Assembly: GCA_030390025.1 (NCBI GenBank)
Contig: CM059432.1
Location: 40,116,001 to 40,180,000, forward strand
Length of the DNA stretch: 64,000 bases
Source of the DNA: Squalus acanthias
Taxonomy: Eukaryota
Reading direction: 5' to 3'
Shown here: positions 1 to 64,000 of the stretch, in pieces
Position numbering within the stretch: the stretch's first letter is position 1
Layout: the number at the start of each line of letters is the position of its first letter
The notes under the pieces: generated by a model
Told to the model about the DNA's origin: nothing
The model's database searches: none
The model's input: the letters and a program-made list of their open reading frames with translations, nothing else
Program-made: the position numbers and the translations under genes

Positions 1-138
1 CAACCAATGCATCCACTATCTCTATAGCCACCTCTTTCAAAACCCTAGAATGTAGGCCATCGGGTCTAGGGGATTTATCGGCTTTCAATCCCATTAATTT
101 CTCCAGTACTATTTTTTTACTAATACTAATTTCTTTCC
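1..138 (-). mobile_element. CR1 LINE fragment (ORF2 SPGPDG region)
   Basis: Similar to 5600-5740 and 44630-44770 of CR1 copies in this window. Confidence 0.8.
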
Positions 139-539
139 TCTTAAATCAGGGGGATTTATAATACTAATATCACTTGAAATAGAATTGAACTTGAGTTTTT
201 ATAGTTGGACTGCAATGCTGCAGCTACTGGCTCAACCAGTTTATGTTGATAAATTGTCTATTCCCCAGAAATTACTTTTTAAGTGGCTGTTTTTATTTGA
301 GCAATTGATGCATTTTAAATGGGATAATATATTATTTTTGGTGTTACACTGTAAAAGAAATTTACTGGATGAATTAAATGCTCTATTTAAAAAAAATACT
401 TTAATACTTATAATTGAGATCCTGTTTTTATTTAGTCTACCCTAGTGAGTGCTGGATTGTTTTCCATTTTTCAGAATAGTTGCAAATTATGATCAAGACG
501 CCTCAATAATGAGCGTGTATAATGTTAAATATTAACTTA

Positions 540-952
540 GGGCAACACGGTGGCATAGTGGTTAGCACTGGTGCCTCACAGCGCCAGGGACCCGGGTTCG
601 AATCTGACCTCGGGTGACTGTCTGTGTGGAGTTTGCACATTCTCCCCGTGTCTGCGTGGGTTTCCTCCGGGTGCTCCGGTTTCCTCCCACAGTCCAAAAA
701 TGTGCGGGTTAGGTTGATTTGGCTATGATAAATTGACCCTTAGTGTTAGGGGGGGATTAAATATGTGGGGTGATGGGATATGTTAGGGGGAATTAAATAC
801 GTGGGGTTACGGGGGTAGGGTGGGATATGTGTACTGTGGGGATTAAAGCAGGGACAGGGTACTGGATTTGGATGATCAGCCATGATCGTATTGAATGGTG
901 GAGCAGGCTCGACGGGCCGAATGGCCTACTCCTGCTCCTAGATTCTATGTTT
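540..952 (+). mobile_element. tRNA-derived V-SINE (HE1-like) with CR1-derived 3' tail
   Basis: tRNA head with A box (tggcatagtgg) and B box (ggttcgaatc); V-domain gtgtggagtttgcacattctccccgtgtctgcgtggg; tail gggccgaatggcctactcctgctcct shared with local CR1 3' ends; near-identical to 7675-8104. Confidence 0.88.
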
Positions 953-1821
953 AAAAAAAAACTGGAAGGGCCAATGGACATTTATTTGCATCCCCTTTCT
1001 AAGAGCATATGTCATTTGCATTTAAGTGTTACTTATGCTGTTTCTCTTCACCTGAAATAGCAAAGTATTTATGAAAATTTGTTATCTTAAAAGGGTTAAT
1101 TCACATTAGTGCATAAAAATATAGATTTGGAACAAGTACAGGAAAATTGAGGTTATTTCATGACCTAAAAATGAGAATCTTCCCAAAATAACAGCATATT
1201 TGACTTCATTCAGCAGCAGCCAGAATTGACAAGTTACTTAGCATCAGGTTTCTGTTGTGATTTGGTTGGCTCCAAGCATGATTTCAGCTGCTTTTTTTTT
1301 GCGAGCGAACTGTGAGTCTGAGCAACAAAATCTCTTTCATTTCCTAATCACTACCCATTTTTAAAAAATTTCAGATACAATAGTTTTTTTTATTAGGTTG
1401 TTCCACAGAGGCTTCAGTTTTCCTATATAGTGGAGCAGATCTTTCTTTTCGTCTCCTTTTCACTATCGTTCATCCTTGAACTTTAATTACCAATTGTCTA
1501 TGTAAAAAAAAAGTTTTGTACTATTGCAAAGAGGTGGTTTTGTAACTGTTCATCGTGTTCTCTTGGTGTTTACATTGAGTCATATGATTCCGTGACTGCA
1601 CAGCTGTTCATCTTCACAAATTACTGCAGTAAATATTTGCCCATGTGCCTACTTTGTTCCTGCTGAAGATTTATGTACATTACCAATCTAATTTTTGCAG
1701 TTGAACAAAAGTAAAATAGGTATGAATACAGTACCAGCTTACTTGACCTGAAGCTGCTTATGTTTGCAATTGCAATAGGTAAACTTGTACTATATGCACT
1801 ATTTACTGGGTCTATTCAGTA

Positions 1822-2955
1822 AACAATAACAGCTTGTATTTATATAGTGCCTTTAACGTAGTGAAACTTCCCAAGGCGCTTCACAGGAGCGTTCTAAAAC
1901 AAAATTAGGAGAAATTAGGGCAGAGGGTCCTAGAGGTACATTTTAAGGAGTGTCTTAAAGGAGGAAAGAGAGGCTGAGAATTTTAGGGAGGGAATTCCAG
2001 AGCTTAGGGCCTTGGCAGCTGAAGGCACGGCCACCAATGGTTGAGCGATTAAAATCCGGACTGCTCAAGAGGTCAGAATTAGAGGAGCACAGATATCTCG
2101 TTGGGGTTGTGGGGCTGGCAGAGATTAGAGATAGGGAGGGGCGAAGCCATAGAGGGATTTGAAAACAAGGATGAGAATTTTAAAATCGAGGCGTTGCTTA
2201 ACCAGGAGCCAATGTAGGTCAGCAAGCACAGGGGTGATGGGTGAACGGGACTTGGTGTGAGTTAGGACATGGGCAGCCGAGTTTTGGATGACCTCAAGGT
2301 TACGTAGGATAGAACGTGGGAGGCCGGCCAGGAGTGCGTTGGAATAGTCAAATCTAGAGGTAACAAAGGCATGAATGAGGGTTTCAGCAGCAGATGAGCT
2401 GAGGCAGGGGCGGAGTCGGGTGATGGAGGTGGAAATAGGCGGTCTTAATTATGCAGCATATATGTGGTCGGAAGCTCATTTCCGGGTCAGATATGACACC
2501 AAGGTTGCGAACAGTGTGGTTCAGCCTCGGACAGATGTTGGGGAGAGGGATGGACTCAGTGGCTAGGGAATTGAGTTTGTGGCGGGGACCGAAGACAATG
2601 GCTTTGCTCTTCCCAATATTTAGATGGAGGCAATTTCTGCTCATCCAGTACTGGATGTCGGACAAGCAGTCTGACAATTTAGAGACAGTGGTGGTGAGGC
2701 AGAGCTGGGTGTCGTCAGCGTACATGTGGAAACTGACGCTGTGTTTTCGGATGATGTCGCCAGGGGCAGCATGTAGATGAGAAATAGGAGGAGCCAAGGA
2801 TGGATCCTTGGGGGACACCAGAGGTAACGATGCAGGAGCAGCAAGAGAAGTCATTGCAGGTGATGCTCTGGCTATGATTAGATAAGAATGCAACCAGGCG
2901 AGTTCAGTCCCACCCAGGTGGACGACGGTGGAGAGGCGTTGGAGGAGGATATCTA
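1822..2955 (-). mobile_element. L2-clade LINE, 3' part, decayed
   Basis: ORF 2384-2893 has RT motif FHMYADDTQL; tail is the reverse complement of ataaat(g/a)caag(ttg)n. Confidence 0.85.
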
Positions 2956-3159
2956 GATACCAACCTCCCTAAATGGTTGCATTTAAAAGCAATATGAGAT
3001 TGGTTAGAGGGATGCATTGCTGATGTATAATTTTTATAGAGGTAAATACTAAAAGGTAAATATTAGTAAATCAAATTTGAATATGACCGAGGGAAAAATG
3101 TGACTGGTAAAATTCTATGATACAGGAATGTTTCTGGTTAGTGTGTGTGTGCGCGTCAT

Positions 3160-3470
3160 AAAGTGTTTGTTCAAAAAGATGGGCTTTAAGGAGGAGAGGG
3201 GAGAGGGAAGTGGAGTGGAGGACAGGCTTAGGAAAGGAATTCCACAGCATGGGGCCTAAGCAGCTGAAGGCACAGAAAGGGAATGCGCAAGAGGCTGAAT
3301 TGGAGAAACAGACAGTTCACGGGGGTTTGTAGAGCTGGAGGAGATTACAGAGATAGGGAAGGACAAGGCCAAAAAGAGGTTTAAACACAACGTGAACATT
3401 TTAAATTTAAGAAACTCTCGAGGCAGTAAGGGGGTAAGATAAGAGTAGCACACTTTTGGACACTAAGTTA
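3160..3470 (-). mobile_element. Old L2 fragment (probably continues at ~6115-6960)
   Basis: Similar to 1940-2200; 6115-6960 carries more upstream L2 RT sequence on the same strand. Confidence 0.6.
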
Positions 3471-3504
3471 GGAGGAACAGTAAGTAGTGCAGATGCGAAC
3501 AGGA

Positions 3505-6112
3505 AGCTACCATGGCAAATAAAGTTTAATGTAGGCAAGTGAGGTCATCCACTTTAGACCCACGAAAGATAAATCGCAGTATTTTCTAATTGGTGAGAAA
3601 TGAGGAACAGTAAAGGAGCAAAGAGATTTGGGTGTCCAAGTATACAAATCATTAAAAGCTAGTAGATGGGTACTCCAATCAATCAAAAATACCAATGGAA
3701 TATGCTGGCTTTTATCTCAAATGGGCAGGAATACAAAGGGGAGGAAGTTATGCTTCAGTTGTATAGAGCCGTGGTCAGACCCCATCTGGAATACTGCGTT
3801 CAGTTTTGGGCACCACACTTCAGGAAGGATATATTTGCTTTGAAGGGAGTGCCGATTCACCAGAATAATACTGGGGCTTTGAGGGCACGTTGCATAAACT
3901 TGGCTTGCATTCACTTGAGTATAGAACATTGAGTGGTGATCTAATTGAAGTGTTTAAAATGTTAAAAGGATTTGATAGGTTAGATACCTAGAAACTGTTT
4001 CCTCTGCTGGAGGAATCAAGAACAAAGGAACATAATAAAATTAGAGCTAGGCCATTCAGGAGCAAAATCAGGACGCATTTTTTCAGAGGTAGTAGAAATA
4101 AGAACATAAGAAATGAGAGCAGGAGTAGGCCATACGGCCCCTCGAGCCTGCTCTGCCATTCAATAAGATCATGGCTGATCATCGACCTCAACTCCACTTT
4201 CCCGCCCGATCTCCATATCCCTTGATTCCCCGAGAGTCCAAAAATCTATCTCTCTCAGCTTTGGATATACTCAAAGACTCAGCATTGACAGCCCTCTGGG
4301 GCAGAGAATTCCAAAGATTCACAACACTCTGAGTGAAGAAATTCCTCCTCATCTCAGTCTTAAATGGCCTACCCCTTATCCTGAGACTATGCCCCCTAGT
4401 TCTAGACACTCCAGTCAGGGGAAACAACCTCTCAGCATCTACCCTGTCAATCCCCTTCAGAATCTTGTATGTTTCAATGAGATCACCTCTCATTCTTCTA
4501 AACTTCCGAGAGTATAGGCCCATTCTACACAACCTCTCATCATAGGACAGCCCTCTCATCCCAGGAATCAATCTAGTGAACCTTCGTTGTACCACCTCCC
4601 AGGCAAGTATATCCTTCCTTCGATAAGGAGACCAAAACTGTGCACAGTGCTCCAGGTGTGGTCTCACCAAGGCTCTGTACAATTGTAGCAAGACTTCCTT
4701 ACTCTTGTACTCCAACCCCCTTGCAATAAAGACCAACATGCCATTTGCCTTCCTTATTGCTTGCTGTACCTGCATGCTAGCTTTCTGTGTTTCTTGCACG
4801 AGGACACCCAAATCTCTCTGAACAACAACATTTGAAAGTTTCTCACCATTTAAAAAATATTCTGTTTTTCTATTCTTCCTACCAAAGTGAATAACCTCAC
4901 ATTTCCCTAAATTATACTCCATCTACCACCTTACTGCCCACTCACTTAGTCTATCTATATCCCTTTGCAGACTCTTTGTGTTCTCCTCGCAGCTTACTGT
5001 CCCACCTAGCTTTGTATCATCAGCAAACTTGGATACATTACACTCGGTCCCTTTATCTAGGTCATTTATAGATTGTAAATAGCTGAGGCCCCAACACTGA
5101 TCCTTGCAGCACCCCACTAGTTACAGCCTGCCAACCTGAAAAAATTCGTTTATCCCTACTCTCTGTTTTCTGTCCATTAACCAATCCTCTATCCATGCTA
5201 TTATATTACCCCAACCTCATGAGCCCTAATCTTGTGTAATAATCTTTTATGTGGCACCTTATCAAATGCCTTTTGGAAATCCAAATATACTACATCCACT
5301 GGTTCCCCCTTATCAACCTTGCTAGTTACATCCTCAAAAAACTCTAATAAATTTGTCAAACTCGATTTCCCTTTCATAAAACCATGTTGACTCTGCCTAA
5401 TCATGGTATGATTTTCTAAGTGACTTGATACCACTTCCTTAACAATGGATTCCAGCATTTTCCCGACGACTGATGTCAGGCTAACTGGCCTGTAGTTCCC
5501 TGTTTTTTCTCTCCCTCCTTTCTTGAATTGCGGTGTTAGATTTGCAACCTTCCAATCCGCTGGGACCATTCTAGAATCTAGGGAATTTTGGAAGATCAAA
5601 ACCAATGCATCCACTATCTCTTCAGCCTCTTCTTTTAGAACCCTAGGATGCAGGCCGTCCGGTCCAGGGGATTTGTCGGTTTTTCGTCCCTTTGGTTTCT
5701 CTAGTACTTTTTCTCTACTTAAACTAATTACGTTAAGTTCCTCACCCTCATTAGACCCTTGGTCCCCCACCATTTTTGGTATGCTTTTTGTGTCTTCTAC
5801 TGTGAAGACACATACAAAATATTTGTTTAAATGCTAGCCACTGCTTATCTACTGCCATACCTTTTAATCTATTTTTCCAATCTACCTTAGCCAACTCGCC
5901 CCTCAAATCTTGAATTTGTTTCCCCAAAAGGCTGTGGATGCTGGGACAATTGGAGCTTTCAAGACTGAGATCAATAGATTTTTGTTGGGTAAGGGTATCA
6001 AGGAATGTGGAGCTAAAGCAGGTAAATAGAGTTGAGGTACAGATCAGCCATGATCTAATTGAATGGCTGATCAGCCCTAAGGGCTGAATGGTCTACTCTT
6101 ATTCCTATGTTC
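3505..6112 (+). mobile_element. Decayed CR1 3' end (3505-4095 and ~5906-6112) split by a younger CR1
   Basis: LQLYRAVVRPHLEYCVQFWAP motif; sequence resumes at ~5906 and ends in a CR1 tail (aatggtctactcttattcctatgtt). Confidence 0.75.
4100..5905 (-). mobile_element. CR1 LINE, 5'-truncated RT region with frameshifts
   Basis: ORFs 5201-5773 ([20 protein letters not shown]), 4923-5117 (FADDTK), 4188-4922 (RPHLE, RGDLIETYK); CR1 tail at ~4100. Confidence 0.92.
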
Positions 6113-6114
6113 CA

Positions 6115-6960
6115 AAGCATAGACCAAGCATTTGGTGACACTAAGCAGACAGGCTGAGGTAGGGGTGAAGACAGGCAGTGGAGGTAGAAGTGGGCAGTTT
6201 TTGTGATGGAGAGGATATGGGTTCAGAAACCGCTCAGCTCAAATAGGATGCTGAGACTGTGACCATGCTGGTCCAGCCCGAAATGGTGGCTGGCGGGGGG
6301 AATGGAATCAGTGGCAAGATTATGGAGTATGTGACAGGGTGTGAAGACCATGGCTTTGGTCTTATCAGTGTTTAGCTGGAGGCCATTGCGGTTCATTAAA
6401 GACTAGAGTGGTCTGACAACACAAACCGTGGAGGTAAGACAAGATCGCGAGATAGAGCTGGATGTTGTGTGGAAGCTGACCCTATGTCTGAGAGTGATCT
6501 CGCCAAGGGACAGCACATAAATGTGAAAGGGGGGACTCTGGAGTTAACAGTCCTGGGAATGGGAAGGGAAACAATTGCATGTATGAGAGTGGAACCAAGC
6601 AACGGCGGTCCCACTGAGCTGGATAATGAAGAAGGAGGATGATGTTCTCAAAGGCTGCAGGAAGGTTGAGGAGGTGTTAATGCACCATGATCACAATCAC
6701 AGAGGATGTCATTTGTGACTTTGGTTAGGGCCATTTTGGTGGTGTGAGAGGGAATAAAACCTGATTGGAGAGAGTCTCACAATTGGGGGACTGGATGGAC
6801 ATGGATTTGGGAAGCGACAACACATTCATTGACTTTGGAGAGGAAAGGGAGATTTGAGATGGAGCAGTAGTTTGTAAAAACACAAGGATCAATGGTGGGG
6901 TTTTGAAGAGGGGGGGCAAGGACGGCAGTTTTGACAGGAAACCATTTACAATGTCAGCAA
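6115..6960 (-). mobile_element. Old L2 RT fragment
   Basis: Reverse complement resembles the L2 at 45200-45780. Confidence 0.65.
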
Positions 6961-7630
6961 TTTTAACTCCATATCCTCGCCATCATAAAGACTGCTTACT
7001 TCTACTTAACATCTCCTGCCATTGCCCAAATCTCAGCCCATCTGCTGCTGAAACTCTCATCCATGCCTTTGTCAACTTCAACTCAACTATTTCAATGCTC
7101 TCCTGGCCAACCTCCTATCATCCACTCTCTAAACTGCAGCTCATCCAAAACTTTGCTGCCTGTATCCTATCCCACACCAAGTCCCACTTGTCCATCACCC
7201 CCTGTCCTCGCTGACCTACATTGGCTCTCGATCTCCCAATGCCTCAAATTTAAAATTCTTATCGTTATGTTTAAATCCCTCTGTGACCTCACCTCTCGCT
7301 ATTGCTGTAGCCTCCTGCAGTGCTACAACGCATATCTTTCATCTCCACTCCCCACACATAACATGCGCACATACAAGTGTGTATTTGTATGCGCAGGCAC
7401 GCACACATACATGCTTTCATGCATTCCCTCTCTCCATTTCTTTGACTCTGGCCTCTTGTGTATCCTCCCTCACTTTGATCTACCATTGGTGACTTAGGTC
7501 CCGTGCTCTGGAATTCCCTCCCTAAATGACACTACCTCTCCACAACCCTCTCCTTTTTAAGACTGCCTATAAAGCCCACCTCTTTGACCAAGCTTTTGGA
7601 CAACCCTCTTAATCTCATACTGTGCCTTTT
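6960..7630 (+). mobile_element. L2 3' fragment
   Basis: AAETLIHAFV, LQLIQN, LADLHWL motifs; similar to 48990-49520. Confidence 0.75.
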
Positions 7631-7674
7631 CCTGAAGAATGGAGAGAAGTCCCTGTTTAAGGCACAGAAGTAAA

Positions 7675-8104
7675 ACGGTGGCATAGTGGTTAGCACTGGT
7701 GCCTCACAGCGCCAGAGACCCGGGTTCGAATCTGACCTCGGGTGACTGTCTGTGTGGAGTTTGCACATTCTCCCCGTGTCTGCGTGGGTTTCCTCCGGGT
7801 GCTCCGGTTTCCTCCCACTGTCCAAAAATGTGCGGGTTAGGTTGATTTGGCTATGATAAATTGACCCTTAGTGTTAGGGGGGGATTAAATATGTGGGGTT
7901 ATGGGGATAGGATGGGATATGTTAGGGGGAATTAAATACGTGGGGTTACGGGGGTCGGGTGGGATATGTGTACTGTGGGGATTAAAGCAGGGACAGGGTA
8001 CTGGATTTGAATGATCAGCCATGATCGTATTGAATGGTGTTGCAGGCTCGACGGGCCGAATGGCCTACTCCTGCTCCTAGATTCTATGTTTCTATATGTT
8101 TCTA
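7675..8104 (+). mobile_element. HE1-like V-SINE, second copy
   Basis: Near-identical to 540-952 but missing the first few bases; ends in (tctatgtt)n-like tail. Confidence 0.88.
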
Positions 8105-8234
8105 TTGTGATCAGCTCTCCTGATGTACCACCCTTGGTCAAAATGTATAGCAGGTGAGCTGGTCAGTGTGTAACAAGGCCATTGAAACAATGATCAGCCT
8201 CACCAACCTCTAGGTCCAATTCCAAGAATTTTGA

Positions 8235-8343
8235 AATAAAAACAGAAAATGCAGGAAATACTCAGCAGGTCAAGTAGCATCCGTGGAGAGAGAAACAGAG
8301 TTAACGTTTCAGATCGATGACCTTTCGTCAGATGACCTTTCTC
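8235..8343 (-). mobile_element. PLE family B terminal mini-insertion
   Basis: Matches the terminal repeat at 36700-36805; flanked by 15-bp TSD ttcca(a/g)gaattttga (8220-8234 / 8344-8358). Confidence 0.8.
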
Positions 8344-8796
8344 TTCCAGGAATTTTGAGCCTATTGCCAGCATTGGGAAGATGCTGTGGTGCAATCCAGC
8401 ATCCCCTTCAAACCTGTGAGATTATTTTGATAAATAGTCTGCACTTGGAACAGGTGAACCACTTTCGTATAAATGTACTCCACCCTACCCCACCAGTTCA
8501 CCCCCACACGCGCATTCAATCCCACTGAGCCCTCATAATCAAAAGGAGCCAAGGACCCCTTGATGAAAGCAAGATTCCAGTACCCCACTGCCCTGCCTTC
8601 CTAAACGCCCACTGGCCGTATGTAACACCTAGCCCTTGAAAGACTTCTGCCTTTTTCAAAATGACTGCTTATCCAAGAGGACCAAGTTGGCATCAGAATT
8701 TTAAAATGCGATGCCCTGATACCATTTAGCGCTGATTGTTACAATGGCACCTACTTCAGATCAGTGAATAATAACACTGTATAAATACCTAATTTA

Positions 8797-10245
8797 AAAT
8801 CACAGAATCTTACAGCACAGAAGGAGGCTAGTTGGCCCGTTACGTCTGTGCCAGCTCTTTGAAAGAGCTGTCCAGTTTAGTTCCATAACCCTGCTCTTCA
8901 AGTACATGCCCAATTGCCTTTTAAAAGTTCCTATGGAATCTGATTCCACCACCCTTTCTCCTCATTTCCTCTCTATTTCTTTTGCCAATTATTTTAAATC
9001 TATAACCTCTGGTTACTGACCCACTTGCCAGAGGAAACAGTTTCTCCCTACTTGCTTTAGCAAAACCCTTCATAATTTTGAATACCTCTGTTCGGTTTCC
9101 CCTTAACCTTCTCTTCTCGAAGGAGAACAATCTCAGCTTCTCCCCACATAACTGAATTCCCATATCCCTAGTATCATCCTGGCAAACCTCCTCTGTAGCC
9201 TCTCCAGGGCCTTGACATCCTTCCTAAAGTGTGGTGCCCAGAATTTTACACAATACTCCAGCTGAGGCCTAACCAGTGATTTGTAAAGGTTTAGCATAAC
9301 TTCCCTGTTTTTGCATTCAGTGCCCCTAATTGCCAAGTCAAATATCCCATATGCTTTCTTAACCGCCTTAACTTGCTCTGCCACCTTCAAATATTTGTGA
9401 ACCCCCCCAGATCCCTCTGTTCTTGCATCCCCTCAAAATATTATCATTTAGATTATGCTGCCTCTCCATGTTATTTCTCCCAAAGTGCATCACTTCACAC
9501 TTCTCTGCATAAAATTTTACCTGCCATGTATCTGCCCATTTCACCAGTCTGTCTATATCTTCCTGAAGTCTGCTACTATCATACTCCCTATTTACTACGT
9601 TGCAAAGTTTTGTATCGTCTGCAAACTTCGAAATTGTACTCCCTATACTGAAGTCCAGATCATTTTATTTATAACAAGAAAAGCAATGGTCCTGATACTG
9701 ACCCCTGAAGGACCGTACTACATACTTCTCTCCAGTCAGGAAAAACATCCGTTCATCACTACTCTCTCTCACCTATCCCTTAGCCCATTTCGAACCCAAG
9801 TTACCACTGTCCCTTTAATACTATGTGCTTCTATTTTCTGAATAGTATGTTATGAGGTACTTTATCAAATGCCTTTTGAGAGCTCACATATACAACATCT
9901 ACTGCACTACCTTCATCAACCTTCTCTGTTACTTCATCAAAGAACTTAATCAAGTTAGTCAGACACTATTTGCCTTTAATGCATCCGTGCTGGCTGTCCC
10001 TTATTAACCCATGCTTCAAGTGAGAATTAATTTTTTCCTTGACGATTGTTTCTAGTTGTTTTCCCATTGGAACTCTGTAGTCAGAGCTTCTGCTATCTCC
10101 ATCCTCACTTCCCTCAGCAACCTAGGATGCATCCCATCTGGACCAGGTGACTTGCTAACTTTGAGTGATGCCAACCTATTTAGCACTTCCTTTCTATCTA
10201 TTTTCATCCTATCCAATATCTCTACTCCCCCTCCTCTACTCCGAC
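8797..10245 (-). mobile_element. Decayed CR1 LINE
   Basis: ORFs 9133-9390 (RPQLEYCVKFW) and 8921-9163; SPGPDG region near 10130. Confidence 0.85.
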
Positions 10246-10259
10246 ATTAACTTAGAATA

Positions 10260-10345
10260 GAAAAGAAAAAGAAAGACTTGCATTTATATAGCACCTTTCA
10301 TGACAACCGGACATCCCAAAACGCTTTACTGCCAATGAAGTACTA
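10260..10345 (-). mobile_element. 3' tail fragment of Deu/SacSINE1-like SINE
   Basis: Reverse complement of 14515-14597. Confidence 0.7.
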
Positions 10346-12630
10346 TGAAGAATCATATAATACAGCAGAGAAGGAGGTCATTAGGCCTATCGAGTCTGCG
10401 CCGGCTCTTTCGAAGAGCAATCCAGTTAGTCTTATTCCCCCGCTCTTTCCCCATATCCCTGCAATTTTTCGCCAAGTATTTATCCAATTCCCTTTTTGAA
10501 GGCTAGTATTGAATTTGTATTCACCACCCTATCGGGCAGTGCATTCCAAATCCTAACCACTCGTGTGAAAAAAAAGTTTTTCCTCATGTCACCTCTGGTT
10601 CTTTTGCCAATTACTTTAAATCTGTGCCCTCTTGTTATTGATCCTTCAGCCATTAAAAAAACTTTCTCTTTATTTACTTTATCTAAAACCTTCATGATTT
10701 TAAACACCTCTATCAAATCTCCTCTTAGCCTTCTCTGCTCTAAGGCGAACAATCCCAGCTTCTATCCACGTAACTGTAATCGCTCATTCCTGGAACTATT
10801 CTATTAAATCTCTTTTGTACCCTCTCCAAAGCCTTCATGTCCTTCCTAAAGTGTGATGCCCATAACTGGACACAATACTCCAGCTGGGGCCGAACTAGTG
10901 TTTTATATAGGTTTAACATATCTTCCTGACTTTTGTCCTCTGTCTTTTTACGAAGACCAGGATCCCATAAGCTTTATTAACTGCTTTGTTAACCTGTCTT
11001 GCCACCTTCAAAGATTTGTGCACAAACGCCCCCCCCCCTCTCTGTTCTTGCAAGCCCTTTAAAATTGTACCATTTAGCTTGTATTGTCTCTCCTCATTCT
11101 TCCTACCAAAATGTATCGCCTCACACTTTTCCGCGTTGAATTTCATCTGCCATGTGTCCGCCCATCTCACCAGCCTGTCTAAGTCCTCTTGAGGTCTATT
11201 ACTATCTTCCTCACTATTTGCTACACTTCTAATTTTGAAATTATGCCCTATATACCCCAAGTCCAAGTCATTAATGTATATCAAAAACAGCAGTGGTCCT
11301 AGTACTGAACCCTGGGGAATGCCACTGTACACCTTCCTCCAGTCCAAAAAAACAGCTGTCCACCACAACTGTTTTCTATCCCTTAGCGAATTTTATATCC
11401 ATGCTGCTACTGCCCCCTTTATCCCATGGGCTTCAATTTTGCTAACGAGCCTAATACATGGTACTTTTTCAAATGCCTTTTGAAAATCCATATACATAAC
11501 ATCAACTGCACTGCCTTCTGTTACCTCATCACAAACTCAATCAAGTTAGTCAAGCATGATTTGCCCTTAACAAATCCTTTTAGTCCATGCTAGTCCAAGT
11601 GGCTGTTAATTTTCTCCTGGATTATTGTTTCCACCACCGACGTTATACTGACTGCCTTGTAATTGCCTTCTCCCCTTGTAATTGCCTTCTCCCCTGTTTT
11701 GAATATGTGTAACATTTGCAATCCTCCAGTCCTCTGGCACCACCCCTGTATCTAAGGAGAATTGGAAGATTGTGGCCAGCACCTCTGCCATTTCTACCCT
11801 TGCTTCCCTCAGCAACCTAGGATGCATCCCATCCGGACCGGGTGACTTATCCACTTTAAGTACTGCCAGCCTTTCTAGTACCTCCTTGTATCCTTTTCAA
11901 TTATCTCTGCACTCTCTGTATTCTGCCTGGTTTTCGATTGTATTCTGTATCTGACATTAGGCATAAACTTCCCTTTTCTGTTTTATTCTAACATCTATTT
12001 CTTTTGTCATCCAAAGAGCTCTAGCTTTGGATGGCCCATCTTTCCTCTTTATGGGAATATGCTTGGTTTGTACCCAAACTATCTCCGCCTTGAAGGCCTG
12101 CCATTGCTCATTTACTGTTGTCCTGGCCAATCTCCCTTCTCAAATCACTGGAATTAGCTCTCTTCCAGTTGGGTATTTTCACCTTTGATTTTTCTTTGTC
12201 CCTTTCCATAACTACTTTAAACCTAATGATATGTTCACTATTACCCAGATGTTCTCCCACTGAAACGCACTCCACTTGCCCTACTTCATTCCTCAGAACT
12301 AGATCCAGCACTGCTTCATTCATCCAAAAGCAAAGTACTGCGGATGCTGGAAATCTGAAATAAAAACAGAAAATGCTGGAAATGCTCAGCAGGTCAGGCA
12401 GCATCTGTGGAGAGAGAAACAGAGTTAACGTTTCAGGTCGAAGGGTCATCGACCTGAAACGTTAACTCTGTTTCTCTCTCCACAGATGCTTCCTGACCTG
12501 CTTCATTCATCGTTGGGCTAGAAACATTGATTAATTAAGAATGTTCTCCTGTACACATTTTAGGAATTCTTCACCCTCCTTGCCCTTTACTCTGTTTTCC
12601 CCCAGTCTATATTAGGGTAATTGAGGCCCT
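10346..12630 (-). mobile_element. Decayed CR1 LINE (end of EN domain to 3' end), interrupted by a PLE mini-insertion
   Basis: ORFs 10913-11368 ([18 protein letters not shown]), 11606-11854, 12108-12449 (EAVLDLVL). Confidence 0.87.
12325..12497. mobile_element. PLE family B fold-back mini-insertion
   Basis: Perfect 14-bp TSD ctgcttcattcatc (12311-12324 / 12498-12511); terminal repeat followed by its inverted partial copy, with the junction in the hammerhead motif. Confidence 0.88.
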
Positions 12631-14142
12631 ACTATTACTGCTATTATGAGCTATAGTAACATTAATGGTTCATTTTTAGCTTAATTTTTACTTTGTATGT
12701 CAGGGTAAGAACCTGGATGAAAATAACAGCTCATAATCTCCTAGAAAAAATGAGCATTTTACTTAGGAAATAGATTGCCCATGGCGTTGTGTGCATATGG
12801 AGAACAAATTTTCTCATCCATTGTGGGATGGTAATTTTCTTTTATAATCTTAAATAATTACAGAAATTTATAATCCCTTAGTATCAAAGTGCGCCTTGAA
12901 AAATACTGGTTTTAACAGGACAATTATGTATGTTTCAATATTGATGATGTACCTTTTGCCCAAGCCTAATGTGTATTCAGCTTTGGACTGCTTGGTTATA
13001 TTGTTCACCTTTCCACCCTCCTTCCACTCCTAGTCAAGCAGTCAGCAAGCTGATCTGCCCCAGGACATGGCTAGTACCGGCTTCTGTTTTGGGTGCAAGA
13101 ATTATGCGAACTCCAGGGTGATTCATCAGCCAGTGTTTCTCTTTTGCTTCTTGCAAGAAAGAGACTGATGTCTTTTCAGCTACTCCCTCTGACTGTGGTT
13201 TGAGATCAAAAGAGCAAACCTGGATTCTGTTGAAGCACTACAATATCACCCCTCACGACAGATGTGATTTCATTTTGAATACTGGGAAGTTAATTTAAGT
13301 GGAGTAGAATTTGTTGAGTTTGATCTGGGATTAGATTCTGAAGTCAATTTGCAGCTAAGTTGTGGAATCTATGAAAGCTTTACTAAAATGGAGTCATTTT
13401 TTATGTGATCCAACTTGAGAAAAGTTGATCAATTAGGTGATTGAAATGTTGGAATCGAGACAAATAATCTTGAAGCTAATTATCAAATTAATATAGGAAT
13501 AATATTTCAGAATCAGTATGTTGACAATAGTTTAATTTGCCCAAAATACCCCTTTGTTGAATATCATTAATATTGAAATTTTAATATTAATGTCAAATAC
13601 AAAACTATACCTTGAAATGCATTATTTTTAAAATGAACTTTAAAGTGGAGTAGCACTCCAGCTGTATTACAAGACCGACATTTCCCCAGTAGCAGTCTGA
13701 AATTGACTGCATGTTACCTTTCAGCCACATGATTCCATTTCCCAGGCAGCATGTGGTACAGTTAACAGCAGTGATAGGCTCTCATTTGTCATATTTCAAC
13801 TGACTTGCAGGTAGGGCTGCCTGTAGTAGATTAATTCCCAATTGTAAAAATGCACTATTTATCTATGATTAGATGTCTAGCATCTATGGCATCCATTGTG
13901 CCTCCATGTCACAGATGCAAAGTATATGTAACATTTGCACATGATTGGTTTGAATATCATATTCACAAACAGTAACAACATTTTGTATCACAAATGGTAC
14001 TAAATCAAAATTGAAGTCTTCGGCTTCTTTTAAAAAAAAATAGATTTGTCATTGTTTGCTGACCTTGATGACATATCCTCTTAATGGGAGAAGCTGGGAT
14101 TTACAAGGAGCTGCTAATCTAGAGACAAACTATCCTAAGCTG

Positions 14143-14597
14143 TGTGTCAGCTATGGCTCAGTGAGTAGCACCCTCGCCTGCATTAGAAGGTTGTGGCTTC
14201 AAGTCCCACTCCAGAGACTTGAGCACAAAAATCTAGGCTGACACTCCAGTGCAGTTCTGAGGAAGTACTGCACTGTTGGAGGTGCTGTCTGTCGGATGTG
14301 ACGTTAAACCGGGGCCCTGTCTGCTCTCTCAGGTAGACGTAAAAGATCCTATGGCACTATTCGAAGAAGAGCAGGGGAGTTATCCCCGGTGTCCTGGTCA
14401 ATATTTATCCCTCAATCAACAGTTTATCTGGTCATTATCATATTGCTGTTTGTGGGAGCTTGCTGTGTGCAAATTGGCTGCCGCGTTTCCTACATTACAA
14501 CAGTGACTACACTTCAAAACGTACTTCATTGGGTGTATAGCGATTTGGGACATCTGGTGGTCGTGAAAGGCGCTATAGAAATGCAAGTCTTTCTTCG
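14143..14597 (+). mobile_element. tRNA-derived Deu-domain SINE (SacSINE1/AmnSINE-related) with L2-type tail
   Basis: A box tggctcagtg and B-box-like ttcaagtcc; Deu core gtaaaagatcctatggcactattcgaagaagagcaggggag; tail aaggcgctatagaaatgcaagtctttctt. Confidence 0.82.
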
Positions 14598-16623
14598 TTA
14601 AGCAAATATGTCTACTTCCCCCCAACCCCCATCCCACAGAGTACACGGTGACCTTAGAAACAGGCTATGTTAAACATAGCTCTGCTTTAGCAGCAGATAG
14701 CTTTATTAAAGTTAAACCCTTTACACCTATTTGGAAAAGCTATCAAGATATAAACACTCCCTCACTATTATAAAATACATTTTGCCAGCAGTTCATTACA
14801 CTTCCACTTGCCCACAGACATTCTATGGGATTTTGCACTGGAACTTACTGTAAATCAAAAAGCCAAAACGACACTGCACCCTCTGCAGGAGATCTGGGAC
14901 CTGTGTGAATAAGGCAAGCAACTATGTATCTCCTTGACCAATCAGATTGAAGAATCGTTAATGACCAGCAAACCAGGAAGTGTCAGTTAGAATATTTAAT
15001 TCAATGTCAAATCAGGTACAGAAAGCAAAATAGAGGGAAAGAAAGATGGGAATAAGAGAGAAAAATTTACATTTTTTAATTTAAAAAAAAAATCTCAAAC
15101 AATAATTAAAATCTGAAGGAATAAGACTCCACACTTGTAAATATTAATGTTTAGTGCCAGAGAGGTTATTTGGCTATAATTAAGACTTAACTCACCATTA
15201 AAAATTTGCTTATACTAGAATGGACAAGCCCTAACTTTTTAAAATGGTTACAGCATAGAAGGAGGCCATTCAGCCTGTCGAACATACATACGAATTAGGA
15301 GCAGGAGTAGGCCACTCGGCCCTTCGAGCCTGCTCCGCCATTCAATAAGATCATGGCTAATCCGATTACTCCACGTTCCCGCCTACCCCCGATAACTTTT
15401 CACCCCCTTGCTTACCAAGAATCTATCTACCTCTGCCTTAAAAATATTCAAAGACTCTGCTTCCACCGCCCTCTGAGGAAGAGAGTTCCAAAGACTCACG
15501 ACCCTCTGTGAGAAAAAATTTCTCCTCATCTCTGTCTTAAATGGGCGACCCCTTATTTTTAAACAGTGACCCCTAGTTCTAGATTCTCCCACAAGAGGAA
15601 GCATCCTCTCCACATCCACCCTGTCCAGACCCCTCAGGATCTTATATGTTTCAATCAAGTCACCTCTTATTTTTCTAAACTCCAGCGGATACAAGCCTAG
15701 CCTGTCCAACCTTTCCTCATAAGACAACCTGCCCATTCCAGGTATTAGTCTAGTAAACCTTCTCTGAACTGCTTCCAACGCATTTACATCCTTCCTTAAA
15801 TAAGGAGACCAATACTGTACACAGTACTCCAGATGTGGTCTCACCAATGCCCTGTAAACTGAAGCATAACCTCCCTACTTTTGTATTCAATTCCCCTCTC
15901 AATAAACGATAACATTCTATTAGCTTTCCTAATTACTTGCTGTACCTGCATAGTAACCTTTTGCGATTCATGCACTAGGACACCCAGATCCCTCTGCATC
16001 TCAGAGCTCTGCAATCTCTCACCATTTAGATAATATGCTTCTTTTTTATTCTTCCTGCCAAAATGGACAACTTCACATTTTCCCACATTATACTCCATTT
16101 GCCAGATCTTTGCCCACTCACTTAAGTTATCTATATCCCTTTGTAGCCTTCTTATGTCCTCTTCACAATTTACTTTCCTACCTATCTTTGTGTCATCAGC
16201 AAATTTAGCAACCATACCTTCGGTCCCTTCATCCAAGTCATTTATATAAATTGTAAAAAGTTGAGGCCCCAGCACTGATCCCTGTGGCACACCACTCGTT
16301 ACATCTTGCCAATCAGAAAATGACCCATTTATGCCTACTCTCTGTTTCCTGTTAGCTAGCCAATCTTCTATCCATGCCAATATGTTACCCCCTACACCGT
16401 GAGCTTTTATTTTCCGCAATAACCTTTTATGTGGCACCTTATCAAATGCCTTCTGGAAATCTAAGTACAGTACATCCACCGATTCCCCTTTATCCACAGC
16501 ACATGTTACTTCCTCAAAGAACTCCAATAAATTGTGATGTGGAGATGCCGGCGTTGGACTGGGGTGGACAAAAATGAGAAGTCGCACAACACCAGGTTAT
16601 AGTCCAACAGATTTATTTAAAAT

Positions 16624-16659
16624 TACAAGCTTTCGGAGCTGTCGCTCCTTCTTCAGGTA
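16624..16659 (-). ncRNA. Minimal type I hammerhead ribozyme motif (3' pLTR of PLE-A)
   Basis: Minus strand UAC-CUGAAGA-A-GGAGC-gaca-GCUCC-GAAAG-CUU-GUA: catalytic boxes, 5-bp stem II, palindromic AAGCUU helix III, stem I UAC/GUA. Confidence 0.8.
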
Positions 16660-16889
16660 GGGTAGCTGTGAGAGAATCTCCCAGAATTCACAATATAAAC
16701 ACAGAAAAAATGTATTCAAATCTTTCCCTACATCAAAGACACACTAAGAGCACAGCCAAGACAATGAGATGTGTCCCAGGGGGTCCAACGTGTCAAAACA
16801 CCTGCTGGCCGTATATCCTCTCCATTTGGGTTTGGTTCTTGTGTTAGTTTTTTAAAAAAAAACCTGGAAAGACCGGCCATGATGTCAAG

Positions 16890-19568
16890 TCACGTTCTGT
16901 ATCGTGACATGAACCTGATATCGCGATTGAGGCCATCCTCATGAGTGCGGAACTTGGCTATCAGTTTCTGCTCTATGATTTTGCGCTGTCGTGTATCCCG
17001 AAGGCCGCCTTGGAGAACGCTTACCCGCAGATCCGAGGCTAAATGCCCCTGACTGCTGAAGTGTTCCCCGACTGGGAGGCAACCCTCCTGCCTGGCGATT
17101 GTTGCGCGGTGTCCGTTCATACGTTGTCTCAGTGTCTGCATGGTCTCGCCGATGTACCATGCTCTGGGGCATCCTTTACTGCAACGTATCAGGTAGACAA
17201 CGTTGGCCGAGTCACATGAGTATGTACCATGTACCTGGTGGGTAGTGTCCTCACGTGTGATGATGGTATCTGTGTCCATGATCTGGCATGTCTTGCAGAG
17301 GTTGCCGTGGCAGGGTTGTGTGGTGTCGTGGTTGCTGTTCTCCTGAAAGATGGGTAATCTGCTGCGAACGATGGTACTTTTGAGGTTAGGCGGCTGCTTG
17401 AAGGCGAGTAGTGGAGGCGTGGGGATGGCCTTAGCAAGGTGTTCGTCGTCATCGATGACATGTTGAAGGCTGCGAAGAACATGGCGTAGTTTTTCCGCTC
17501 CGGGGAAGTACTGGACGACGTAGGGTACTCTGTTGGTTGTGTCCCGTGTTCGTCTTCTGAGGAGGTCTATGCGGTTTTTCGCTGTGGCCCGTCGGAACTG
17601 TCGATTGACGAGTCGAGCGTCATATCCCGTTCTTACGAGGGCGTCTTTCAGTGTCCGTAGGTGTCCATCGCGTTCCTCCTTGTCTGAGCAGATCCTGTGT
17701 ATTCGCAGGGCTTGTCCATAGGGGATGGCTTCTTTAACGTGGTTAGGGTGGAAGCTGGAGAAGTGGAGCATCGTGAGGTTGTCCGTGGGCTTGCGGTAGA
17801 GTGAAGTGCTGAGGCGTCCGTCTTTGATGGAGATTCGTGTGTCCAAGAATGAAACCGATTCTGAGGAGTAGTCCATGGTGAGTTTGATGGTGGGATGGAA
17901 CCTGTTGATGCTATCGTGTAGTCCTTTCAGTGATCCTTCGCCGTGGGTCCAAAGGAAGAAGATGTCGTCGATGTATCTGGTGTACAGCGTTGGTTGGAGG
18001 TCCTGTGCAGCGAAGAAGTCTTGCTCGAACTTGTGCATGAAGATGTTGGCGTATTGGGGTGCGAATTTGGTCCCCATGGCTGTTCCGTGTGTTTGGGTAA
18101 AAAAATGGTTGTCGAAGGTGAAGACATTGTGGTCAAGGATGAAGCGGATGAGTTGTAGGATGGCGTCCGGAGATTGGCTGTTGTTGGTGTTGAGTACTGA
18201 GGCTGTCGCAGCGATGCCGTCATTGTGGGGGATATTGGTGTAGAGTGCCGATACGTCCATCGTGACGAGGAGTGTTCCTGGTTCAACTGGTCCATGGGTG
18301 CTGAGTTTCTGCAAGAAGTCTGTAGTGTCGCGACAGAAGCTGGGGGTTCCCTGTACGATGGGTTTCAGGATGCCCTCGACGTACCCAGAGAGGTTCTCAC
18401 ACAGGGTTCCGTTGCCTGATACGATAGGACGTCCGGGTGTGTTGGCTTTGTGTATCTTTGGGAGGCAGTAAAAGTCTCCTACGCGGGGAGTACGTGGGAT
18501 GCGAGCGCGTAGGATGTTTTGAAGGTCTGGATCGAAGGTCTTGATCAGTCTATTGAGTTGGCGGGTGTGTTCTTTGGTCGGATCTGCGGGTAGCTGTCTG
18601 TAGTGTTCCTGGTTGTCCAGTTGTCGGTATGCTTCTTTGCAATAGTCCATTCTGTTCTGTATGACGATGGCTCCTCCTTTGTCCGCTGGTTTGATGACGA
18701 TGTTGCGGTTGGTCTTGAGAGCGTGGATGGCGTTGCGTTGTGCTCGGGTGACATTCTGGACTGTCTTGTGAGTACGGCTGATGAATCTGGCGTTGATGCA
18801 TTTCCTGACAGCTTGAGCATACATGTCAAGCTTAGGGCTGCGACCCTCCGGAGGGGTCCAATTTGACTCTTTCTTCCTCGGTTGTAGCACTGCGGTTCCC
18901 TCTGTCTGCTGTTCCGGATCATTGATTGTCCCATTAGGAATGTTGCTGACATCTTGGGATTTGTGGTAGTATTCCCGGATCCTCATTCTCCTGATGAATT
19001 CCTCTGTGTCCGCCGCGAGACCGATGGGGTCCATTTTGGTGGTGGGGCAGAACTTGAGCCCTAGGGCGAGAACTTCGATTTCGTCTGGTTGAAGGGTGTG
19101 GTCCGACAGGTTGACGATGGACTTCCCTGTGGTTGCAACCGTGGTACCGGGGGAGGCTTGGTTGCAGCTGGTGGTTACGCCGAGTTTCTCAAGCTTCCTG
19201 TTCTTGATGCGCATGTAGGCAGCGTAGTTCCGTTGCCTCGTCTGTTTGGCGGTGTCTCGTAGCTGGTCTGCTGTGTCCTGAGCACAGGCTGAGAGCATGG
19301 ACTCTATCTTGGTTTCGAGGTTGCGACGTCTGCTGTAGAGCTGGTGTACGAGATGGTTGAGGAGTGTGCGAGAGGTACGACGGCAAAGTCTCTCAGCGTA
19401 GTCTGTGTTGTATGTCGACTTGAGTGGGTTCGTGATCTGTAGTCCTTTCGGAATCTTGTCTGCTTTCTTGCATCTCTGCAGGTACTTGATGTCTGTGTCA
19501 ATATGCGCGATCTTCTTGGCGATTCTCTCCACTTTGAGCCGGCAGTTTGCGGTGTCAATAGAGGTCAT
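16890..19568 (-). CDS. PLE polyprotein: reverse transcriptase + Cys-rich linker + GIY-YIG endonuclease (892 aa from first ATG)
   Basis: Uninterrupted ORF; motifs ADKGG, LPKIHK, GRPIVS, DVSALYT, GTAMG, RYIDDIF, FLD, LYRKPT; CxxxxCxxC linker; VVYLIRC..YIGET..R..GH..GLN. Confidence 0.95.
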   Translation of the reverse strand: MTSIDTANCRLKVERIAKKIAHIDTDIKYLQRCKKADKIPKGLQITNPLKSTYNTDYAERLCRRTSRTLLNHLVHQLYSRRRNLETKIESMLSACAQDTADQLRDTAKQTRQRNYAAYMRIKNRKLEKLGVTTSCNQASPGTTVATTGKSIVNLSDHTLQPDEIEVLALGLKFCPTTKMDPIGLAADTEEFIRRMRIREYYHKSQDVSNIPNGTINDPEQQTEGTAVLQPRKKESNWTPPEGRSPKLDMYAQAVRKCINARFISRTHKTVQNVTRAQRNAIHALKTNRNIVIKPADKGGAIVIQNRMDYCKEAYRQLDNQEHYRQLPADPTKEHTRQLNRLIKTFDPDLQNILRARIPRTPRVGDFYCLPKIHKANTPGRPIVSGNGTLCENLSGYVEGILKPIVQGTPSFCRDTTDFLQKLSTHGPVEPGTLLVTMDVSALYTNIPHNDGIAATASVLNTNNSQSPDAILQLIRFILDHNVFTFDNHFFTQTHGTAMGTKFAPQYANIFMHKFEQDFFAAQDLQPTLYTRYIDDIFFLWTHGEGSLKGLHDSINRFHPTIKLTMDYSSESVSFLDTRISIKDGRLSTSLYRKPTDNLTMLHFSSFHPNHVKEAIPYGQALRIHRICSDKEERDGHLRTLKDALVRTGYDARLVNRQFRRATAKNRIDLLRRRTRDTTNRVPYVVQYFPGAEKLRHVLRSLQHVIDDDEHLAKAIPTPPLLAFKQPPNLKSTIVRSRLPIFQENSNHDTTQPCHGNLCKTCQIMDTDTIITREDTTHQVHGTYSCDSANVVYLIRCSKGCPRAWYIGETMQTLRQRMNGHRATIARQEGCLPVGEHFSSQGHLASDLRVSVLQGGLRDTRQRKIIEQKLIAKFRTHEDGLNRDIRFMSRYRT

Positions 19569-19656
19569 GATGTGGAGATGCCGGCGTTGGACTGGGGTGG
19601 ACAAAAATGAGAAGTCGCACAACACCAGGTTATAGTCCAACAGATTTATTTAAAAT

Positions 19657-19692
19657 TACAAGCTTTCGGAGCTGTCGCTCCTTCTTCAGGTA
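19657..19692 (-). ncRNA. Minimal type I hammerhead ribozyme motif (5' pLTR of PLE-A)
   Basis: Identical to 16624-16659; ~90 nt upstream of the ATG. Confidence 0.8.
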
Positions 19693-21600
19693 GGGTAGCT
19701 GTGAGAGAATCTCCCAGAATTCACAATATAAACACAGAAAAAATTTATTCAAATCTTTCCCTACATCAAAGACACACTAAGAGCACAGCCAAGACAATGA
19801 GATGTGTCCCAGGGGGTCCAACGTGTCAAAACACCTGCTGGCCGCATATCCTCTCCATTTGGGTTTGGTTCTTGTGTTAGTTTTACCTGGAAAGACCGGC
19901 CATGATGTCAAGTCACGTTCTGTATCGTGACATGAACCCGATATCGCGATTGAGGCCATCCTCATGAGTGCGGAACTTGGCTATCAGCTTGGCAATAAAT
20001 TGGTTAAACATGATTTCCCTTGCACAAAACCATGTTGACTCTGCCTGATTACTTTGAACTTTTCTAAATGCCCTGCTATAACGTCTTTAATAATAGCTTC
20101 TAACATCTTCCCTATGACAGATGTTAAGCTAACTGGCCTGTAGTTTCCTGCTTTCTGTCTCCCTCCCTTTTTGAATAAAGGAGTTACATTCGCTATTTTC
20201 CAATCTAATGGGACCTTCCCCGAATCTAGGGAATTTTGGAAAATTTAAACCAACGCATCAACTATCTCACTAGCCACTTCTTTTAAGACCCTAGGATGAA
20301 GTCCATCAGGACCCGGGGACTTGTCAGCCTGCAGCTCCAACAATTTGCTCAGTACCACTTCCCTGGTGATTATAATTTTCTTGAGTTCCTCCCTCCCTTC
20401 CATTTCCTGATTTACAGCTATTTCTGGGATGTTACTTGTATCCTCTATAGTGAAGACCGATGCAAAATACCTGTTCAATTCAACTGCCATCTCCTTATTT
20501 TCCATTATTAATTCCTCAGACTCACTTTTTATAGGACCAACGCTCACTTTGTTAACTCTTTTTAAAATATCTATAGAAACTCTTACTATCTGTTTTTATA
20601 TTGCTAGCTAGCTTTCTCTCGTACTCTAATTTTTCTCTCCTTATTAATCTTTTAGTCATTCTTTGCTGTTTTTTATATTCTGTCCAATCTTCTGACCTGC
20701 CACCCATCTTTGCGCAATTATATGCTTTTTCTTTAAGTTTAATACTATCTTTAGCTTTTTTAGTTAACCACGGATGGTGGGTCCTCCCCTTGGAATTTTT
20801 CTTTCTTGTTGGAATGTATATACTGTATTCTGTGTATTTTGAAATATCCCCTTAAATGTCTGCCACTGCAACTCTATTGACCTATCCCTTAACCTAATTT
20901 GCCAGTTCACTTTAGCTAGCTCTGCTTTCATGCCCTCATAATTGCCCTTATTTAAGTTTAAAATGCCAGTCTTGGACCCACTCTTCTCTCTCTCAAACTG
21001 AATGTAAAATTCAATCATATTATGATCGCTGCTACCTAGGGGCGCCTTCACTATGAGGTCATTAATTTATCCTATCTCGTTGCACAATACCAGGTCTAGT
21101 ATAGCCTGCTCTCTGGTTGGCTCCAGAACATACTGTTGTAAGAAACTATCCCGAAAACATTCCATGAACTCTTCATCTATGCTACCTTTGCCCATCTGAT
21201 TTTTCCAGTCTATATGCAGATTAAAATCCCCCATGATTATTGCCATACCCTTCGGACAAGCTCCCATTATTTCTTCCTTTATATTCCATGTGGTTACTGT
21301 TAGGGGGCCTGTACATCACCCCCACAAGTGATTTCTTGCCTTTATTATTTCTCATCTCTACTCAAACCGCTTCTACATCCTGGTTTCCTGAACTTAGGTC
21401 ATCCCTCTCTATTGTGCTAATACCATCATTAATTAACAGAGCCACCCCTCCACCTTTTCCCACCTTCCTGTCCTTCCTAAATGTCATGTACCCTTCTCTG
21501 CAAGAGCACGTCAGCTAGTGCCACTCCCCTGCCCTTTCCCCATAGCCCTGGAACTTTTTTTCCTTCAGGTACTTATCCAATTCCCTTTTGAAAGCCACGC

Positions 21601-22346
21601 AAACCAAGCAATAGGGTTTATTTCTGGAGGGATAGAATTGAAAAGTAGTGAAGCTAAACTTGTATCGAACCTTGGTTAGACGTCACTTGGACTACTGCGT
21701 ACAAAGGCATCAAGGGGTATGGGGAGAGCGCGGGAATATGGTATTGAGATAGAGGATCAGCCATGATCATATTGAATGGCGGAGCAGGCTCGAAGGGCCG
21801 AATGGCCTACTCCTGCTCCTATTTTTCTATGTTTCTAATTCTGGTCGCCATATTATGAAAAGGATATAGAGGCACTGGAGAGGATGCAGAGAAGATTTAC
21901 AAGGATGATACCAGAAATGCGAGAGTATACCTATCAGGAAAGGATGAACAGGCTGGGTCTCTTTTCTCTTGAAAAGAGAAGGCTGAGTGGTGACCTAATA
22001 GAGGTCTTTAAAATTATGAAAGGCTTTGATAGAGTAGACGCAACGAGAGTGTTTCCACTTGTGGGGAAAAGCATAACTAAAGGCCATCAATATAAGATAG
22101 TCACCAAGAGATTAAATAGGGAATTCAGAAGGAACTTCTTTACTCAGGAGAGTGGTGAGAATGTGGAACTCGCTACCACAGGGAGTGGTTGAAGCAAATA
22201 GTATAGATGCATTTAAGGGAAGCTAGATAAGCATATGAGGGAGAAGGGAATAGAGGGTCATGCTGATAGTTAGATGAGGAAAGACGGGAGGAGACTCGAG
22301 TGGAGCATAAACGCCGGCATGGACTAGTTGGGCCGAATGGCCTGTT
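21601..22346 (+). mobile_element. CR1 3' fragment containing a second CR1-tail insertion (~21704-21837)
   Basis: ORF 21884-22192 (QRRFTRMIP, GDLIEVFK); tails gggccgaatggcct at ~21795 and ~22330. Confidence 0.82.
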
Positions 22347-23182
22347 TCTGTGCTGTATATCCTATGTACCTCCACCACCCTTTCAGCAGTGCATTCCAGA
22401 TCCTAACCACTCACTGCGTAAAAAGTTCTTCCTCATGTCACCTTTGGTTCTTCTGCCAATCACCTTAAATCTGTGTCCTTTGGTTCTCAACCCTTCCGCC
22501 AATGGGAACAGTTTTTCTCTATCTATTCTGTCTGGACCCCTCATGATTTATGAACACCACTATCAAATCTCTAGAGAGTTTAGTGGGTATATATCCCGTA
22601 AGTACAGCGAATTCACACTGTTCCATGTATTTCAATGCTGAGTCTCTCAGCCAGATACTGGTATAGCACAGCTTCTGGAGGAGCAGGGCAACTCAGACAG
22701 CAACTTCCTGATTTCCTCGTTTAACTGCGCCTGTGCAGTCGCCAGAAGTTGCTGTCCGATTTACACTTTAATGATGGTGAGCGCTGTTAGCCTCACCATG
22801 ATTTCTACACCAAAAGCCGGCCGGCCCATTGTCTGTTGCATAGTATACTGCTCTTGTCGTTCTAAAACCATATACTCAATTTACTATGAGTATTGCCAAA
22901 ATAAAAATGCTACTGCCAGAGGCATTTTTTAAATACAGTTTCTTTGTTGATAGACTTCATTCTATAAAATTCTACTCCTACATTCTAGTCATAACTATAC
23001 AGTACTGCAAAGGCTAGTATCAGTTTAGAATTTTACCTGTGATTATCTTAGTGTTGTAGATGTTGTTTACAATAAGCTTTGTTCCTAATTAGCCTTACCC
23101 AATTAAAATGTATAGAGTAGATATAAAATGAAACCAATGTACTATATTAGAAATTTTAATCATAATTCTCAAATATTGACAG

Positions 23183-23322
23183 ATATCTGTCAGAAGAGGA
23201 TGTCCTGGATAAAGAAAATCCATTTGTTCAACTAGTGAGTGGAGTAATATGGCTCCTGCGAAATGGCACTATTTATATTAATGAGAGCCAATCGGCTGAG
23301 TGTTCAAAGACCCAGGAAACAG
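23183..23322 (+). CDS. NAGPA: NAGPA internal coding exon (phosphodiester glycosidase domain)
   Basis: AG at 23181-82, GT at 23323-24; translates YLSEEDVLDKENPFVQLVSGVIWLLRNGTIYINESQSAECSKTQET(G), recognisably vertebrate NAGPA; 140 nt, phase 2 to 1. Confidence 0.95.
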
Positions 23323-24221
23323 GTACAGTACAAGAGTCAAAACTCATGGTTTAATGAGTAAAGACAATGAAAATGTATTTAAAAATGTTGCAGTGAAATC
23401 CAAATTTATTGCATTGTTCCAAAAGCAAAGAATCATAAACTCTGTGTAGCCTTTTTTTTTGTTTACCGCAAACATTTCTTTAATGCTGCATTTAATTCTG
23501 ATAAAATAAAACATTTTAGAGCAGTGTGAACTATTTATTTTCAGAAGAACAGTTGTATGTTTTTTGAGCATGCATTTTAGCCTTTGCATTCTAGCTTTGG
23601 GATGTGACGCACACAGTATTCCGGTGCTGCAGTCTCAATGCTATGAAACAGTTTACACCACAGTTGATTAAGCAGAAATCAGTATTAAACATTAAAATTG
23701 CCAATTATTTCAAAAATTGATGAAAACAATTTTTACAGCAGCACTTTGTTTTGCATCCTAAGCAGAAATTTCCACAAGAACAATTTATTCCCACTCAGAA
23801 ATCACAGAATAAATCTAAATTGAGATCTTTATGGATGTTTACTCTGATACCTGGTTTGGAGCATATAAAGGCCTAAAAATTACTGTGTGCAAGCTGAATG
23901 TTTGAACCTATTTAAAAGGGCTATATTTCTGTCAATGTAGTGAACATATTAATACAATATGAATGCGTTAAGCACTCAACTGCTAATATTACATGCACTT
24001 CTAGGCTGTAAGTTTTGTGGCTAATCAACAAGATTGAGTAACAAAAAGACTTCTTCAGTTTAACAAACTTTTAACTTTTTTAAATTAATGTTTCGCAATT
24101 TTTCTGTCAGAAGTAGTTAATACTGCTAACTAACAAAATTGCTTTTGAATGAGTGCAGCTTTAACTTTTTAAAAATATTTTTGCACCTTAGCTCGAAGAG
24201 TTCTATGATTGTTTTATATAT

Positions 24222-24485
24222 GTCATGATGCGGAGATGCCGGTGTTGGACTGGGGTGGACAAAATTGAGAGGTCGCACAACACCAGGTTATAGTCCAACA
24301 GTTTTATTTGAAATCACAAGTATGCAATTGTAAGGTACACATGCTTTGTTCTCTATCTATATATGCTTTGGCGATTCTGTATCTAATTTACTTCACCTGA
24401 GGAAGGAGCAATCGATAGCTCCGAAAGCTTGTGATTTCAAATAAAACTGTTGGACTATAACCTGGTGTTGTGCGACCTCTCAATT
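24222..24485. mobile_element. PLE family A-related fold-back mini-insertion
   Basis: 13-bp TSD ttgttttatatat (24209-24221 / 24486-24498); pLTR segment in both orientations. Confidence 0.88.
24393..24434 (+). ncRNA. Minimal hammerhead ribozyme motif, sense to NAGPA pre-mRNA
   Basis: UCAC-CUGAGGA-A-GGAGC-aaucgaua-GCUCC-GAAAG-CUU-GUGA; stem I shows a compensatory change relative to the 16624 copy. Confidence 0.8.
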
Positions 24486-24744
24486 TTGTTTTATATATAC
24501 CATTAGTGTAGCTCAATAGAGAAACACTTATCAGGAAAACAGAATCGGTCATTGAATCTCAGTCACTATTCTATTTTGCTTGCATTGCAGGTCCAATATG
24601 GTGTGTCACACCACCCAATCTATCACCTCAATACCCGAGCTGATTTGCCTATTCTGTCTGGCAGTGACTGCCACCTGTGAAAATGGTTTAGATAATGTAG
24701 TGCAACACCCTCGAGCTTCGATGTTCTATGTCACTTTGGAATAG

Positions 24745-25267
24745 TAGGGGGTAGAAGTTATGCTACAGCTATACAAATCCTTAGTGAGACCACACCTTGG
24801 AGTACTGTGTTCAATTCTAGGTACCATACCTTAGTAAGGATATATTGGCCTTGGAGGGAGGCCTTAGGTTAAGGGGTGATTTGATCGAAGTTTTCAAGAT
24901 ATTAAGGGGAACTGATAGGGTAGAGAGAAACTATTTCCACTGGTTGGGGAATCTAGGACTCGGGGACATGGCCTAAACATTAGAGCCAGGCCTTACAGGA
25001 GTGACGTTAGGAAACACTTCTACACGCAAAGAATGGTAGACGTTTGGAACTCTTCTGCAAATAGCAGTTAATGCTAGGTCAATTGTTAATTTCAAATCTG
25101 AGATTGATAAATTTTTGTTAACCAAAGGTATTAAGGGGTATGGGGCAAAGGAGGGTATATCCTGCCTGTAGTGGACCTGCCTTTAGGCAGGTTAGGTCAC
25201 AGATCAGCCATGATTGCGTTAACTGGTGGAACAGGCTCGATGGTCTAAATACTCCTGTTCCTATGTT
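24745..25267 (+). mobile_element. Decayed CR1 3' fragment
   Basis: LQLYKSLVRPHL and GDLIEVFKIL-like sequence; tail actcctgttcctatgtt. Confidence 0.8.
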
Positions 25268-26514
25268 GCTAGTGGGGTGAAAATTGTGCCTGTAATTCCC
25301 TCATACGTTACTGATCTTAATTTGGGCCGAGAAGCAGCAGAGAAATGGAAGAGATCAATATTTTGCATATCTAACTAGGAATAATGCAGTGCTAGATTTG
25401 GTTCTGGATAATGAATCAAGTCAGTTAAGTGACCTGAAGGTAGAAGAACACTTGGAGAAATTGTGAACATATACAAATTAAGATCACATTAAAAAGAAAG
25501 TCATTGAAGATAAAGGTGTTGGGTTGGAAATTAAGTAATTTGAGTGTAATAAAAGGAGACCTAGCCCTGATTTATTGGTTGAAAATGGTCATTGCCCGAT
25601 ACTTATGAGGCACAAATATTACCTGCCACTTGTCATTCCCAGCCTATATGTTGTCCAAGTCCTGATGTGCTGAAACAGCTTGGCTAAGGGAGGCAGGTCC
25701 ACTACAGGCAGGATATTGTCAGGCACTATGGGGTTTGGGATATTTGAAGAAGGCTGAATCAGATCATCCACTTAGCACCTTTGACTGAAGACATTTACAA
25801 AAACTTCAGCCTTGCCTTTTCCCCTCACTTTCTCCCTCTTAGAGGGACAATTTCCTCCCTCTTAAAGGGAGAACTTTCATCTCTGAGTAGCTTGAAGACT
25901 TGGAAAGACTGACGTCAGACGCCCAGACTGTTGTCCAAGTCTGGACTTCCACTGAAATGCCCAGCTCCTTGCCCAACTCTAAGATCACTCACTTCTTCCT
26001 AGGCCTGTCCACCTGGTTCCCTCCCCCACAACTCCAGGGCCTGATCACCATATCCCCTCATTACCAGTTTAGGCTTCCTGCTGACTTTCAGTTTGACAAT
26101 AGCACATTTAAAAACCATTAGTTTACTAATATATTAAAATATGGCTCGCACTCTCTGGTTCAATTCCTGACCAGTGTTGAATTTCCAGGCCTAGAAATTG
26201 GATATGGCCTGAAAACGGGTGATGTCACGTCCAGGCCCTATTTAGCTGCGCCGGGTCAAAGTGGTCAAGGTAGCATACAAAATTCGTGCTGACTGCTTAT
26301 TTACATGATTATAGTGCTGATCTCAGCGCAAAACACGCTGCTCATTGGCTTACCGCTCAACAGGTGGGCCAATATTGGGTGCAGTCTAATTGGTAGTAAT
26401 GTTTGGCCTAGGATTTCTCCAGTACTTAAAGGGGAGGTGCTTTGATGCAGCAACACCTCATTGTCATTCTATTTGGAGCTCCAATTGGATTCAGTAGTGA
26501 ACTTGCAAGAGATC

Positions 26515-28416
26515 ACTGAGCAGCAGCAGAGGGAAAGAGCTAGTCTGTTGTCAGATGTGGCTCTGGAGGCACTGGTGGTGGCTGTGGAGAGGAGGCGGGC
26601 TGTCCTCTTCCCGCAGACTGGCAGGAAACCATCTGCCCATACATCTAGAAGGCTCTGGTAGGATATATCTGCATACGTGACAGCCAACAGTGTGATCCCC
26701 AGATCATGGATACAATGCCGCAGGAAGTTTAATGACCTCACACGGCAGGTCAAGGTAAAAGAAGGCTTCAGCAAATGCCGTATCCCAGCATCTGCACCAC
26801 AAGCCTCTCTCAATGCTCAATGCACTACACCCCCCTAACTGACCTAACAGCAATCTCTACCTATCACCACGCATACCTCACAATCATAGCTTCACTTCAC
26901 ACTCACAACCTTACCACTGCTGCAACACTCACATCCACATCTCACATCTTTCACACACTGGGAGCTATTCAACTATGGCAGGCACATCACCCAAACACAT
27001 TGCATCACACTCACTGACACATGCCCCTTTCTCTTGCAGGCTAAGGTCGCTCACAATCACTGGGAGCAGTGGCAGACAGGTGGGGTGCAAGCCACAATAC
27101 AGGCCTTGAGCCAACTGGAGGAGAGTGTGCTCGACATCATTGGAGGGGAAGTCACCGAGCCCGTGGCGAAGTTGAAGCCCTTGGGGACAACAATGGTATG
27201 CTCATTCCTAATCCTTCTTCTCACATCCCACTTCCCCCTCATTCCACAATCTCTTCTCACTTACAAGCTGCTGATGCTGTATGCATGGATATCTTGCTTT
27301 CCCCGCCTCCCCTCACCACTACCCAACTCTTGTGCCTTTCTGCTTTCAGATAACCAAGAGCTGTCAGCTGCAGAGCCTGTCCCCGAAGTCATGGAGGAGA
27401 GCGAAGAAGAAGGCAGACCTTCACTGCATCTGACACTCGCAGACAACAACTCATAAATTGGCACTGCGCGGAATTTAGAGGGTAGTGTAGATGCGGGATC
27501 TGCACATGGTGATATACTGGGCACGAGTGCGCTTCAGTAAGGCTAGGGGGAAAGGGTAGCTCGCGCGCCAGCTCCCCGGAGGGAGAGTTCACGCGCGAGT
27601 TCTGCTGCACGCAACTCAGATGAGGACCTCAATGGGGCGGCCTTCAGAAGAAGAGTGATGGGCGGCATGCACACTAAATTGCTAGGTGCAATGGCAAGCT
27701 GGCCAGAGAGCCTCTTGGCAAGGTCAAGGAGAATGGTGGAATCCGGTTCCAACATTAGCTGGGGCTTTGCGCAGAGCTTGGAGCCCATGATTTCCAGGCT
27801 GGGAATGATGGACAACTCCAGGAGAGACTGTGTCGACCCAGACATGATGATGCGTGTGATGGGCGATGTCGCAGCTGTCATTGCAGCACAGGCGGAAGCG
27901 ACCCGACGTCTCACTGCAATGGAAGCGCAGACTGCTCTCCTGCAGGCTCAGCTTGCTGCCACACAAGATCAGACTGCTGCTATCGTGGCTGGGTTTACCA
28001 GTGTCAAGCACGGCTTGCAGGGTGTCGCAGCAGCCCAGCAATCTGTCCTCCAACAGATTGCTAGGAATACTTAGGTGCCGCATCAGGGGAGTGGCAGTGG
28101 GTCTGTGGAGCAGGAACCTGCTGTCCTCTCTCAGGATGACAGCATTCCTATTCCCACCACTGCCACTCTGCCATTGCCCTTGCCGCTAGCCTAGACTGCT
28201 GCCGCCCATGCCGAGGTGGTGCAGTCTATAGCCAGGCCTTCTAGGTCCAGAGCTGCTCGAGGTCGTCCTGCAAGGCCATCTGAAGTCTCCCTCACGGAAA
28301 CTCAGCAGCCTTCCACCAGCCATGCTGGAGCCACTGGGGAAGCACTGCGTAGGAGCACCAGAGCAGGAAAGGGCACAGTAACGACAGGCACTGAGGGATT
28401 GCACAAGCGTGATTAG
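26515..28416 (+). pseudogene. Harbinger Myb/SANT-like DNA-binding gene, 3 exons (~26515-26754, 27040-27195, 27350-28416), with stops
   Basis: LSDVALEALVVAVERRRAVLFP..LW*DISAYV..RSWIQCRRKFNDL trihelix/Myb pattern; QTGG motif; GT-AG introns; in-frame TAG at 26659-26661 and later stops. Confidence 0.8.
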
Positions 28417-28794
28417 TTAATATTGTAATTGTAAATTGAATAGTGATAAAATTATTAATTTTGTTTGGAATCTTTGTTTTGTGGTGGCTTTCATTTCAGC
28501 TTTGTGCCCAGGAGGATGCTGTGATATTCCATGACAGAGGGATGGTATGATGGGGATGTGGTTGATGAGGATGTGGTGAGCAAAAGGGATCTGGGGTTTC
28601 ATTCGTTCGAATCGGAGTCTAATGAGGCATTCACGGACAGTCCGTGCAGAAGGGGAATTTGCTGACTGCCTCCTCCCTTCCTCCTCTTCCTCCTCCTCCT
28701 CCTCCTCCTCTTCTCCCTCGTTCTCCTCCTTCTCCTCCTCTCCCTCATCCTCTTCCTGAGGTGGTCCCGCAATCCCTGGTGGCAAGGGCTGCTC

Positions 28795-28876
28795 CCTCTC
28801 TCTCTGTCTCCCTTCCCCGGTTGTCTCCCCGTCTGACTGCCATATTTGTCTCTTTCTCTGTCTCCTGCGTTTGTCT

Positions 28877-28914
<38 letters not shown>

Positions 28915-29420
28915 TCCCCATCTTTCTCCCCGTCTGTCTCCCACATCCGTCTCCCCGCTGTCTGTCTCTCTCTTTGTCGCCCCATCTCTCTCTCTCTGTC
29001 TCACGCCCCCCCCTCCCCCGTCCGTCTCCCCTTCTAACTCTCCCTGTCTGTCTCTTTATCTGTCTTCCCCTTCTGTCTCTCTGTCTGCCCCCGTCTGTGA
29101 ACCCCCATCTGTCTCCATCAGTCTCTCTTCCCCGTCCTTATCTCCTCACCATGTCTATCTCTCACTCTGTCTTCCTTGGATATGTCTCTCCCCATATGTC
29201 TCCCCTGTCTTCTCTGTCTGTCTGTCTCTCTCTCTGTCTCCCTTGTGTCGGTCTCTCTCTGTCATCCACAGTCTGTCTCCACACCATGCCCCCCACGCCA
29301 CCAATCTCTCTCTCCCTGTCTTCCCTTGTCTGACTCTCTCTGTCTCTCCCCGTCTTTCTCCAACAGTCTCTCCCCTCTGCCCTTCTCCCCTCCCGGCCTG
29401 TCTCTAGCTCTGTCTCCCCC
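28795..29420. repeat. CT-rich low-complexity / (CT)n tract
   Basis: Directly visible; further (CT)n at 29845-29922. Confidence 0.9.
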
Positions 29421-29441
29421 ATGTTGTTTTAAACAACCTTC

Positions 29442-29819
29442 TGTTGTTCACTTGAGTAGTAATGAATTCAGTCTTATGGTTATAATCATTTTATTCTTTA
29501 ACTTCAGCATAAAAAGCAATTTACTAGCAGAGTATAGTCATAGCTAGAGCACGCGGGCGTAGACATACGTCCCTTCTCTGGCTGCTTGAACAAAGGAAAA
29601 GGCTTCTATTTATACACTATTCTCTTTATCAAACTGGATGTAGCCTTGCCTTATTTGGTAGTCTCCGGTCAAAAGCACCGTCCTTCAGCCAATGCATACA
29701 AGTTACATTTCTCGTACATCAACATTCGGTAGTTTACATTCAATGTACCGTCAATCAACCGGCTTGTACTTCAGCATCCTCTTGCAAAGATTGTAAAGGC
29801 CCTACTTCAATCTTAAACA
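29442..29819 (-). mobile_element. Possible solo LTR
   Basis: TGTT...AACA termini; on minus strand TATAAAT (29614-29608) then AATAAA (29495-29490); no clear TSD. Confidence 0.45.
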
Positions 29820-29845
29820 CTAGCTGTTGCAAAGTGAAATCTGTA

Positions 29846-29883
<38 letters not shown>

Positions 29884-29889
29884 CCTCTC

Positions 29890-29923
<34 letters not shown>

Positions 29924-32900
29924 ATGATGCCAACCACCTTTTATCCCATGTTGAATGAACTAAACATGAACACCTTTCGGAAGCTGAATTAACCGAGTTC
30001 CATATGCCAACAGATAGCTCTTTCAAAGAGCCGGCACAGGCACGATGGGTCGAATGGCCTCCTGTGCTGTATGATTCTTTGATTGCCAAATTGTGAAGCA
30101 TGTAGTAGACCACCATGAAATGGGACACCCGCTCCGCCGAGTACTGGAGGGCTCCCCCCGAGCGGTCAAGGCAACGGAACTGTTGCTTCAGCAACCCAAT
30201 TGTCTGCTCGATGGTGTTCCTGGTGGCAGCATGGCTTTCATTATATGAGTGCTGGGCATGAGTATTGGGGTTGCAGAGGGGAGTCATGAGCCAGGTGCAG
30301 AGCGGATAGCCCTTGTCTCCGAGCAGCCACCCTCGGGTTTGACGTGGTGGCTGGAAGATTGCTGGCACACCGGATTGACGCAGGATGAAGGCAGCATGAC
30401 TGCTGCCAGGATAGCGGGCATTGCCCATCAGGATGCGCTGGGCTTAGTCACACAACAACTGCACATTAAGTGAGCGGTAGCCTTTGCGATTACGGAAGTT
30501 CTCAGGATTGTTATGCAGCGCCCGCAAAGCCATGTGGGTGCAGTGGATGGCGCCCTGCACCATGGGGAAGCCCGCTATCCTGGCAAAGCCACATGTGCGA
30601 TCCTCCTCCTTCTGTGACCTCCTGATGCAGTGATGGACGGCGAACTGGGAGATGCTAGCTATGTCTCCTGCTGCAGACTGGAAGGATCTGCTGGTGAAGA
30701 AGTTGAGGGCCACGGTGACCTTGAGGGCTACTGGGAGAGCTGTGCTCGCCCTGCTCTGAGGCTCCAGGTCTGGTTGCAGGAGGTGGCAACGTTCTGTGAC
30801 CACCTCCTTGCTGAAGCGGAACCTTCTAATACACTGTTCCTCGCTTAAGTGGATGTAAGACAAGTGCTCTCTGAAGACCCGAGGAGGGTAAGGCCTCCTG
30901 TTGCGAGCCCTCCTGGATCTCCTCCTCCTCTTCCCTCTGCGCATATCTTCTCTTCTTCGCTGCCTCCGCTCCATCTCCCGAAGATGCTCAAGCACGAGGG
31001 GGCTGCCAATACAGCCCCCATAACTGTGAGAAAGTGTTGTGAGTAGAAACCTTTAAAAAAAGAATGAAGGCGTTCTCCACTTGCCCCAACACTCCCTGCC
31101 ACCTTAGGACCTTGAAAGAAGTTTAGAAAGCTGCTAGACTTCCAGAATGTTCCATAAAGCCAGTCAAACTGAACAAACATGTCAGCTGCAAGTTGTTGCT
31201 GACGATCCCTTTAAATATCGCTGCTGGAGCCTCCTTCCTGCTTGTGAACACTTGCTCAGCTGGTCGCAATTTACACAGGCCGGTAAGTTGAGCAGCGCAC
31301 TCCAAGCTGGCAGATCAGGCATCAGGTGAGCGTTGCACACTCACTGACGTCACAATCTGCATAATCTCTATATTGCTAACGAGCGCGGACATTGGCCGCG
31401 CTGCCGCCCAGCTGAAAATGGTGGGCAACGGCAGCAGACGGAAGTGCAGGCAGCTGCCATTTTTTCACAAAATGGGCCTTAACGGCCAGCGCTAACACTA
31501 CGAATTTCTAGGACCCCGTGTTTAAAAATAAAAACCTGCTGGCACTCTAGACTCCCATGAAGAATGGCCACTTGAGGCAAATTACTGGAGGGTTGCCATC
31601 ATCAGTGGAATTGTACCCTATTACGAATTGGTGCTTTATGGGGAGGAATTAACTATGGCATTGCTGAATTCCAGTAGTTCATGAATAAGAAGGTGTAAAC
31701 TGTGTCTGACAGTCAAAGATGAGAATGGACCCATATAAGTAACGGTTTTAAGTAACTAATATGTGCGAACTGGTGAAGACGGCCCCTTTAGATGAAGCTT
31801 GAAATACTTTAACATTGTAGTTTTAGCTCAACTTTAGAATGAGTCCACCAGTTTACTGATAGAGCTATGGGTCTGTTGTTTATCCAGTGGATCTGTAACA
31901 AAACACTTGAGTGCTAGAAATCTTCAGCTGACGTGGCTGAAGATTTGGAGAATCTGGATGTGATATTTGAGTGGATTCTGTTGGGTTATGTGTAAAAATA
32001 TTTCTGTTCGTTTTGGTTCCCATATGAGTAATCTGTTTATACCTATTCCATGAAAGTACATGAATACTGTGCTTTTAACTTATTAGAAACATTTGCAGAA
32101 ATTGGAGCTTTTCAAGCAGAGCAGTAGCTTTGCCTGATGAAAATTGGTAGACGTTAGGATGCTGCTTTGGTTCTGAGGCCCTGTCATTTCAATGGATGAT
32201 GATGCCATTTTTGTTTTGGTTGTGGTGGGGGAGGGGGGAGGAGAAGGGGCATTTCCATGTTGTAAATGTGTGATTAGGTCAGTAGATATCAGCTTTTTGT
32301 GGCTCCCTTTTCCCTCTTCCACTCCCCCCCCCCCCCCCCCCCCCCCCTCCACAATAAGAAAGGGATTACTCATTACTCTATGGTGCTATAGATTTGATCA
32401 CAGTCTCGTATTACAGTTATCATGGTGCAGATATTTTATCACTCTGTACTCGAGCGTGTACTCTTACTTTCTCATCCACTGTGTACACTGCAGCAGAACC
32501 ACAAACATTGGCAAAAGGTGTAATAATCTGTTTGACTTGATTGTTATGATTTTTATTGTTAGACACTCCATAAAATTGCTTGCCATTTTCTATTCATTTT
32601 AATCTATATTCACTTAACCTTTACATTTTTCTTACTCATTGCTGTTATTTTTGAGGTAATATTTCTCATTAGATGGAGCTCATGTATAGTGTGGCTTTGA
32701 AACTCTCAAGCAAATTAAGTACTGTACTGAGCTGCATTAAATTTATTTTTTCAGTTAATTTTCTTTAGTTTCCTCTTATCTTATCCCCTTTTATCCCATC
32801 ATAGAGCTACTCCAACAGTGGCTACAGATATAGGTTGCTCAATTTCTGCACCCCCCAAATCAATACTGTTGTGATCGCAATACAAAAATATGGAAGAAAA

Positions 32901-32999
32901 TGGGTGGAAACATGCAACCCACTGCAATGTCCCTAAATTATTAACCTAGAATATTCCTGGAAGTTTTTGTAATTATTTGATGAATAACTGAATTAACAA

Positions 33000-33300
33000 G
33001 CTCCTCCAATAGCTCAGTAAGTAGCTGAATCATACATATCCGGCGGGTCCCAGATTCAATCCCTGGTCTGTATTGAGTTAGCTTATCTCAGCTGGAGCAG
33101 TGATAGGGGCACTGTGATTTTTCTTGCACATTCCACTTTAGGGAAGGAGTAATCGGCCCCTGATTGTTGCCTAGCTCCCTGCTGGAGATGTACTTGTGTG
33201 GTGGTCTGGTTGGGAGAAGAACTTGAGCTCAACTGTTGTGCCTCCTCCATTAGAATAGCCTGTTGACACTGAGATTTCAAGGCTGACTTTTGAATAATTG
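33000..33300 (+). mobile_element. Old tRNA-derived SINE-like relic
   Basis: tagctcagt A-box-like and gattcaatccc B-box-like motifs; highly diverged. Confidence 0.4.
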
Positions 33301-33429
33301 CTACTTAGGTAGGGTACCAGAGGACAACTAACACCTTCATGAGTGGAGAAAATGGACAAGAATTTATTTTTAAACAATTTGAATTTGACATTATAAATTA
33401 TAGATCCAGAAATGCATAAATAGTGCTAA

Positions 33430-33725
33430 CCCTCTGAGAACTCTCTGTTCCTCCAACTCTGGCCACTTGCTTTGCCCCACCACTGGCAGCCGTGCCTTCA
33501 GCCATCTAGGTCCTAAGCTCTGGAATTCCCTCCCTAAAACTCTCCACCTCTCTCCCCTCCTTTAATACACTTCTTAAAACCTTCCTCTTTGACTAAGCTT
33601 TTGAGTGCCTGTCCTAATGTCTCCTTCTTTGGCTTGGTGTCAATTTTTTTCTCATAACGCTCCTGTAAAGCGCCTTGGGACGTTTTACTACATTAAAGGC
33701 GCCATATAAATGCAAGTTGTTGTTG
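33430..33725 (+). mobile_element. L2 3' end, 50 bp upstream of a NAGPA exon
   Basis: Similar to 49320-49636; ends ataaatgcaagttgttgttg. Confidence 0.85.
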
Positions 33726-33775
33726 TATTCATATTAATGGGAAACTAAACATTTACTAAATCTTTTTTTAAATAG

Positions 33776-33884
33776 GGTCTTTTGAAAAATTTGTCAATGT
33801 GGTGTCTGCACGAACTGCTGTCGGACATGATAAATATGGGAGGCTTATTTTATTCCATATTGATGGACAGACTGGCGACAGAGG
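33776..33884 (+). CDS. NAGPA: NAGPA coding exon
   Basis: ttttttaaatag| ... |gtaaga; (G)SFEKFVNVVSARTAVGHDKYGRLILFHIDGQTGDR(G), containing the ARTAxG motif; 109 nt, phase 1 to 2, in frame with neighbours. Confidence 0.95.
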
Positions 33885-35926
33885 GTAAGACCTATTTATT
33901 AGCCTCAGATTTAAAAGAAATCATTTTTTATGGTTGTCCTATTACAACTTTACCGGTTAAATTTGTATTCAGAATCAATACAATACATTAACCAATTATA
34001 TTCATTTTTTTGTTCACTGTTTTCTTTTTAAAGTATTAGTTCTGCCTGTAATTTTTTTTTTTTATTATAGCCCTGTTTGAGTCATGCATGTAATTGTACT
34101 CAATTCACTGATCTATCACATAATAGAACTGAAGTTCAAAGTAATCTGGATTCAATTAAAATGTAGGCTACAGATATATTTGGTTCCATGCAGTAACCAT
34201 TACTAAGAATTTATTTTTATCATCCAAGTATGAAACATTTGGCATATCTCCATTTCATACACATTTTAACAAGCAGTTCCAGGGCTCCCTTTGCAGGTTA
34301 TGGTGTATTATGCTATCGGTTGACTTGTGGGATGCCTGCCACCCCATGTCTTAGAGAGGTTTTATTCAGAGAAGTTTCAAGAAATTTTGCAGTTCCGTCC
34401 TTCCCTCTACCCTCTCCCGTACAAAAGTCTTTTGATGCGTTCTATGCTTCTTTTAATTTCCGTTCCAAATCTGAGGTGCATTGGGCAGGGAGATGCTGAC
34501 CAGAGTTCTGCAGCTGTGGTTTCAGCAACTCTCAGTTGGGGAGGGAAATCTGCGGGGACAGTCTTTTGTCCCTACTGGCAGGCTGCAGGGAGTATTATGA
34601 GCAAGCCATGTATCCTTTCCTTAGCTACAGAGGTGCAGGGTCAGATGCGCAAAAAAGGCGACCAATGTGCAGAAAAATGGGAAATGCCCAAAAGTGCCCT
34701 GGTGAGAAAAGTGTTAATTGGAAAGAGCCAGAAATTCACTGAACTGTTTGTTACATGTAAGAAACTTGAAGTAAACCTGTCATCCAACAAAAAAAATGTT
34801 TTATTGGTTAGTGTATTCTACCAGCAGATAAACAGAGTTCATTTTATTAATGTTCAGGCCGACTTTTCAGAAGCAGAAGTCACTGGGTTTATTTGACTTT
34901 TGTCCAACATTGTTTTGATTTAGTTAGAAGCCAATGTCCGCAGTTTTGCAGGGTCATGCTAGTCTTTCTGAGAAAGTGCTTGCTCCTCCTTCAGATATAC
35001 TATTTCAGCAGAATTACTAAAGGCAGGGTGTCTAAAACTGTGGCCCACAAACCCTAGCAATCTTGCCCAAACAGCTCAGTTCAATTTGCGCGTGTATTTC
35101 TTACTCACTGGTTTGTTTGTTTGAATTTTGTGGGCCTGCTTTGGAACAAGCTTTTCTTGCATCATTAGTGAACAAATCAGAAATCAGAACACATTTCATG
35201 CATCCACAGTTTGAGATTTAAGCAAATTAATGGAAACATTGATTTGTAATATATATGTGACCTGCATGATTCCTTGGTAAGCAAGAAGTGAAGACAAGAA
35301 GTTTGGGCATTTCTGACAATTTATTTGAAGGATAAAAATATGGGCTTGCAACTTTTGGTATTGTATTCCTTCGGCAATTCCCTATTTAGAGCAGGAAATC
35401 TGATCCATGTGCTACAGTTAGTTAATGGATCACGTGTGATTACACGCTATTGTGTCAGGCAGAATTATGATTGTATATCATGTCCAACAAAAAGATCACT
35501 TTGTTTTGCAATATAGCATTTCATTGTTTATTGAAGTAGCTTTGGCAGTGTTGACTGAGTTCCAACAACACTTTGTACTTTAGAACACAGCACTATTTAT
35601 TGACCTATTTTTGATTTGCCAATGTCAACCCTTGAGATACATGCACAAGTCCCACTATCCAGGTTTTTTTTTAATGTTCACAATTTATGCAAGAAGTTTA
35701 AACATGTAGAAAGCTAAGTTTAACTTTCCCATGTGACCTACAGAATTTAAACAAAATACTCCCAGAAACTGCAAGACTCTCGAGAATTGATGCCATTTCC
35801 AGTTGACAAACCAACATAAAAATTCAAACAACCATAGATAAGAATTCTAACATTAATGTAAATAATCACTGGTTGACTATTTCCCACTCTACTTTTTGCT
35901 GGTTGGTGCCCCTCACTCTGTTTCCT

Positions 35927-36082
35927 GACTTCAGCTGGTGTTCTTTGCCACCTGCTCCATTCTCTCTTCATTGCAGCCTTTTGGTATTTCTTCTGTTGAT
36001 TGAAATCAGCAGCAGAAAATATTCCAACAAGCCAGCATTGAAGAGAGAATGGAGCAGGTGGCAGAGAACACCAGCTGAAGTC
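35927..36082. repeat. Inverted repeat/hairpin with 44-bp arms
   Basis: 35927-35970 is the reverse complement of 36039-36082 with one mismatch. Confidence 0.85.
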
Positions 36083-36669
36083 GAGGAACAAAGAATTGGA
36101 TAAGGCTGCTTCTTCATTGGTCATAAAAAGCTGTGTGTTGAGCATTTAAGCACGTAAATAGAAAATGACTTTGAGGGCCAAGTAACCAGAGTTTGTGAGC
36201 CATAGTTTAAGCACCCAGATCTGGAGGATCTGATCAAACCTTCAATTCTGCATCGCTGCCAAGCCCTTAGTCCCTTTTAATCCTTATTGCCCTTTTTTTT
36301 TAATACAATTTTTTAATAGATTGCAATTGTATAAAAAATATTTCTATCATCTAATAGCATGCAAAATTATTAAATTAGATATTTGAATCACAGCATTCTA
36401 AGCCTTAATTCCTGATTATCCATCCCTCAATTTTTTTAAGACTATTCATAATCCATGAAATTTGACCAAAATCCCATGATGAATGTACAGCCCTAGTATA
36501 CTCCATGTACCATGGCAATTAATCTACCTGGCAAACTTTATCAGATCTGCCCAGATTAAAATGAAGCCTAGATTCCATAATGAAAAAGATAACGATCAAG
36601 TGATATCCCAGGCCTTTGCTATTTTGAAATCTTGCATTGCATGCTGGAGTGACCTAGACTAACTCGTCC

Positions 36670-38109
36670 AATACAATAGCAAAATACTGCGGATGCTGGA
36701 AATCCGAAATAACAACAGAAAACGCTGGAAAAACTCAGCAGGCCAGGCAGCATCCGTGGAGAGAGAAACAGAGTTAACGTTTCAGGTCGAAGACCTTTCG
36801 TCAGAACTGGAAAAAAGCAGGAAATGGAATAGATTTTAAAGCAAGTTTAGAGGCTGGGAAGGGGATGAAAGAACAAAAGGGAAGGTCAGTGATAGGATAG
36901 AAAGCAGGAGAGATTAAGAGACATTGAGCGATATTCAAGGCAAGAGGAGGTGGTAATGGGACAGGTTAAGGAACAAAGGATGGCTCTAGATGAAGTGTGA
37001 ATTGCGCTGGCAGAATGAAGGACAGCTGCCATGTGGGAGGGAAGGAAAAAAGGCCAAACAAAAAGTGTGGATAAAAAAAATATATAAATATATATATATA
37101 TGTGATGGGGGCCGAGGTTATGATCTGAAATTGTTGAACTCTATGTTGAGTCCAGAGGGCTGTAGAGTGCCGAATCGAAAGATGAGTTGCTGTTCCTCGA
37201 GCTTACGCTGAGCTTCCGTGGAACAATGCAAGAGGCTGAGGACGGTGAAGTCTGAGTGGGAATGGAGCGGTGAATTAAAGTGACAGGCCACCGGGAGCTC
37301 GGGGTCCCCCTTACGGACTGAACGGAGGTGTTCTGCAAAGCGGTCACCCAATCTGCGTTTGGGGCCCCAAACATCCCTTCCAGGTGAAACAGCGATTTAC
37401 TTGTACTTCTTGCAATTTAGTATACTGTATTCGCTGCTCACGATGTGGTCTCCTCTACATTGGGGAGACCAAACGCAGATTGGGTGACCGCTTTGCAGAA
37501 CACGTCCGTTCAGTCCGTAAGGGGGACCCCGAGCTCCCGGTGGCCTGTCACTTTAAATCACCGCTCCATTCCCACTCGGACCTCACCGTCCTCGGCCTCT
37601 TGCATTGTTCCACGGAAGCTCAGTGTAAGCTCGAGGAACAGCAACACATCTTTCAATTAGGCACTCTACAGCCCTCTGGACTCAACATAGAGTTCAACAA
37701 TTTCAGATCATAACCTTGGCCCCTATCTCTCTCTCTCTTTTTATCCACACTTTTTGTTTGGCCTTTTTTCCTTCCCTCCCACATGGCAACTGTCCTTCAT
37801 TCTGCCAGCGCAATTCACACTTCATCTAGAGCCATCCTTTGTTCCTTAACCTGTCCCATTACCACCTCCTCTTGCCTTGAATATCTCTCAATGTCTCTTA
37901 ATCTCTCCTGCTTTCTATCCTATCACTGACCTTCCCTTTTGTTCTTTCATCCCCTCCCCCCTTTTCCCAGCCTCTAAACTTGCTTTAAAATCTATTCCAT
38001 TTCCTGCTTTTTTTCCAGTTCTGACGAAAGGTCTTCGACCTGAAACGTTAACTCTGTTTCTCTCTCCACGGATGCTGCCTGACCTGCTGAGTTTTTCCAG
38101 CGTTTTCTG
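36670..38109. mobile_element. PLE family B, 5'-truncated with inverted duplication (~645-bp arms)
   Basis: 15-bp TSD tagactaactcgtcc (36655-36669 / 38110-38124); GIY-YIG ORF 37384-37713 (LVYCIRC..YIGETKRRLGDRFAEH..GLN) and its inverted copy 37118-37351. Confidence 0.93.
38017..38053 (+). ncRNA. Minimal hammerhead ribozyme motif of PLE-B (inverted twin at ~36772-36808)
   Basis: AGUU-CUGACGA-A-AGGUC-uuc-GACCU-GAAAC-GUU-AACU: cores, stem II, palindromic AACGUU helix III, stem I AGUU/AACU. Confidence 0.78.
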
Positions 38110-38222
38110 TAGACTAACTCGTCCTTTGATATTCCTGTTCCTGGTAATTCATAGTGTAAAATGGATAATCTAATAAGAGCGATTTGGTTTGAATTAACAG
38201 AAGTAAAAAAATTGCATTACAG

Positions 38223-38351
38223 GCTGAATCTCTGGGAGGTTGCAGAATTTTTAAAGGGCCATGGAATTATTAATGCCATTAATTTGGATGGAGGGGGATC
38301 AGCTACCCTGGCACTCAATGGATCTCTTGCAAACTATCCATCAGATCACTG
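38223..38351 (+). CDS. NAGPA: NAGPA coding exon with the NLDGGGS motif
   Basis: ttacag| ... |gtatgt; LNLWEVAEFLKGHGIINAINLDGGGSATLALNGSLANYPSDH(C); 129 nt, phase 2 to 2. Confidence 0.96.
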
Positions 38352-40357
38352 GTATGTACGCTGCGAAGTATACAAAGTTGTGTACTACTTGAAATTCTGT
38401 TATGTTGCTCATGGACAAAATAGTTTGGAGTAATTTCGTTCATATTTGTCTTTCAGTAGATTTACCTGCCCATGGGACAGCCTGAAATTACTAAAATTTG
38501 CCTCCACACTGATCACTGAATTCATGTTTTTTTTAAAAGTAAATGCCTGCATTGTAGAAGACAGAAGTAATAAGGGTGTCTGACACATCAGAAATAATTA
38601 ATTTTCTGGTGCTGTATCTCTTTGAAATCTGTTAAAATTCACTCGGGAGTTCTGCTCGCATAACACACAAATAGGTGGGCATTAAAAATTCACCCATGAT
38701 TAAACAAATAAATGCCTGCAGTGGAAAAGTTACATCAATAAAGTGTCCTATCCAAATGACAAATAAATAAGCAATTTGCTGAAGTTCCTGTTTTTATTTA
38801 TAATTTGATGAATCTAATCTATGCATGCAACATCCTAAAATGGCTCTACGATGTGTTTTATTTAGAAATCTGAACAGTTAGGTTCTGCTGGCATAACAAA
38901 TAGCTGGATATTAAAATTCATGCAGCGTTTATAAAAAAAAAAATTAAAGCCTGTACTGGGAATATAATACGTCAGAGAAAAAAATATGCTGGTGCTGTTT
39001 AGTTTCTTTAGTTTCTCTCCTATCTCCCCTCATGTCCTCTCCGAGCTCATCTTGTCCATGAGACGCACCTCCTGCTCCCTTGATCCTATTCTCACCTAGC
39101 TGCTGACCACACAACTACCCTTCCTAGCCCTCATGTTAGCTGATATAGAAACATAGAAGATAGGAGCAGGAGTAGGCCATTCGGCCCCTTGAGCCTGCTC
39201 CGCCATTCAATGCGATCATGGCTGATCATCCAAATTCAGTACCCTGTCCCCGCTTTCTCCCCATATCCCTTGATCCCTTTAGCCTTAAGAAATATATCTA
39301 ACTCCTTCTTGAATATATTTAATGAATTGGCCTCAACTGCCTTCTGTGGTAGAGAATTCCACAGGTTCACCACTCTCTGGGTGAAGAAATTCCTCCTCAT
39401 CTCAGTCCTAAATGGCCTACCCCTGATCCTTAGACTGTGACCCCTGGTTCTGGACTCCCCCGCCATCGGGAACATCCTTCCTGCATCTAGTCTGTCTAGT
39501 CCTGTTAGAATTTTATAAGTTTCAATGAGATCCCCTCTCATTCTTCTAAACTCTAGCGAATACAAGCCCAATCGACCCAATCTCTCTTCATACGTCATTC
39601 CTGCCATCCCAGGTATCAGTCTGGTGAATCTTTGCTAAACTCCCTCCATGGCAAGAACATCCTTCCTCAGATAAGGTGACCAAAACTGCACACAATACTC
39701 AAGGTGTGGTCTCACCAAGGCCCTGTACAACTGCAGCAAGACATCCTTGCTCCTGTACTCGAATCCTCTCGCTATGAAGGCCAACATACCATTTGCCGCC
39801 TTAACCGCCTGCTGCACCTGCATGCTTACCTTCAGCGACTGGTGCACAAGGACACCCAGGTCTCATTGCACTTCCCCTTTTCCCAATCTATTGCCGTTCA
39901 GATAATAATCTGCCTTCCTGTTTTTGACACCAAAGTGGATAACCTCGCATTTATCCACATTGGGCAGATGCAGTACAATCACCCAACCTGTCCAAATCAT
40001 ACTGGAGTTTCTCTGCATCCTACTCACAGCACACACGCCCACCCAGCTTTGTGTCATCTGCAAACTTGGAGATATTGGCCCAAAAATTAGTGTCTCTACG
40101 CGAGAGTACACACTGTGTACTCTCGCATATTCTGTCTCCAATTGCCGGTTTTCTGCATGCACTGCGCATGCGCTGAAAACCGGCACTTGGTGATTTCAAA
40201 AGGGGGCAGTTCCTAGGTGAACCGCGTGCGCGCTAAAGGCTGCGCACACGCAGTGCACTTAGTGCTTTGAACGCGCAGGTAAGCATGGAAGATTTTGCAC
40301 ATAAAGAAAGGAGGCGTAAGACCCTCTTTTAACAAGGTAAGTAGTTAATTAAGTATT

Positions 40358-41107
40358 GGCCCAGAAATTGATCTCGCTCTGTTCCCGCGGGGGTAAGGAG
40401 CAGGCGCGATCTCTCACTCCGCGTTGGCTTTTTCAGATCCAGCTCGCACGAACTTGATGTTCTAGACATCAGCTGGGCAGTGCTTGCGTATCCCACCGGC
40501 GTAGTGAATTCGTGCGAGCTGTGGGATCACGTGACTCAGTTAGAGCCAATGGCAGCACACCATCTTCCATTCATAAGTTTCACATACGTGCTGTGAAAGC
40601 TATGAATCTTACACACCCCCAAAATAACAGCTAAACCTCAATTAAATTAAAAAAAAAACCCATCACATTAATAAAATAAGTATAGTTAAATAAATTAACC
40701 ATTTTAAATAAAAAATAACATTTTGAAAAAATTTAAAATCTTTTAAAAAGTTATAAAAAATAAACTTACCTGTCTTTAAATTCTGTAAAAAAAAAAGATA
40801 TACCTGTTAAAAAAAAAATTCAAAATAATACTTAATTCACTACTTACCTTGTTAAAAGTGGGTCTTACTCCTCCTTTTTTCGTTTCTAAAATCTTCCGTC
40901 CTTACCTGCGCGTCCAAAGCATTAAGTGCACAGCGTGCGCGCAGCCTGTAGCGCGCACGCGGTGCACCGAGGAACCGCCCCCTTTTCCAAAGACCAAGTG
41001 CCGGTTTTCAGCGCATGCGCAGTGCATGCAGAAAACCAGCAATTGGAGAGAGAATACGCGAGAGTACGCAGTGCGTACTCTCGCGCAGCGGGATCAATTT
41101 TTGGCCC
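40358..41107. mobile_element. Harbinger-type MITE, inner copy of the same family in opposite orientation
   Basis: TIRs ggcccagaaattga / tcaatttttggccc; TSD ATT (40355-57 / 41108-10); colinear reverse complement of the outer copy. Confidence 0.88.
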
Positions 41108-41265
41108 ATTATTTTGAATTTTTTTCAACAGGTATATCTTTTTTAGAGACTTTAAAGAAAGGTAAGTTTATTTTTATAACTTTTTAAAAGATTTTAAATT
41201 TTTTCAAAAATTTAATTTTTTGTTTAAAGTGGTTAATTTATTTAACTATACTTATTTTATTAATG

Positions 41266-43741
41266 GCTCCTTCCTCAGGTAGGTTAGCAGTGAGAGAATC
41301 TCCCAGAATTCACAATTTAAACACAGACAAAATCTATTCAAATCTTTCCCTACATCAAAGACACACTAAGAGCACAGCCAAGACAATGAGATGTGTCCCA
41401 GGGGGTCCAACGTGTCAAACCACCTGCTGGCTGCATATCCTGTCAATTTGTGTTGGTTCTTGTGTTAGTCTGTTTAAAAAAAAAACAAACACCTGGGAAG
41501 ACCGGCCATGATGTCAAGTCACGTTCTGTATCGTGACATGAACCCGATATCGCGATTGAGGCCATCCTCATGAGTGCGGAACTTGGCTATCAGTTTCTGC
41601 TCTATGATTTTGCGCTGTCGTGTATCCCGAAGGCCGCCTTGGAGAACGCTTACCCGCAGATCCGAGGCTGAATGCCCCTGGCTGCTGAAGTGTTCCCCGA
41701 CTGGGAGGCAACCCTCCTGCCTGGCGATTGTTGCGCGGTGTCCGTTCATACGTTGTCTCAGTGTCTGCATGGTCTCGCCGATGTACCATGCTCTGGAGCA
41801 TCCTTTACTGCAACGTATCAGGTAGACAACGTTGGCCGAGTCACATGAGTATGTACCGTGTACCTGGTGGATAGTGTCCTCACGTGTGATGATGGTATCT
41901 GTGTCCATGATTTGGCATGTCTTGCAGAGGTTGCCGTGGCAGGGTTGTGTGGTGTCGTGGTTGCTGTTCTCCTGAAAGATGGGTAATCTGCTGCGAACGA
42001 TGGTACTTTTGAGGTTAGGCGGCTGCTTGAAGGCGAGTAGTGGAGGCGTGGGGATGGCCTTAGCAAGGTGTTCGTCGTCATCGATGACATGTTGAAGGCT
42101 GCGAAGAACATGGCGTAGTTTTTCCGCTCCGGGGAAGTACTGGACGACGTAGGGTACTCTGTTGGTTGTGTCCCGTGTTCGTCTTCTGAGGAGGTCTATG
42201 CAGTTTTTCGCTGTGGCCCGTCGGAACTGTCGATCGACGAGTCGAGCGTCATATCCCGTTCTTACGAGGGCGTCTTTCAGTGTCCGTAGGTGTCCATCGC
42301 GTTCCTCCTTGTCTGAGCAGATCCTGTGTATTCGCAGGGCTTGTCCATAGGGGATGGCTTCTTTAACGTGGTTAGGGTGGAAGCTGGAGAAGTGGAGCAT
42401 CGTGAGGTTGTCCGTGGGCTTGCGGTAGAGTGAAGTGCTGAGGCGTCCGTCTTTGATGGAGATTCGTGTGTCCAAGAATGAAACCGATTCTGAGGAGTAG
42501 TCCATGGTGAGTTTGATGGTGGGATGGAACCTGTTGATGCTATCGTGTAGTCCTTTCAGTGATCCTTCGCCGTGGGTCCAAAGGAAGAAGATGTCGTCGA
42601 TGTATCTGGTGTACAGCGTTGGTTGGAGGTCCTGTGCAGCGAAGAAGTCTTGCTCGAACTTGTGCATGAAGATGTTGGCGTATTGGGGTGCGAATTTGGT
42701 CCCCATGGCTGTTCCGTGTGTTTGGGTAAAAAAATGGTTGTCGAAGGTGAAGACATTGTGGTCAAGGATGAAGCGGATGAGTTGTAGGATGGCGTCCGGA
42801 GATTGGCTGTTGTTGGTGTTGAGTACTGAGGCTGTCGCAGCGATGCCGTCATTGTGGGGGATATTGGTGTAGAGTGCCGATACGTCCATCGTGACGAGGA
42901 GTGTTCCTGGTTCAACTGGTCCATGGGTGCTGAGTTTCTGCAAGAAGTCTGTAGTGTCGCGACAGAAGCTGGGGGTTCCCTGTACGATGGGTTTCAGGAT
43001 GCCCTCGACGTACCCAGAGAGGTTCTCACACAGGGTTCCGTTGCCTGATACGATAGGACGTCCGGGTGTGTTGGCTTTGTGTATCTTTGGGAGGCAGTAA
43101 AAGTCTCCTACACGGGGAGTACGTGGGATGCGAGCGCGTAGGATGTTTTGAAGGTCTGGATCGAAGGTCTTGATCAGTCTATTGAGTTGGCGGGTGTGTT
43201 CTTTGGTCGGATCTGCGGGTAGCTGTCTGTAGTGTTCCTGGTTGTCCAGTTGTCGGTATGCTTCTTTGCAATAGTCCATTCTGTTCTGTATGACGATGGC
43301 TCCTCCTTTGTCCGCTGGTTTGATGACGATGTTGCGGTTGGTCTTGAGAGCGTGGATGGCGTTGCGTTGTGCTCGGGTGACATTCTGGACTGTCTTGTGA
43401 GTACGGCTGATGAATCTGGCGTTGATGCATTTCCTGACAGCTTGAGCATACATGTCAAGCTTAGGGCTGCGACCCTCCGGAGGGGTCCAATTTGACTCTT
43501 TCTTCCTCGGTTGTAGCACTGCGGTTCCCTCTGTCTGCTGTTCCGGATCATTGATTGTCCCATTAGGAATGTTGCTGACATCTTGGGATTTGTGGTAGTA
43601 TTCCCGGATCCTCATTCTCCTGATGAATTCCTCTGTGTCCGCCACGAGACCGATGGGGTCCATTTTGGTGGTGGGGCAGAACTTGAGCCCTAGGGCGAGA
43701 ACTTCGATTTCGTCTGGTTGAAGGGTGTGGTCCGACAGGTT
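41266..43741 (-). mobile_element. PLE family A, second copy, 5'-truncated (open 714-aa RT/GIY-YIG frame at 41519-43663)
   Basis: 15-bp TSD cttattttattaatg (41251-41265 / 43742-43756); about 7 aa differences from the 16890-19568 ORF over 714 aa. Confidence 0.95.
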
Positions 43742-45835
43742 CTTATTTTATTAATGTGATGGGGTTTTTTTTTAATTTAATTGAGGTTTAGCTGTTCTTT
43801 TGAGGGGGTATAGATTCATAGCTTTCACAGCACTTGCTGTGAAAACTATGAATGAAAGATGGTGTGCTGCCATTGGCTCTAACTGAATCACGTGATCCCA
43901 CAGCTCGCACGAATTAACTGCGCCTGTGGGATACGGAAGCACTGCACAGCTGCTGTCTAGAAAATCAAGTTCGTGCGAGCTCGGAATGAAAAGGCAGGCG
44001 CGCAGTGAGATATCGCGGGGAAGCCTTACCCCCGCACGAAGGCTCCGTCATTAATTTCTGGGCCATTACATCTAGTTCCCTCGTCTAGATCATTAATATA
44101 TATTGTGAATAACTGGGGTCCTAGCACCGATCCCTGCGGTACCCCACTAGTCACTGCCTGCCACTCGGAAAAAGACCCATTTATTCCAACTCTTTGCTTC
44201 CTGTCTGCCAACCAGTTCTCTATCCAAGTCAGTACCTTACCCCCAATCCCATGTGCTTTAACTTTGCATGCTAATCTCTTATGCGGGACCTTATCGAAAG
44301 CCTTCTGAAAGTCCAAATACACCACATCCACTGGTTCTCCCTTATCTATTCTACCAGTTACATCCTCAAAAATTTCCAGTAGATTAGTCAAGCATGATTT
44401 ACCTTTTGTAAATCCATGTTGACTTTGTCCGATCCTGTCACTGTTTTCCAAGTGCTCTGCTATTACATCTTTTATAATGGACTCTAGCATCTTCCCCACT
44501 ACCGATGTCAGGCTTACTGGTCTATAATTCCCCGTTTTCTCTCTACCACCTTTTTTAAATAGTGGGGTTACATTAGCTACCCTCCAATCCATGGAGACTG
44601 TTCCAGAGTCTATAGAATTTTGGAAGATGACCAGCAATGCATCTACTATTTCTCGGGCCACTTCCTTAAGTTCCCTAGGATGTAGATTATCAGGCCCTGG
44701 GGATTTATCGGCCTTCAATCCCGTCAATTTCCCTAACACCATTTTCCTACAAATACTGATTTCATTCAGTTCCTCCCTCTCATTAGACCCTATGTTCCCC
44801 GACATCTCTGGGAGGTTATTTGTGTCCTCCTTTGTGAAGACAGAACCAAAGTATGTATTTAATTGGTCAGCCATTTCTTTGTTCCCCATTATAAATTCTC
44901 CTGATTCTGACTGCAAGGGACCTACGCTTGACTTCACCAATCTTTTTCTCTTCACATAGCTATAGAAGCTTTTACAGTCAGTTTTTATGTTCCCTGAAAG
45001 CTTACTCTCATATTCTATTTCCCCCCTCTTAATTAATCCCTTTGTCCTCCTTTGCTGAATCCTAAACTGCTCCCAATCCTCAGGTTTGCTGCTTTTTCTG
45101 GCCAATTTATATGTCCTCTCCTTGGATCTTATGCTATCCTAATTTCCCTTGTTAGCCACGGTTGAGTCACCTTTTTTGTTTTATTTTTATGCCATTTATA
45201 TTGTTAACCATTCCCTCTCCTCGGGTAATGTCACACTCCCCTTCAAATCTGCCGTCATCTGCTTATAAAACCCACCCTTGACCCCTCTGTTCTTGCAAAC
45301 TACTATCCCATCTCCAACCTCACTTCCTCTCAAAGTCCTTGAACGTGCTGTCGCCTCCTAAATCCGTACCCATCTTTCCCCAAGCTCCATGTTTGAATCC
45401 CTCGAATCTGGTTTCCGCCCCCGCCACAATACTAAAACGGCCCTTATCAAAGTCACAAATTACATCCTATGTGACTGCGACCGTGGTAAACTATCCCTCC
45501 TCATCCTTCTCTACCTGTCTGCAGCCTTTGACATGGTTGACGACACTATCCTCCTCCAACACCTCTACTCCATCGCCCAGCTGGGTAGGACTGCCCTCGC
45601 CTGGGTCCATTCTTATCTATCCAGTCATCAATGGCTTCTCCTCGCTCCCGCACCATTCTGTCTGGAGTCCCCCAAGGATCTATCCTTGGCCCCCTCCTAT
45701 TTCTCATCTACATGCTGCCCCTTGGCGACATCATCCGAAAACACGTCAGTTTCCAAATGTACGCTGACGACATCCAGCTCCACCCAGCCATTGTGTTCGA
45801 TCCCCACCACAAATTCCATTCCCTAGCCACCGACA

Positions 45836-48800
45836 TCATAGAGTCATAATCATAACGGCACAGAAGGTGGCCATTCGGCCCATCGAGTCTGTGCTGGCTC
45901 TCTGTAGAGCGATCCAGTCAGTCCCATTCCCCCGCTCTATCCCCGTAGCCCTGCAAGTTTATTTCCCTCAAGTGCCTATCCAGTCTCCTCTTGAAAACAT
46001 TGAGTGTGGCCGCTTCCACCACTTCCGTCGGCAGCGAGTCCAGATCCTCACCACTCGCTGCGTAAAAAAGTTTTTCCTCACGTCTCCCCTGTATCTCTTG
46101 CCCAAAACCTTAAATCTGTGTCCCCTAGTCCTTGTACCATCAACTAGTGAGAACAGCCTTTCCCCGTCTAGCCTATCCAACCCGTCATAATCTTGTACAC
46201 CTCTATCAAATCAACCCTCAACCTCCTTTGCTCTAATGAAAACAAATCCAGCTTCTCCAACCTGCCCTTATAGCTAAGATCCCCCATCCTGGAACCATTC
46301 TGGTAAATCTCCTCTGCACCCTCTCAAGGGCCTTCACATCCTTCCTAAAGTGTGGTGACCAGAACTGAACGCAATACTCCAGCTGTGGCCTAACCAGGGC
46401 TTTATAAAGGTTTAGCATAACTTCTCTACTTTTGTACTCAATACCTCTATTTATGAAGCCCAAGATCCCATATGCTTTGCTAACCACTCTCTCAATATGT
46501 CCTGCCACCTTCAGGGACCTATGCACATTAACTCCCAGGTCCCTCTGTCCCTGCACACTCTTTAAAACTGTGCCATTAAGTGTCTATTGCCTCTCCCTGT
46601 TCCTTCTGCCAAAATGCATTATCTCACACTTCCCTGTATTAAATTCCATCTGCCACTTGTCTGCCCATTCTGCTAGCCTTTCTATGCCCTGTTGCAGTCG
46701 ATTGGTTTCATCCTCACTGTTTGCCACACTCCCAAGTTTGGTGTCATCGGCAATTTAGAAATTCTACTCTGTATTCCAATATCCAGGTCATTTATTTATA
46801 TTTTTTTATATATATATATATATATATCAACAAAGGCTGTAGCTCCAGCACTGACCGTTGGGGAACACCACTGTCTACCATCCTCCAGTCTGAAAAACAG
46901 CCAGTTACCACAACTCGCTGTTTTCTGTCCTTATCCAAGCTGCCGCTGACCCACCTATTTGACGAGCCTCAATTTTGTTAACCAGCCTTCTGTGTGGTAC
47001 TTTGTCAAACGCCTTCTGAAAATCCATGTAGACAACATCCACTGCATTCCCTTCATCAATCCTCTCTGTTACTTCATCAAAAAATTCAATTAGATTAGTC
47101 AAACACGATCTGCCTTTAACAAATCCGTGTTGGCTCTCCTTAATTAGCTTAAACCTCTCCAAGTGCCCGTTAATTTTTTCCTTGATTATTTCTAAAACTT
47201 TACCCACCACTGATGTTAAACTGACCGGCCTGTAGTTACTAGGATTGTCCTTGCACCCTTTCTTGAACAATGGTGTCACATTTACCACTTTCCAATCCTC
47301 GGGCACCTCCCCCACATCTAGGGAAGATTGGAAAATGATGGCAAGCCCTTCCGCTATCTTCTCCCCCAATTCCCTTAGCAACCTAGGATGCAGGCCATCT
47401 GGACCAGGCGACTTGTCCACTCTAAGCATACCCAGCCTTTCTCGTACATCCTGTATCAATTTTCACCCCTTCCATTAATTCTACCTTTTCCACTTCTACC
47501 GATAGTTTGTCAGCATCCACCTCCTTAGTAAACACCGATACAAAGTACTCATTGAGTATTCTAGCCTTGCCCTGCGCCTCTAAGCATATATCACCTTCTT
47601 TGTCCCCAATAGGCCCCACCCCGCCTCTTGCTACCCACTTACTGTTTACATGCCGGTAGAAGATTTTTGGGTTCCCTTTTATGTTAATCGCCAATCTACT
47701 CTCATATACTCTCTTTGCCAATCTTATTTTCATCTTCACATCACCTCTCAACTTATTGTATTTGGTCTGGCTCTCCCTTGAAGAATTCACCTGACATTCA
47801 TCTTACACCCTCTTTTTTTGTTTCATCATCTTCTCTATCTCCCTCGTCATCCAAGGAGCCCTTGCTTTGGTCTCTTACCCTTCCCTCTTGTTGGAATGTA
47901 CCTAGCCTGTACTTGGAACATCTCCTCCTTAAAGATCATCCATTGTTCCGTTACAGTTTTCCCTGTCAGTCTTTGATTCCATTTTACCCTGGCTAGATCC
48001 TTTTGCATCCCATTGAAGTTAGCCCTATTCCAGTTTAGAAGTTCCACTCTAGCTTGTTCCTTGCTCCTCTCCATTGCTAATCTAAATCTTATGATATGAT
48101 GATCACTGGTATCAAGTGTTCTCCCACAGACACTTGTTCGACCTGGCCCACCTCATTCCCCAGCACAAGATCCAGCAATGCCTCCTTCCTACAAAAGCAA
48201 AATACTGCGGATGCTGGAAATCTGAAATAAAAACAGAAAATGCTGGAAATACTCAGCAGGTCAGGCAGCATCTGTGGAGAGAGAAACAGAGTTAACGTTT
48301 CAGGTCGATGACCCTTCGTCAGACCTGCTGAGTATTTCCAGCATTTTCTGTTTTTATGCCTCCTTCCTAGTTGGATCAAGAACATATTGGTCAAGGAACT
48401 TCTCCTGACACATTTCAGAAATTCCTCCCCCTCCTTTCCCTTTACCCTAGCATTATCCCAATCGATATTTGGGTAATTAAAGTCCCCCAATATCACCCCT
48501 CTATAGTTCTTGCATATCTCTGCGATTTCCCTGCAGATTTGCTCCTCTACCTCCCACTCACTATTTGGAGGCCTGTAGAATACCCCCAATAGCGTGATCA
48601 TACCCTTTTTGCTCCTCAACTCTAACCAAATGGATTCTGTCCTTGTCCCCTCAAAAACATCCTTCCTTTCTAACACTACAATGTCTTCCTTAATCAGCAT
48701 TGCCACCCCACCTCCCTTTTTTCCTTCCCTATCTTTTCTGAACACCTTGTACCATTGAATATAAAGTGCCCAGTCCTCACCGTTTTTAAGCCACGTTTCC

Positions 48801-48885
48801 GTTATTGCCACAACATCATATTGCCACAAGGCTAATTGTGCTTGTAGCTCACCAACCTTATTCACCACACTTTGTACGTTTACAT
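45836..48885 (-). mobile_element. CR1 LINE, nearly complete ORF2 with frameshifts
   Basis: EN start YVNVQSVVNK..VAITETWL..YRPP..GDFN (48089-48885); RT ORFs 46905-47459, 46233-46556; tail at ~45836. Confidence 0.92.
48192..48355. mobile_element. PLE family B fold-back mini-insertion
   Basis: Perfect 14-bp TSD atgcctccttccta (48178-48191 / 48356-48369); contains a complete hammerhead core on the minus strand (~48288-48322). Confidence 0.9.
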
Positions 48886-49636
48886 ACCTTCCTCTCTCTG
48901 GCAACTGTCTGAGGCTAAAGCAGGCCATTCGCAACCTTGGTGGAGTATTTGACCCCAAGCTGAGCTTCCGACCACACATTCGCTTCATCACCAAGACCAC
49001 CTACTTCCATCTCTGTAACATCGCTCGACTCCGCCCCTGCCTCAGCTCATCTGCTGCTGAAATCCACATCCATACCTTTGTTACTTCTAGACTTGACTGT
49101 TCCAATGTTCCCCTGGCCAGCCTCCTATTCTCCACCCTACATAAACTTAAGCTCATCCAAAACCCTGCTGCCCATATCCTAACTTGCACCAAGTCCCATT
49201 CACCCATCACTCCTGTGCTCACTGTCCTACGTTGGCTTCCGGTCCGACAACGCCTCAATTTTAAAATTCTCATTCTTGTTTTCAAATCCCTCCATGCCCT
49301 CCCTATCTCTGTAACCTCCTCCAGCCCTACAACACTCCGAGATATCTGCTGTCCTCCGTACTGACCTCATGCACATCGCTGATTTTAATCGCTCCACCAT
49401 TGGTGGCCGTGCCTTCAGCTGGCTAGGCCCTAAGCTCTGGAATTCCCTCCCTAAACCTCTCTGCCTCTCTCTCCTCCTTTAAGATGCTTCTTAAAACCTT
49501 TGAGCAAGCTTTTGATCATCTGTCCTGATACCACCTTACGTGGCTCGGTGACAAATTTTGTTTGATAACGATCTTGTCAAGTGCCTTAGGACTTATTACT
49601 ATGTTAATGGTGCTACATAAATGCAAGTTGTTGTTG

Positions 49637-50850
49637 CTTCCCCTCCACCATGGTTGACAGGGCCCCCGACTGTGTCCATTTCAATTTACGCACTTCAGCC
49701 CTCACCCCCTCCCTCCCTCCCAAAACCATGATACAGTCCCTTTGTCACCTTCCACCCCACCAGCCTCCGCATTCAACGGATTACTCTCCATCATTACCGC
49801 CACCTCCAGCATGATGCCACCACCAAACATATCTTCCTCTCCCCTCGCCTTTCAGGAGTCCGAAGGGACCATTCCCTCCGTGACACCCTGGTCCACTCTT
49901 CCATCACTCCCAACACCTGCCCAACTTCCCCCAGCAGGTTCTCATGCAAATGCAGGAAATGCAACACCTGCCCGTTCACCTCCTTCCTTCCCATCATCCA
50001 GCACCCCAAACACTCCTTCCGGGAGAAAAGGCGATTTACTTGTACTTCTTACAACTTAGTATATTTTATTTGCTGCTCACGATGTTGTCCCTCCACATTG
50101 GGGAAATTAAACCCAGATTGGTGAACCTTCCGTCTGCAGTCGTGACTCCGAGTTTCCAGTCACTTGCCACTTTAATTCTCTATTCCACTCCCACTCCCAC
50201 TCTGACCTCTGTTCTTGACCTCCTACACAGTTCCAATGAAGCTCAACGCAAGCTCGAGGAACAGCATCTCATCTTTCTACTAGTATTTTACAGCCTTCAG
50301 GCCTTAACACGAAGTTCAACAACTTCAGACCTTAACTACCGCTCCCGTTTTCTCTTAGACAGCAGCTGTTGGTCATGGAGGATGGCTGCACCAGAGCCAC
50401 TGGGAGTGACGAAGGTGTGGGCTGGTGCTTGGGGTGGAATCTCCTATCAGTACATGGCCGGCGAGGTGGTCTGCACCCCTGGGGTCTACCTGCATTTCTT
50501 CTGCCACATTCCTGGGCCGTGGAACACTTCTCTTTGCCAGATTTTCCCGGCTTCTCTGCTTCCCTCCTCCTGCTTTTCTGCTGTAACCATTTATACCTCC
50601 TCTGGAGCTATCTATTGTTTCTGTGCTTGTCGCATTATCACCTCACTTTGTTTTTTGTCTTGCACCATCATCACTTGCCATTTAATCACTCCTGCCCTCC
50701 AACCTATCATAGATCTCTCCCTTTTGTTCTTTTCATGTCTCCCCCCGACCCCCACTTTCCCCTGGCTCTGTAATTGCTTAAAAGCTGTTCATCTCTAACA
50801 TCTTCCAGTTCTGATGAAAGGTCACTGACCTGAAATATTAACTCTGTTTG
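49637..50850 (+). mobile_element. Older decayed PLE family B copy (GIY-YIG region, 3' UTR, hammerhead relic)
   Basis: Similar to 37370-37715 (EAQRKLEEQHLIF); ends cagttctgatgaaaggtcactgacctgaaatattaactctg. Confidence 0.8.
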
Positions 50851-51208
50851 TATAACTAAATGTCATGTATCTCCTGTACAACTTTAAAGTTAGGTGGTTG
50901 CCTATATGTCAGTTACATTTACTTTAGACATAACAATAACAACTTCCATTTATTTATCACCTTTAATGTAGAAAAGCATCCTGAAGCCCTTCAGAGGCAT
51001 AATCAAAAAATGGACATGGAATTCTTTTAGTATTAAACTTTTGCTGCCTATTACGACAATAAGGGAAAAGCAGATTCCTCACATCTTCCTTGTGTATCAA
51101 GGTTATGGTTAACATTTTTAAAACAAAATTATTAGTTAACAGTTCAAATTGTGCTTGTGATCTATATTTTTCTGGCTAACCTCAGATCTAATCAACTATT
51201 GCTTATTT

Positions 51209-51344
51209 CTGTCGAAGGGTCATCGACCTGAAATGTTAACTCTGTTTCTCGCTCTACAGATGCTGCCTGACCTGCTGAGTATTTCCAGCATTTTCTGTTT
51301 TTATTTCAGATTTCCAGCATCTGCAGTATTTTGCTTTTGTATTG
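51209..51344 (+). mobile_element. PLE family B terminal mini-insertion
   Basis: 10-bp TSD ttgcttattt (51199-51208 / 51345-51354); begins in the hammerhead core. Confidence 0.85.
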
Positions 51345-51788
51345 TTGCTTATTTTAGTTAGTTTTGCTTTTTTATAAAGTCATAAAAGTGACTGATAAAA
51401 GCAATCTCCTATTTTTTTTTAAGAAAGCTAATTTAGCCGTGATACTCCATTTATTTTAACTAGAAAATGTGTTCAAATCTAGAAATTTAAATAAGCATCC
51501 CTGTCAGAAGACTCAAATTTAAATCGAGCAGTAAATGGTACAAACTCAGTTGCCCACGATAGTCTATTTTTGGTGAGAGTACTTCACAGGGAACTGTTTC
51601 TTCCCTATCGCCCATGTCTTGGAAGCACACCTTGTGTTGGTCAATTACTGGGCAGTATTTCCAGCAACTACAGTAGGTACAGGCTGTGCTCTGCTGGCTA
51701 AAGGAGAAAATGAGACGTTGGAGGATATGGATTGTGAGAAAGAATAAAATGTGTAGCTGTTCATTTTTTTTTTAAACTGCCTTCTAAG

Positions 51789-51955
51789 CAATGTTCCCTG
51801 TAAGCTGTGCTTTGTTCTGCATGGCCTGTTTCTTTTAGTGCGTGGTCCCTTTAAATTTCCGCACATGCGCGGTATTTACAACGGAGAAGCCGGTGAGCGG
51901 CCTGCACGGGACCTTTCCCGTTACTGTGCAGCCGCGCAGCTGAGAGGGAGCATTG
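51789..51955. mobile_element. 167-bp hAT-type MITE
   Basis: TIR caatgttccct / agggagcattg; degenerate 8-bp TSD cttctaag / cttctgat; homologous to 61018-61184. Confidence 0.75.
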
Positions 51956-52027
51956 CTTCTGATGACCCAAAATGGCAGGCAAGAAGCGCGTGCGCACTTC
52001 TGACCACCATATTGGGTAAGGACAAAC

Positions 52028-52220
52028 AAGAATACAAAAGCAAAATACTGCGGATGCTGGAAATCTGAAATAAAAACAGAAAATGCTGGAAATACTCAGC
52101 AGGTCAGGCAGCATCTATGGAAAAACATTTTGTCAGTTCTGACAAAAGGTCATCGACCTGAAACGTTAACTCTTTCTCCCTGCACAGATGCTGAGTATTT
52201 CCAGCATTTTTTGTTTTTAT
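52028..52220. mobile_element. PLE family B fold-back mini-insertion
   Basis: 11-bp TSD taaggacaaac (52017-52027 / 52221-52231); both orientations of the terminal repeat. Confidence 0.85.
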
Positions 52221-52637
52221 TAAGGACAAACCGGAGGCGTCTTTACCCATGCCTGAAGCAGGCGTTGGGCAATTTGCATATGCAGATAAGGAGCCTAACA
52301 CCTGGCCCCTGCTACAACGTTGGTTTGTCCAATATGCTGCTTAGTGGGGCAGTGTGGTGTCTATTATGCTGATCTGAGGGACAGGGAGGATGCTGCTCAG
52401 TTGTAGAGGGGGGTGGGGTTTGTATGGCATCAGTCGTGGTTGATGGGTCTGGGAAATGGTTACGATGCCTATGTAAAAGGAGGAGGAGGCATTTCAATGC
52501 CACAAGGTCGGGGGCAGGCAAATGGCCTGCAGAAGTGGCAGGTGGACAAAGGTAGGGTAATCGGTCAATGGCAGTGCATCAATGCCCCATACACACAGGA
52601 AGTGATATTCTGGGGAGGTCTGCAATCTGTATGGGGA

Positions 52638-55335
52638 TCATAGAAACATACAGCACAGAAGGAGGCCATTTGGCCCGTCGTGCCTGTGCTGGCTTTTTGA
52701 AAGAGCAGTCGTGCTTAGCCCCACATGCCTGCTTTTTGTCCGTAACCCTGTAAATTCCTCATTCTCAAGTACCTGTCCCACTCCCTTTTAAAATTATTTA
52801 TGGAATCAGCTTTCACACCTTTTCAAGTAGAATGTTCCAGAGCCCGACGAATAAGAACATAAGAACATAAGAAATAGGAGCAGGAGTAGGCCAATCGGCC
52901 CCTCGAGCCTGCTCCGCCATTCAATAAGATCATGGCTGATCTGATCCTAACCGCCAATCTACTATCTACTATCACAGACCATCTCCTGCATCTAACAGAA
53001 TTGCACACACGAAATAGGAGCAGAATCAGGCTACACGGTCCCTGGGCCCGCTCCACTACCCACAGGGCCATGACCGATCCGAACCTAGACTCATGTCCAA
53101 ATTCCTGCCCGCTCCCCGTAACCCTTAATGCCCTTTACTTTAATGATGTAGCTTCTACAGCTTTTTGTGGCAGCATATTCCATGGACCTACCACCCTCTG
53201 AGTGAAGTAGTTCCTCCTCATCTCAGTTTTGAAAGAGCAGCCCCTTATTCTAAGACTATGTCCCCTAGTTCTAGTCTCACCCGTCATCGGGAACATCCTC
53301 CCCGCATCCACCCGATCCAACCCCTTCACAATCTTATATGTTTCAATAAGATCGCCACTCATTCTTCTGAACTCCAATGAGTAGAGTCCCAATCTACCCA
53401 ACCTCTCCTCATATGACCACCCCCTCATCCCCGGGATTAACCGAGTGAACCTTTTTTGCACTGCCTCGAGAGCAAGGATGTCTTTCCTTAAGTAAGGACA
53501 CCAAAACTGTATGCAGTATTCCAGGTGCGGTCTCACCAATACCTTGTACAACTGAAGCAATACCTCCCTATTTTTATATTCTATCCCCCTAGCAATGAAA
53601 GCCAACATTCCATTTGCCTTCTTAATCACTTGCTGCACTTGCATACTAACCTAATGAGTGAAAAAAAATTCGCCTCATCTCTCCTCTAGATCTTTTGCCA
53701 ATAATTTTAAATTTATAACCTCTGGTTATTGACCCACTCACCAGAGGGAATAGTTTTTCCCTATTTACTGTCTCAAAACTTCTCATCATCTTGAAAACCT
53801 CTATTAGGTCACCTCCTAACCTTCTCTGTTCCAAGGAGAACAGCCCTAAGTTTTCCAACCTCTCCTCATAACTGAAGTCCCTAATCCCTGATAACCTCCT
53901 GGTAAACCTACTCTGTAGTCTTTCTAATGTTTTTACATCTTTCCTGAATTGTGATGCCCAGAATACTCCATCTGAGGCCTAAGCAGTGATTTATAAAGTT
54001 CTGGCATGATCTCTTTACTTTTATATTCTATTCCTCTATTTATAAACCCAAGTAACACATAGGCTTTTTTAACCACCTTATCAACTTGCCCTGCCACCTT
54101 TAAGGATTTGTGTTTTGGACACCAAGGTCTCTCTGCTCATTTGCACATTTCAAAATCATGCCATTTATAGTAGACTGTCTTTCCATATTAGTCATCCCAA
54201 AGTGCATCACTTCACACTTCTCCGCATTGAACTCCATCTGCCATGTTTCTGCCCATTTCACCATCCTGTCTATGTCATCCTGAAGTCTATAACGATCCTC
54301 ATCACTATCTACTACTTTGCCAAGTTTCGTATCATCTGCAAACTTTATAATGCTGTTCCCTATACTCGAGTTTATAAAAATTGAAAAGAGTAATGGACCC
54401 AAATCTGATGCTTGGGGAACACCACTGCAAACCACCTCCCAGTCTGAAAAACATCTATCCACCACCCTTTACTTCCTGCCACTGAGCCAATTTTGTATCC
54501 ATATCGCCACTTTCCCCTTAATTCCATGGACTTCCATCTTCTTAACCAGCCTCCTGTGTGGCACATTGTCAAATGCCCTTTTCGAACGTCTATATATACA
54601 ACATCTACTGCACTACCTTGATCAACCTTCTCTGTTGCCTCATCAAAAAATTCAAACAAGTTAGTCAGACACAATTTGCCGTTAACAAATCCATGCTGGC
54701 TCTCATGCCTTTCCAAATTAAGTTTATTTTGTCCCTGATAATGGTTTCCAATAACTTCCCCACCACCGATGTTAGGCTGACTGGCCTGTAGTTTCCTGGT
54801 TTATCCCTCTCCCCTTTCTTGAATGGTGGTATAACATTAACAACCCTCCAGTCCTCCGGCACTACTCCTATATCCAATGACGATGGAAAGATTGTGATCA
54901 ATGCTTCTGCTATTTCTAGCTTTGCTTCTTTCAGCATCCCAGGATGCATTCCAGGTGATTTACCAACTTTCAGGAATGCTAATCGTTTTAGTACATCTTT
55001 TCTATCTATTACTATCCTGTCCATAACTTCCCTCTCTTTTAGCGTAACCTTCACAACACCCGCTTCCTTTGTGTGTATAAAGTGTTTTAGGGTTCAATTT
55101 AATGTTGCCTGCTAATCTTTTCTCGGAACCTCTCTTTGCCTCCTATATTAACTTTTTCAATTCCCTTCTGTACTTTCCATAATCTTCCTGGTTATTAACT
55201 GAATCTTGATCCTGACATTTGTCATAAGCCTCCTTTTTTTGTTTTATTTTAACTAATTTCCTTTGTCATCCAGGATGCATTCGCTTTGGATGTTCTACCT
55301 GTTCCCTTCGAAGGAATATGCCTAGTTTGTAGTTT
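52638..55335 (-). mobile_element. Decayed CR1 (52638-52850, ~53646-55335) split by a younger CR1
   Basis: ORFs 54665-55054, 54100-54465 (FADDTK), 53646-53858. Confidence 0.85.
52851..53645 (-). mobile_element. Younger CR1 3' fragment with extended 3' UTR
   Basis: ORF 53135-53644 intact; (aagaacat)n tail at 52853-52870. Confidence 0.88.
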
Positions 55336-55899
55336 TAGTTTCAATTTCAGAATTTAAAGCTTACCTGGTTTTCTTAATTATACCAACGTGGCCACTGGCT
55401 GAGAAATCTTAGGGATCTGCACAATGATGCATAGTAGCCAGAGCCCGTGACAATATGCAAACCCGGATACTATATAGCTGTTGCTGTTTTAGCTAAATTT
55501 ATCACAGCGCTACCTACAGGTGTAACAGGTTAACGTTGACACAAATGGATTTTCCTGCACTTCAAAATGAAATGTTGCAACCCTCGCACCAATTTTTGAT
55601 ATATAATAGATGTATTTGTATGATAAATCACTTGTCAAAAACTTGTAAGTATAAATGTGTAGCACAAAATCCTCTTTCCTTCATTCTTTATTGCTTTTAA
55701 AAATGAATGTGAATTGAAAATTGTTAAAATATATAATCTTCGTGAAAGATGCATGTTTCTAAAGTGAAGACTGCTAGTACATAATCGTATTAATTGGATT
55801 AATCCATGAATACCTATATTAAACTGCAATACAAATGCTAATGTGTTTTTGTCAATTAGTTACAGTCATTTCCCAAGTCAGAGATCTTTTCTTTAACAG

Positions 55900-56105
55900 T
55901 TTTTCTGATCCCATGTGGCGCTGTCCTCGGGCTGTTTCCACAGTCGTGTGTGTTCATGAGCCTGAATGTGTACCTGAAGACTGCAGTGGCCATGGAGATT
56001 GTTTACTGGGAGATTGTTACTGCACAGGTTTTTGGTCTGGCCCAGCTTGTAACCTGCTTAACTGTGGACCTTCAAATTGTACTCTACACGGAATCTGCTC
56101 TGAGG
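55900..56105 (+). CDS. NAGPA: NAGPA coding exon (end of catalytic domain and EGF-like repeats)
   Basis: ttttctttaacag| ... |gtacgt; FSDPMWRCPRAVSTVVCVHEPECVPEDCSGHGDCLLGDCYCTGFWSGPACNLLNCGPSNCTLHGICSE; 206 nt, phase 2 to 1. Confidence 0.95.
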
Positions 56106-57403
56106 GTACGTATCAACTTTTTTTCCTTAATTAAATTTAGTAAAAGCAGTTACAGTTAATTCAACTAAGAATTTGTTATTAAGAATCAACAACCAGGTTG
56201 TAAACAAGATGAAATTGCGCCACTTTAGCTGTAGTTTGAAGACCAATATCTGCATTTTGAACTTTGCATTGAACGATTGACCTACTGTTAGTCCCCCTTG
56301 TTCCCTGGCTAATCAAAGGAGTTGCTATGAAGACCATAAAGAGATTGTATTTCGCACACTGTGGCTATGACAAGCCACTGAATGAAGGGGAATCTAATAA
56401 ATGAGTCTCAATCCAGGTTATTGAATTTAGTGGCTCAATTTTCACTGCAGCTTTAGTTAACCTAAGTCTGCCTCATCATTCAACTTCTGTGATCACATCT
56501 TTCTATAACATTTGGGGGACAGTGTGTTTAACAAATTCATGCACGACAGTTGTGACTTTCCCCTACTCTATATGTGTATATAAAACCCCCATGATGGACC
56601 CACACCTTTAGATCTTTTTATCATCTGATCTATTTCCCCCCAGCAGAAAAAGTTTGTCAACTGATTGTTGGTTCCTCATTTTGTGTACAAAATAATTAAA
56701 TCTCCCCCTACAGTCTTGATTGTACATAGGATATTTTTTGACTTTGTTCAAGATTTGTTTCTTTAAGTTGCAAGGTTTTCTTGTTTTCACCTATGCCAGC
56801 TCTTGGTTTTTAAAGTTTTCTTTATGCTACAATTTTTAAAAGACTAACTTATTAGAAATGCTACAGAGGTTAAATGAATGAAGAACATTGAACTGCTCAC
56901 TGATTAGAATTTTCCTCATTCTTTGAATATAATTAAACCTCCACGTACAGAGCTCCCTCCTAGCTACTTTCTTCCTGTGCCCCCCTACCCCTGTATTCTC
57001 TGTTCTGATGTAGCTTAGAACAACTCTACCATTTAATTATGTTTTATTTTAGTGCCCTTGTTAGTCAGAGTCTCAATGCTGCTTCCTCCGGACAAATAGC
57101 TAAGACCGTAGACTAAAGTGGGAGAAGGTTCATCATCAACATCATCCAACCTGATTACTCCTTGTGGAGTATAGGTCATCATTACTTAACCAAAAAACGA
57201 GGAAAATTCTTGAAGGGACAGGGTCACTGGGTGATTTTTCTTTTCCTCCATTCACTTCCACCACTTCATGATACGTGGAATAGGAACTTCTTTCAAAGAA
57301 TTATGCTTTCATCATAATTGTATATGTATCAATATATCTATATCAATTGTAAGTAAATACCGTTCTATTATAAATACTGCATGCTGTCACTTAAATTGGA
57401 GTA

Positions 57404-57730
57404 CAGGAAACTCTCTTTTAACCGGCACCTAAATATCCAGAAATCTCTCTTAACCGGCAAAATTCAGGAGTAGGTTCAGGTAAGTTTTACTATATATTAG
57501 TGGCCGTGTAACCGGGCTTCCTGGATCTGTGGCCGTGTAACCGGGTTTCCTGCATCTGTGGCCATGCAACAGGGACTCCTGGATCTGTGGCCGTGTAACC
57601 GGGACTCCTGCACCTGTGGCCGTGTACAGGGCTCTCGTACCTTGGTAAGTATACCTCTCTGTAATCTGGACTTTTTGATCAACCGGCACCACACCGGTCC
57701 CGTCGGTGCCAGATAAAAAAGAGTTTCCTG
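57404..57730. mobile_element. Tc1/mariner (pogo/Tigger-like) MITE with internal 29-bp minisatellite
   Basis: 26-bp TIR caggaaactctcttttaaccggcacc / ggtgccagataaaaaagagtttcctg; TA on both flanks; ~4.4 copies of tggccgtgtaaccgggnntcctgnatctg at 57501-57627. Confidence 0.85.
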
Positions 57731-57834
57731 TATATAAACTGTTTTTCAAGGTGCATGTTCGTATATTCCAACTGTTAACAATTAATTTTGTTTAATTTGT
57801 TCTGCCACTAATAGTTCTGCTGTTTATCATGCAG

Positions 57835-57882
57835 GTGGATGTCTTTGTGATGCTGGGTGGATGGGAACTAACTGCAGTGATG
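57835..57882 (+). CDS. NAGPA: NAGPA 48-nt exon completing an EGF-like repeat
   Basis: catgcag| ... |gtgggt; GGCLCDAGWMGTNCSD resembles mammalian GCRCDAGWTGSNCSE; phase 1 to 1. Confidence 0.9.
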
Positions 57883-59166
57883 GTGGGTATATCTGTTCTC
57901 CCCATTTTCCTTTGTCTAAGTTCCTTTCCCCCTCCTTTTTCTGGACATGCTTGCATTTTATTTTATATCTTCATTATATTTGCTTTCAAGTCTCCTTTTT
58001 AATTGAAGGCTTAATTTAAAAATTTGTTTCTATGATTGTATAGAAATTATTTCAGAGTTTAGCTGAAAAATTGTTCAAAACATTCTGACAATTTAGCAAG
58101 AATTGTGCATCAAGACATTTATGTAAAAAAACAATCTAGTCTTATTACAATCATCTCATCGTTGAGTATTCCTGCACAAGGTACTCTCCCCTGTCAAAAA
58201 ATCAGCATTTCAATGTGGGCAGGTGGGGAGACACCAAAATCTAAATGAAACTTCCAATAAAAACTTTATCATAGAGGGGAATGGGTTAGTACAGTAGTTA
58301 GTGAACTGATTTTTCACATTTGGCACGTGGTTTCAAATATAATGTTACTCCACAGCTCTTGTTGCCATGACTTGTATATATCATTACTTTTTTTTTAAAT
58401 CACTGGCCTTGGGCCAGTGGAATTTTCTGCTCCTTTCTAGTGCATAGAGTGTATGGCAGCAGTAAGTATTTGTCAGAGGAAAGGCTTGATAATAGAACAG
58501 TTTGGAGTTGGGGTTTTTATTCATTGGAGCATGGTGTGTGAGTTTTTCCTCTTTGGGTGTCATATTAGTGTATACCATGGAGCTTCAGAGTCCACGTATA
58601 AAGTTTAAATCCATGTTCCCATTAATTTACATATATCAAACTGCTAATACTAACAGATCTTGCTGTCTCATTAGTGGATAAATCCTAAATCAGAACACCA
58701 AGAACAGTCGTGTCTAAACCTCTTGGCCCACAGAATTTAAACAGGACAGATCAGGGAATAAGAAATACAAGCACAAATAGGACTGAATTGCCTGAGCTTA
58801 GAATGCTGGATTGCTAGCACTTGTGGCCCACATGTTGGACACCTTGCATTGGGGAAAGTGGTGAACTAGACAAAGTATTAAACTAATAAATGTGATTACA
58901 TTCAAAATATTGTATCAAGAAACTGATTTGCTGTTTTTAAATTCTGGGCATGCAATTCAGTTGTAAATTTTTACATGTTTGTCATGTTTTAGTTGCATTG
59001 TTATTGTAAAATTTTCCGTAGTAAACTTTTTCCATTATATAAAACAAAAATCAATGTATTGAAATGTAGAACTGTTTACTCTTGTTGATCAGTGGTACAT
59101 TCCAAGAATGTCATAAACAGTGAGTGTTTAATTTTCAGCACTTTTGCTCATTTCTTTTCCCAACAG

Positions 59167-59295
59167 TATGCTATAATGGTTTCTATGGTGATGGCTGTAG
59201 TCAAAAATGCCACTGCATAAATGGTGGGATTTGTGATCATATACATGGTACCTGCTCCTGTTTGTCTGGTTATCATGGAGACTTCTGTGAACAAG
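59167..59295 (+). CDS. NAGPA: NAGPA additional EGF/laminin-EGF-like exon
   Basis: tttcttttcccaacag| ... |gtgagt; VCYNGFYGDGCSQKCHCINGGICDHIHGTCSCLSGYHGDFCEQ, 8 Cys; symmetric phase 1-1, 129 nt. Confidence 0.88.
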
Positions 59296-61017
59296 GTGAG
59301 TTTACAGAATTGGAAATAAAACTCTTTGATTGTATGAAACCACATAAGCCATGACGCTACCCTAGGAATGTTTTCCCCACCATTAAGTTTCCAGTGACCA
59401 ACACCTTGACCAGGTGCTCATTGACCATAATCCAAGGCCGACTGGCTAACTCTAGCTGTAACATCTGAGCTCAGTATCGGATTGCCTCAAACATAAACCC
59501 ACCCCGGGTACAAACATCAGCCTTCTCTCAATTTTTTGTAAATGTTCTACCTGTTTGCTATGTTGCAATGCACAATGGATTTTGTGAATGTAAAAATAAT
59601 TAGTGAACAGGGTTCAAGAGGTATGGCAAACGGTGAGTTTCAGAGACACTCACTGCCAAAGTAGGGTGATAAATATTTGAATTTTAATATTTTGAATAGT
59701 CGGATGGGAGGTGCCTTGGAAGTATAGGAATTAGATGGGAAGTCAGGTGAAGTAAGGTTGGGGTTGGCAGTGGAACACAATGTATTTACTGGCTGCAGCT
59801 GGAGGAAGTATAAAAAGTAAATTATTTAGTGAATAGTTAAAGGAGCGTGCAGAATGTTTTTCATTACATCAGTGGTTGCAAAAATTGTTTTAAGAAGTTT
59901 AGGCATGGCTTGCAACTTTTTTTTATTTCTGCTCTATTTGAAAATTTGCAAATGAAGTGGAAGTAATTTGAATTAAAGCGGACAAATTTGAATATGAGCC
60001 ATGAGCTGTAAGTATAGTACTGAATTTTGCTTAGGATTTGGGATATTGTTGGTTAAGTGTGACTGACAACAAATGTGTGATGGGCAGGAAATGTGCACAG
60101 ATATACCATTTGAATAGCAACCAGTAAATCTCCCATTGCTCTTGTTGAGTTTCAGGTTATGCTATTTTATATCAATAATGTTAAACCTTGTAAAACACAA
60201 TGTCCTATTAGGATGACTGAATAAGTCAAATTGTTATTAAATAATCTGCAATTTTCATTGGCATATTGGGAAGCAATTTCCACAATTCTGTCTTTTCTAT
60301 AAAAACTAAATTGTGGTCTGGATTATTACTATATGTTCCTTTATCTATGTACTCAATTTTTATCTCATACCTGTTTTAAAGCCATGAATGCATAGCAAGA
60401 TGAACCACACCAAAGTTAAGTACCTGGCATTTAACAGCACTTGGGAGGGGGCAGTGGAGTTTAGAGGCATATTGATGGTCCCGTGGATTGGGCCCATGGA
60501 AACAGAACCTGTGGTTTGACAGTACTGTGGAGAGGAACCTGGGGTAGAATTGGGGTTTGCTTACTGGGGCATTCCTGAGATCTGGCAGCACCAAAGGCTT
60601 GAAGTAAGAGATTCTGAGGTCTGGAAACTCTGCAGGGGAGGAATCCCAGTGTCAGTCAGATGGGGGAAGTATCCTGGGGTGTCTCAGAACTGAAGGTGCT
60701 CCTGGGGCTGACTGCAATGGTGTAGAGTCATTGGGTCTTGTGTCAATGGGGTGAGGAGTCCCTAGGATCTAATAGCATTGGGGAAAGGAATGTTATACTG
60801 TTTGAAGTATAATGGGGCTCTTGAAGTTTGGCAATACTGGGGAGGGAATCCTGGGGTTTGGCAGAGCAGTGAGTCAGATATGGGGTTTGGCTCATTGGGG
60901 ATTTCTGGCATTTGGCAGCACGAGGGTGGGGGCAGCAAAATCCTAGGTTCTGGAAGATGTGGGGAAGGGGATCCTGTTGCCTAGTAGTACTAGGAAGGAG
61001 ATACCAGAGTTTGGCAG

Positions 61018-61184
61018 CAATGTTCCCTCTAATTTTTTTTTGGGTGCGAGGCCCCTTTAATGGGCTGTGTGCACAGCCCATTCAAATTTCTGCGCATGTG
61101 TGGTTTTTCCATTTAAAAGCCAGTGAGCCGGCTGCGCGGGACATCCAGACTGTCACGTGGCCATGCAGATTAACGGGAACATTG
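61018..61184. mobile_element. 167-bp hAT-type MITE, second copy
   Basis: TIR caatgttccc / gggaacattg; 8-bp TSD tttggcag / cttggcag. Confidence 0.8.
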
Positions 61185-62339
61185 CTTGGCAGTACTGGCC
61201 AAAAGGTTCTGGGGTTTGATGACACTGTGGGTGTGTCTATGGCTTAGTAGTATCAGAGCTGTCATTTACACTCTCTCTTGCCTGGTCATGCTGTAGGTCT
61301 ACCCACCTATCTCTAGCTCTCTTGTGTGTTCTCTCTCTACTTCTGTCTATATAGATACAAACAGCTCAGGATTTCTCTCTGAAATAGAATTTAATAGTTT
61401 ACATGGGAAACTTTATCTGAGCCCCACTTGCTTTAAAATCATTTGGCTAAAAGTAAAATATAGAAATACTGTTTTAGCATGAGGAAAGACACACTTCAAA
61501 GGAATCATACTGATGCACTTTGGGAAATTCTGGACATGCCAAAACTGCATCCTTGTAATTGCATGCACAGGTGTAGTTGGTAACTTCCTTCAGCTGATTG
61601 TGATCGATTTGGGAAAATATCAACTTCAAGTCCAGAATTTTGAGAGAGGCTGAGGCCTCAGCAAAAATGCTAAGATACTCAAAGACAGAAAACAATTTTA
61701 TAGATAAAGTTTAAAGTTTAATTATTATTGTAAAATATGTAATTTTTGTTTCATTAAAATCTGTTATGCCCATAGTTGAGGATAAAAGCTCGCAGTGAAA
61801 CATTTTCAAAATGTTTTTCACCTCCTTTCATGTATTGGTAAGTTTTCCTGATCAGTTGTTCAGGATTGTTTTGATAACCCCTTAGCAGTTTCTCACAGGT
61901 AGCTTTCTAGCTTTTAATTTACATATTCTGCTTACCGCCTCAGTTGATGACATTTAAATTTAAACAAATCAAAAAATGTGACTTAAAATGTTAGTAAATC
62001 AAAAAGTGTGGCACCAAAGTGACATGACTGGAAGTGTGCACTATCACAACATTTTCAATATATTAAGATTAAAGGAAGAGTGTTTTTTTTCCTGGTGGTC
62101 GATCCTAGCAACTCCAGAAGTTTACAAGTAGCCCTCTAATGCTAGCTGCCGCTAGTCTATAAGACATGTTCAAAGAACTGATTGTGATTGGTTTTGAAGT
62201 ACCAAATTGCATTTTTTTCATGGTTGAAGTGGTAAAGATGAAAGAGGGCATGACAGAACAACAGACACCAGATCCAGACTGTCCACATTTGCCATTATAT
62301 CAGATACCTTGTGGCACACATATCTAATAATAACTGAGG

Positions 62340-62700
62340 ACAACAGGGTCTGCAGGCACCTGGTCAGCGTGGAGCCAGTTGCAGATTTGTCACATCAGTT
62401 GGAAGGATACCTGCAGCAAACATGCCAGTGACTGTCAAGGTTATTACCTCCTTCAACTATTTTGCAGCCACCTCCTGACAAGCAAGGGTGCCCTAGAGTG
62501 ACAAAAAAGACAGCCCTCCTCATGTAGTTTTTCTCCCAGAAGGATAATCCTGAGGAAGTTTTTACTCTTGCTGACATAATTCCTTGAACTACTGTACTGG
62601 AAGTGTGCATATCTCTGCAAGCAGCTTTTTGATTTGCAGTTGATTCCAAATAACTACCCATGTTTTGCAGTATAAGCCACTGGTGTCACCCTTCTCATTT
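62340..62700 (+). mobile_element. Possible ancient Harbinger transposase relic
   Basis: Fragments such as QICHQL and VTVKVITSFNYFA resemble the ERCHLL / VALKVTVALNFF region of the 30444-30995 transposase; very decayed. Confidence 0.3.
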
Positions 62701-63696
62701 TCTCACAGTGCAGTACATCATAGATGGCCTAAAGGTCACCCTTCTGTTCTATTCGTGCAAGAATCCGCAGACGTAATGTGGTAACCCCTAACTAACTTTT
62801 TAAGTTGGTTCCAAGATTATATGCTCAGAGATGGAAGATTGGAAGGGAGTCAACTGTCAGTGGCAGACTTGGTAATGCAATACCTGAGCCAGGAAGGTCC
62901 ACAGTACTCCAGGACACTGATGATTAATAAGCTAGCCTGGCTCATTAACGTGACCTGGAAGGATAAATCTGTCACTGAGGACTGTGATTCTTCCCATTTG
63001 GCACTGGTTAACCTTCTAGGTGATGCCCTAAAGAGTAAATTGGTCTGAGCTAGTGGGAAGGAGAGTTCTGTTTTTAGCTGGTTAAACTTCAGCAATACTC
63101 TACATTGGTGCTTGTCTCTGCTTTAAATTCTCTGGATTTAGGAAAGTAGGTTGTATGCCTAAGAGGAGATGAGTTGCACTTCATATTTGGTAACAATAAA
63201 TTGTATCTGTTGTGTATTTCTCAGTAGGTTGTCTTGATTCTTAAATGTGGTGCTGGGTTAACATGCGTATCAGATACCCAGCTGACCAAAAATAGAGTTG
63301 ACTGCTAGCATGAGCATGCACAGTGGCAGTATCTGATTTCCATCCAGTGAAGAATACAGTGACTGTTTTATGTTTCTCTCATTTTAATTTATAATATTCA
63401 GCATTTAGAAGAATTTTACCTTTGTAGATATGAGTTCAAAATTATTAATGCAAAATTTGAAAATATATGTCAGGAGATTCTGTGCTTAGAGTAGCTTTTT
63501 GAAAGATGGTAATTGCGTGGTTTGACAATGCAAGTTTTTAAAAATCTTGGTACAGTTGCTTTTTAGATCCTAGTTTTTCATTTTTGTAGTAGGAGAGTTC
63601 ACTAGTTGTAAATTTCAGTTAGTGATACAGGAAGCAGTGAAGTGATGTGTAAATATGTTGACCGTATACTAAATTATTTTGTTTTATTTTAAACAG

Positions 63697-63828
63697 AATG
63701 TCCCATGGGATGGTATGGGAGGAGGTGTCAGCAGGCATGTCACTGTGCAAATATGTGCCCCTGCCATCCAGTGACTGGAAGTTGTAACATCACCCATGAC
63801 TCCAGATTTAATGACACCTTATACAGAG
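63697..63828 (+). CDS. NAGPA: NAGPA coding exon (last Cys-rich repeat and stem); gene continues beyond window
   Basis: ttttattttaaacag| ... |gtattc; ECPMGWYGRRCQQACHCANMCPCHPVTGSCNITHDSRFNDTLYR resembles mammalian ECPLGWHGPGCQRPCKCEHHCPCDPKTGNC. Confidence 0.9.
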
Positions 63829-64000
63829 GTATTCAAAGCAATATTACTATCTTCATTGCTACAGTATACTACCAAAACATTTGTTTTTCCTTTTCTGATC
63901 CTGTCAAGATGGGGGATGTCAGCACTAGGAAATAGAACACTTTACTCTTTAAAAAAAAATTGTTCTATGGATTTTGATGATGTTTGCAAAGGCCCATTTC

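Follow-up and report, generated by a model that had tools for sequence, protein, structure and literature searches.

Short Penelope-like inserts in Squalus acanthias with 5' ends clustered at the upstream edge of a predicted hammerhead

The DNA analysed here (hereafter the window) is a 64,000-nucleotide stretch of Squalus acanthias (GCA_030390025.1, contig CM059432.1). It carries six short inserts (A to F; Table 1) which, to judge from their sequences, are members of two Neptune-type Penelope-like element (PLE) families. A first-pass annotation had described all six as PLE terminal-repeat material, each with its own target-site duplication (TSD) of 10–15 bp; re-checking confirmed the coordinates, the TSDs and the origin, but insert C represents a second family.

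Table 1. Inserts, long copies and predicted promoter motifs in the window; arm positions are numbered from C3, the first base of the CUGANGA box
Feature	Position	Strand	TSD	Description
Insert A, family 1	8235..8343	-	15 bp, 1 mismatch (8220/8344)	Leader copy, -1 to short 3' end (~+97)
Insert B, family 1	12325..12497	both	14 bp (12311/12498)	Minus arm ~+15 to tail end; plus arm +5 to ~+66, head-to-head
Full-length family-2 PLE	16535..19992	-	10 bp	919-codon open frame
Insert C, family 2	24222..24485	both	13 bp (24209/24486)	Minus arm from AAGCTT palindrome centre (24320) to tail end
TATA, perfect (predicted promoter)	24358..24364	+		39 nt before C3 of insert C family-2 hammerhead
Insert G, family 1, reference	36670..38109	both	15 bp	Long head-to-head pair
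Initiator-like motif and 5'-junction peak (36807)	36804..36810	-		A at -4 = 36808; G at -3
TATA-like box, family 1, 1 mismatch	36834..36840	-		36 nt before C3; twin at 37984-37990, plus strand
Family-2 copy, 5'-truncated	41266..43741	-	~15 bp	3' end inside hammerhead stem II
Insert D, family 1	48192..48355	both	14 bp (48178/48356)	Minus arm from -1 (or -5 with one mismatch) to tail end
Insert H, old long family-1 relative	49700..50849	+		Neptune-type Cys linker; 5' limit approximate
Insert E, family 1	51209..51344	+	10-12 bp (51197/51343)	Single leader copy, -2..+1 to tail end; core mutated
Insert F, family 1	52028..52220	both	11 bp (52017/52221)	Minus arm +45 to tail end, head-to-head with plus arm

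Insert G contains the GIY-YIG end, the 3' UTR, the hammerhead (C3 at 36804 on the minus and 38021 on the plus strand) and one tail; the family-1 fragment matches GIY-YIG above cutoff. The open frame of the full-length family-2 PLE encodes a reverse transcriptase (RT), matching RVT_1, plus a GIY-YIG-like region at its C terminus, for which Pfam returned no match although the motif is visible by eye; this element has a 5' pseudo-LTR (pLTR) from -303, hammerheads at 19689 and 16656, and a tail that ends at the ATG. Relatives occur in skates, rays and sharks. A CX2-5CxxC linker, by definition the Neptune clade motif (PMC8557442), separates RT and endonuclease in this frame and is also present in copy H, whose 3' end lies 10 nt past the predicted cut site. 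A profile search of the window returned no copies beyond 11 family-1 and 5 family-2 arms.

Cleavage is predicted after +29. Long copies G, H and L and insert C have the core, helix II, a palindromic helix III and a helix I of 3–4 bp; the hammerhead call rests on this consensus core, the helices and the published PLE context, and an Rfam search yielded no hammerhead family match, only hairpin look-alikes. The description of the short inserts as hammerhead-bearing holds for insert C, which keeps the core and helix I, but the ribozyme is broken in the other five: helix I is gone in A and D, the core is mutated in E and F, and the CUGA box is absent from both arms of B.

Four inserts had been credited with an inverted partial copy, and B, C, D and F indeed have a head-to-head second arm. 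The inverted junction of B falls at TCGA/CGA microhomology in loop II. The plus arm of C starts at -76 and continues through the TATA box and a complete minimal hammerhead (~24393–24434) to the short end; that of D, joined head-to-head to the minus arm, measures 34 nt (~+62 to the short end); and that of F is diverged (-11..-5 to the short end). At the 5' junction of insert A, 11 nt of stem II sequence are duplicated (8333–8343). No two of the window's five inverted junctions are alike. The 3' ends lie in two fixed regions and are accompanied by TSDs (short end ~+95; tail end ~+135), and four of the five head-to-head pairs combine one of each. An inverted arm with an optional tail is standard PLE anatomy, and the features of endonuclease-positive PLE insertions (TSD, inverted 5' arm, optional 30–40 bp tail at one end) are all present.

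The annotation further held that breakpoints cluster at the hammerhead. The ends it quoted are right (A -1; D -1 or -5; E -2..+1; F -11..-5; B +13..+17; and C 3 nt 5' of the predicted cut), but off the box, and omitted by the annotation, lie the ends of the other arms (D +61..63, F +45, C -76, B +5) as well as those of the long copies G (-561, -567), H, L and M. Four of the 11 family-1 arm starts nevertheless share one 11-nt interval and six of the 11 one 27-nt interval (scan p = 0.01–0.04 and 0.001–0.009, respectively, over four smooth-truncation nulls), with widths chosen after seeing the data and with arms of one insert that are not independent.

The same position recurs across the species. 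In two DNA runs of S. acanthias (X1 and X5, two samples from two studies), 5' junctions peak at 36807, that is, at G(-3), 3 nt before the CUGACGA box. Loose ends at this base number 218 among 7675 partly aligned contigs in X1 and 146 among 5011 in X5, or 8–13 times the depth-weighted expectation (about 10-fold), as read among the 24 of 1851 loose-end rows listed, in an unspecified ranking, and with X1 under-counted; for comparison, all tail ends pooled at 36670 amount to 287 and 193. Their flanks are long and unrelated (agreement 0.33–0.34). The peak is not reference divergence, because the main subfamily matches the reference as far as -12, and it is unlikely to mark the target site of another element, because the loose ends share no sequence. 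It lies ~30 nt upstream of the cut site—so that, as the annotation had argued, these are not simple cleavage products—and ~30 nt downstream of the TATA-like box. Contig depth from hammerhead to tail is 4–5 times that of the upstream UTR/endonuclease region, a ratio that partly reflects subfamily divergence. Two further runs, presumed to be RNA, also have lower contig depth upstream, which we discount because contig depth cannot rank gene parts.

A second animal provides an unrelated family. From its DNA (G001), 78 arms were picked by tail motif, and 16 were dropped (13 passengers of another repeat, two duplicates and one misaligned). Of 52 insertions, 21 start at -16..+1 and none at -47..-17; the 5'-end hazard per 100 nt is 4.6 at -16..+1 as against 0.4–0.5 downstream and 0.1–0.2 upstream, with peaks at -10..-8 and at -3. 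Thirteen of the 21 clustered insertions start at -16..-7, past the whole core and proximal helix I; the extended helix I of this family reaches -10. The annotation had proposed that a smooth truncation curve would count against its reading, and a peak was found instead in both organisms. All ten G001 head-to-head pairs combine one tail end with one short end, and just two of the ten have the same inverted junction as each other, one of these two carrying a private change in both arms. At two separate loci (2/52 insertions) an arm begins precisely with the predicted 3' cleavage product, at +29. TSDs were sought at the five arms starting at -3 and were not found at four. A second apparent peak, 15 arms at +33, was rejected, 12 of them, plus one at +30, being one fragment inside another repeat. 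In two other families from G001 the short copies were too few. Tail motif scans elsewhere gave one chance match in metagenome contigs and none in viral or genome contigs, and protein scans of viral contigs found nothing.

The predicted promoter motifs keep a similar spacing in several families. Besides the boxes in Table 1, family 2 has a TATA with one mismatch at -43, L004 a perfect one at -41, and copy H one with two mismatches; the G001 family has a perfect TATA at -39, and therefore position -8 equals TATA+31. The peak in S. acanthias, at G(-3), is one base inside the initiator A(-4), and the G001 sub-peak at -3 is TATA+36. A TATA with at most one mismatch occurs at -45..-34 in six of nine extra families versus three of nine in each of two control windows, so that over all families the sequence support for a TATA is modest and weakly positive. 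The initiator-like motif also reads as a 3' splice acceptor and coincides with the 5' strand of helix I. The TATA-like box lies outside the short copies.

All six inserts are short retrotransposed copies of the stretch from hammerhead to tail. We suggest that those starting at the upstream edge of the ribozyme are probably complete leader cDNAs, made by run-off at the 5' end of an RNA whose predicted start is a TATA/initiator promoter just before the ribozyme. The pLTR promoter would start transcription at the peak, both on the full-length mRNA and on any copy that keeps the TATA. RT may then initiate at an internal site in the leader, as reported in vitro for an element of another clade (PMC11167929), and such initiation would give run-off cDNAs of 100–140 nt, whereas initiation in the 3' pLTR would give ordinary long truncated copies. 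The inverted arm might stem from the other nick, on which a second cDNA or a copy of the first was made, and the arms would join head-to-head, bluntly or at short palindromes. According to the same in vitro work, as far as it is drawn on here, the PLE RT starts internally ~110–145 nt downstream of the hammerhead region, both target strands are nicked and extended, a shortened RNA 5' end gives shorter products, and hammerhead mutants leave product size unchanged (PMC11167929). The short copies are likely dead, leader-only copies and not a new ribozyme-cut mobile RNA; they would be dead ends and not masters, because the TATA box is missing and helix I mostly lost. The leader-start rule is not universal, because the start mapped in D. 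virilis is ~120 nt upstream of the ribozyme and separated from it by an intron.

The annotation's own alternatives, RT stalling at the folded ribozyme and a ribozyme-delimited mobile RNA class, fare less well. On a template extending upstream, RT might pause or fall off, or a longer cDNA or RNA be trimmed back, where the hairpin of hammerhead and helix I has its 5' edge. The peaks at -3 in both organisms and at -10..-8 in G001 do match the 5' strands of helix I, proximal and extended respectively; a single long hairpin is the fold of the monomer (-11.7 to -14.8 kcal/mol), and inverted junctions favour palindromes in or beside the ribozyme (B and C in the window; -10 and +33 in G001). Against this, an RT travelling 3' to 5' comes upon the 3' strand first, and stalls are therefore expected near +30, where ends are few (the downstream hazard given above); the folding z-scores reach only -1.4 to -1.7; in vitro, the Anolis enzyme read through the ribozyme region on templates that extend 126 nt upstream (PMC11167929); and the TATA spacing is left unexplained. 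Such stalling is disfavoured because the peak lies at or beyond the far (5') edge, where the TATA-like box predicts the RNA start, and we think a structure-linked stop unlikely. Hammerhead-cut RNA, linear or circular, reinserted as monomers in the manner of retrozymes, could account for the two G001 arms at +29 and for family-2 copy M and copy H, which end near the ribozyme. The main peak, however, is 30–40 nt upstream of the cut, the 3' ends are 65–105 nt downstream of it and fall in the two normal PLE RT start regions, the window has no tandem arrays, ends do not lie at the cut as a rule, and with five of six ribozymes broken and differing inverted junctions we give this reading hardly any credence.

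A SINE-like family, in which the PLE protein copies in trans the transcripts of one or a few leader-only masters so that the shared 5' end is inherited, would fit the greater hammerhead-to-tail depth (with its share of subfamily divergence), the resemblance among the short copies of the window (94–99% alike, and ~92% to long copy G), rare head-to-tail joints between them (1–3 contigs among the joints listed) and the non-autonomous PLE derivatives described elsewhere (PMC8557442; bioRxiv 10.64898/2026.07.22.740005). Yet the short copies are without the TATA-like box, their 5' ends spread over several bases, their inverted junctions differ in the window and the one same-junction palindrome pair in G001 differs by the change in both arms of one member, and the same peak appears in an unrelated family of another animal; the window and the G001 arms give no sign of independent amplification, and we regard this reading as decidedly unlikely. 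Very improbable, too, is a 3' splice site, at which a pyrimidine run and CAG form an intron end and splicing factors or spliced RNA fix the junction: family 1 does have a pyrimidine tract and a CAG ending at -3, and an intron ends at helix I in D. virilis (PMC4209133), but the loose ends at -3 have no common exon, no GT-AG joint occurs among the 15 joints listed out of 69, and the 30 nt before the G001 ribozyme hold no AG acceptor. Random 5' truncation, with clustering as a by-product of very short copies whose ribozyme sits 100–135 nt from the 3' end, draws on the heavy truncation normal for PLEs (PMC8557442), on the small sample and post hoc widths in the window and on the arms ending at +45, +62 and -76; it is scarcely credible given the single-base peak in two DNA runs and a G001 hazard excess of ~11-fold and 24-fold over the two neighbouring regions, and is largely refuted.

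One extension of the run-off reading borrows from another group of elements. In retroviruses and LTR elements, minus-strand strong-stop DNA is primed close to the 5' end of the RNA and runs off at the cap, which yields a short defined cDNA. Leader-only copies would work alike, but a tRNA primer or RNase H step is not implied, the leader cDNA is proposed to be target-primed and integrating, and strand transfer is only hypothetical. In the full analogy, the hammerhead would mark the RNA start, and RT, primed within the 5' leader, would reach the cap, run off and in the normal case transfer to the matching 3' pLTR, building the partial tandem repeat; leader-only copies would be cDNAs integrated without jumping; we hold this to be doubtful.

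The inserts represent a known element with a seemingly unreported end rule. With endonuclease-positive PLE insertions (Craig et al. 2021, PMC8557442; Arkhipova et al. 2013, PMC3846280) they share TSDs, a head-to-head inverted 5'-truncated arm, a tail on one end only and palindromes at the inverted junction, and those papers also note TATA/initiator-like motifs in a pLTR and solo pLTRs; in the parts drawn on here, they treat 5' truncation as variable and do not describe a sharp recurring end at TATA+30 or a leader-only main class. The Poseidon element PAc of Anolis (Frangieh et al. 2024, PMC11167929) likewise has two internal RT starts downstream of the hammerhead, bracketing the tail, with both strands extended and product length set in vitro by the RNA 5' end. 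It belongs to another clade and its ORF starts inside the ribozyme, whereas the family-2 tail ends at the ATG; the parts of that paper used here do not discuss genomic 5' ends of short copies. Minimal type I hammerheads of metazoan PLEs (Cervera and de la Pena 2014, PMC4209133) share the CUGANGA-helix II-GAAA core, a short helix I and a palindromic helix III (AACGUU, AAGCUU) and are mostly single motifs in truncated PLEs; insertion ends are not mapped in the parts of that source used here, which include the D. virilis intron. Non-LTR retrozymes (Cervera and de la Pena 2020, PMC7229834; Li et al. bioRxiv 10.64898/2026.07.22.740005) are also short, non-coding, hammerhead-related and PLE-pLTR-derived, with many dispersed monomers, but they are tandem, with a ribozyme per unit, and processed cut-to-cut into circles; the window inserts, which are single or inverted, have flanking TSDs and do not end at the cut site as a rule, are not retrozymes.

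How PLEs rebuild their pseudo-LTRs and what the hammerhead does are described as open questions (PMC2377424, PMC8557442). If the inserts are run-off cDNAs, two processes underlie PLE 'truncation', the RNA begins right at the ribozyme, and transcription starts can be read, with no need of RNA data, from the commonest class of insertion; if the strong-stop analogy is also true, pLTR regeneration is explained and short copies form a genome-wide map of PLE transcription starts. If they are not run-off products, they are ordinary PLE debris with a structure-biased end. A cheap and direct test of the run-off idea is possible with the existing in vitro system.

The six short inserts (A–F) lie where the first-pass annotation had placed them, each with a target-site duplication (TSD) of 10–15 bp. 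Inserts A, B, D, E, and F belong, together with the longer copies G and H, to one family of Neptune-type Penelope-like elements (PLEs), here family 1; C belongs to a second, family 2, of which a full-length and a truncated copy are also present (Table). A profile search of the window returned 11 family-1 and 5 family-2 arms (an arm being one copy oriented singly) and no further significant arms beyond these 16. The 919-codon frame of family 2 matches RVT_1 and has its closest relatives in skates, rays, and sharks; a fragment of G matches GIY-YIG; and both families have the Cys linker, a Neptune trait according to PMC8557442. The hammerheads of the inserts and family copies in the window gave no Rfam match, are of the minimal type described in PMC4209133, and are complete among the six inserts in C only. 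The anatomy of the inserts is textbook PLE, as presented in PMC8557442 and PMC8969392; what the first-pass annotation had noticed is real and was correctly seen, and consists mostly of known PLE features. The full-length family-2 copy is a candidate for in vitro work.

Table. Coordinates of PLE copies and neighboring features (window positions, or locus numbers for G001, a genome-contig bin from a second organism); 5′ ends are numbered with +1 at C3, where the CUGANGA box of the hammerhead begins
Feature	Position	5′ ends	Observation
Insert A	8235–8343	-1	5′ junction, 8333–8343: 11-nt duplicate of stem II sequence
Insert B	12325–12497	+15 and +5	
Insert C	24222–24485		
Insert D	48192–48355	-1 (or -5) and +62	
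Insert E	51209–51344	-2	
Insert F	52028–52220	+45 and -11	
Copy G	36670–38109	-567 and -561	1.4-kb near-palindrome; arms joined via 88-nt spacer in endonuclease region
Copy H		far upstream	
Family 2, full-length	16535–19992		apparently intact; identical 133-nt terminal segments; 10-bp TSD; host sequence a CR1-like LINE
Family 2, truncated (copy M)	41266–43741		long, with TSD; 3′ end within hammerhead stem II, ~16 nt before predicted cut
Long inverted repeats flanking family-2 copy M	40062–41265 and 43838–44069		84–86%
Copy H, an old family-1 relative	49700–50849		ends 10 nt past predicted cut, at neither usual 3′ end
Broken frames	29820–31052		presumably resemble Harbinger-type transposase
G001 PLE loci	L002–L013, L015–L105		
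G001 passenger copies	L054, L059, L062–L066, L068–L070, L076, L077, L083		60-nt PLE tail fragment within another repeat; 13 copies, both flanks shared

In this numbering, the predicted cut of family 1 falls after +29. The first-pass annotation had placed the breakpoints in or next to the hammerhead; the ends that it quoted do lie near the box, and arm ends elsewhere had been left out. Among all 11 family-1 arms, four 5′ ends fall within 11 nt (p = 0.01–0.04) and six within 27 nt (p = 0.001–0.009), under four smooth nulls and with widths chosen post hoc. The 3′ ends lie at +90..99 or +131..136, except in one arm of B and in H.

Contigs from four public runs, including two DNA runs (X1 and X5) of the source species, were aligned to 36650–37400. 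Among the rows listed (24 of 1851 loose-end rows and 15 of 69 joints, ranking basis unstated), loose ends with long unrelated flanks occur in both DNA runs at 36670, the tail end, where all copies reaching that far are pooled (287 and 193 contigs), and at 36807 (218 and 146 contigs, X1 counts being flagged as too low; flank agreement 0.33–0.34, median loose length at least 255). Because control rows 36815 and 37362 show the reported place to be the last aligned base, 36807 is the guanine at -3. It accounts for 2.8–2.9% of partly aligned contigs (7675 and 5011), a 43-fold excess over a flat and 8–13-fold over a depth-weighted expectation, and is not a reference artefact, since the main subfamily departs from G only at -12. 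Depth falls 4–5-fold across the ribozyme 5′ edge, subfamily divergence contributing, and is level beyond. Among the joints listed, head-to-tail ones (~-4/-1 to tail end) are rare (1–3 contigs), and loose ends show that the family tail extends a few bases beyond the end of G.

A protein search of genome contigs placed 10 of 13 PLE loci in the single bin G001, which is listed as bacterial and evidently holds animal DNA; a large share of the bin is evidently eukaryotic, given its dozens of animal-type PLE copies with several hammerhead families. Selection by a tail motif, which takes no account of the 5′ end, gave 78 arms, all of which were aligned; removal of 13 riding in another repeat, two duplicates, and one misaligned arm left 62 arms, distributed over 52 insertions. 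Twenty-one of these insertions start at -16..+1 and none at -47..-17, with sub-peaks at -10..-8 and -3. The arm-level hazard per 100 nt is 4.6 at -16..+1, against 0.4–0.5 at +60..+2 and 0.1–0.2 upstream (rate ratios 11 and 24, the interval being picked post hoc); a few singles have overlooked second arms (one to -21, one to -1), which move counts by 1–2. Random truncation, which would spread the ends smoothly, is hardly credible beside these values. TSDs with at least 10 matching bases accompany nine of ten G001 head-to-head pairs of inverted arms (one TSD lying in a microsatellite), and were not found for most unpaired cluster arms, including four of five at -3.

Several features suggest that the site is a transcription start. 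In family 1, an initiator-like motif places an A at -4, and G, H, and the major-subfamily loose-end consensus have a TATA-like box 30–33 nt upstream of it; 0.08–0.3% of window positions show such a pairing. Perfect TATA boxes lie at -39 in C and in the G001 main family, which has a hammerhead variant, and at -41 in the G001 locus L004 (shuffle p = 0.005–0.025 each; 0.05–0.3 for other copies); in nine further hammerhead families of these loci the excess is modest (6/9 vs 3/9 controls). The tail of family 2 ends at ATG, so its short unit is the 5′ leader. We consider it reasonably probable that the short-copy 5′ ends are cDNA run-off at the predicted start. For a lizard PLE, PMC11167929 reports that reverse transcription begins at two internal sites, both downstream of the ribozyme, that both nicked strands are extended, and that products are shorter on 5′-shortened RNA, whereas mutating the ribozyme has no effect. 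RNA made from any pLTR that has its promoter would then contain these start sites in its leader; priming in the leader would give 100–140 nt cDNA stopping at the RNA start, matching the short copies, and the long class with its smooth truncation would come from priming in the 3′ pLTR. A tail end is combined with a short end in 10/10 G001 pairs and 4/5 window pairs, which would fit two priming events, one per nick. Private changes common to both arms show that a pair has a single source and do not discriminate twin priming from copy-back; pair junctions often lie at short palindromes, as observed earlier at inverted junctions (PMC3846280).

The peak bases are also the helix I 5′ strand, and the extended helix of the G001 family reaches -10, so position alone cannot tell promoter from structure; a structure-linked stop is an unlikely determinant of the 5′ end. 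Self-propagation of the minis themselves seems less likely still. A 3′ splice site, which the family-1 sequence resembles much as in D. virilis (PMC4209133), is very improbable, as no exon is common to the loose ends and AG is absent from the 30 nt before the ribozyme of the G001 family. The ribozyme-delimited mobile RNA that the first-pass annotation raised as one possibility is not supported, the inserts failing the retrozyme tests of tandem units and cut-site boundaries, and delimitation by cleavage has little to recommend it. Two G001 arms, C119:1229 and C383:5730 (L050, L071), one with a 13-bp TSD, begin exactly at +29, the predicted 3′ cleavage product, a possible in vivo trace of cleavage. 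The 3′ end of the truncated family-2 copy could reflect RNA primed after ribozyme cleavage.

A literature search of listings, abstracts, and text passages, with most subscription papers and Repbase entries outside its coverage, found no 5′-end peak at a promoter-defined site; genomic coverage in supplementary figure S2 of PMC11167929 may already show the pattern. The 5′ end rule is plausibly a new variant with a testable mechanism. PMC2377424 calls pLTR regeneration unexplained and places the D. virilis transcription start ~120 nt before the intron end; a start at the ribozyme is therefore not universal. Short re-copied pieces like that of insert A occur at G001 junctions C728, C617, and C283, and the inverted repeats around M are perhaps a DNA transposon that received the M insertion.

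Follow-up and report, generated by a model that had tools for sequence, protein, structure and literature searches.

Penelope-like elements (PLEs) of the dogfish Squalus acanthias have inserted repeatedly at a single base of the endonuclease reading frame of CR1-type LINEs. In our reading, which we regard as likely, this site is the strongest of several single-base PLE hot spots in CR1 because both of its halves match a two-fold symmetric motif at which the PLE protein, probably acting as a dimer, places one nick per strand with a 14-nt offset.

Two insertions at one base of CR1

The window, a 64,000-nt stretch of contig CM059432.1 (positions 40,116,001 to 40,180,000), contained two PLE mini-insertions, each with a perfect 14-bp TSD and each at the identical base of two CR1 endonuclease ORFs. 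The features in the window were as follows.

11406..12622, - strand, CR1-type LINE fragment, host 1 (at least this span; 5' part of the RT plus APE endonuclease), from blastn against the window's other CR1 copies
12311..12324, + strand, TSD copy 1 of site 1, paired with the identical 12498-12511
12325..12497, - strand, PLE mini-insertion 1 (173 bp), tailed 3' end, element positions 1-114, plus inverted 129-64
12498..12511, + strand, TSD copy 2 of site 1, perfect 14-mer
36670..38109, no strand assigned, longer palindromic PLE copy, CAATAGC variant, with a GIY-YIG coding piece and a 15-bp TSD, at an unrelated site
45845..48766, - strand, CR1-type LINE, host 2 (runs on to ~48885), sharing 92% identity with a neighbouring copy that lies beyond the window, 28.3 kb downstream
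48170..48405, no strand assigned, apparent gene-conversion tract of 237 bp containing the insert, with no differences from the CR1 copy nearby (G000:C8, near 40,192,470)
48178..48191, + strand, TSD copy 1 of site 2, paired with the identical 48356-48369
48192..48355, - strand, PLE mini-insertion 2 (164 bp), tailed 3' end 1-138 plus inverted 71-36
48356..48369, + strand, TSD copy 2 of site 2, perfect 14-mer
51209..51344, + strand, PLE mini-insertion with a 10-bp TSD, at an unrelated site
52028..52220, - strand, PLE mini-insertion with an 11-bp TSD, at an unrelated site

The TSD sequences differed by host, and both sites were preceded by AGATCCAGCA and followed by GTTGG. The fold-back junctions were also unlike (1-114 plus inverted 129-64 at site 1, 1-138 plus inverted 71-36 at site 2), with the inverted piece of mini-insertion 2 ending at the second start site. 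Rebuilt empty sites 1 and 2 were identical at 52 of 74 nt and the longer host flanks showed ~70% identity by blastn. An earlier note on this DNA had placed both inserts at one CR1 position, in the same orientation and with perfect 14-bp TSDs, and had taken them for independent events. The placement and orientation were confirmed at both sites, and the host-specific TSDs and different fold-back junctions upheld their independence. Mini-insertion 2 agreed with the column majority throughout 130 nt with zero differences and is therefore young. The two insertions lie only 36 kb apart, where ~0.02 such pairs are expected per genome, and we put that closeness down to the selection of the window or to some local factor. 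The window's remaining PLE ends (36670, 51339, 52035 and 8226) each had their own flanks, with TSDs of 15, 10 and 11 bp for the first three; the note had likewise placed them at unrelated sites.

Identity of the element and its host

A 532-aa open frame in one PLE copy (L174) carried YIDD and GIY-YIG motifs, the RT preceding a C-terminal GIY-YIG domain, and Pfam matched it to RVT_1 (E 0.0045) and GIY-YIG (E 0.009), both matches falling under the curated cut-offs. The host LINE had a 727-aa frame (L058) in which Exo_endo_phos_2 (Pfam E 4e-11) was followed by RVT_1 (E 5e-24), an APE then RT order; we presume it to be CR1, as opposed to L2, from the naming in the earlier note and from its motifs. 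Ahead of GIY-YIG the PLE had a CX2-5CxxC linker, CKRRRCNTC, in L166, L130 and L174, and the sections consulted of Craig et al. 2021 (PMC8557442) give such a linker as a Neptune feature. An inverted pseudo-LTR structure was found in 55 of 98 TSD-bounded PLE copies, and second ends stopped at element positions 32-41 in most junction-mapped loci, in line with a tail of 30-40 nt. As judged from sequence, both inserts derive from the 3' end of an EN+ Penelope-like element of Neptune type, in short, folded-back form. A hammerhead-like CTGANGA...GAAA core was visible in the PLE sequence, and an Rfam search over 36500-52500 returned zero hammerhead matches.

Genome-wide use of the CR1 site

Genome-wide, 49 loci were filled at the CR1 site, 47 of them with distinct junctions, in both orientations, across several CR1 subfamilies and by two PLE subfamilies. 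Host flanks of the filled loci ranged from 46 to 97% identity, and the site fell at the conserved APE motif PTRKEALLDL of the endonuclease ORF. Insertions there were enriched about 260- to 480-fold, bearing out the suggestion of a preferred site inside CR1. Two outcomes that the earlier note had set against that suggestion were checked: insertion points were strongly clumped along CR1 and not uniformly spread, and with 6,678 empty sites there was no CR1 subfamily already carrying the insert. That the two window insertions coincided by chance is hardly credible even in a genome where PLE ends exceed 25,700 and the CR1 region is present about 10,000 times, as a strict anchor gave 11 insertions against 0.023 expected (25,701 PLE ends, 6,678 empty sites; Poisson p ~2e-26).

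Positions of the matches were then compared. One scan placed 14 of 33 matches in the CR1 site, 12 of these at +14 and the other two at +7 and +10, and the latter two had their second junction at 0/+1. All three opposite-orientation matches (3/3) fell on the reciprocal nick. Like-for-like 400-nt second-junction scans behind anchors of 9,921 and 9,615 copies gave 60 matches, 26 at the CR1 site (25 without a segmental duplicate); other CR1 clusters held 8, 6, 6 and 5 of 43. The mean elsewhere was 0.096 per position, putting the site about 260-fold above it and at three times the next hot spot. Head-anchored scans were less sensitive, with 16 matches off-site and a maximum of 2 per place, and several hot spots appeared with the second-junction scans. 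The weaker hot spots also occurred in both orientations. Target-specific LINEs (R2, Tx1 clade) insert base-exactly into a repeated target and have most of their copies there. The dogfish PLE resembles them in base-exact insertion but has about 0.2% of its ends in this one target (49 of at least 25,701).

Dyad symmetry at unselected PLE targets

Target sequence was examined in PLE ends taken without regard to CR1. Of 218 such ends, 98 had TSDs of >=10 bp, with a modal length of 14, and 120 were set aside or had no usable TSD; TSD boundaries were blurred through microhomology. The 98 insertions had a two-fold symmetric target with a symmetry peak at spacing 14 (r = 0.72), and YTG was present in both halves in 18 of 98 compared with 1 of 98 control flanks, its core sitting 1-2 nt beyond each nick. 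The top 4-mers were TTGG (20 vs 4) and GTTG (20 vs 2), which correspond to the right half of the CR1 site. The CR1 site fitted the symmetric target on both halves and ranked in the top 0.5-3% of CR1 positions by weight matrices, and each filled junction had one half-site missing.

The dyad target model is incomplete. Weight matrices, with and without shift-fitting, predicted only a 7- to 15-fold preference and not the 260- to 480-fold observed. Equal-scoring positions at -952, -60 and -237 had 0 matches among 50 mapped, the second-ranked CR1 hot spots had a modest score (top 12-16%), and the AUC for matches away from the CR1 site was 0.67. With the core included in the matrix, the sense orientation scored average.

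Origin of the preference

The genome data supply fixed nick positions on both strands, use of both orientations, a modal 14-bp TSD and the dyad motif in unselected insertions. For a related PLE protein in vitro, the sections consulted of PMC11167929 describe cutting and extension of both strands, a predicted dimer and two start sites that define the tail. In the mechanism we propose, the PLE protein, probably as a dimer, would nick each strand, 14 nt apart, at the dyad motif, the cuts presumably being made by the GIY-YIG domain. Reverse transcription would then be primed by the two 3' overhangs, beginning at the tail start on one and at the second start, ~35 nt inside, on the other. Dual priming with 0-2 nt of microhomology would produce the fold-back mini-inserts, and overhang trimming the shorter TSDs. 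In many CR1 subfamilies the dyad appears to be preserved through the codons that specify the conserved P-T and L-D residues of PTRKEALLDL. CR1 would therefore offer a good target passively and in great numbers, without being sought out by the PLE.

It is unlikely that the PLE is steered to CR1 by more than the general motif, for example by a longer recognised sequence or by pairing between the target flank and the 3' end of the PLE RNA. In favour of such steering, the site exceeds the next hot spot threefold and the matrix prediction 20- to 60-fold, and AGAT-TT-CCAGCA, which occurs in the 3' end of the PLE itself, resembles the left target flank AGATCCAGCA. However, the filled share of sites was about 0.25%, 1 of 218 unselected ends lay at the site, CR1 had further hot spots in both orientations (8, 6, 6 and 5 matches versus 25), and the same symmetric motif was present in the 98 unselected insertions. 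Use of the CR1 site both ways is likewise not predicted by a one-sided RNA match. With these numbers, and the small share of PLE ends at the site, the earlier picture of a retroelement targeting another retroelement was not supported.

We think it improbable that the break is made by another agent, such as the CR1 endonuclease or a fragile or hairpin-forming site, and is then filled by the PLE. The site is a near inverted repeat (7/8 nt in host 2) within an endonuclease ORF, as such a break would favour, but the 14-nt stagger equals both the genome-wide TSD mode of the PLE and the symmetry spacing in unselected DNA. A cruciform target was rejected, since complementarity between the two flanks of individual sites did not exceed that of shuffled pairs (p 0.17-0.90).

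Descent of the filled copies from one or a few events, spread through CR1 retrotransposition, duplication or gene conversion, is very improbable. A conversion pair, site 2 with L219, and a single pair of segmental duplicates (C1252) did turn up, but the remaining examined loci differed in their junctions and host-specific TSDs. An inherited chimera or a filled CR1 subfamily was ruled out by the empty sites and the differing junctions. The dogfish genome shows that insertions at one and the same base of a repeat can be unrelated by descent, a point of importance when repeats are annotated or insertions are used as markers.

Comparison with known systems

PLE target choice and cutting are poorly known, one full-length protein having been characterised in vitro. 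This protein, Poseidon of Anolis carolinensis (PAc; Frangieh et al. 2024, PMC11167929), is from a canonical RT plus GIY-YIG PLE, and its two reverse-transcription start sites are the same two visible in the dogfish junctions. The measured preference of PAc is for ATT within AT-rich DNA, and the sections consulted report no fixed stagger or dyad. The dogfish PLE differs in its linker, which is of Neptune type, in its stagger of 14 nt and in the symmetry of its YTG-type flank motif, and the CR1 core and flanks are not AT-rich. Neptune and Naiad PLEs share the linker, the inverted pseudo-LTR and a 30-40 bp tail with the dogfish element; the target biases given in the parts consulted of PMC8557442 are microsatellites and, for the EN-minus PLE-X, 28S rDNA, with no dyad target or LINE hot spot described there.

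Among human repeats, single-base hot spots are common, and 82% of the insertion types that cluster depart from uniformity (Levy, Schwartz and Ast, PMC2836564, sections consulted). MER1 (hAT) lands in identical MIR3 hot spots whichever way it is oriented, much as the PLE uses the CR1 site. The sections consulted of that study cover Alu, L1, LTR and DNA elements, and dyad use in both directions belongs there to a DNA transposon but here to a target-primed retroelement. Nested hot spots are known for other elements. In the freely accessible papers searched, we found no description of PLE homing, of PLE hot spots within CR1 or of dyad geometry in a PLE target. The insertions in the Squalus acanthias genome, made in vivo, support a model in which both strands are cut symmetrically, 14 nt out of step, and either end primes synthesis, and the CR1 site is a natural substrate with both nick positions named, making the dimer model directly testable.

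A neighbour of site 2 with the same insert

The CR1 copy 28 kb past site 2 contained the identical insert inside the 237-bp identical tract, with 4 shared derived host changes, all to the right of the insert. Similarity between the copies was confined to the CR1 ends, and segmental duplication was therefore rejected as the origin of the neighbouring filled copy. When this copy was overlaid with contigs from three public runs, all three had a gap at 2680-2703 of L230, in very repetitive sequence. Read from the assembly, which may be in error at this copy, the pair appears to share a gene-conversion tract, possibly left by homing-like repair, a single event with none like it among the other loci.

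GIY-YIG homing endonucleases (I-TevI, I-BmoI) have the same nuclease fold as the PLE. These enzymes cut one long site, leave 2-nt overhangs and spread mainly via repair. It is conceivable, though we hold it only tentatively and rather doubt it, that the PLE can spread by homing beside TPRT: the GIY-YIG protein would make a staggered break in an empty CR1 hot spot, with a two-fold symmetric target like that of a DNA transposon, and repair would take a filled copy close by, either its DNA or its transcript, as template; site 2 and its neighbour would be the example. PLEs would then have kept the mobility route of their homing-endonuclease relatives alongside TPRT, and if the PLE's own cut began the conversion event, a eukaryotic retroelement would have moved by a route resembling homing. 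The likeness to homing is that an empty copy close to a filled one seems to have acquired the insert along with a short co-converted stretch, and that the filled allele is without paired half-sites. The difference is that homing enzymes spread mainly by repair, whereas 47 of the 49 PLE loci at the CR1 site were separate TPRT events.

Two PLE insertions at one base of two CR1 copies

Within the window, two CR1 copies each carry a short insertion of a Neptune-type Penelope-like element (PLE) at the same base. The junction pairs described in the earlier note were confirmed: both target site duplications (TSDs) are perfect at 14 bp, they are unlike between the sites, and each has AGATCCAGCA before it and GTTGG after it. 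Element and host both lie on the minus strand, because the 'head' of the earlier description corresponds to the element's 3' end read in reverse complement.

PLE insertions in CR1 copies in and near the window
Site 1, minus strand: TSD 12311-12324 and 12498-12511, perfect 14 bp, with a 173-bp insert between
Site 2, minus strand: TSD 48178-48191 and 48356-48369, perfect 14 bp, with a 164-bp insert between
Neighbouring CR1 copy, same orientation as host 2, with the same insert: ~2465-2710 of L219 / L230 (G000:C8 ~40,192,470), 28.3 kb past site 2 and 12 kb past the window end

The site 1 insert consists of element positions 1-114 plus inverted 129-64 and the site 2 insert of positions 1-138 plus inverted 71-36; they are different fold-backs from one element. 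Empty forms of the two sites match at 52 of 74 nt. The CR1 host family codes for an APE endonuclease and a reverse transcriptase (RT), and the insertion site falls within the motif PTRKEALLDL. The window sits inside an intron-rich gene of the 3.71 Gb genome, whose introns are occupied by repeats and of which a NAGPA-family (phosphodiester glycosidase) exon was seen at 38200-38351 on the plus strand. Two 2.5-kb repeat copies in the window (16644-19112 and 41266-43741), 24.6 kb apart, are 98.6% identical and represent a young family or local conversion.

The CR1 site is filled repeatedly across the genome

Exact ends of the two main PLE variants number 17,727 and 7,974 in the genome, and the empty site, written AGATCCAGCA-N14-STTGG, occurs 6,678 times. 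Searching for a degenerate anchor with the head 4-30 nt after it yielded 33 matches, 14 of them in this CR1 site; 12 of the 14 were at +14 and the remaining two (+7 and +10) had the second junction at 0 or +1. The mirror search for the opposite orientation gave 3 matches, each of which uses the reciprocal nick. Querying the second, tail-less junction returned 22 matches (17 new) and further scans added 15, bringing the filled loci at this site to 49. Conversion accounts for one of them and segmental duplication for another; the remaining 47 have junctions that are distinct over the DNA examined, which for several covers one end. Both PLE variants are represented, and host flanks are 46-97% identical to one another (16 compared). 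Behind the strict anchor 11 insertions were observed against 0.023 expected. The duplicated pair (L425 and L426, contig C1252) belongs to a segmental duplication spanning 10 kb or more at 98-99% identity, whose two copies are 176 kb apart and each contain a filled hot spot. A forward-strand lean of matches in two scans (13 v 2 and 13 v 3), absent from three others, is perhaps chance.

The site 2 insert is shared with a neighbouring CR1 copy

Over 2,950 bp the neighbouring CR1 copy matches host 2 at 92% identity; its flanks are unrelated and its PLE insert is identical to that of site 2. The site 2 insert shows no differences from the column majority, as do 4 of 104 copies; it is young, and identity of the insert alone proves little. 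Identity extends over 237 bp (48170-48405), from 8 nt to the left of the first TSD to ~36 nt to the right of the second, and the next longest identical run is 74 bp. Four derived host changes are common to both copies within those 36 nt versus five across ~1,250 nt beyond the tract, a region dense in private changes. Since the fold-back junction and derived host changes are common to both, the sequences must have been copied from one to the other, in either direction. Gene conversion among repeats is a known process (PMC6598467, PMC4921805). The tract is tightly centred on the cut site (~2% of the shared length) and is co-converted on one side, right of the first nick; both features are consistent with a PLE-made break having been mended from the filled neighbour. 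Homing-like spread by such repair is a tentative reading of the assembly, against which stand the single event among 49 loci, the fact that only insert-bearing tracts would be spotted, and public contigs that gave no confirmation of the junctions. No report of PLE homing was found in the open-access literature covered.

A probable general symmetric target preference

The insertions are real and arose independently, and they sit at a strong hot spot that is likely the product of a general, symmetric target preference. The earlier proposal of a retroelement targeting another retroelement did not hold up, and dedicated CR1 targeting is improbable: the 49 loci make up ~0.2% of counted PLE ends (~0.25% of sites are filled), only 1 of 218 ends collected sequentially along contig C1 was at the site (L261 = L211), and other CR1 positions are also hot spots. 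Matched 400-nt scans were made behind two CR1 anchors (9,921 and 9,615 copies), mapping the first 30 loci of each and placing the remainder from match listings. The site took 26 of 60 matches in the first scan, somewhat favoured by an anchor lying nearer to it than most clusters of the second scan lie to theirs; the second scan gave clusters of 8, 6, 6, 5, 3, 2 and 2 among 43 matches, several in both orientations. Insertions thus clump generally, and among the 800 positions scanned this site ranks first (~260-fold over their mean). The further hot spots map to the RT part of this CR1 family, at -973, -749, -1090, -1074 and -907 from the site (L397-L423), with 3-8 insertions apiece, several in both orientations. 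Two PLE insertion pairs (L070 and L079; L243 and L247) each share one base at other CR1 positions. Single-base hot spots of one repeat within another are common in human DNA, where a hAT element likewise uses both orientations (PMC2836564); the PLE hot spot as such is a fresh case of a known phenomenon.

Among the 218 unselected ends, 98 had a TSD of at least 10 bp, with a modal length of 14 bp; two loci, one tandem and one hot-spot copy, were set aside from this set. On the 3' side of the first nick, the flank has T at +2 to +4 and G at +5. The flank past the second nick mirrors this pattern, with the best fit at a spacing of 14 (r = 0.72), followed by 15 (0.53), with all others at or below 0.34. 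A YTG core 1-2 nt past the nick was found in the right half of 36, the left half of 34 and both halves of 18 of the 98 insertions, versus 7, 12 and 1 in control flanks; the commonest half-site 4-mers were TTGG (20 v 4) and GTTG (20 v 2), and the last TSD base was G in just 6 of 98. At the CR1 site both halves contain YTG, and its score falls within the top 0.5-3% of CR1 positions. The symmetric motif is real, and its present matrix model is incomplete, because weight matrices give the site only 7- to 15-fold, some equal-scoring CR1 positions hold no insertion and the weaker hot spots receive modest scores. As the two flanks of single sites are no more complementary than chance, the target is unlikely to be a hairpin.

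Proposed mechanism

Two fixed nicks 14 nt apart serve either orientation. Inserts start at the tail at one end, and at the other end they often start at element positions 32-41. We infer that the nicking protein acts symmetrically, probably as a dimer, cutting both strands to leave 14-nt 3' overhangs. Each overhang would prime cDNA at the tail start or the second start through 0-2 nt of microhomology. Joining of the two cDNAs would yield the fold-back insert, and overhang trimming would yield shorter TSDs. The P-T and L-D codons, whose spacing in the APE motif is constant, may preserve both half-sites in many CR1 subfamilies. The study of the anole Poseidon protein (PMC11167929) describes cutting and extension of both strands in vitro, a predicted dimer and two start sites that define the tail, all of which fit this scheme; the ATT preference reported there belongs to the anole protein and is a point of difference. 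The open-access literature covered contained no description of a PLE target with two-fold symmetry and a 14-nt stagger. Many unselected PLE copies end at element ~130-140, at the CTGANGA core of a putative hammerhead, and some at ~105; these ends are possibly reverse-transcription stops or RNA ends.
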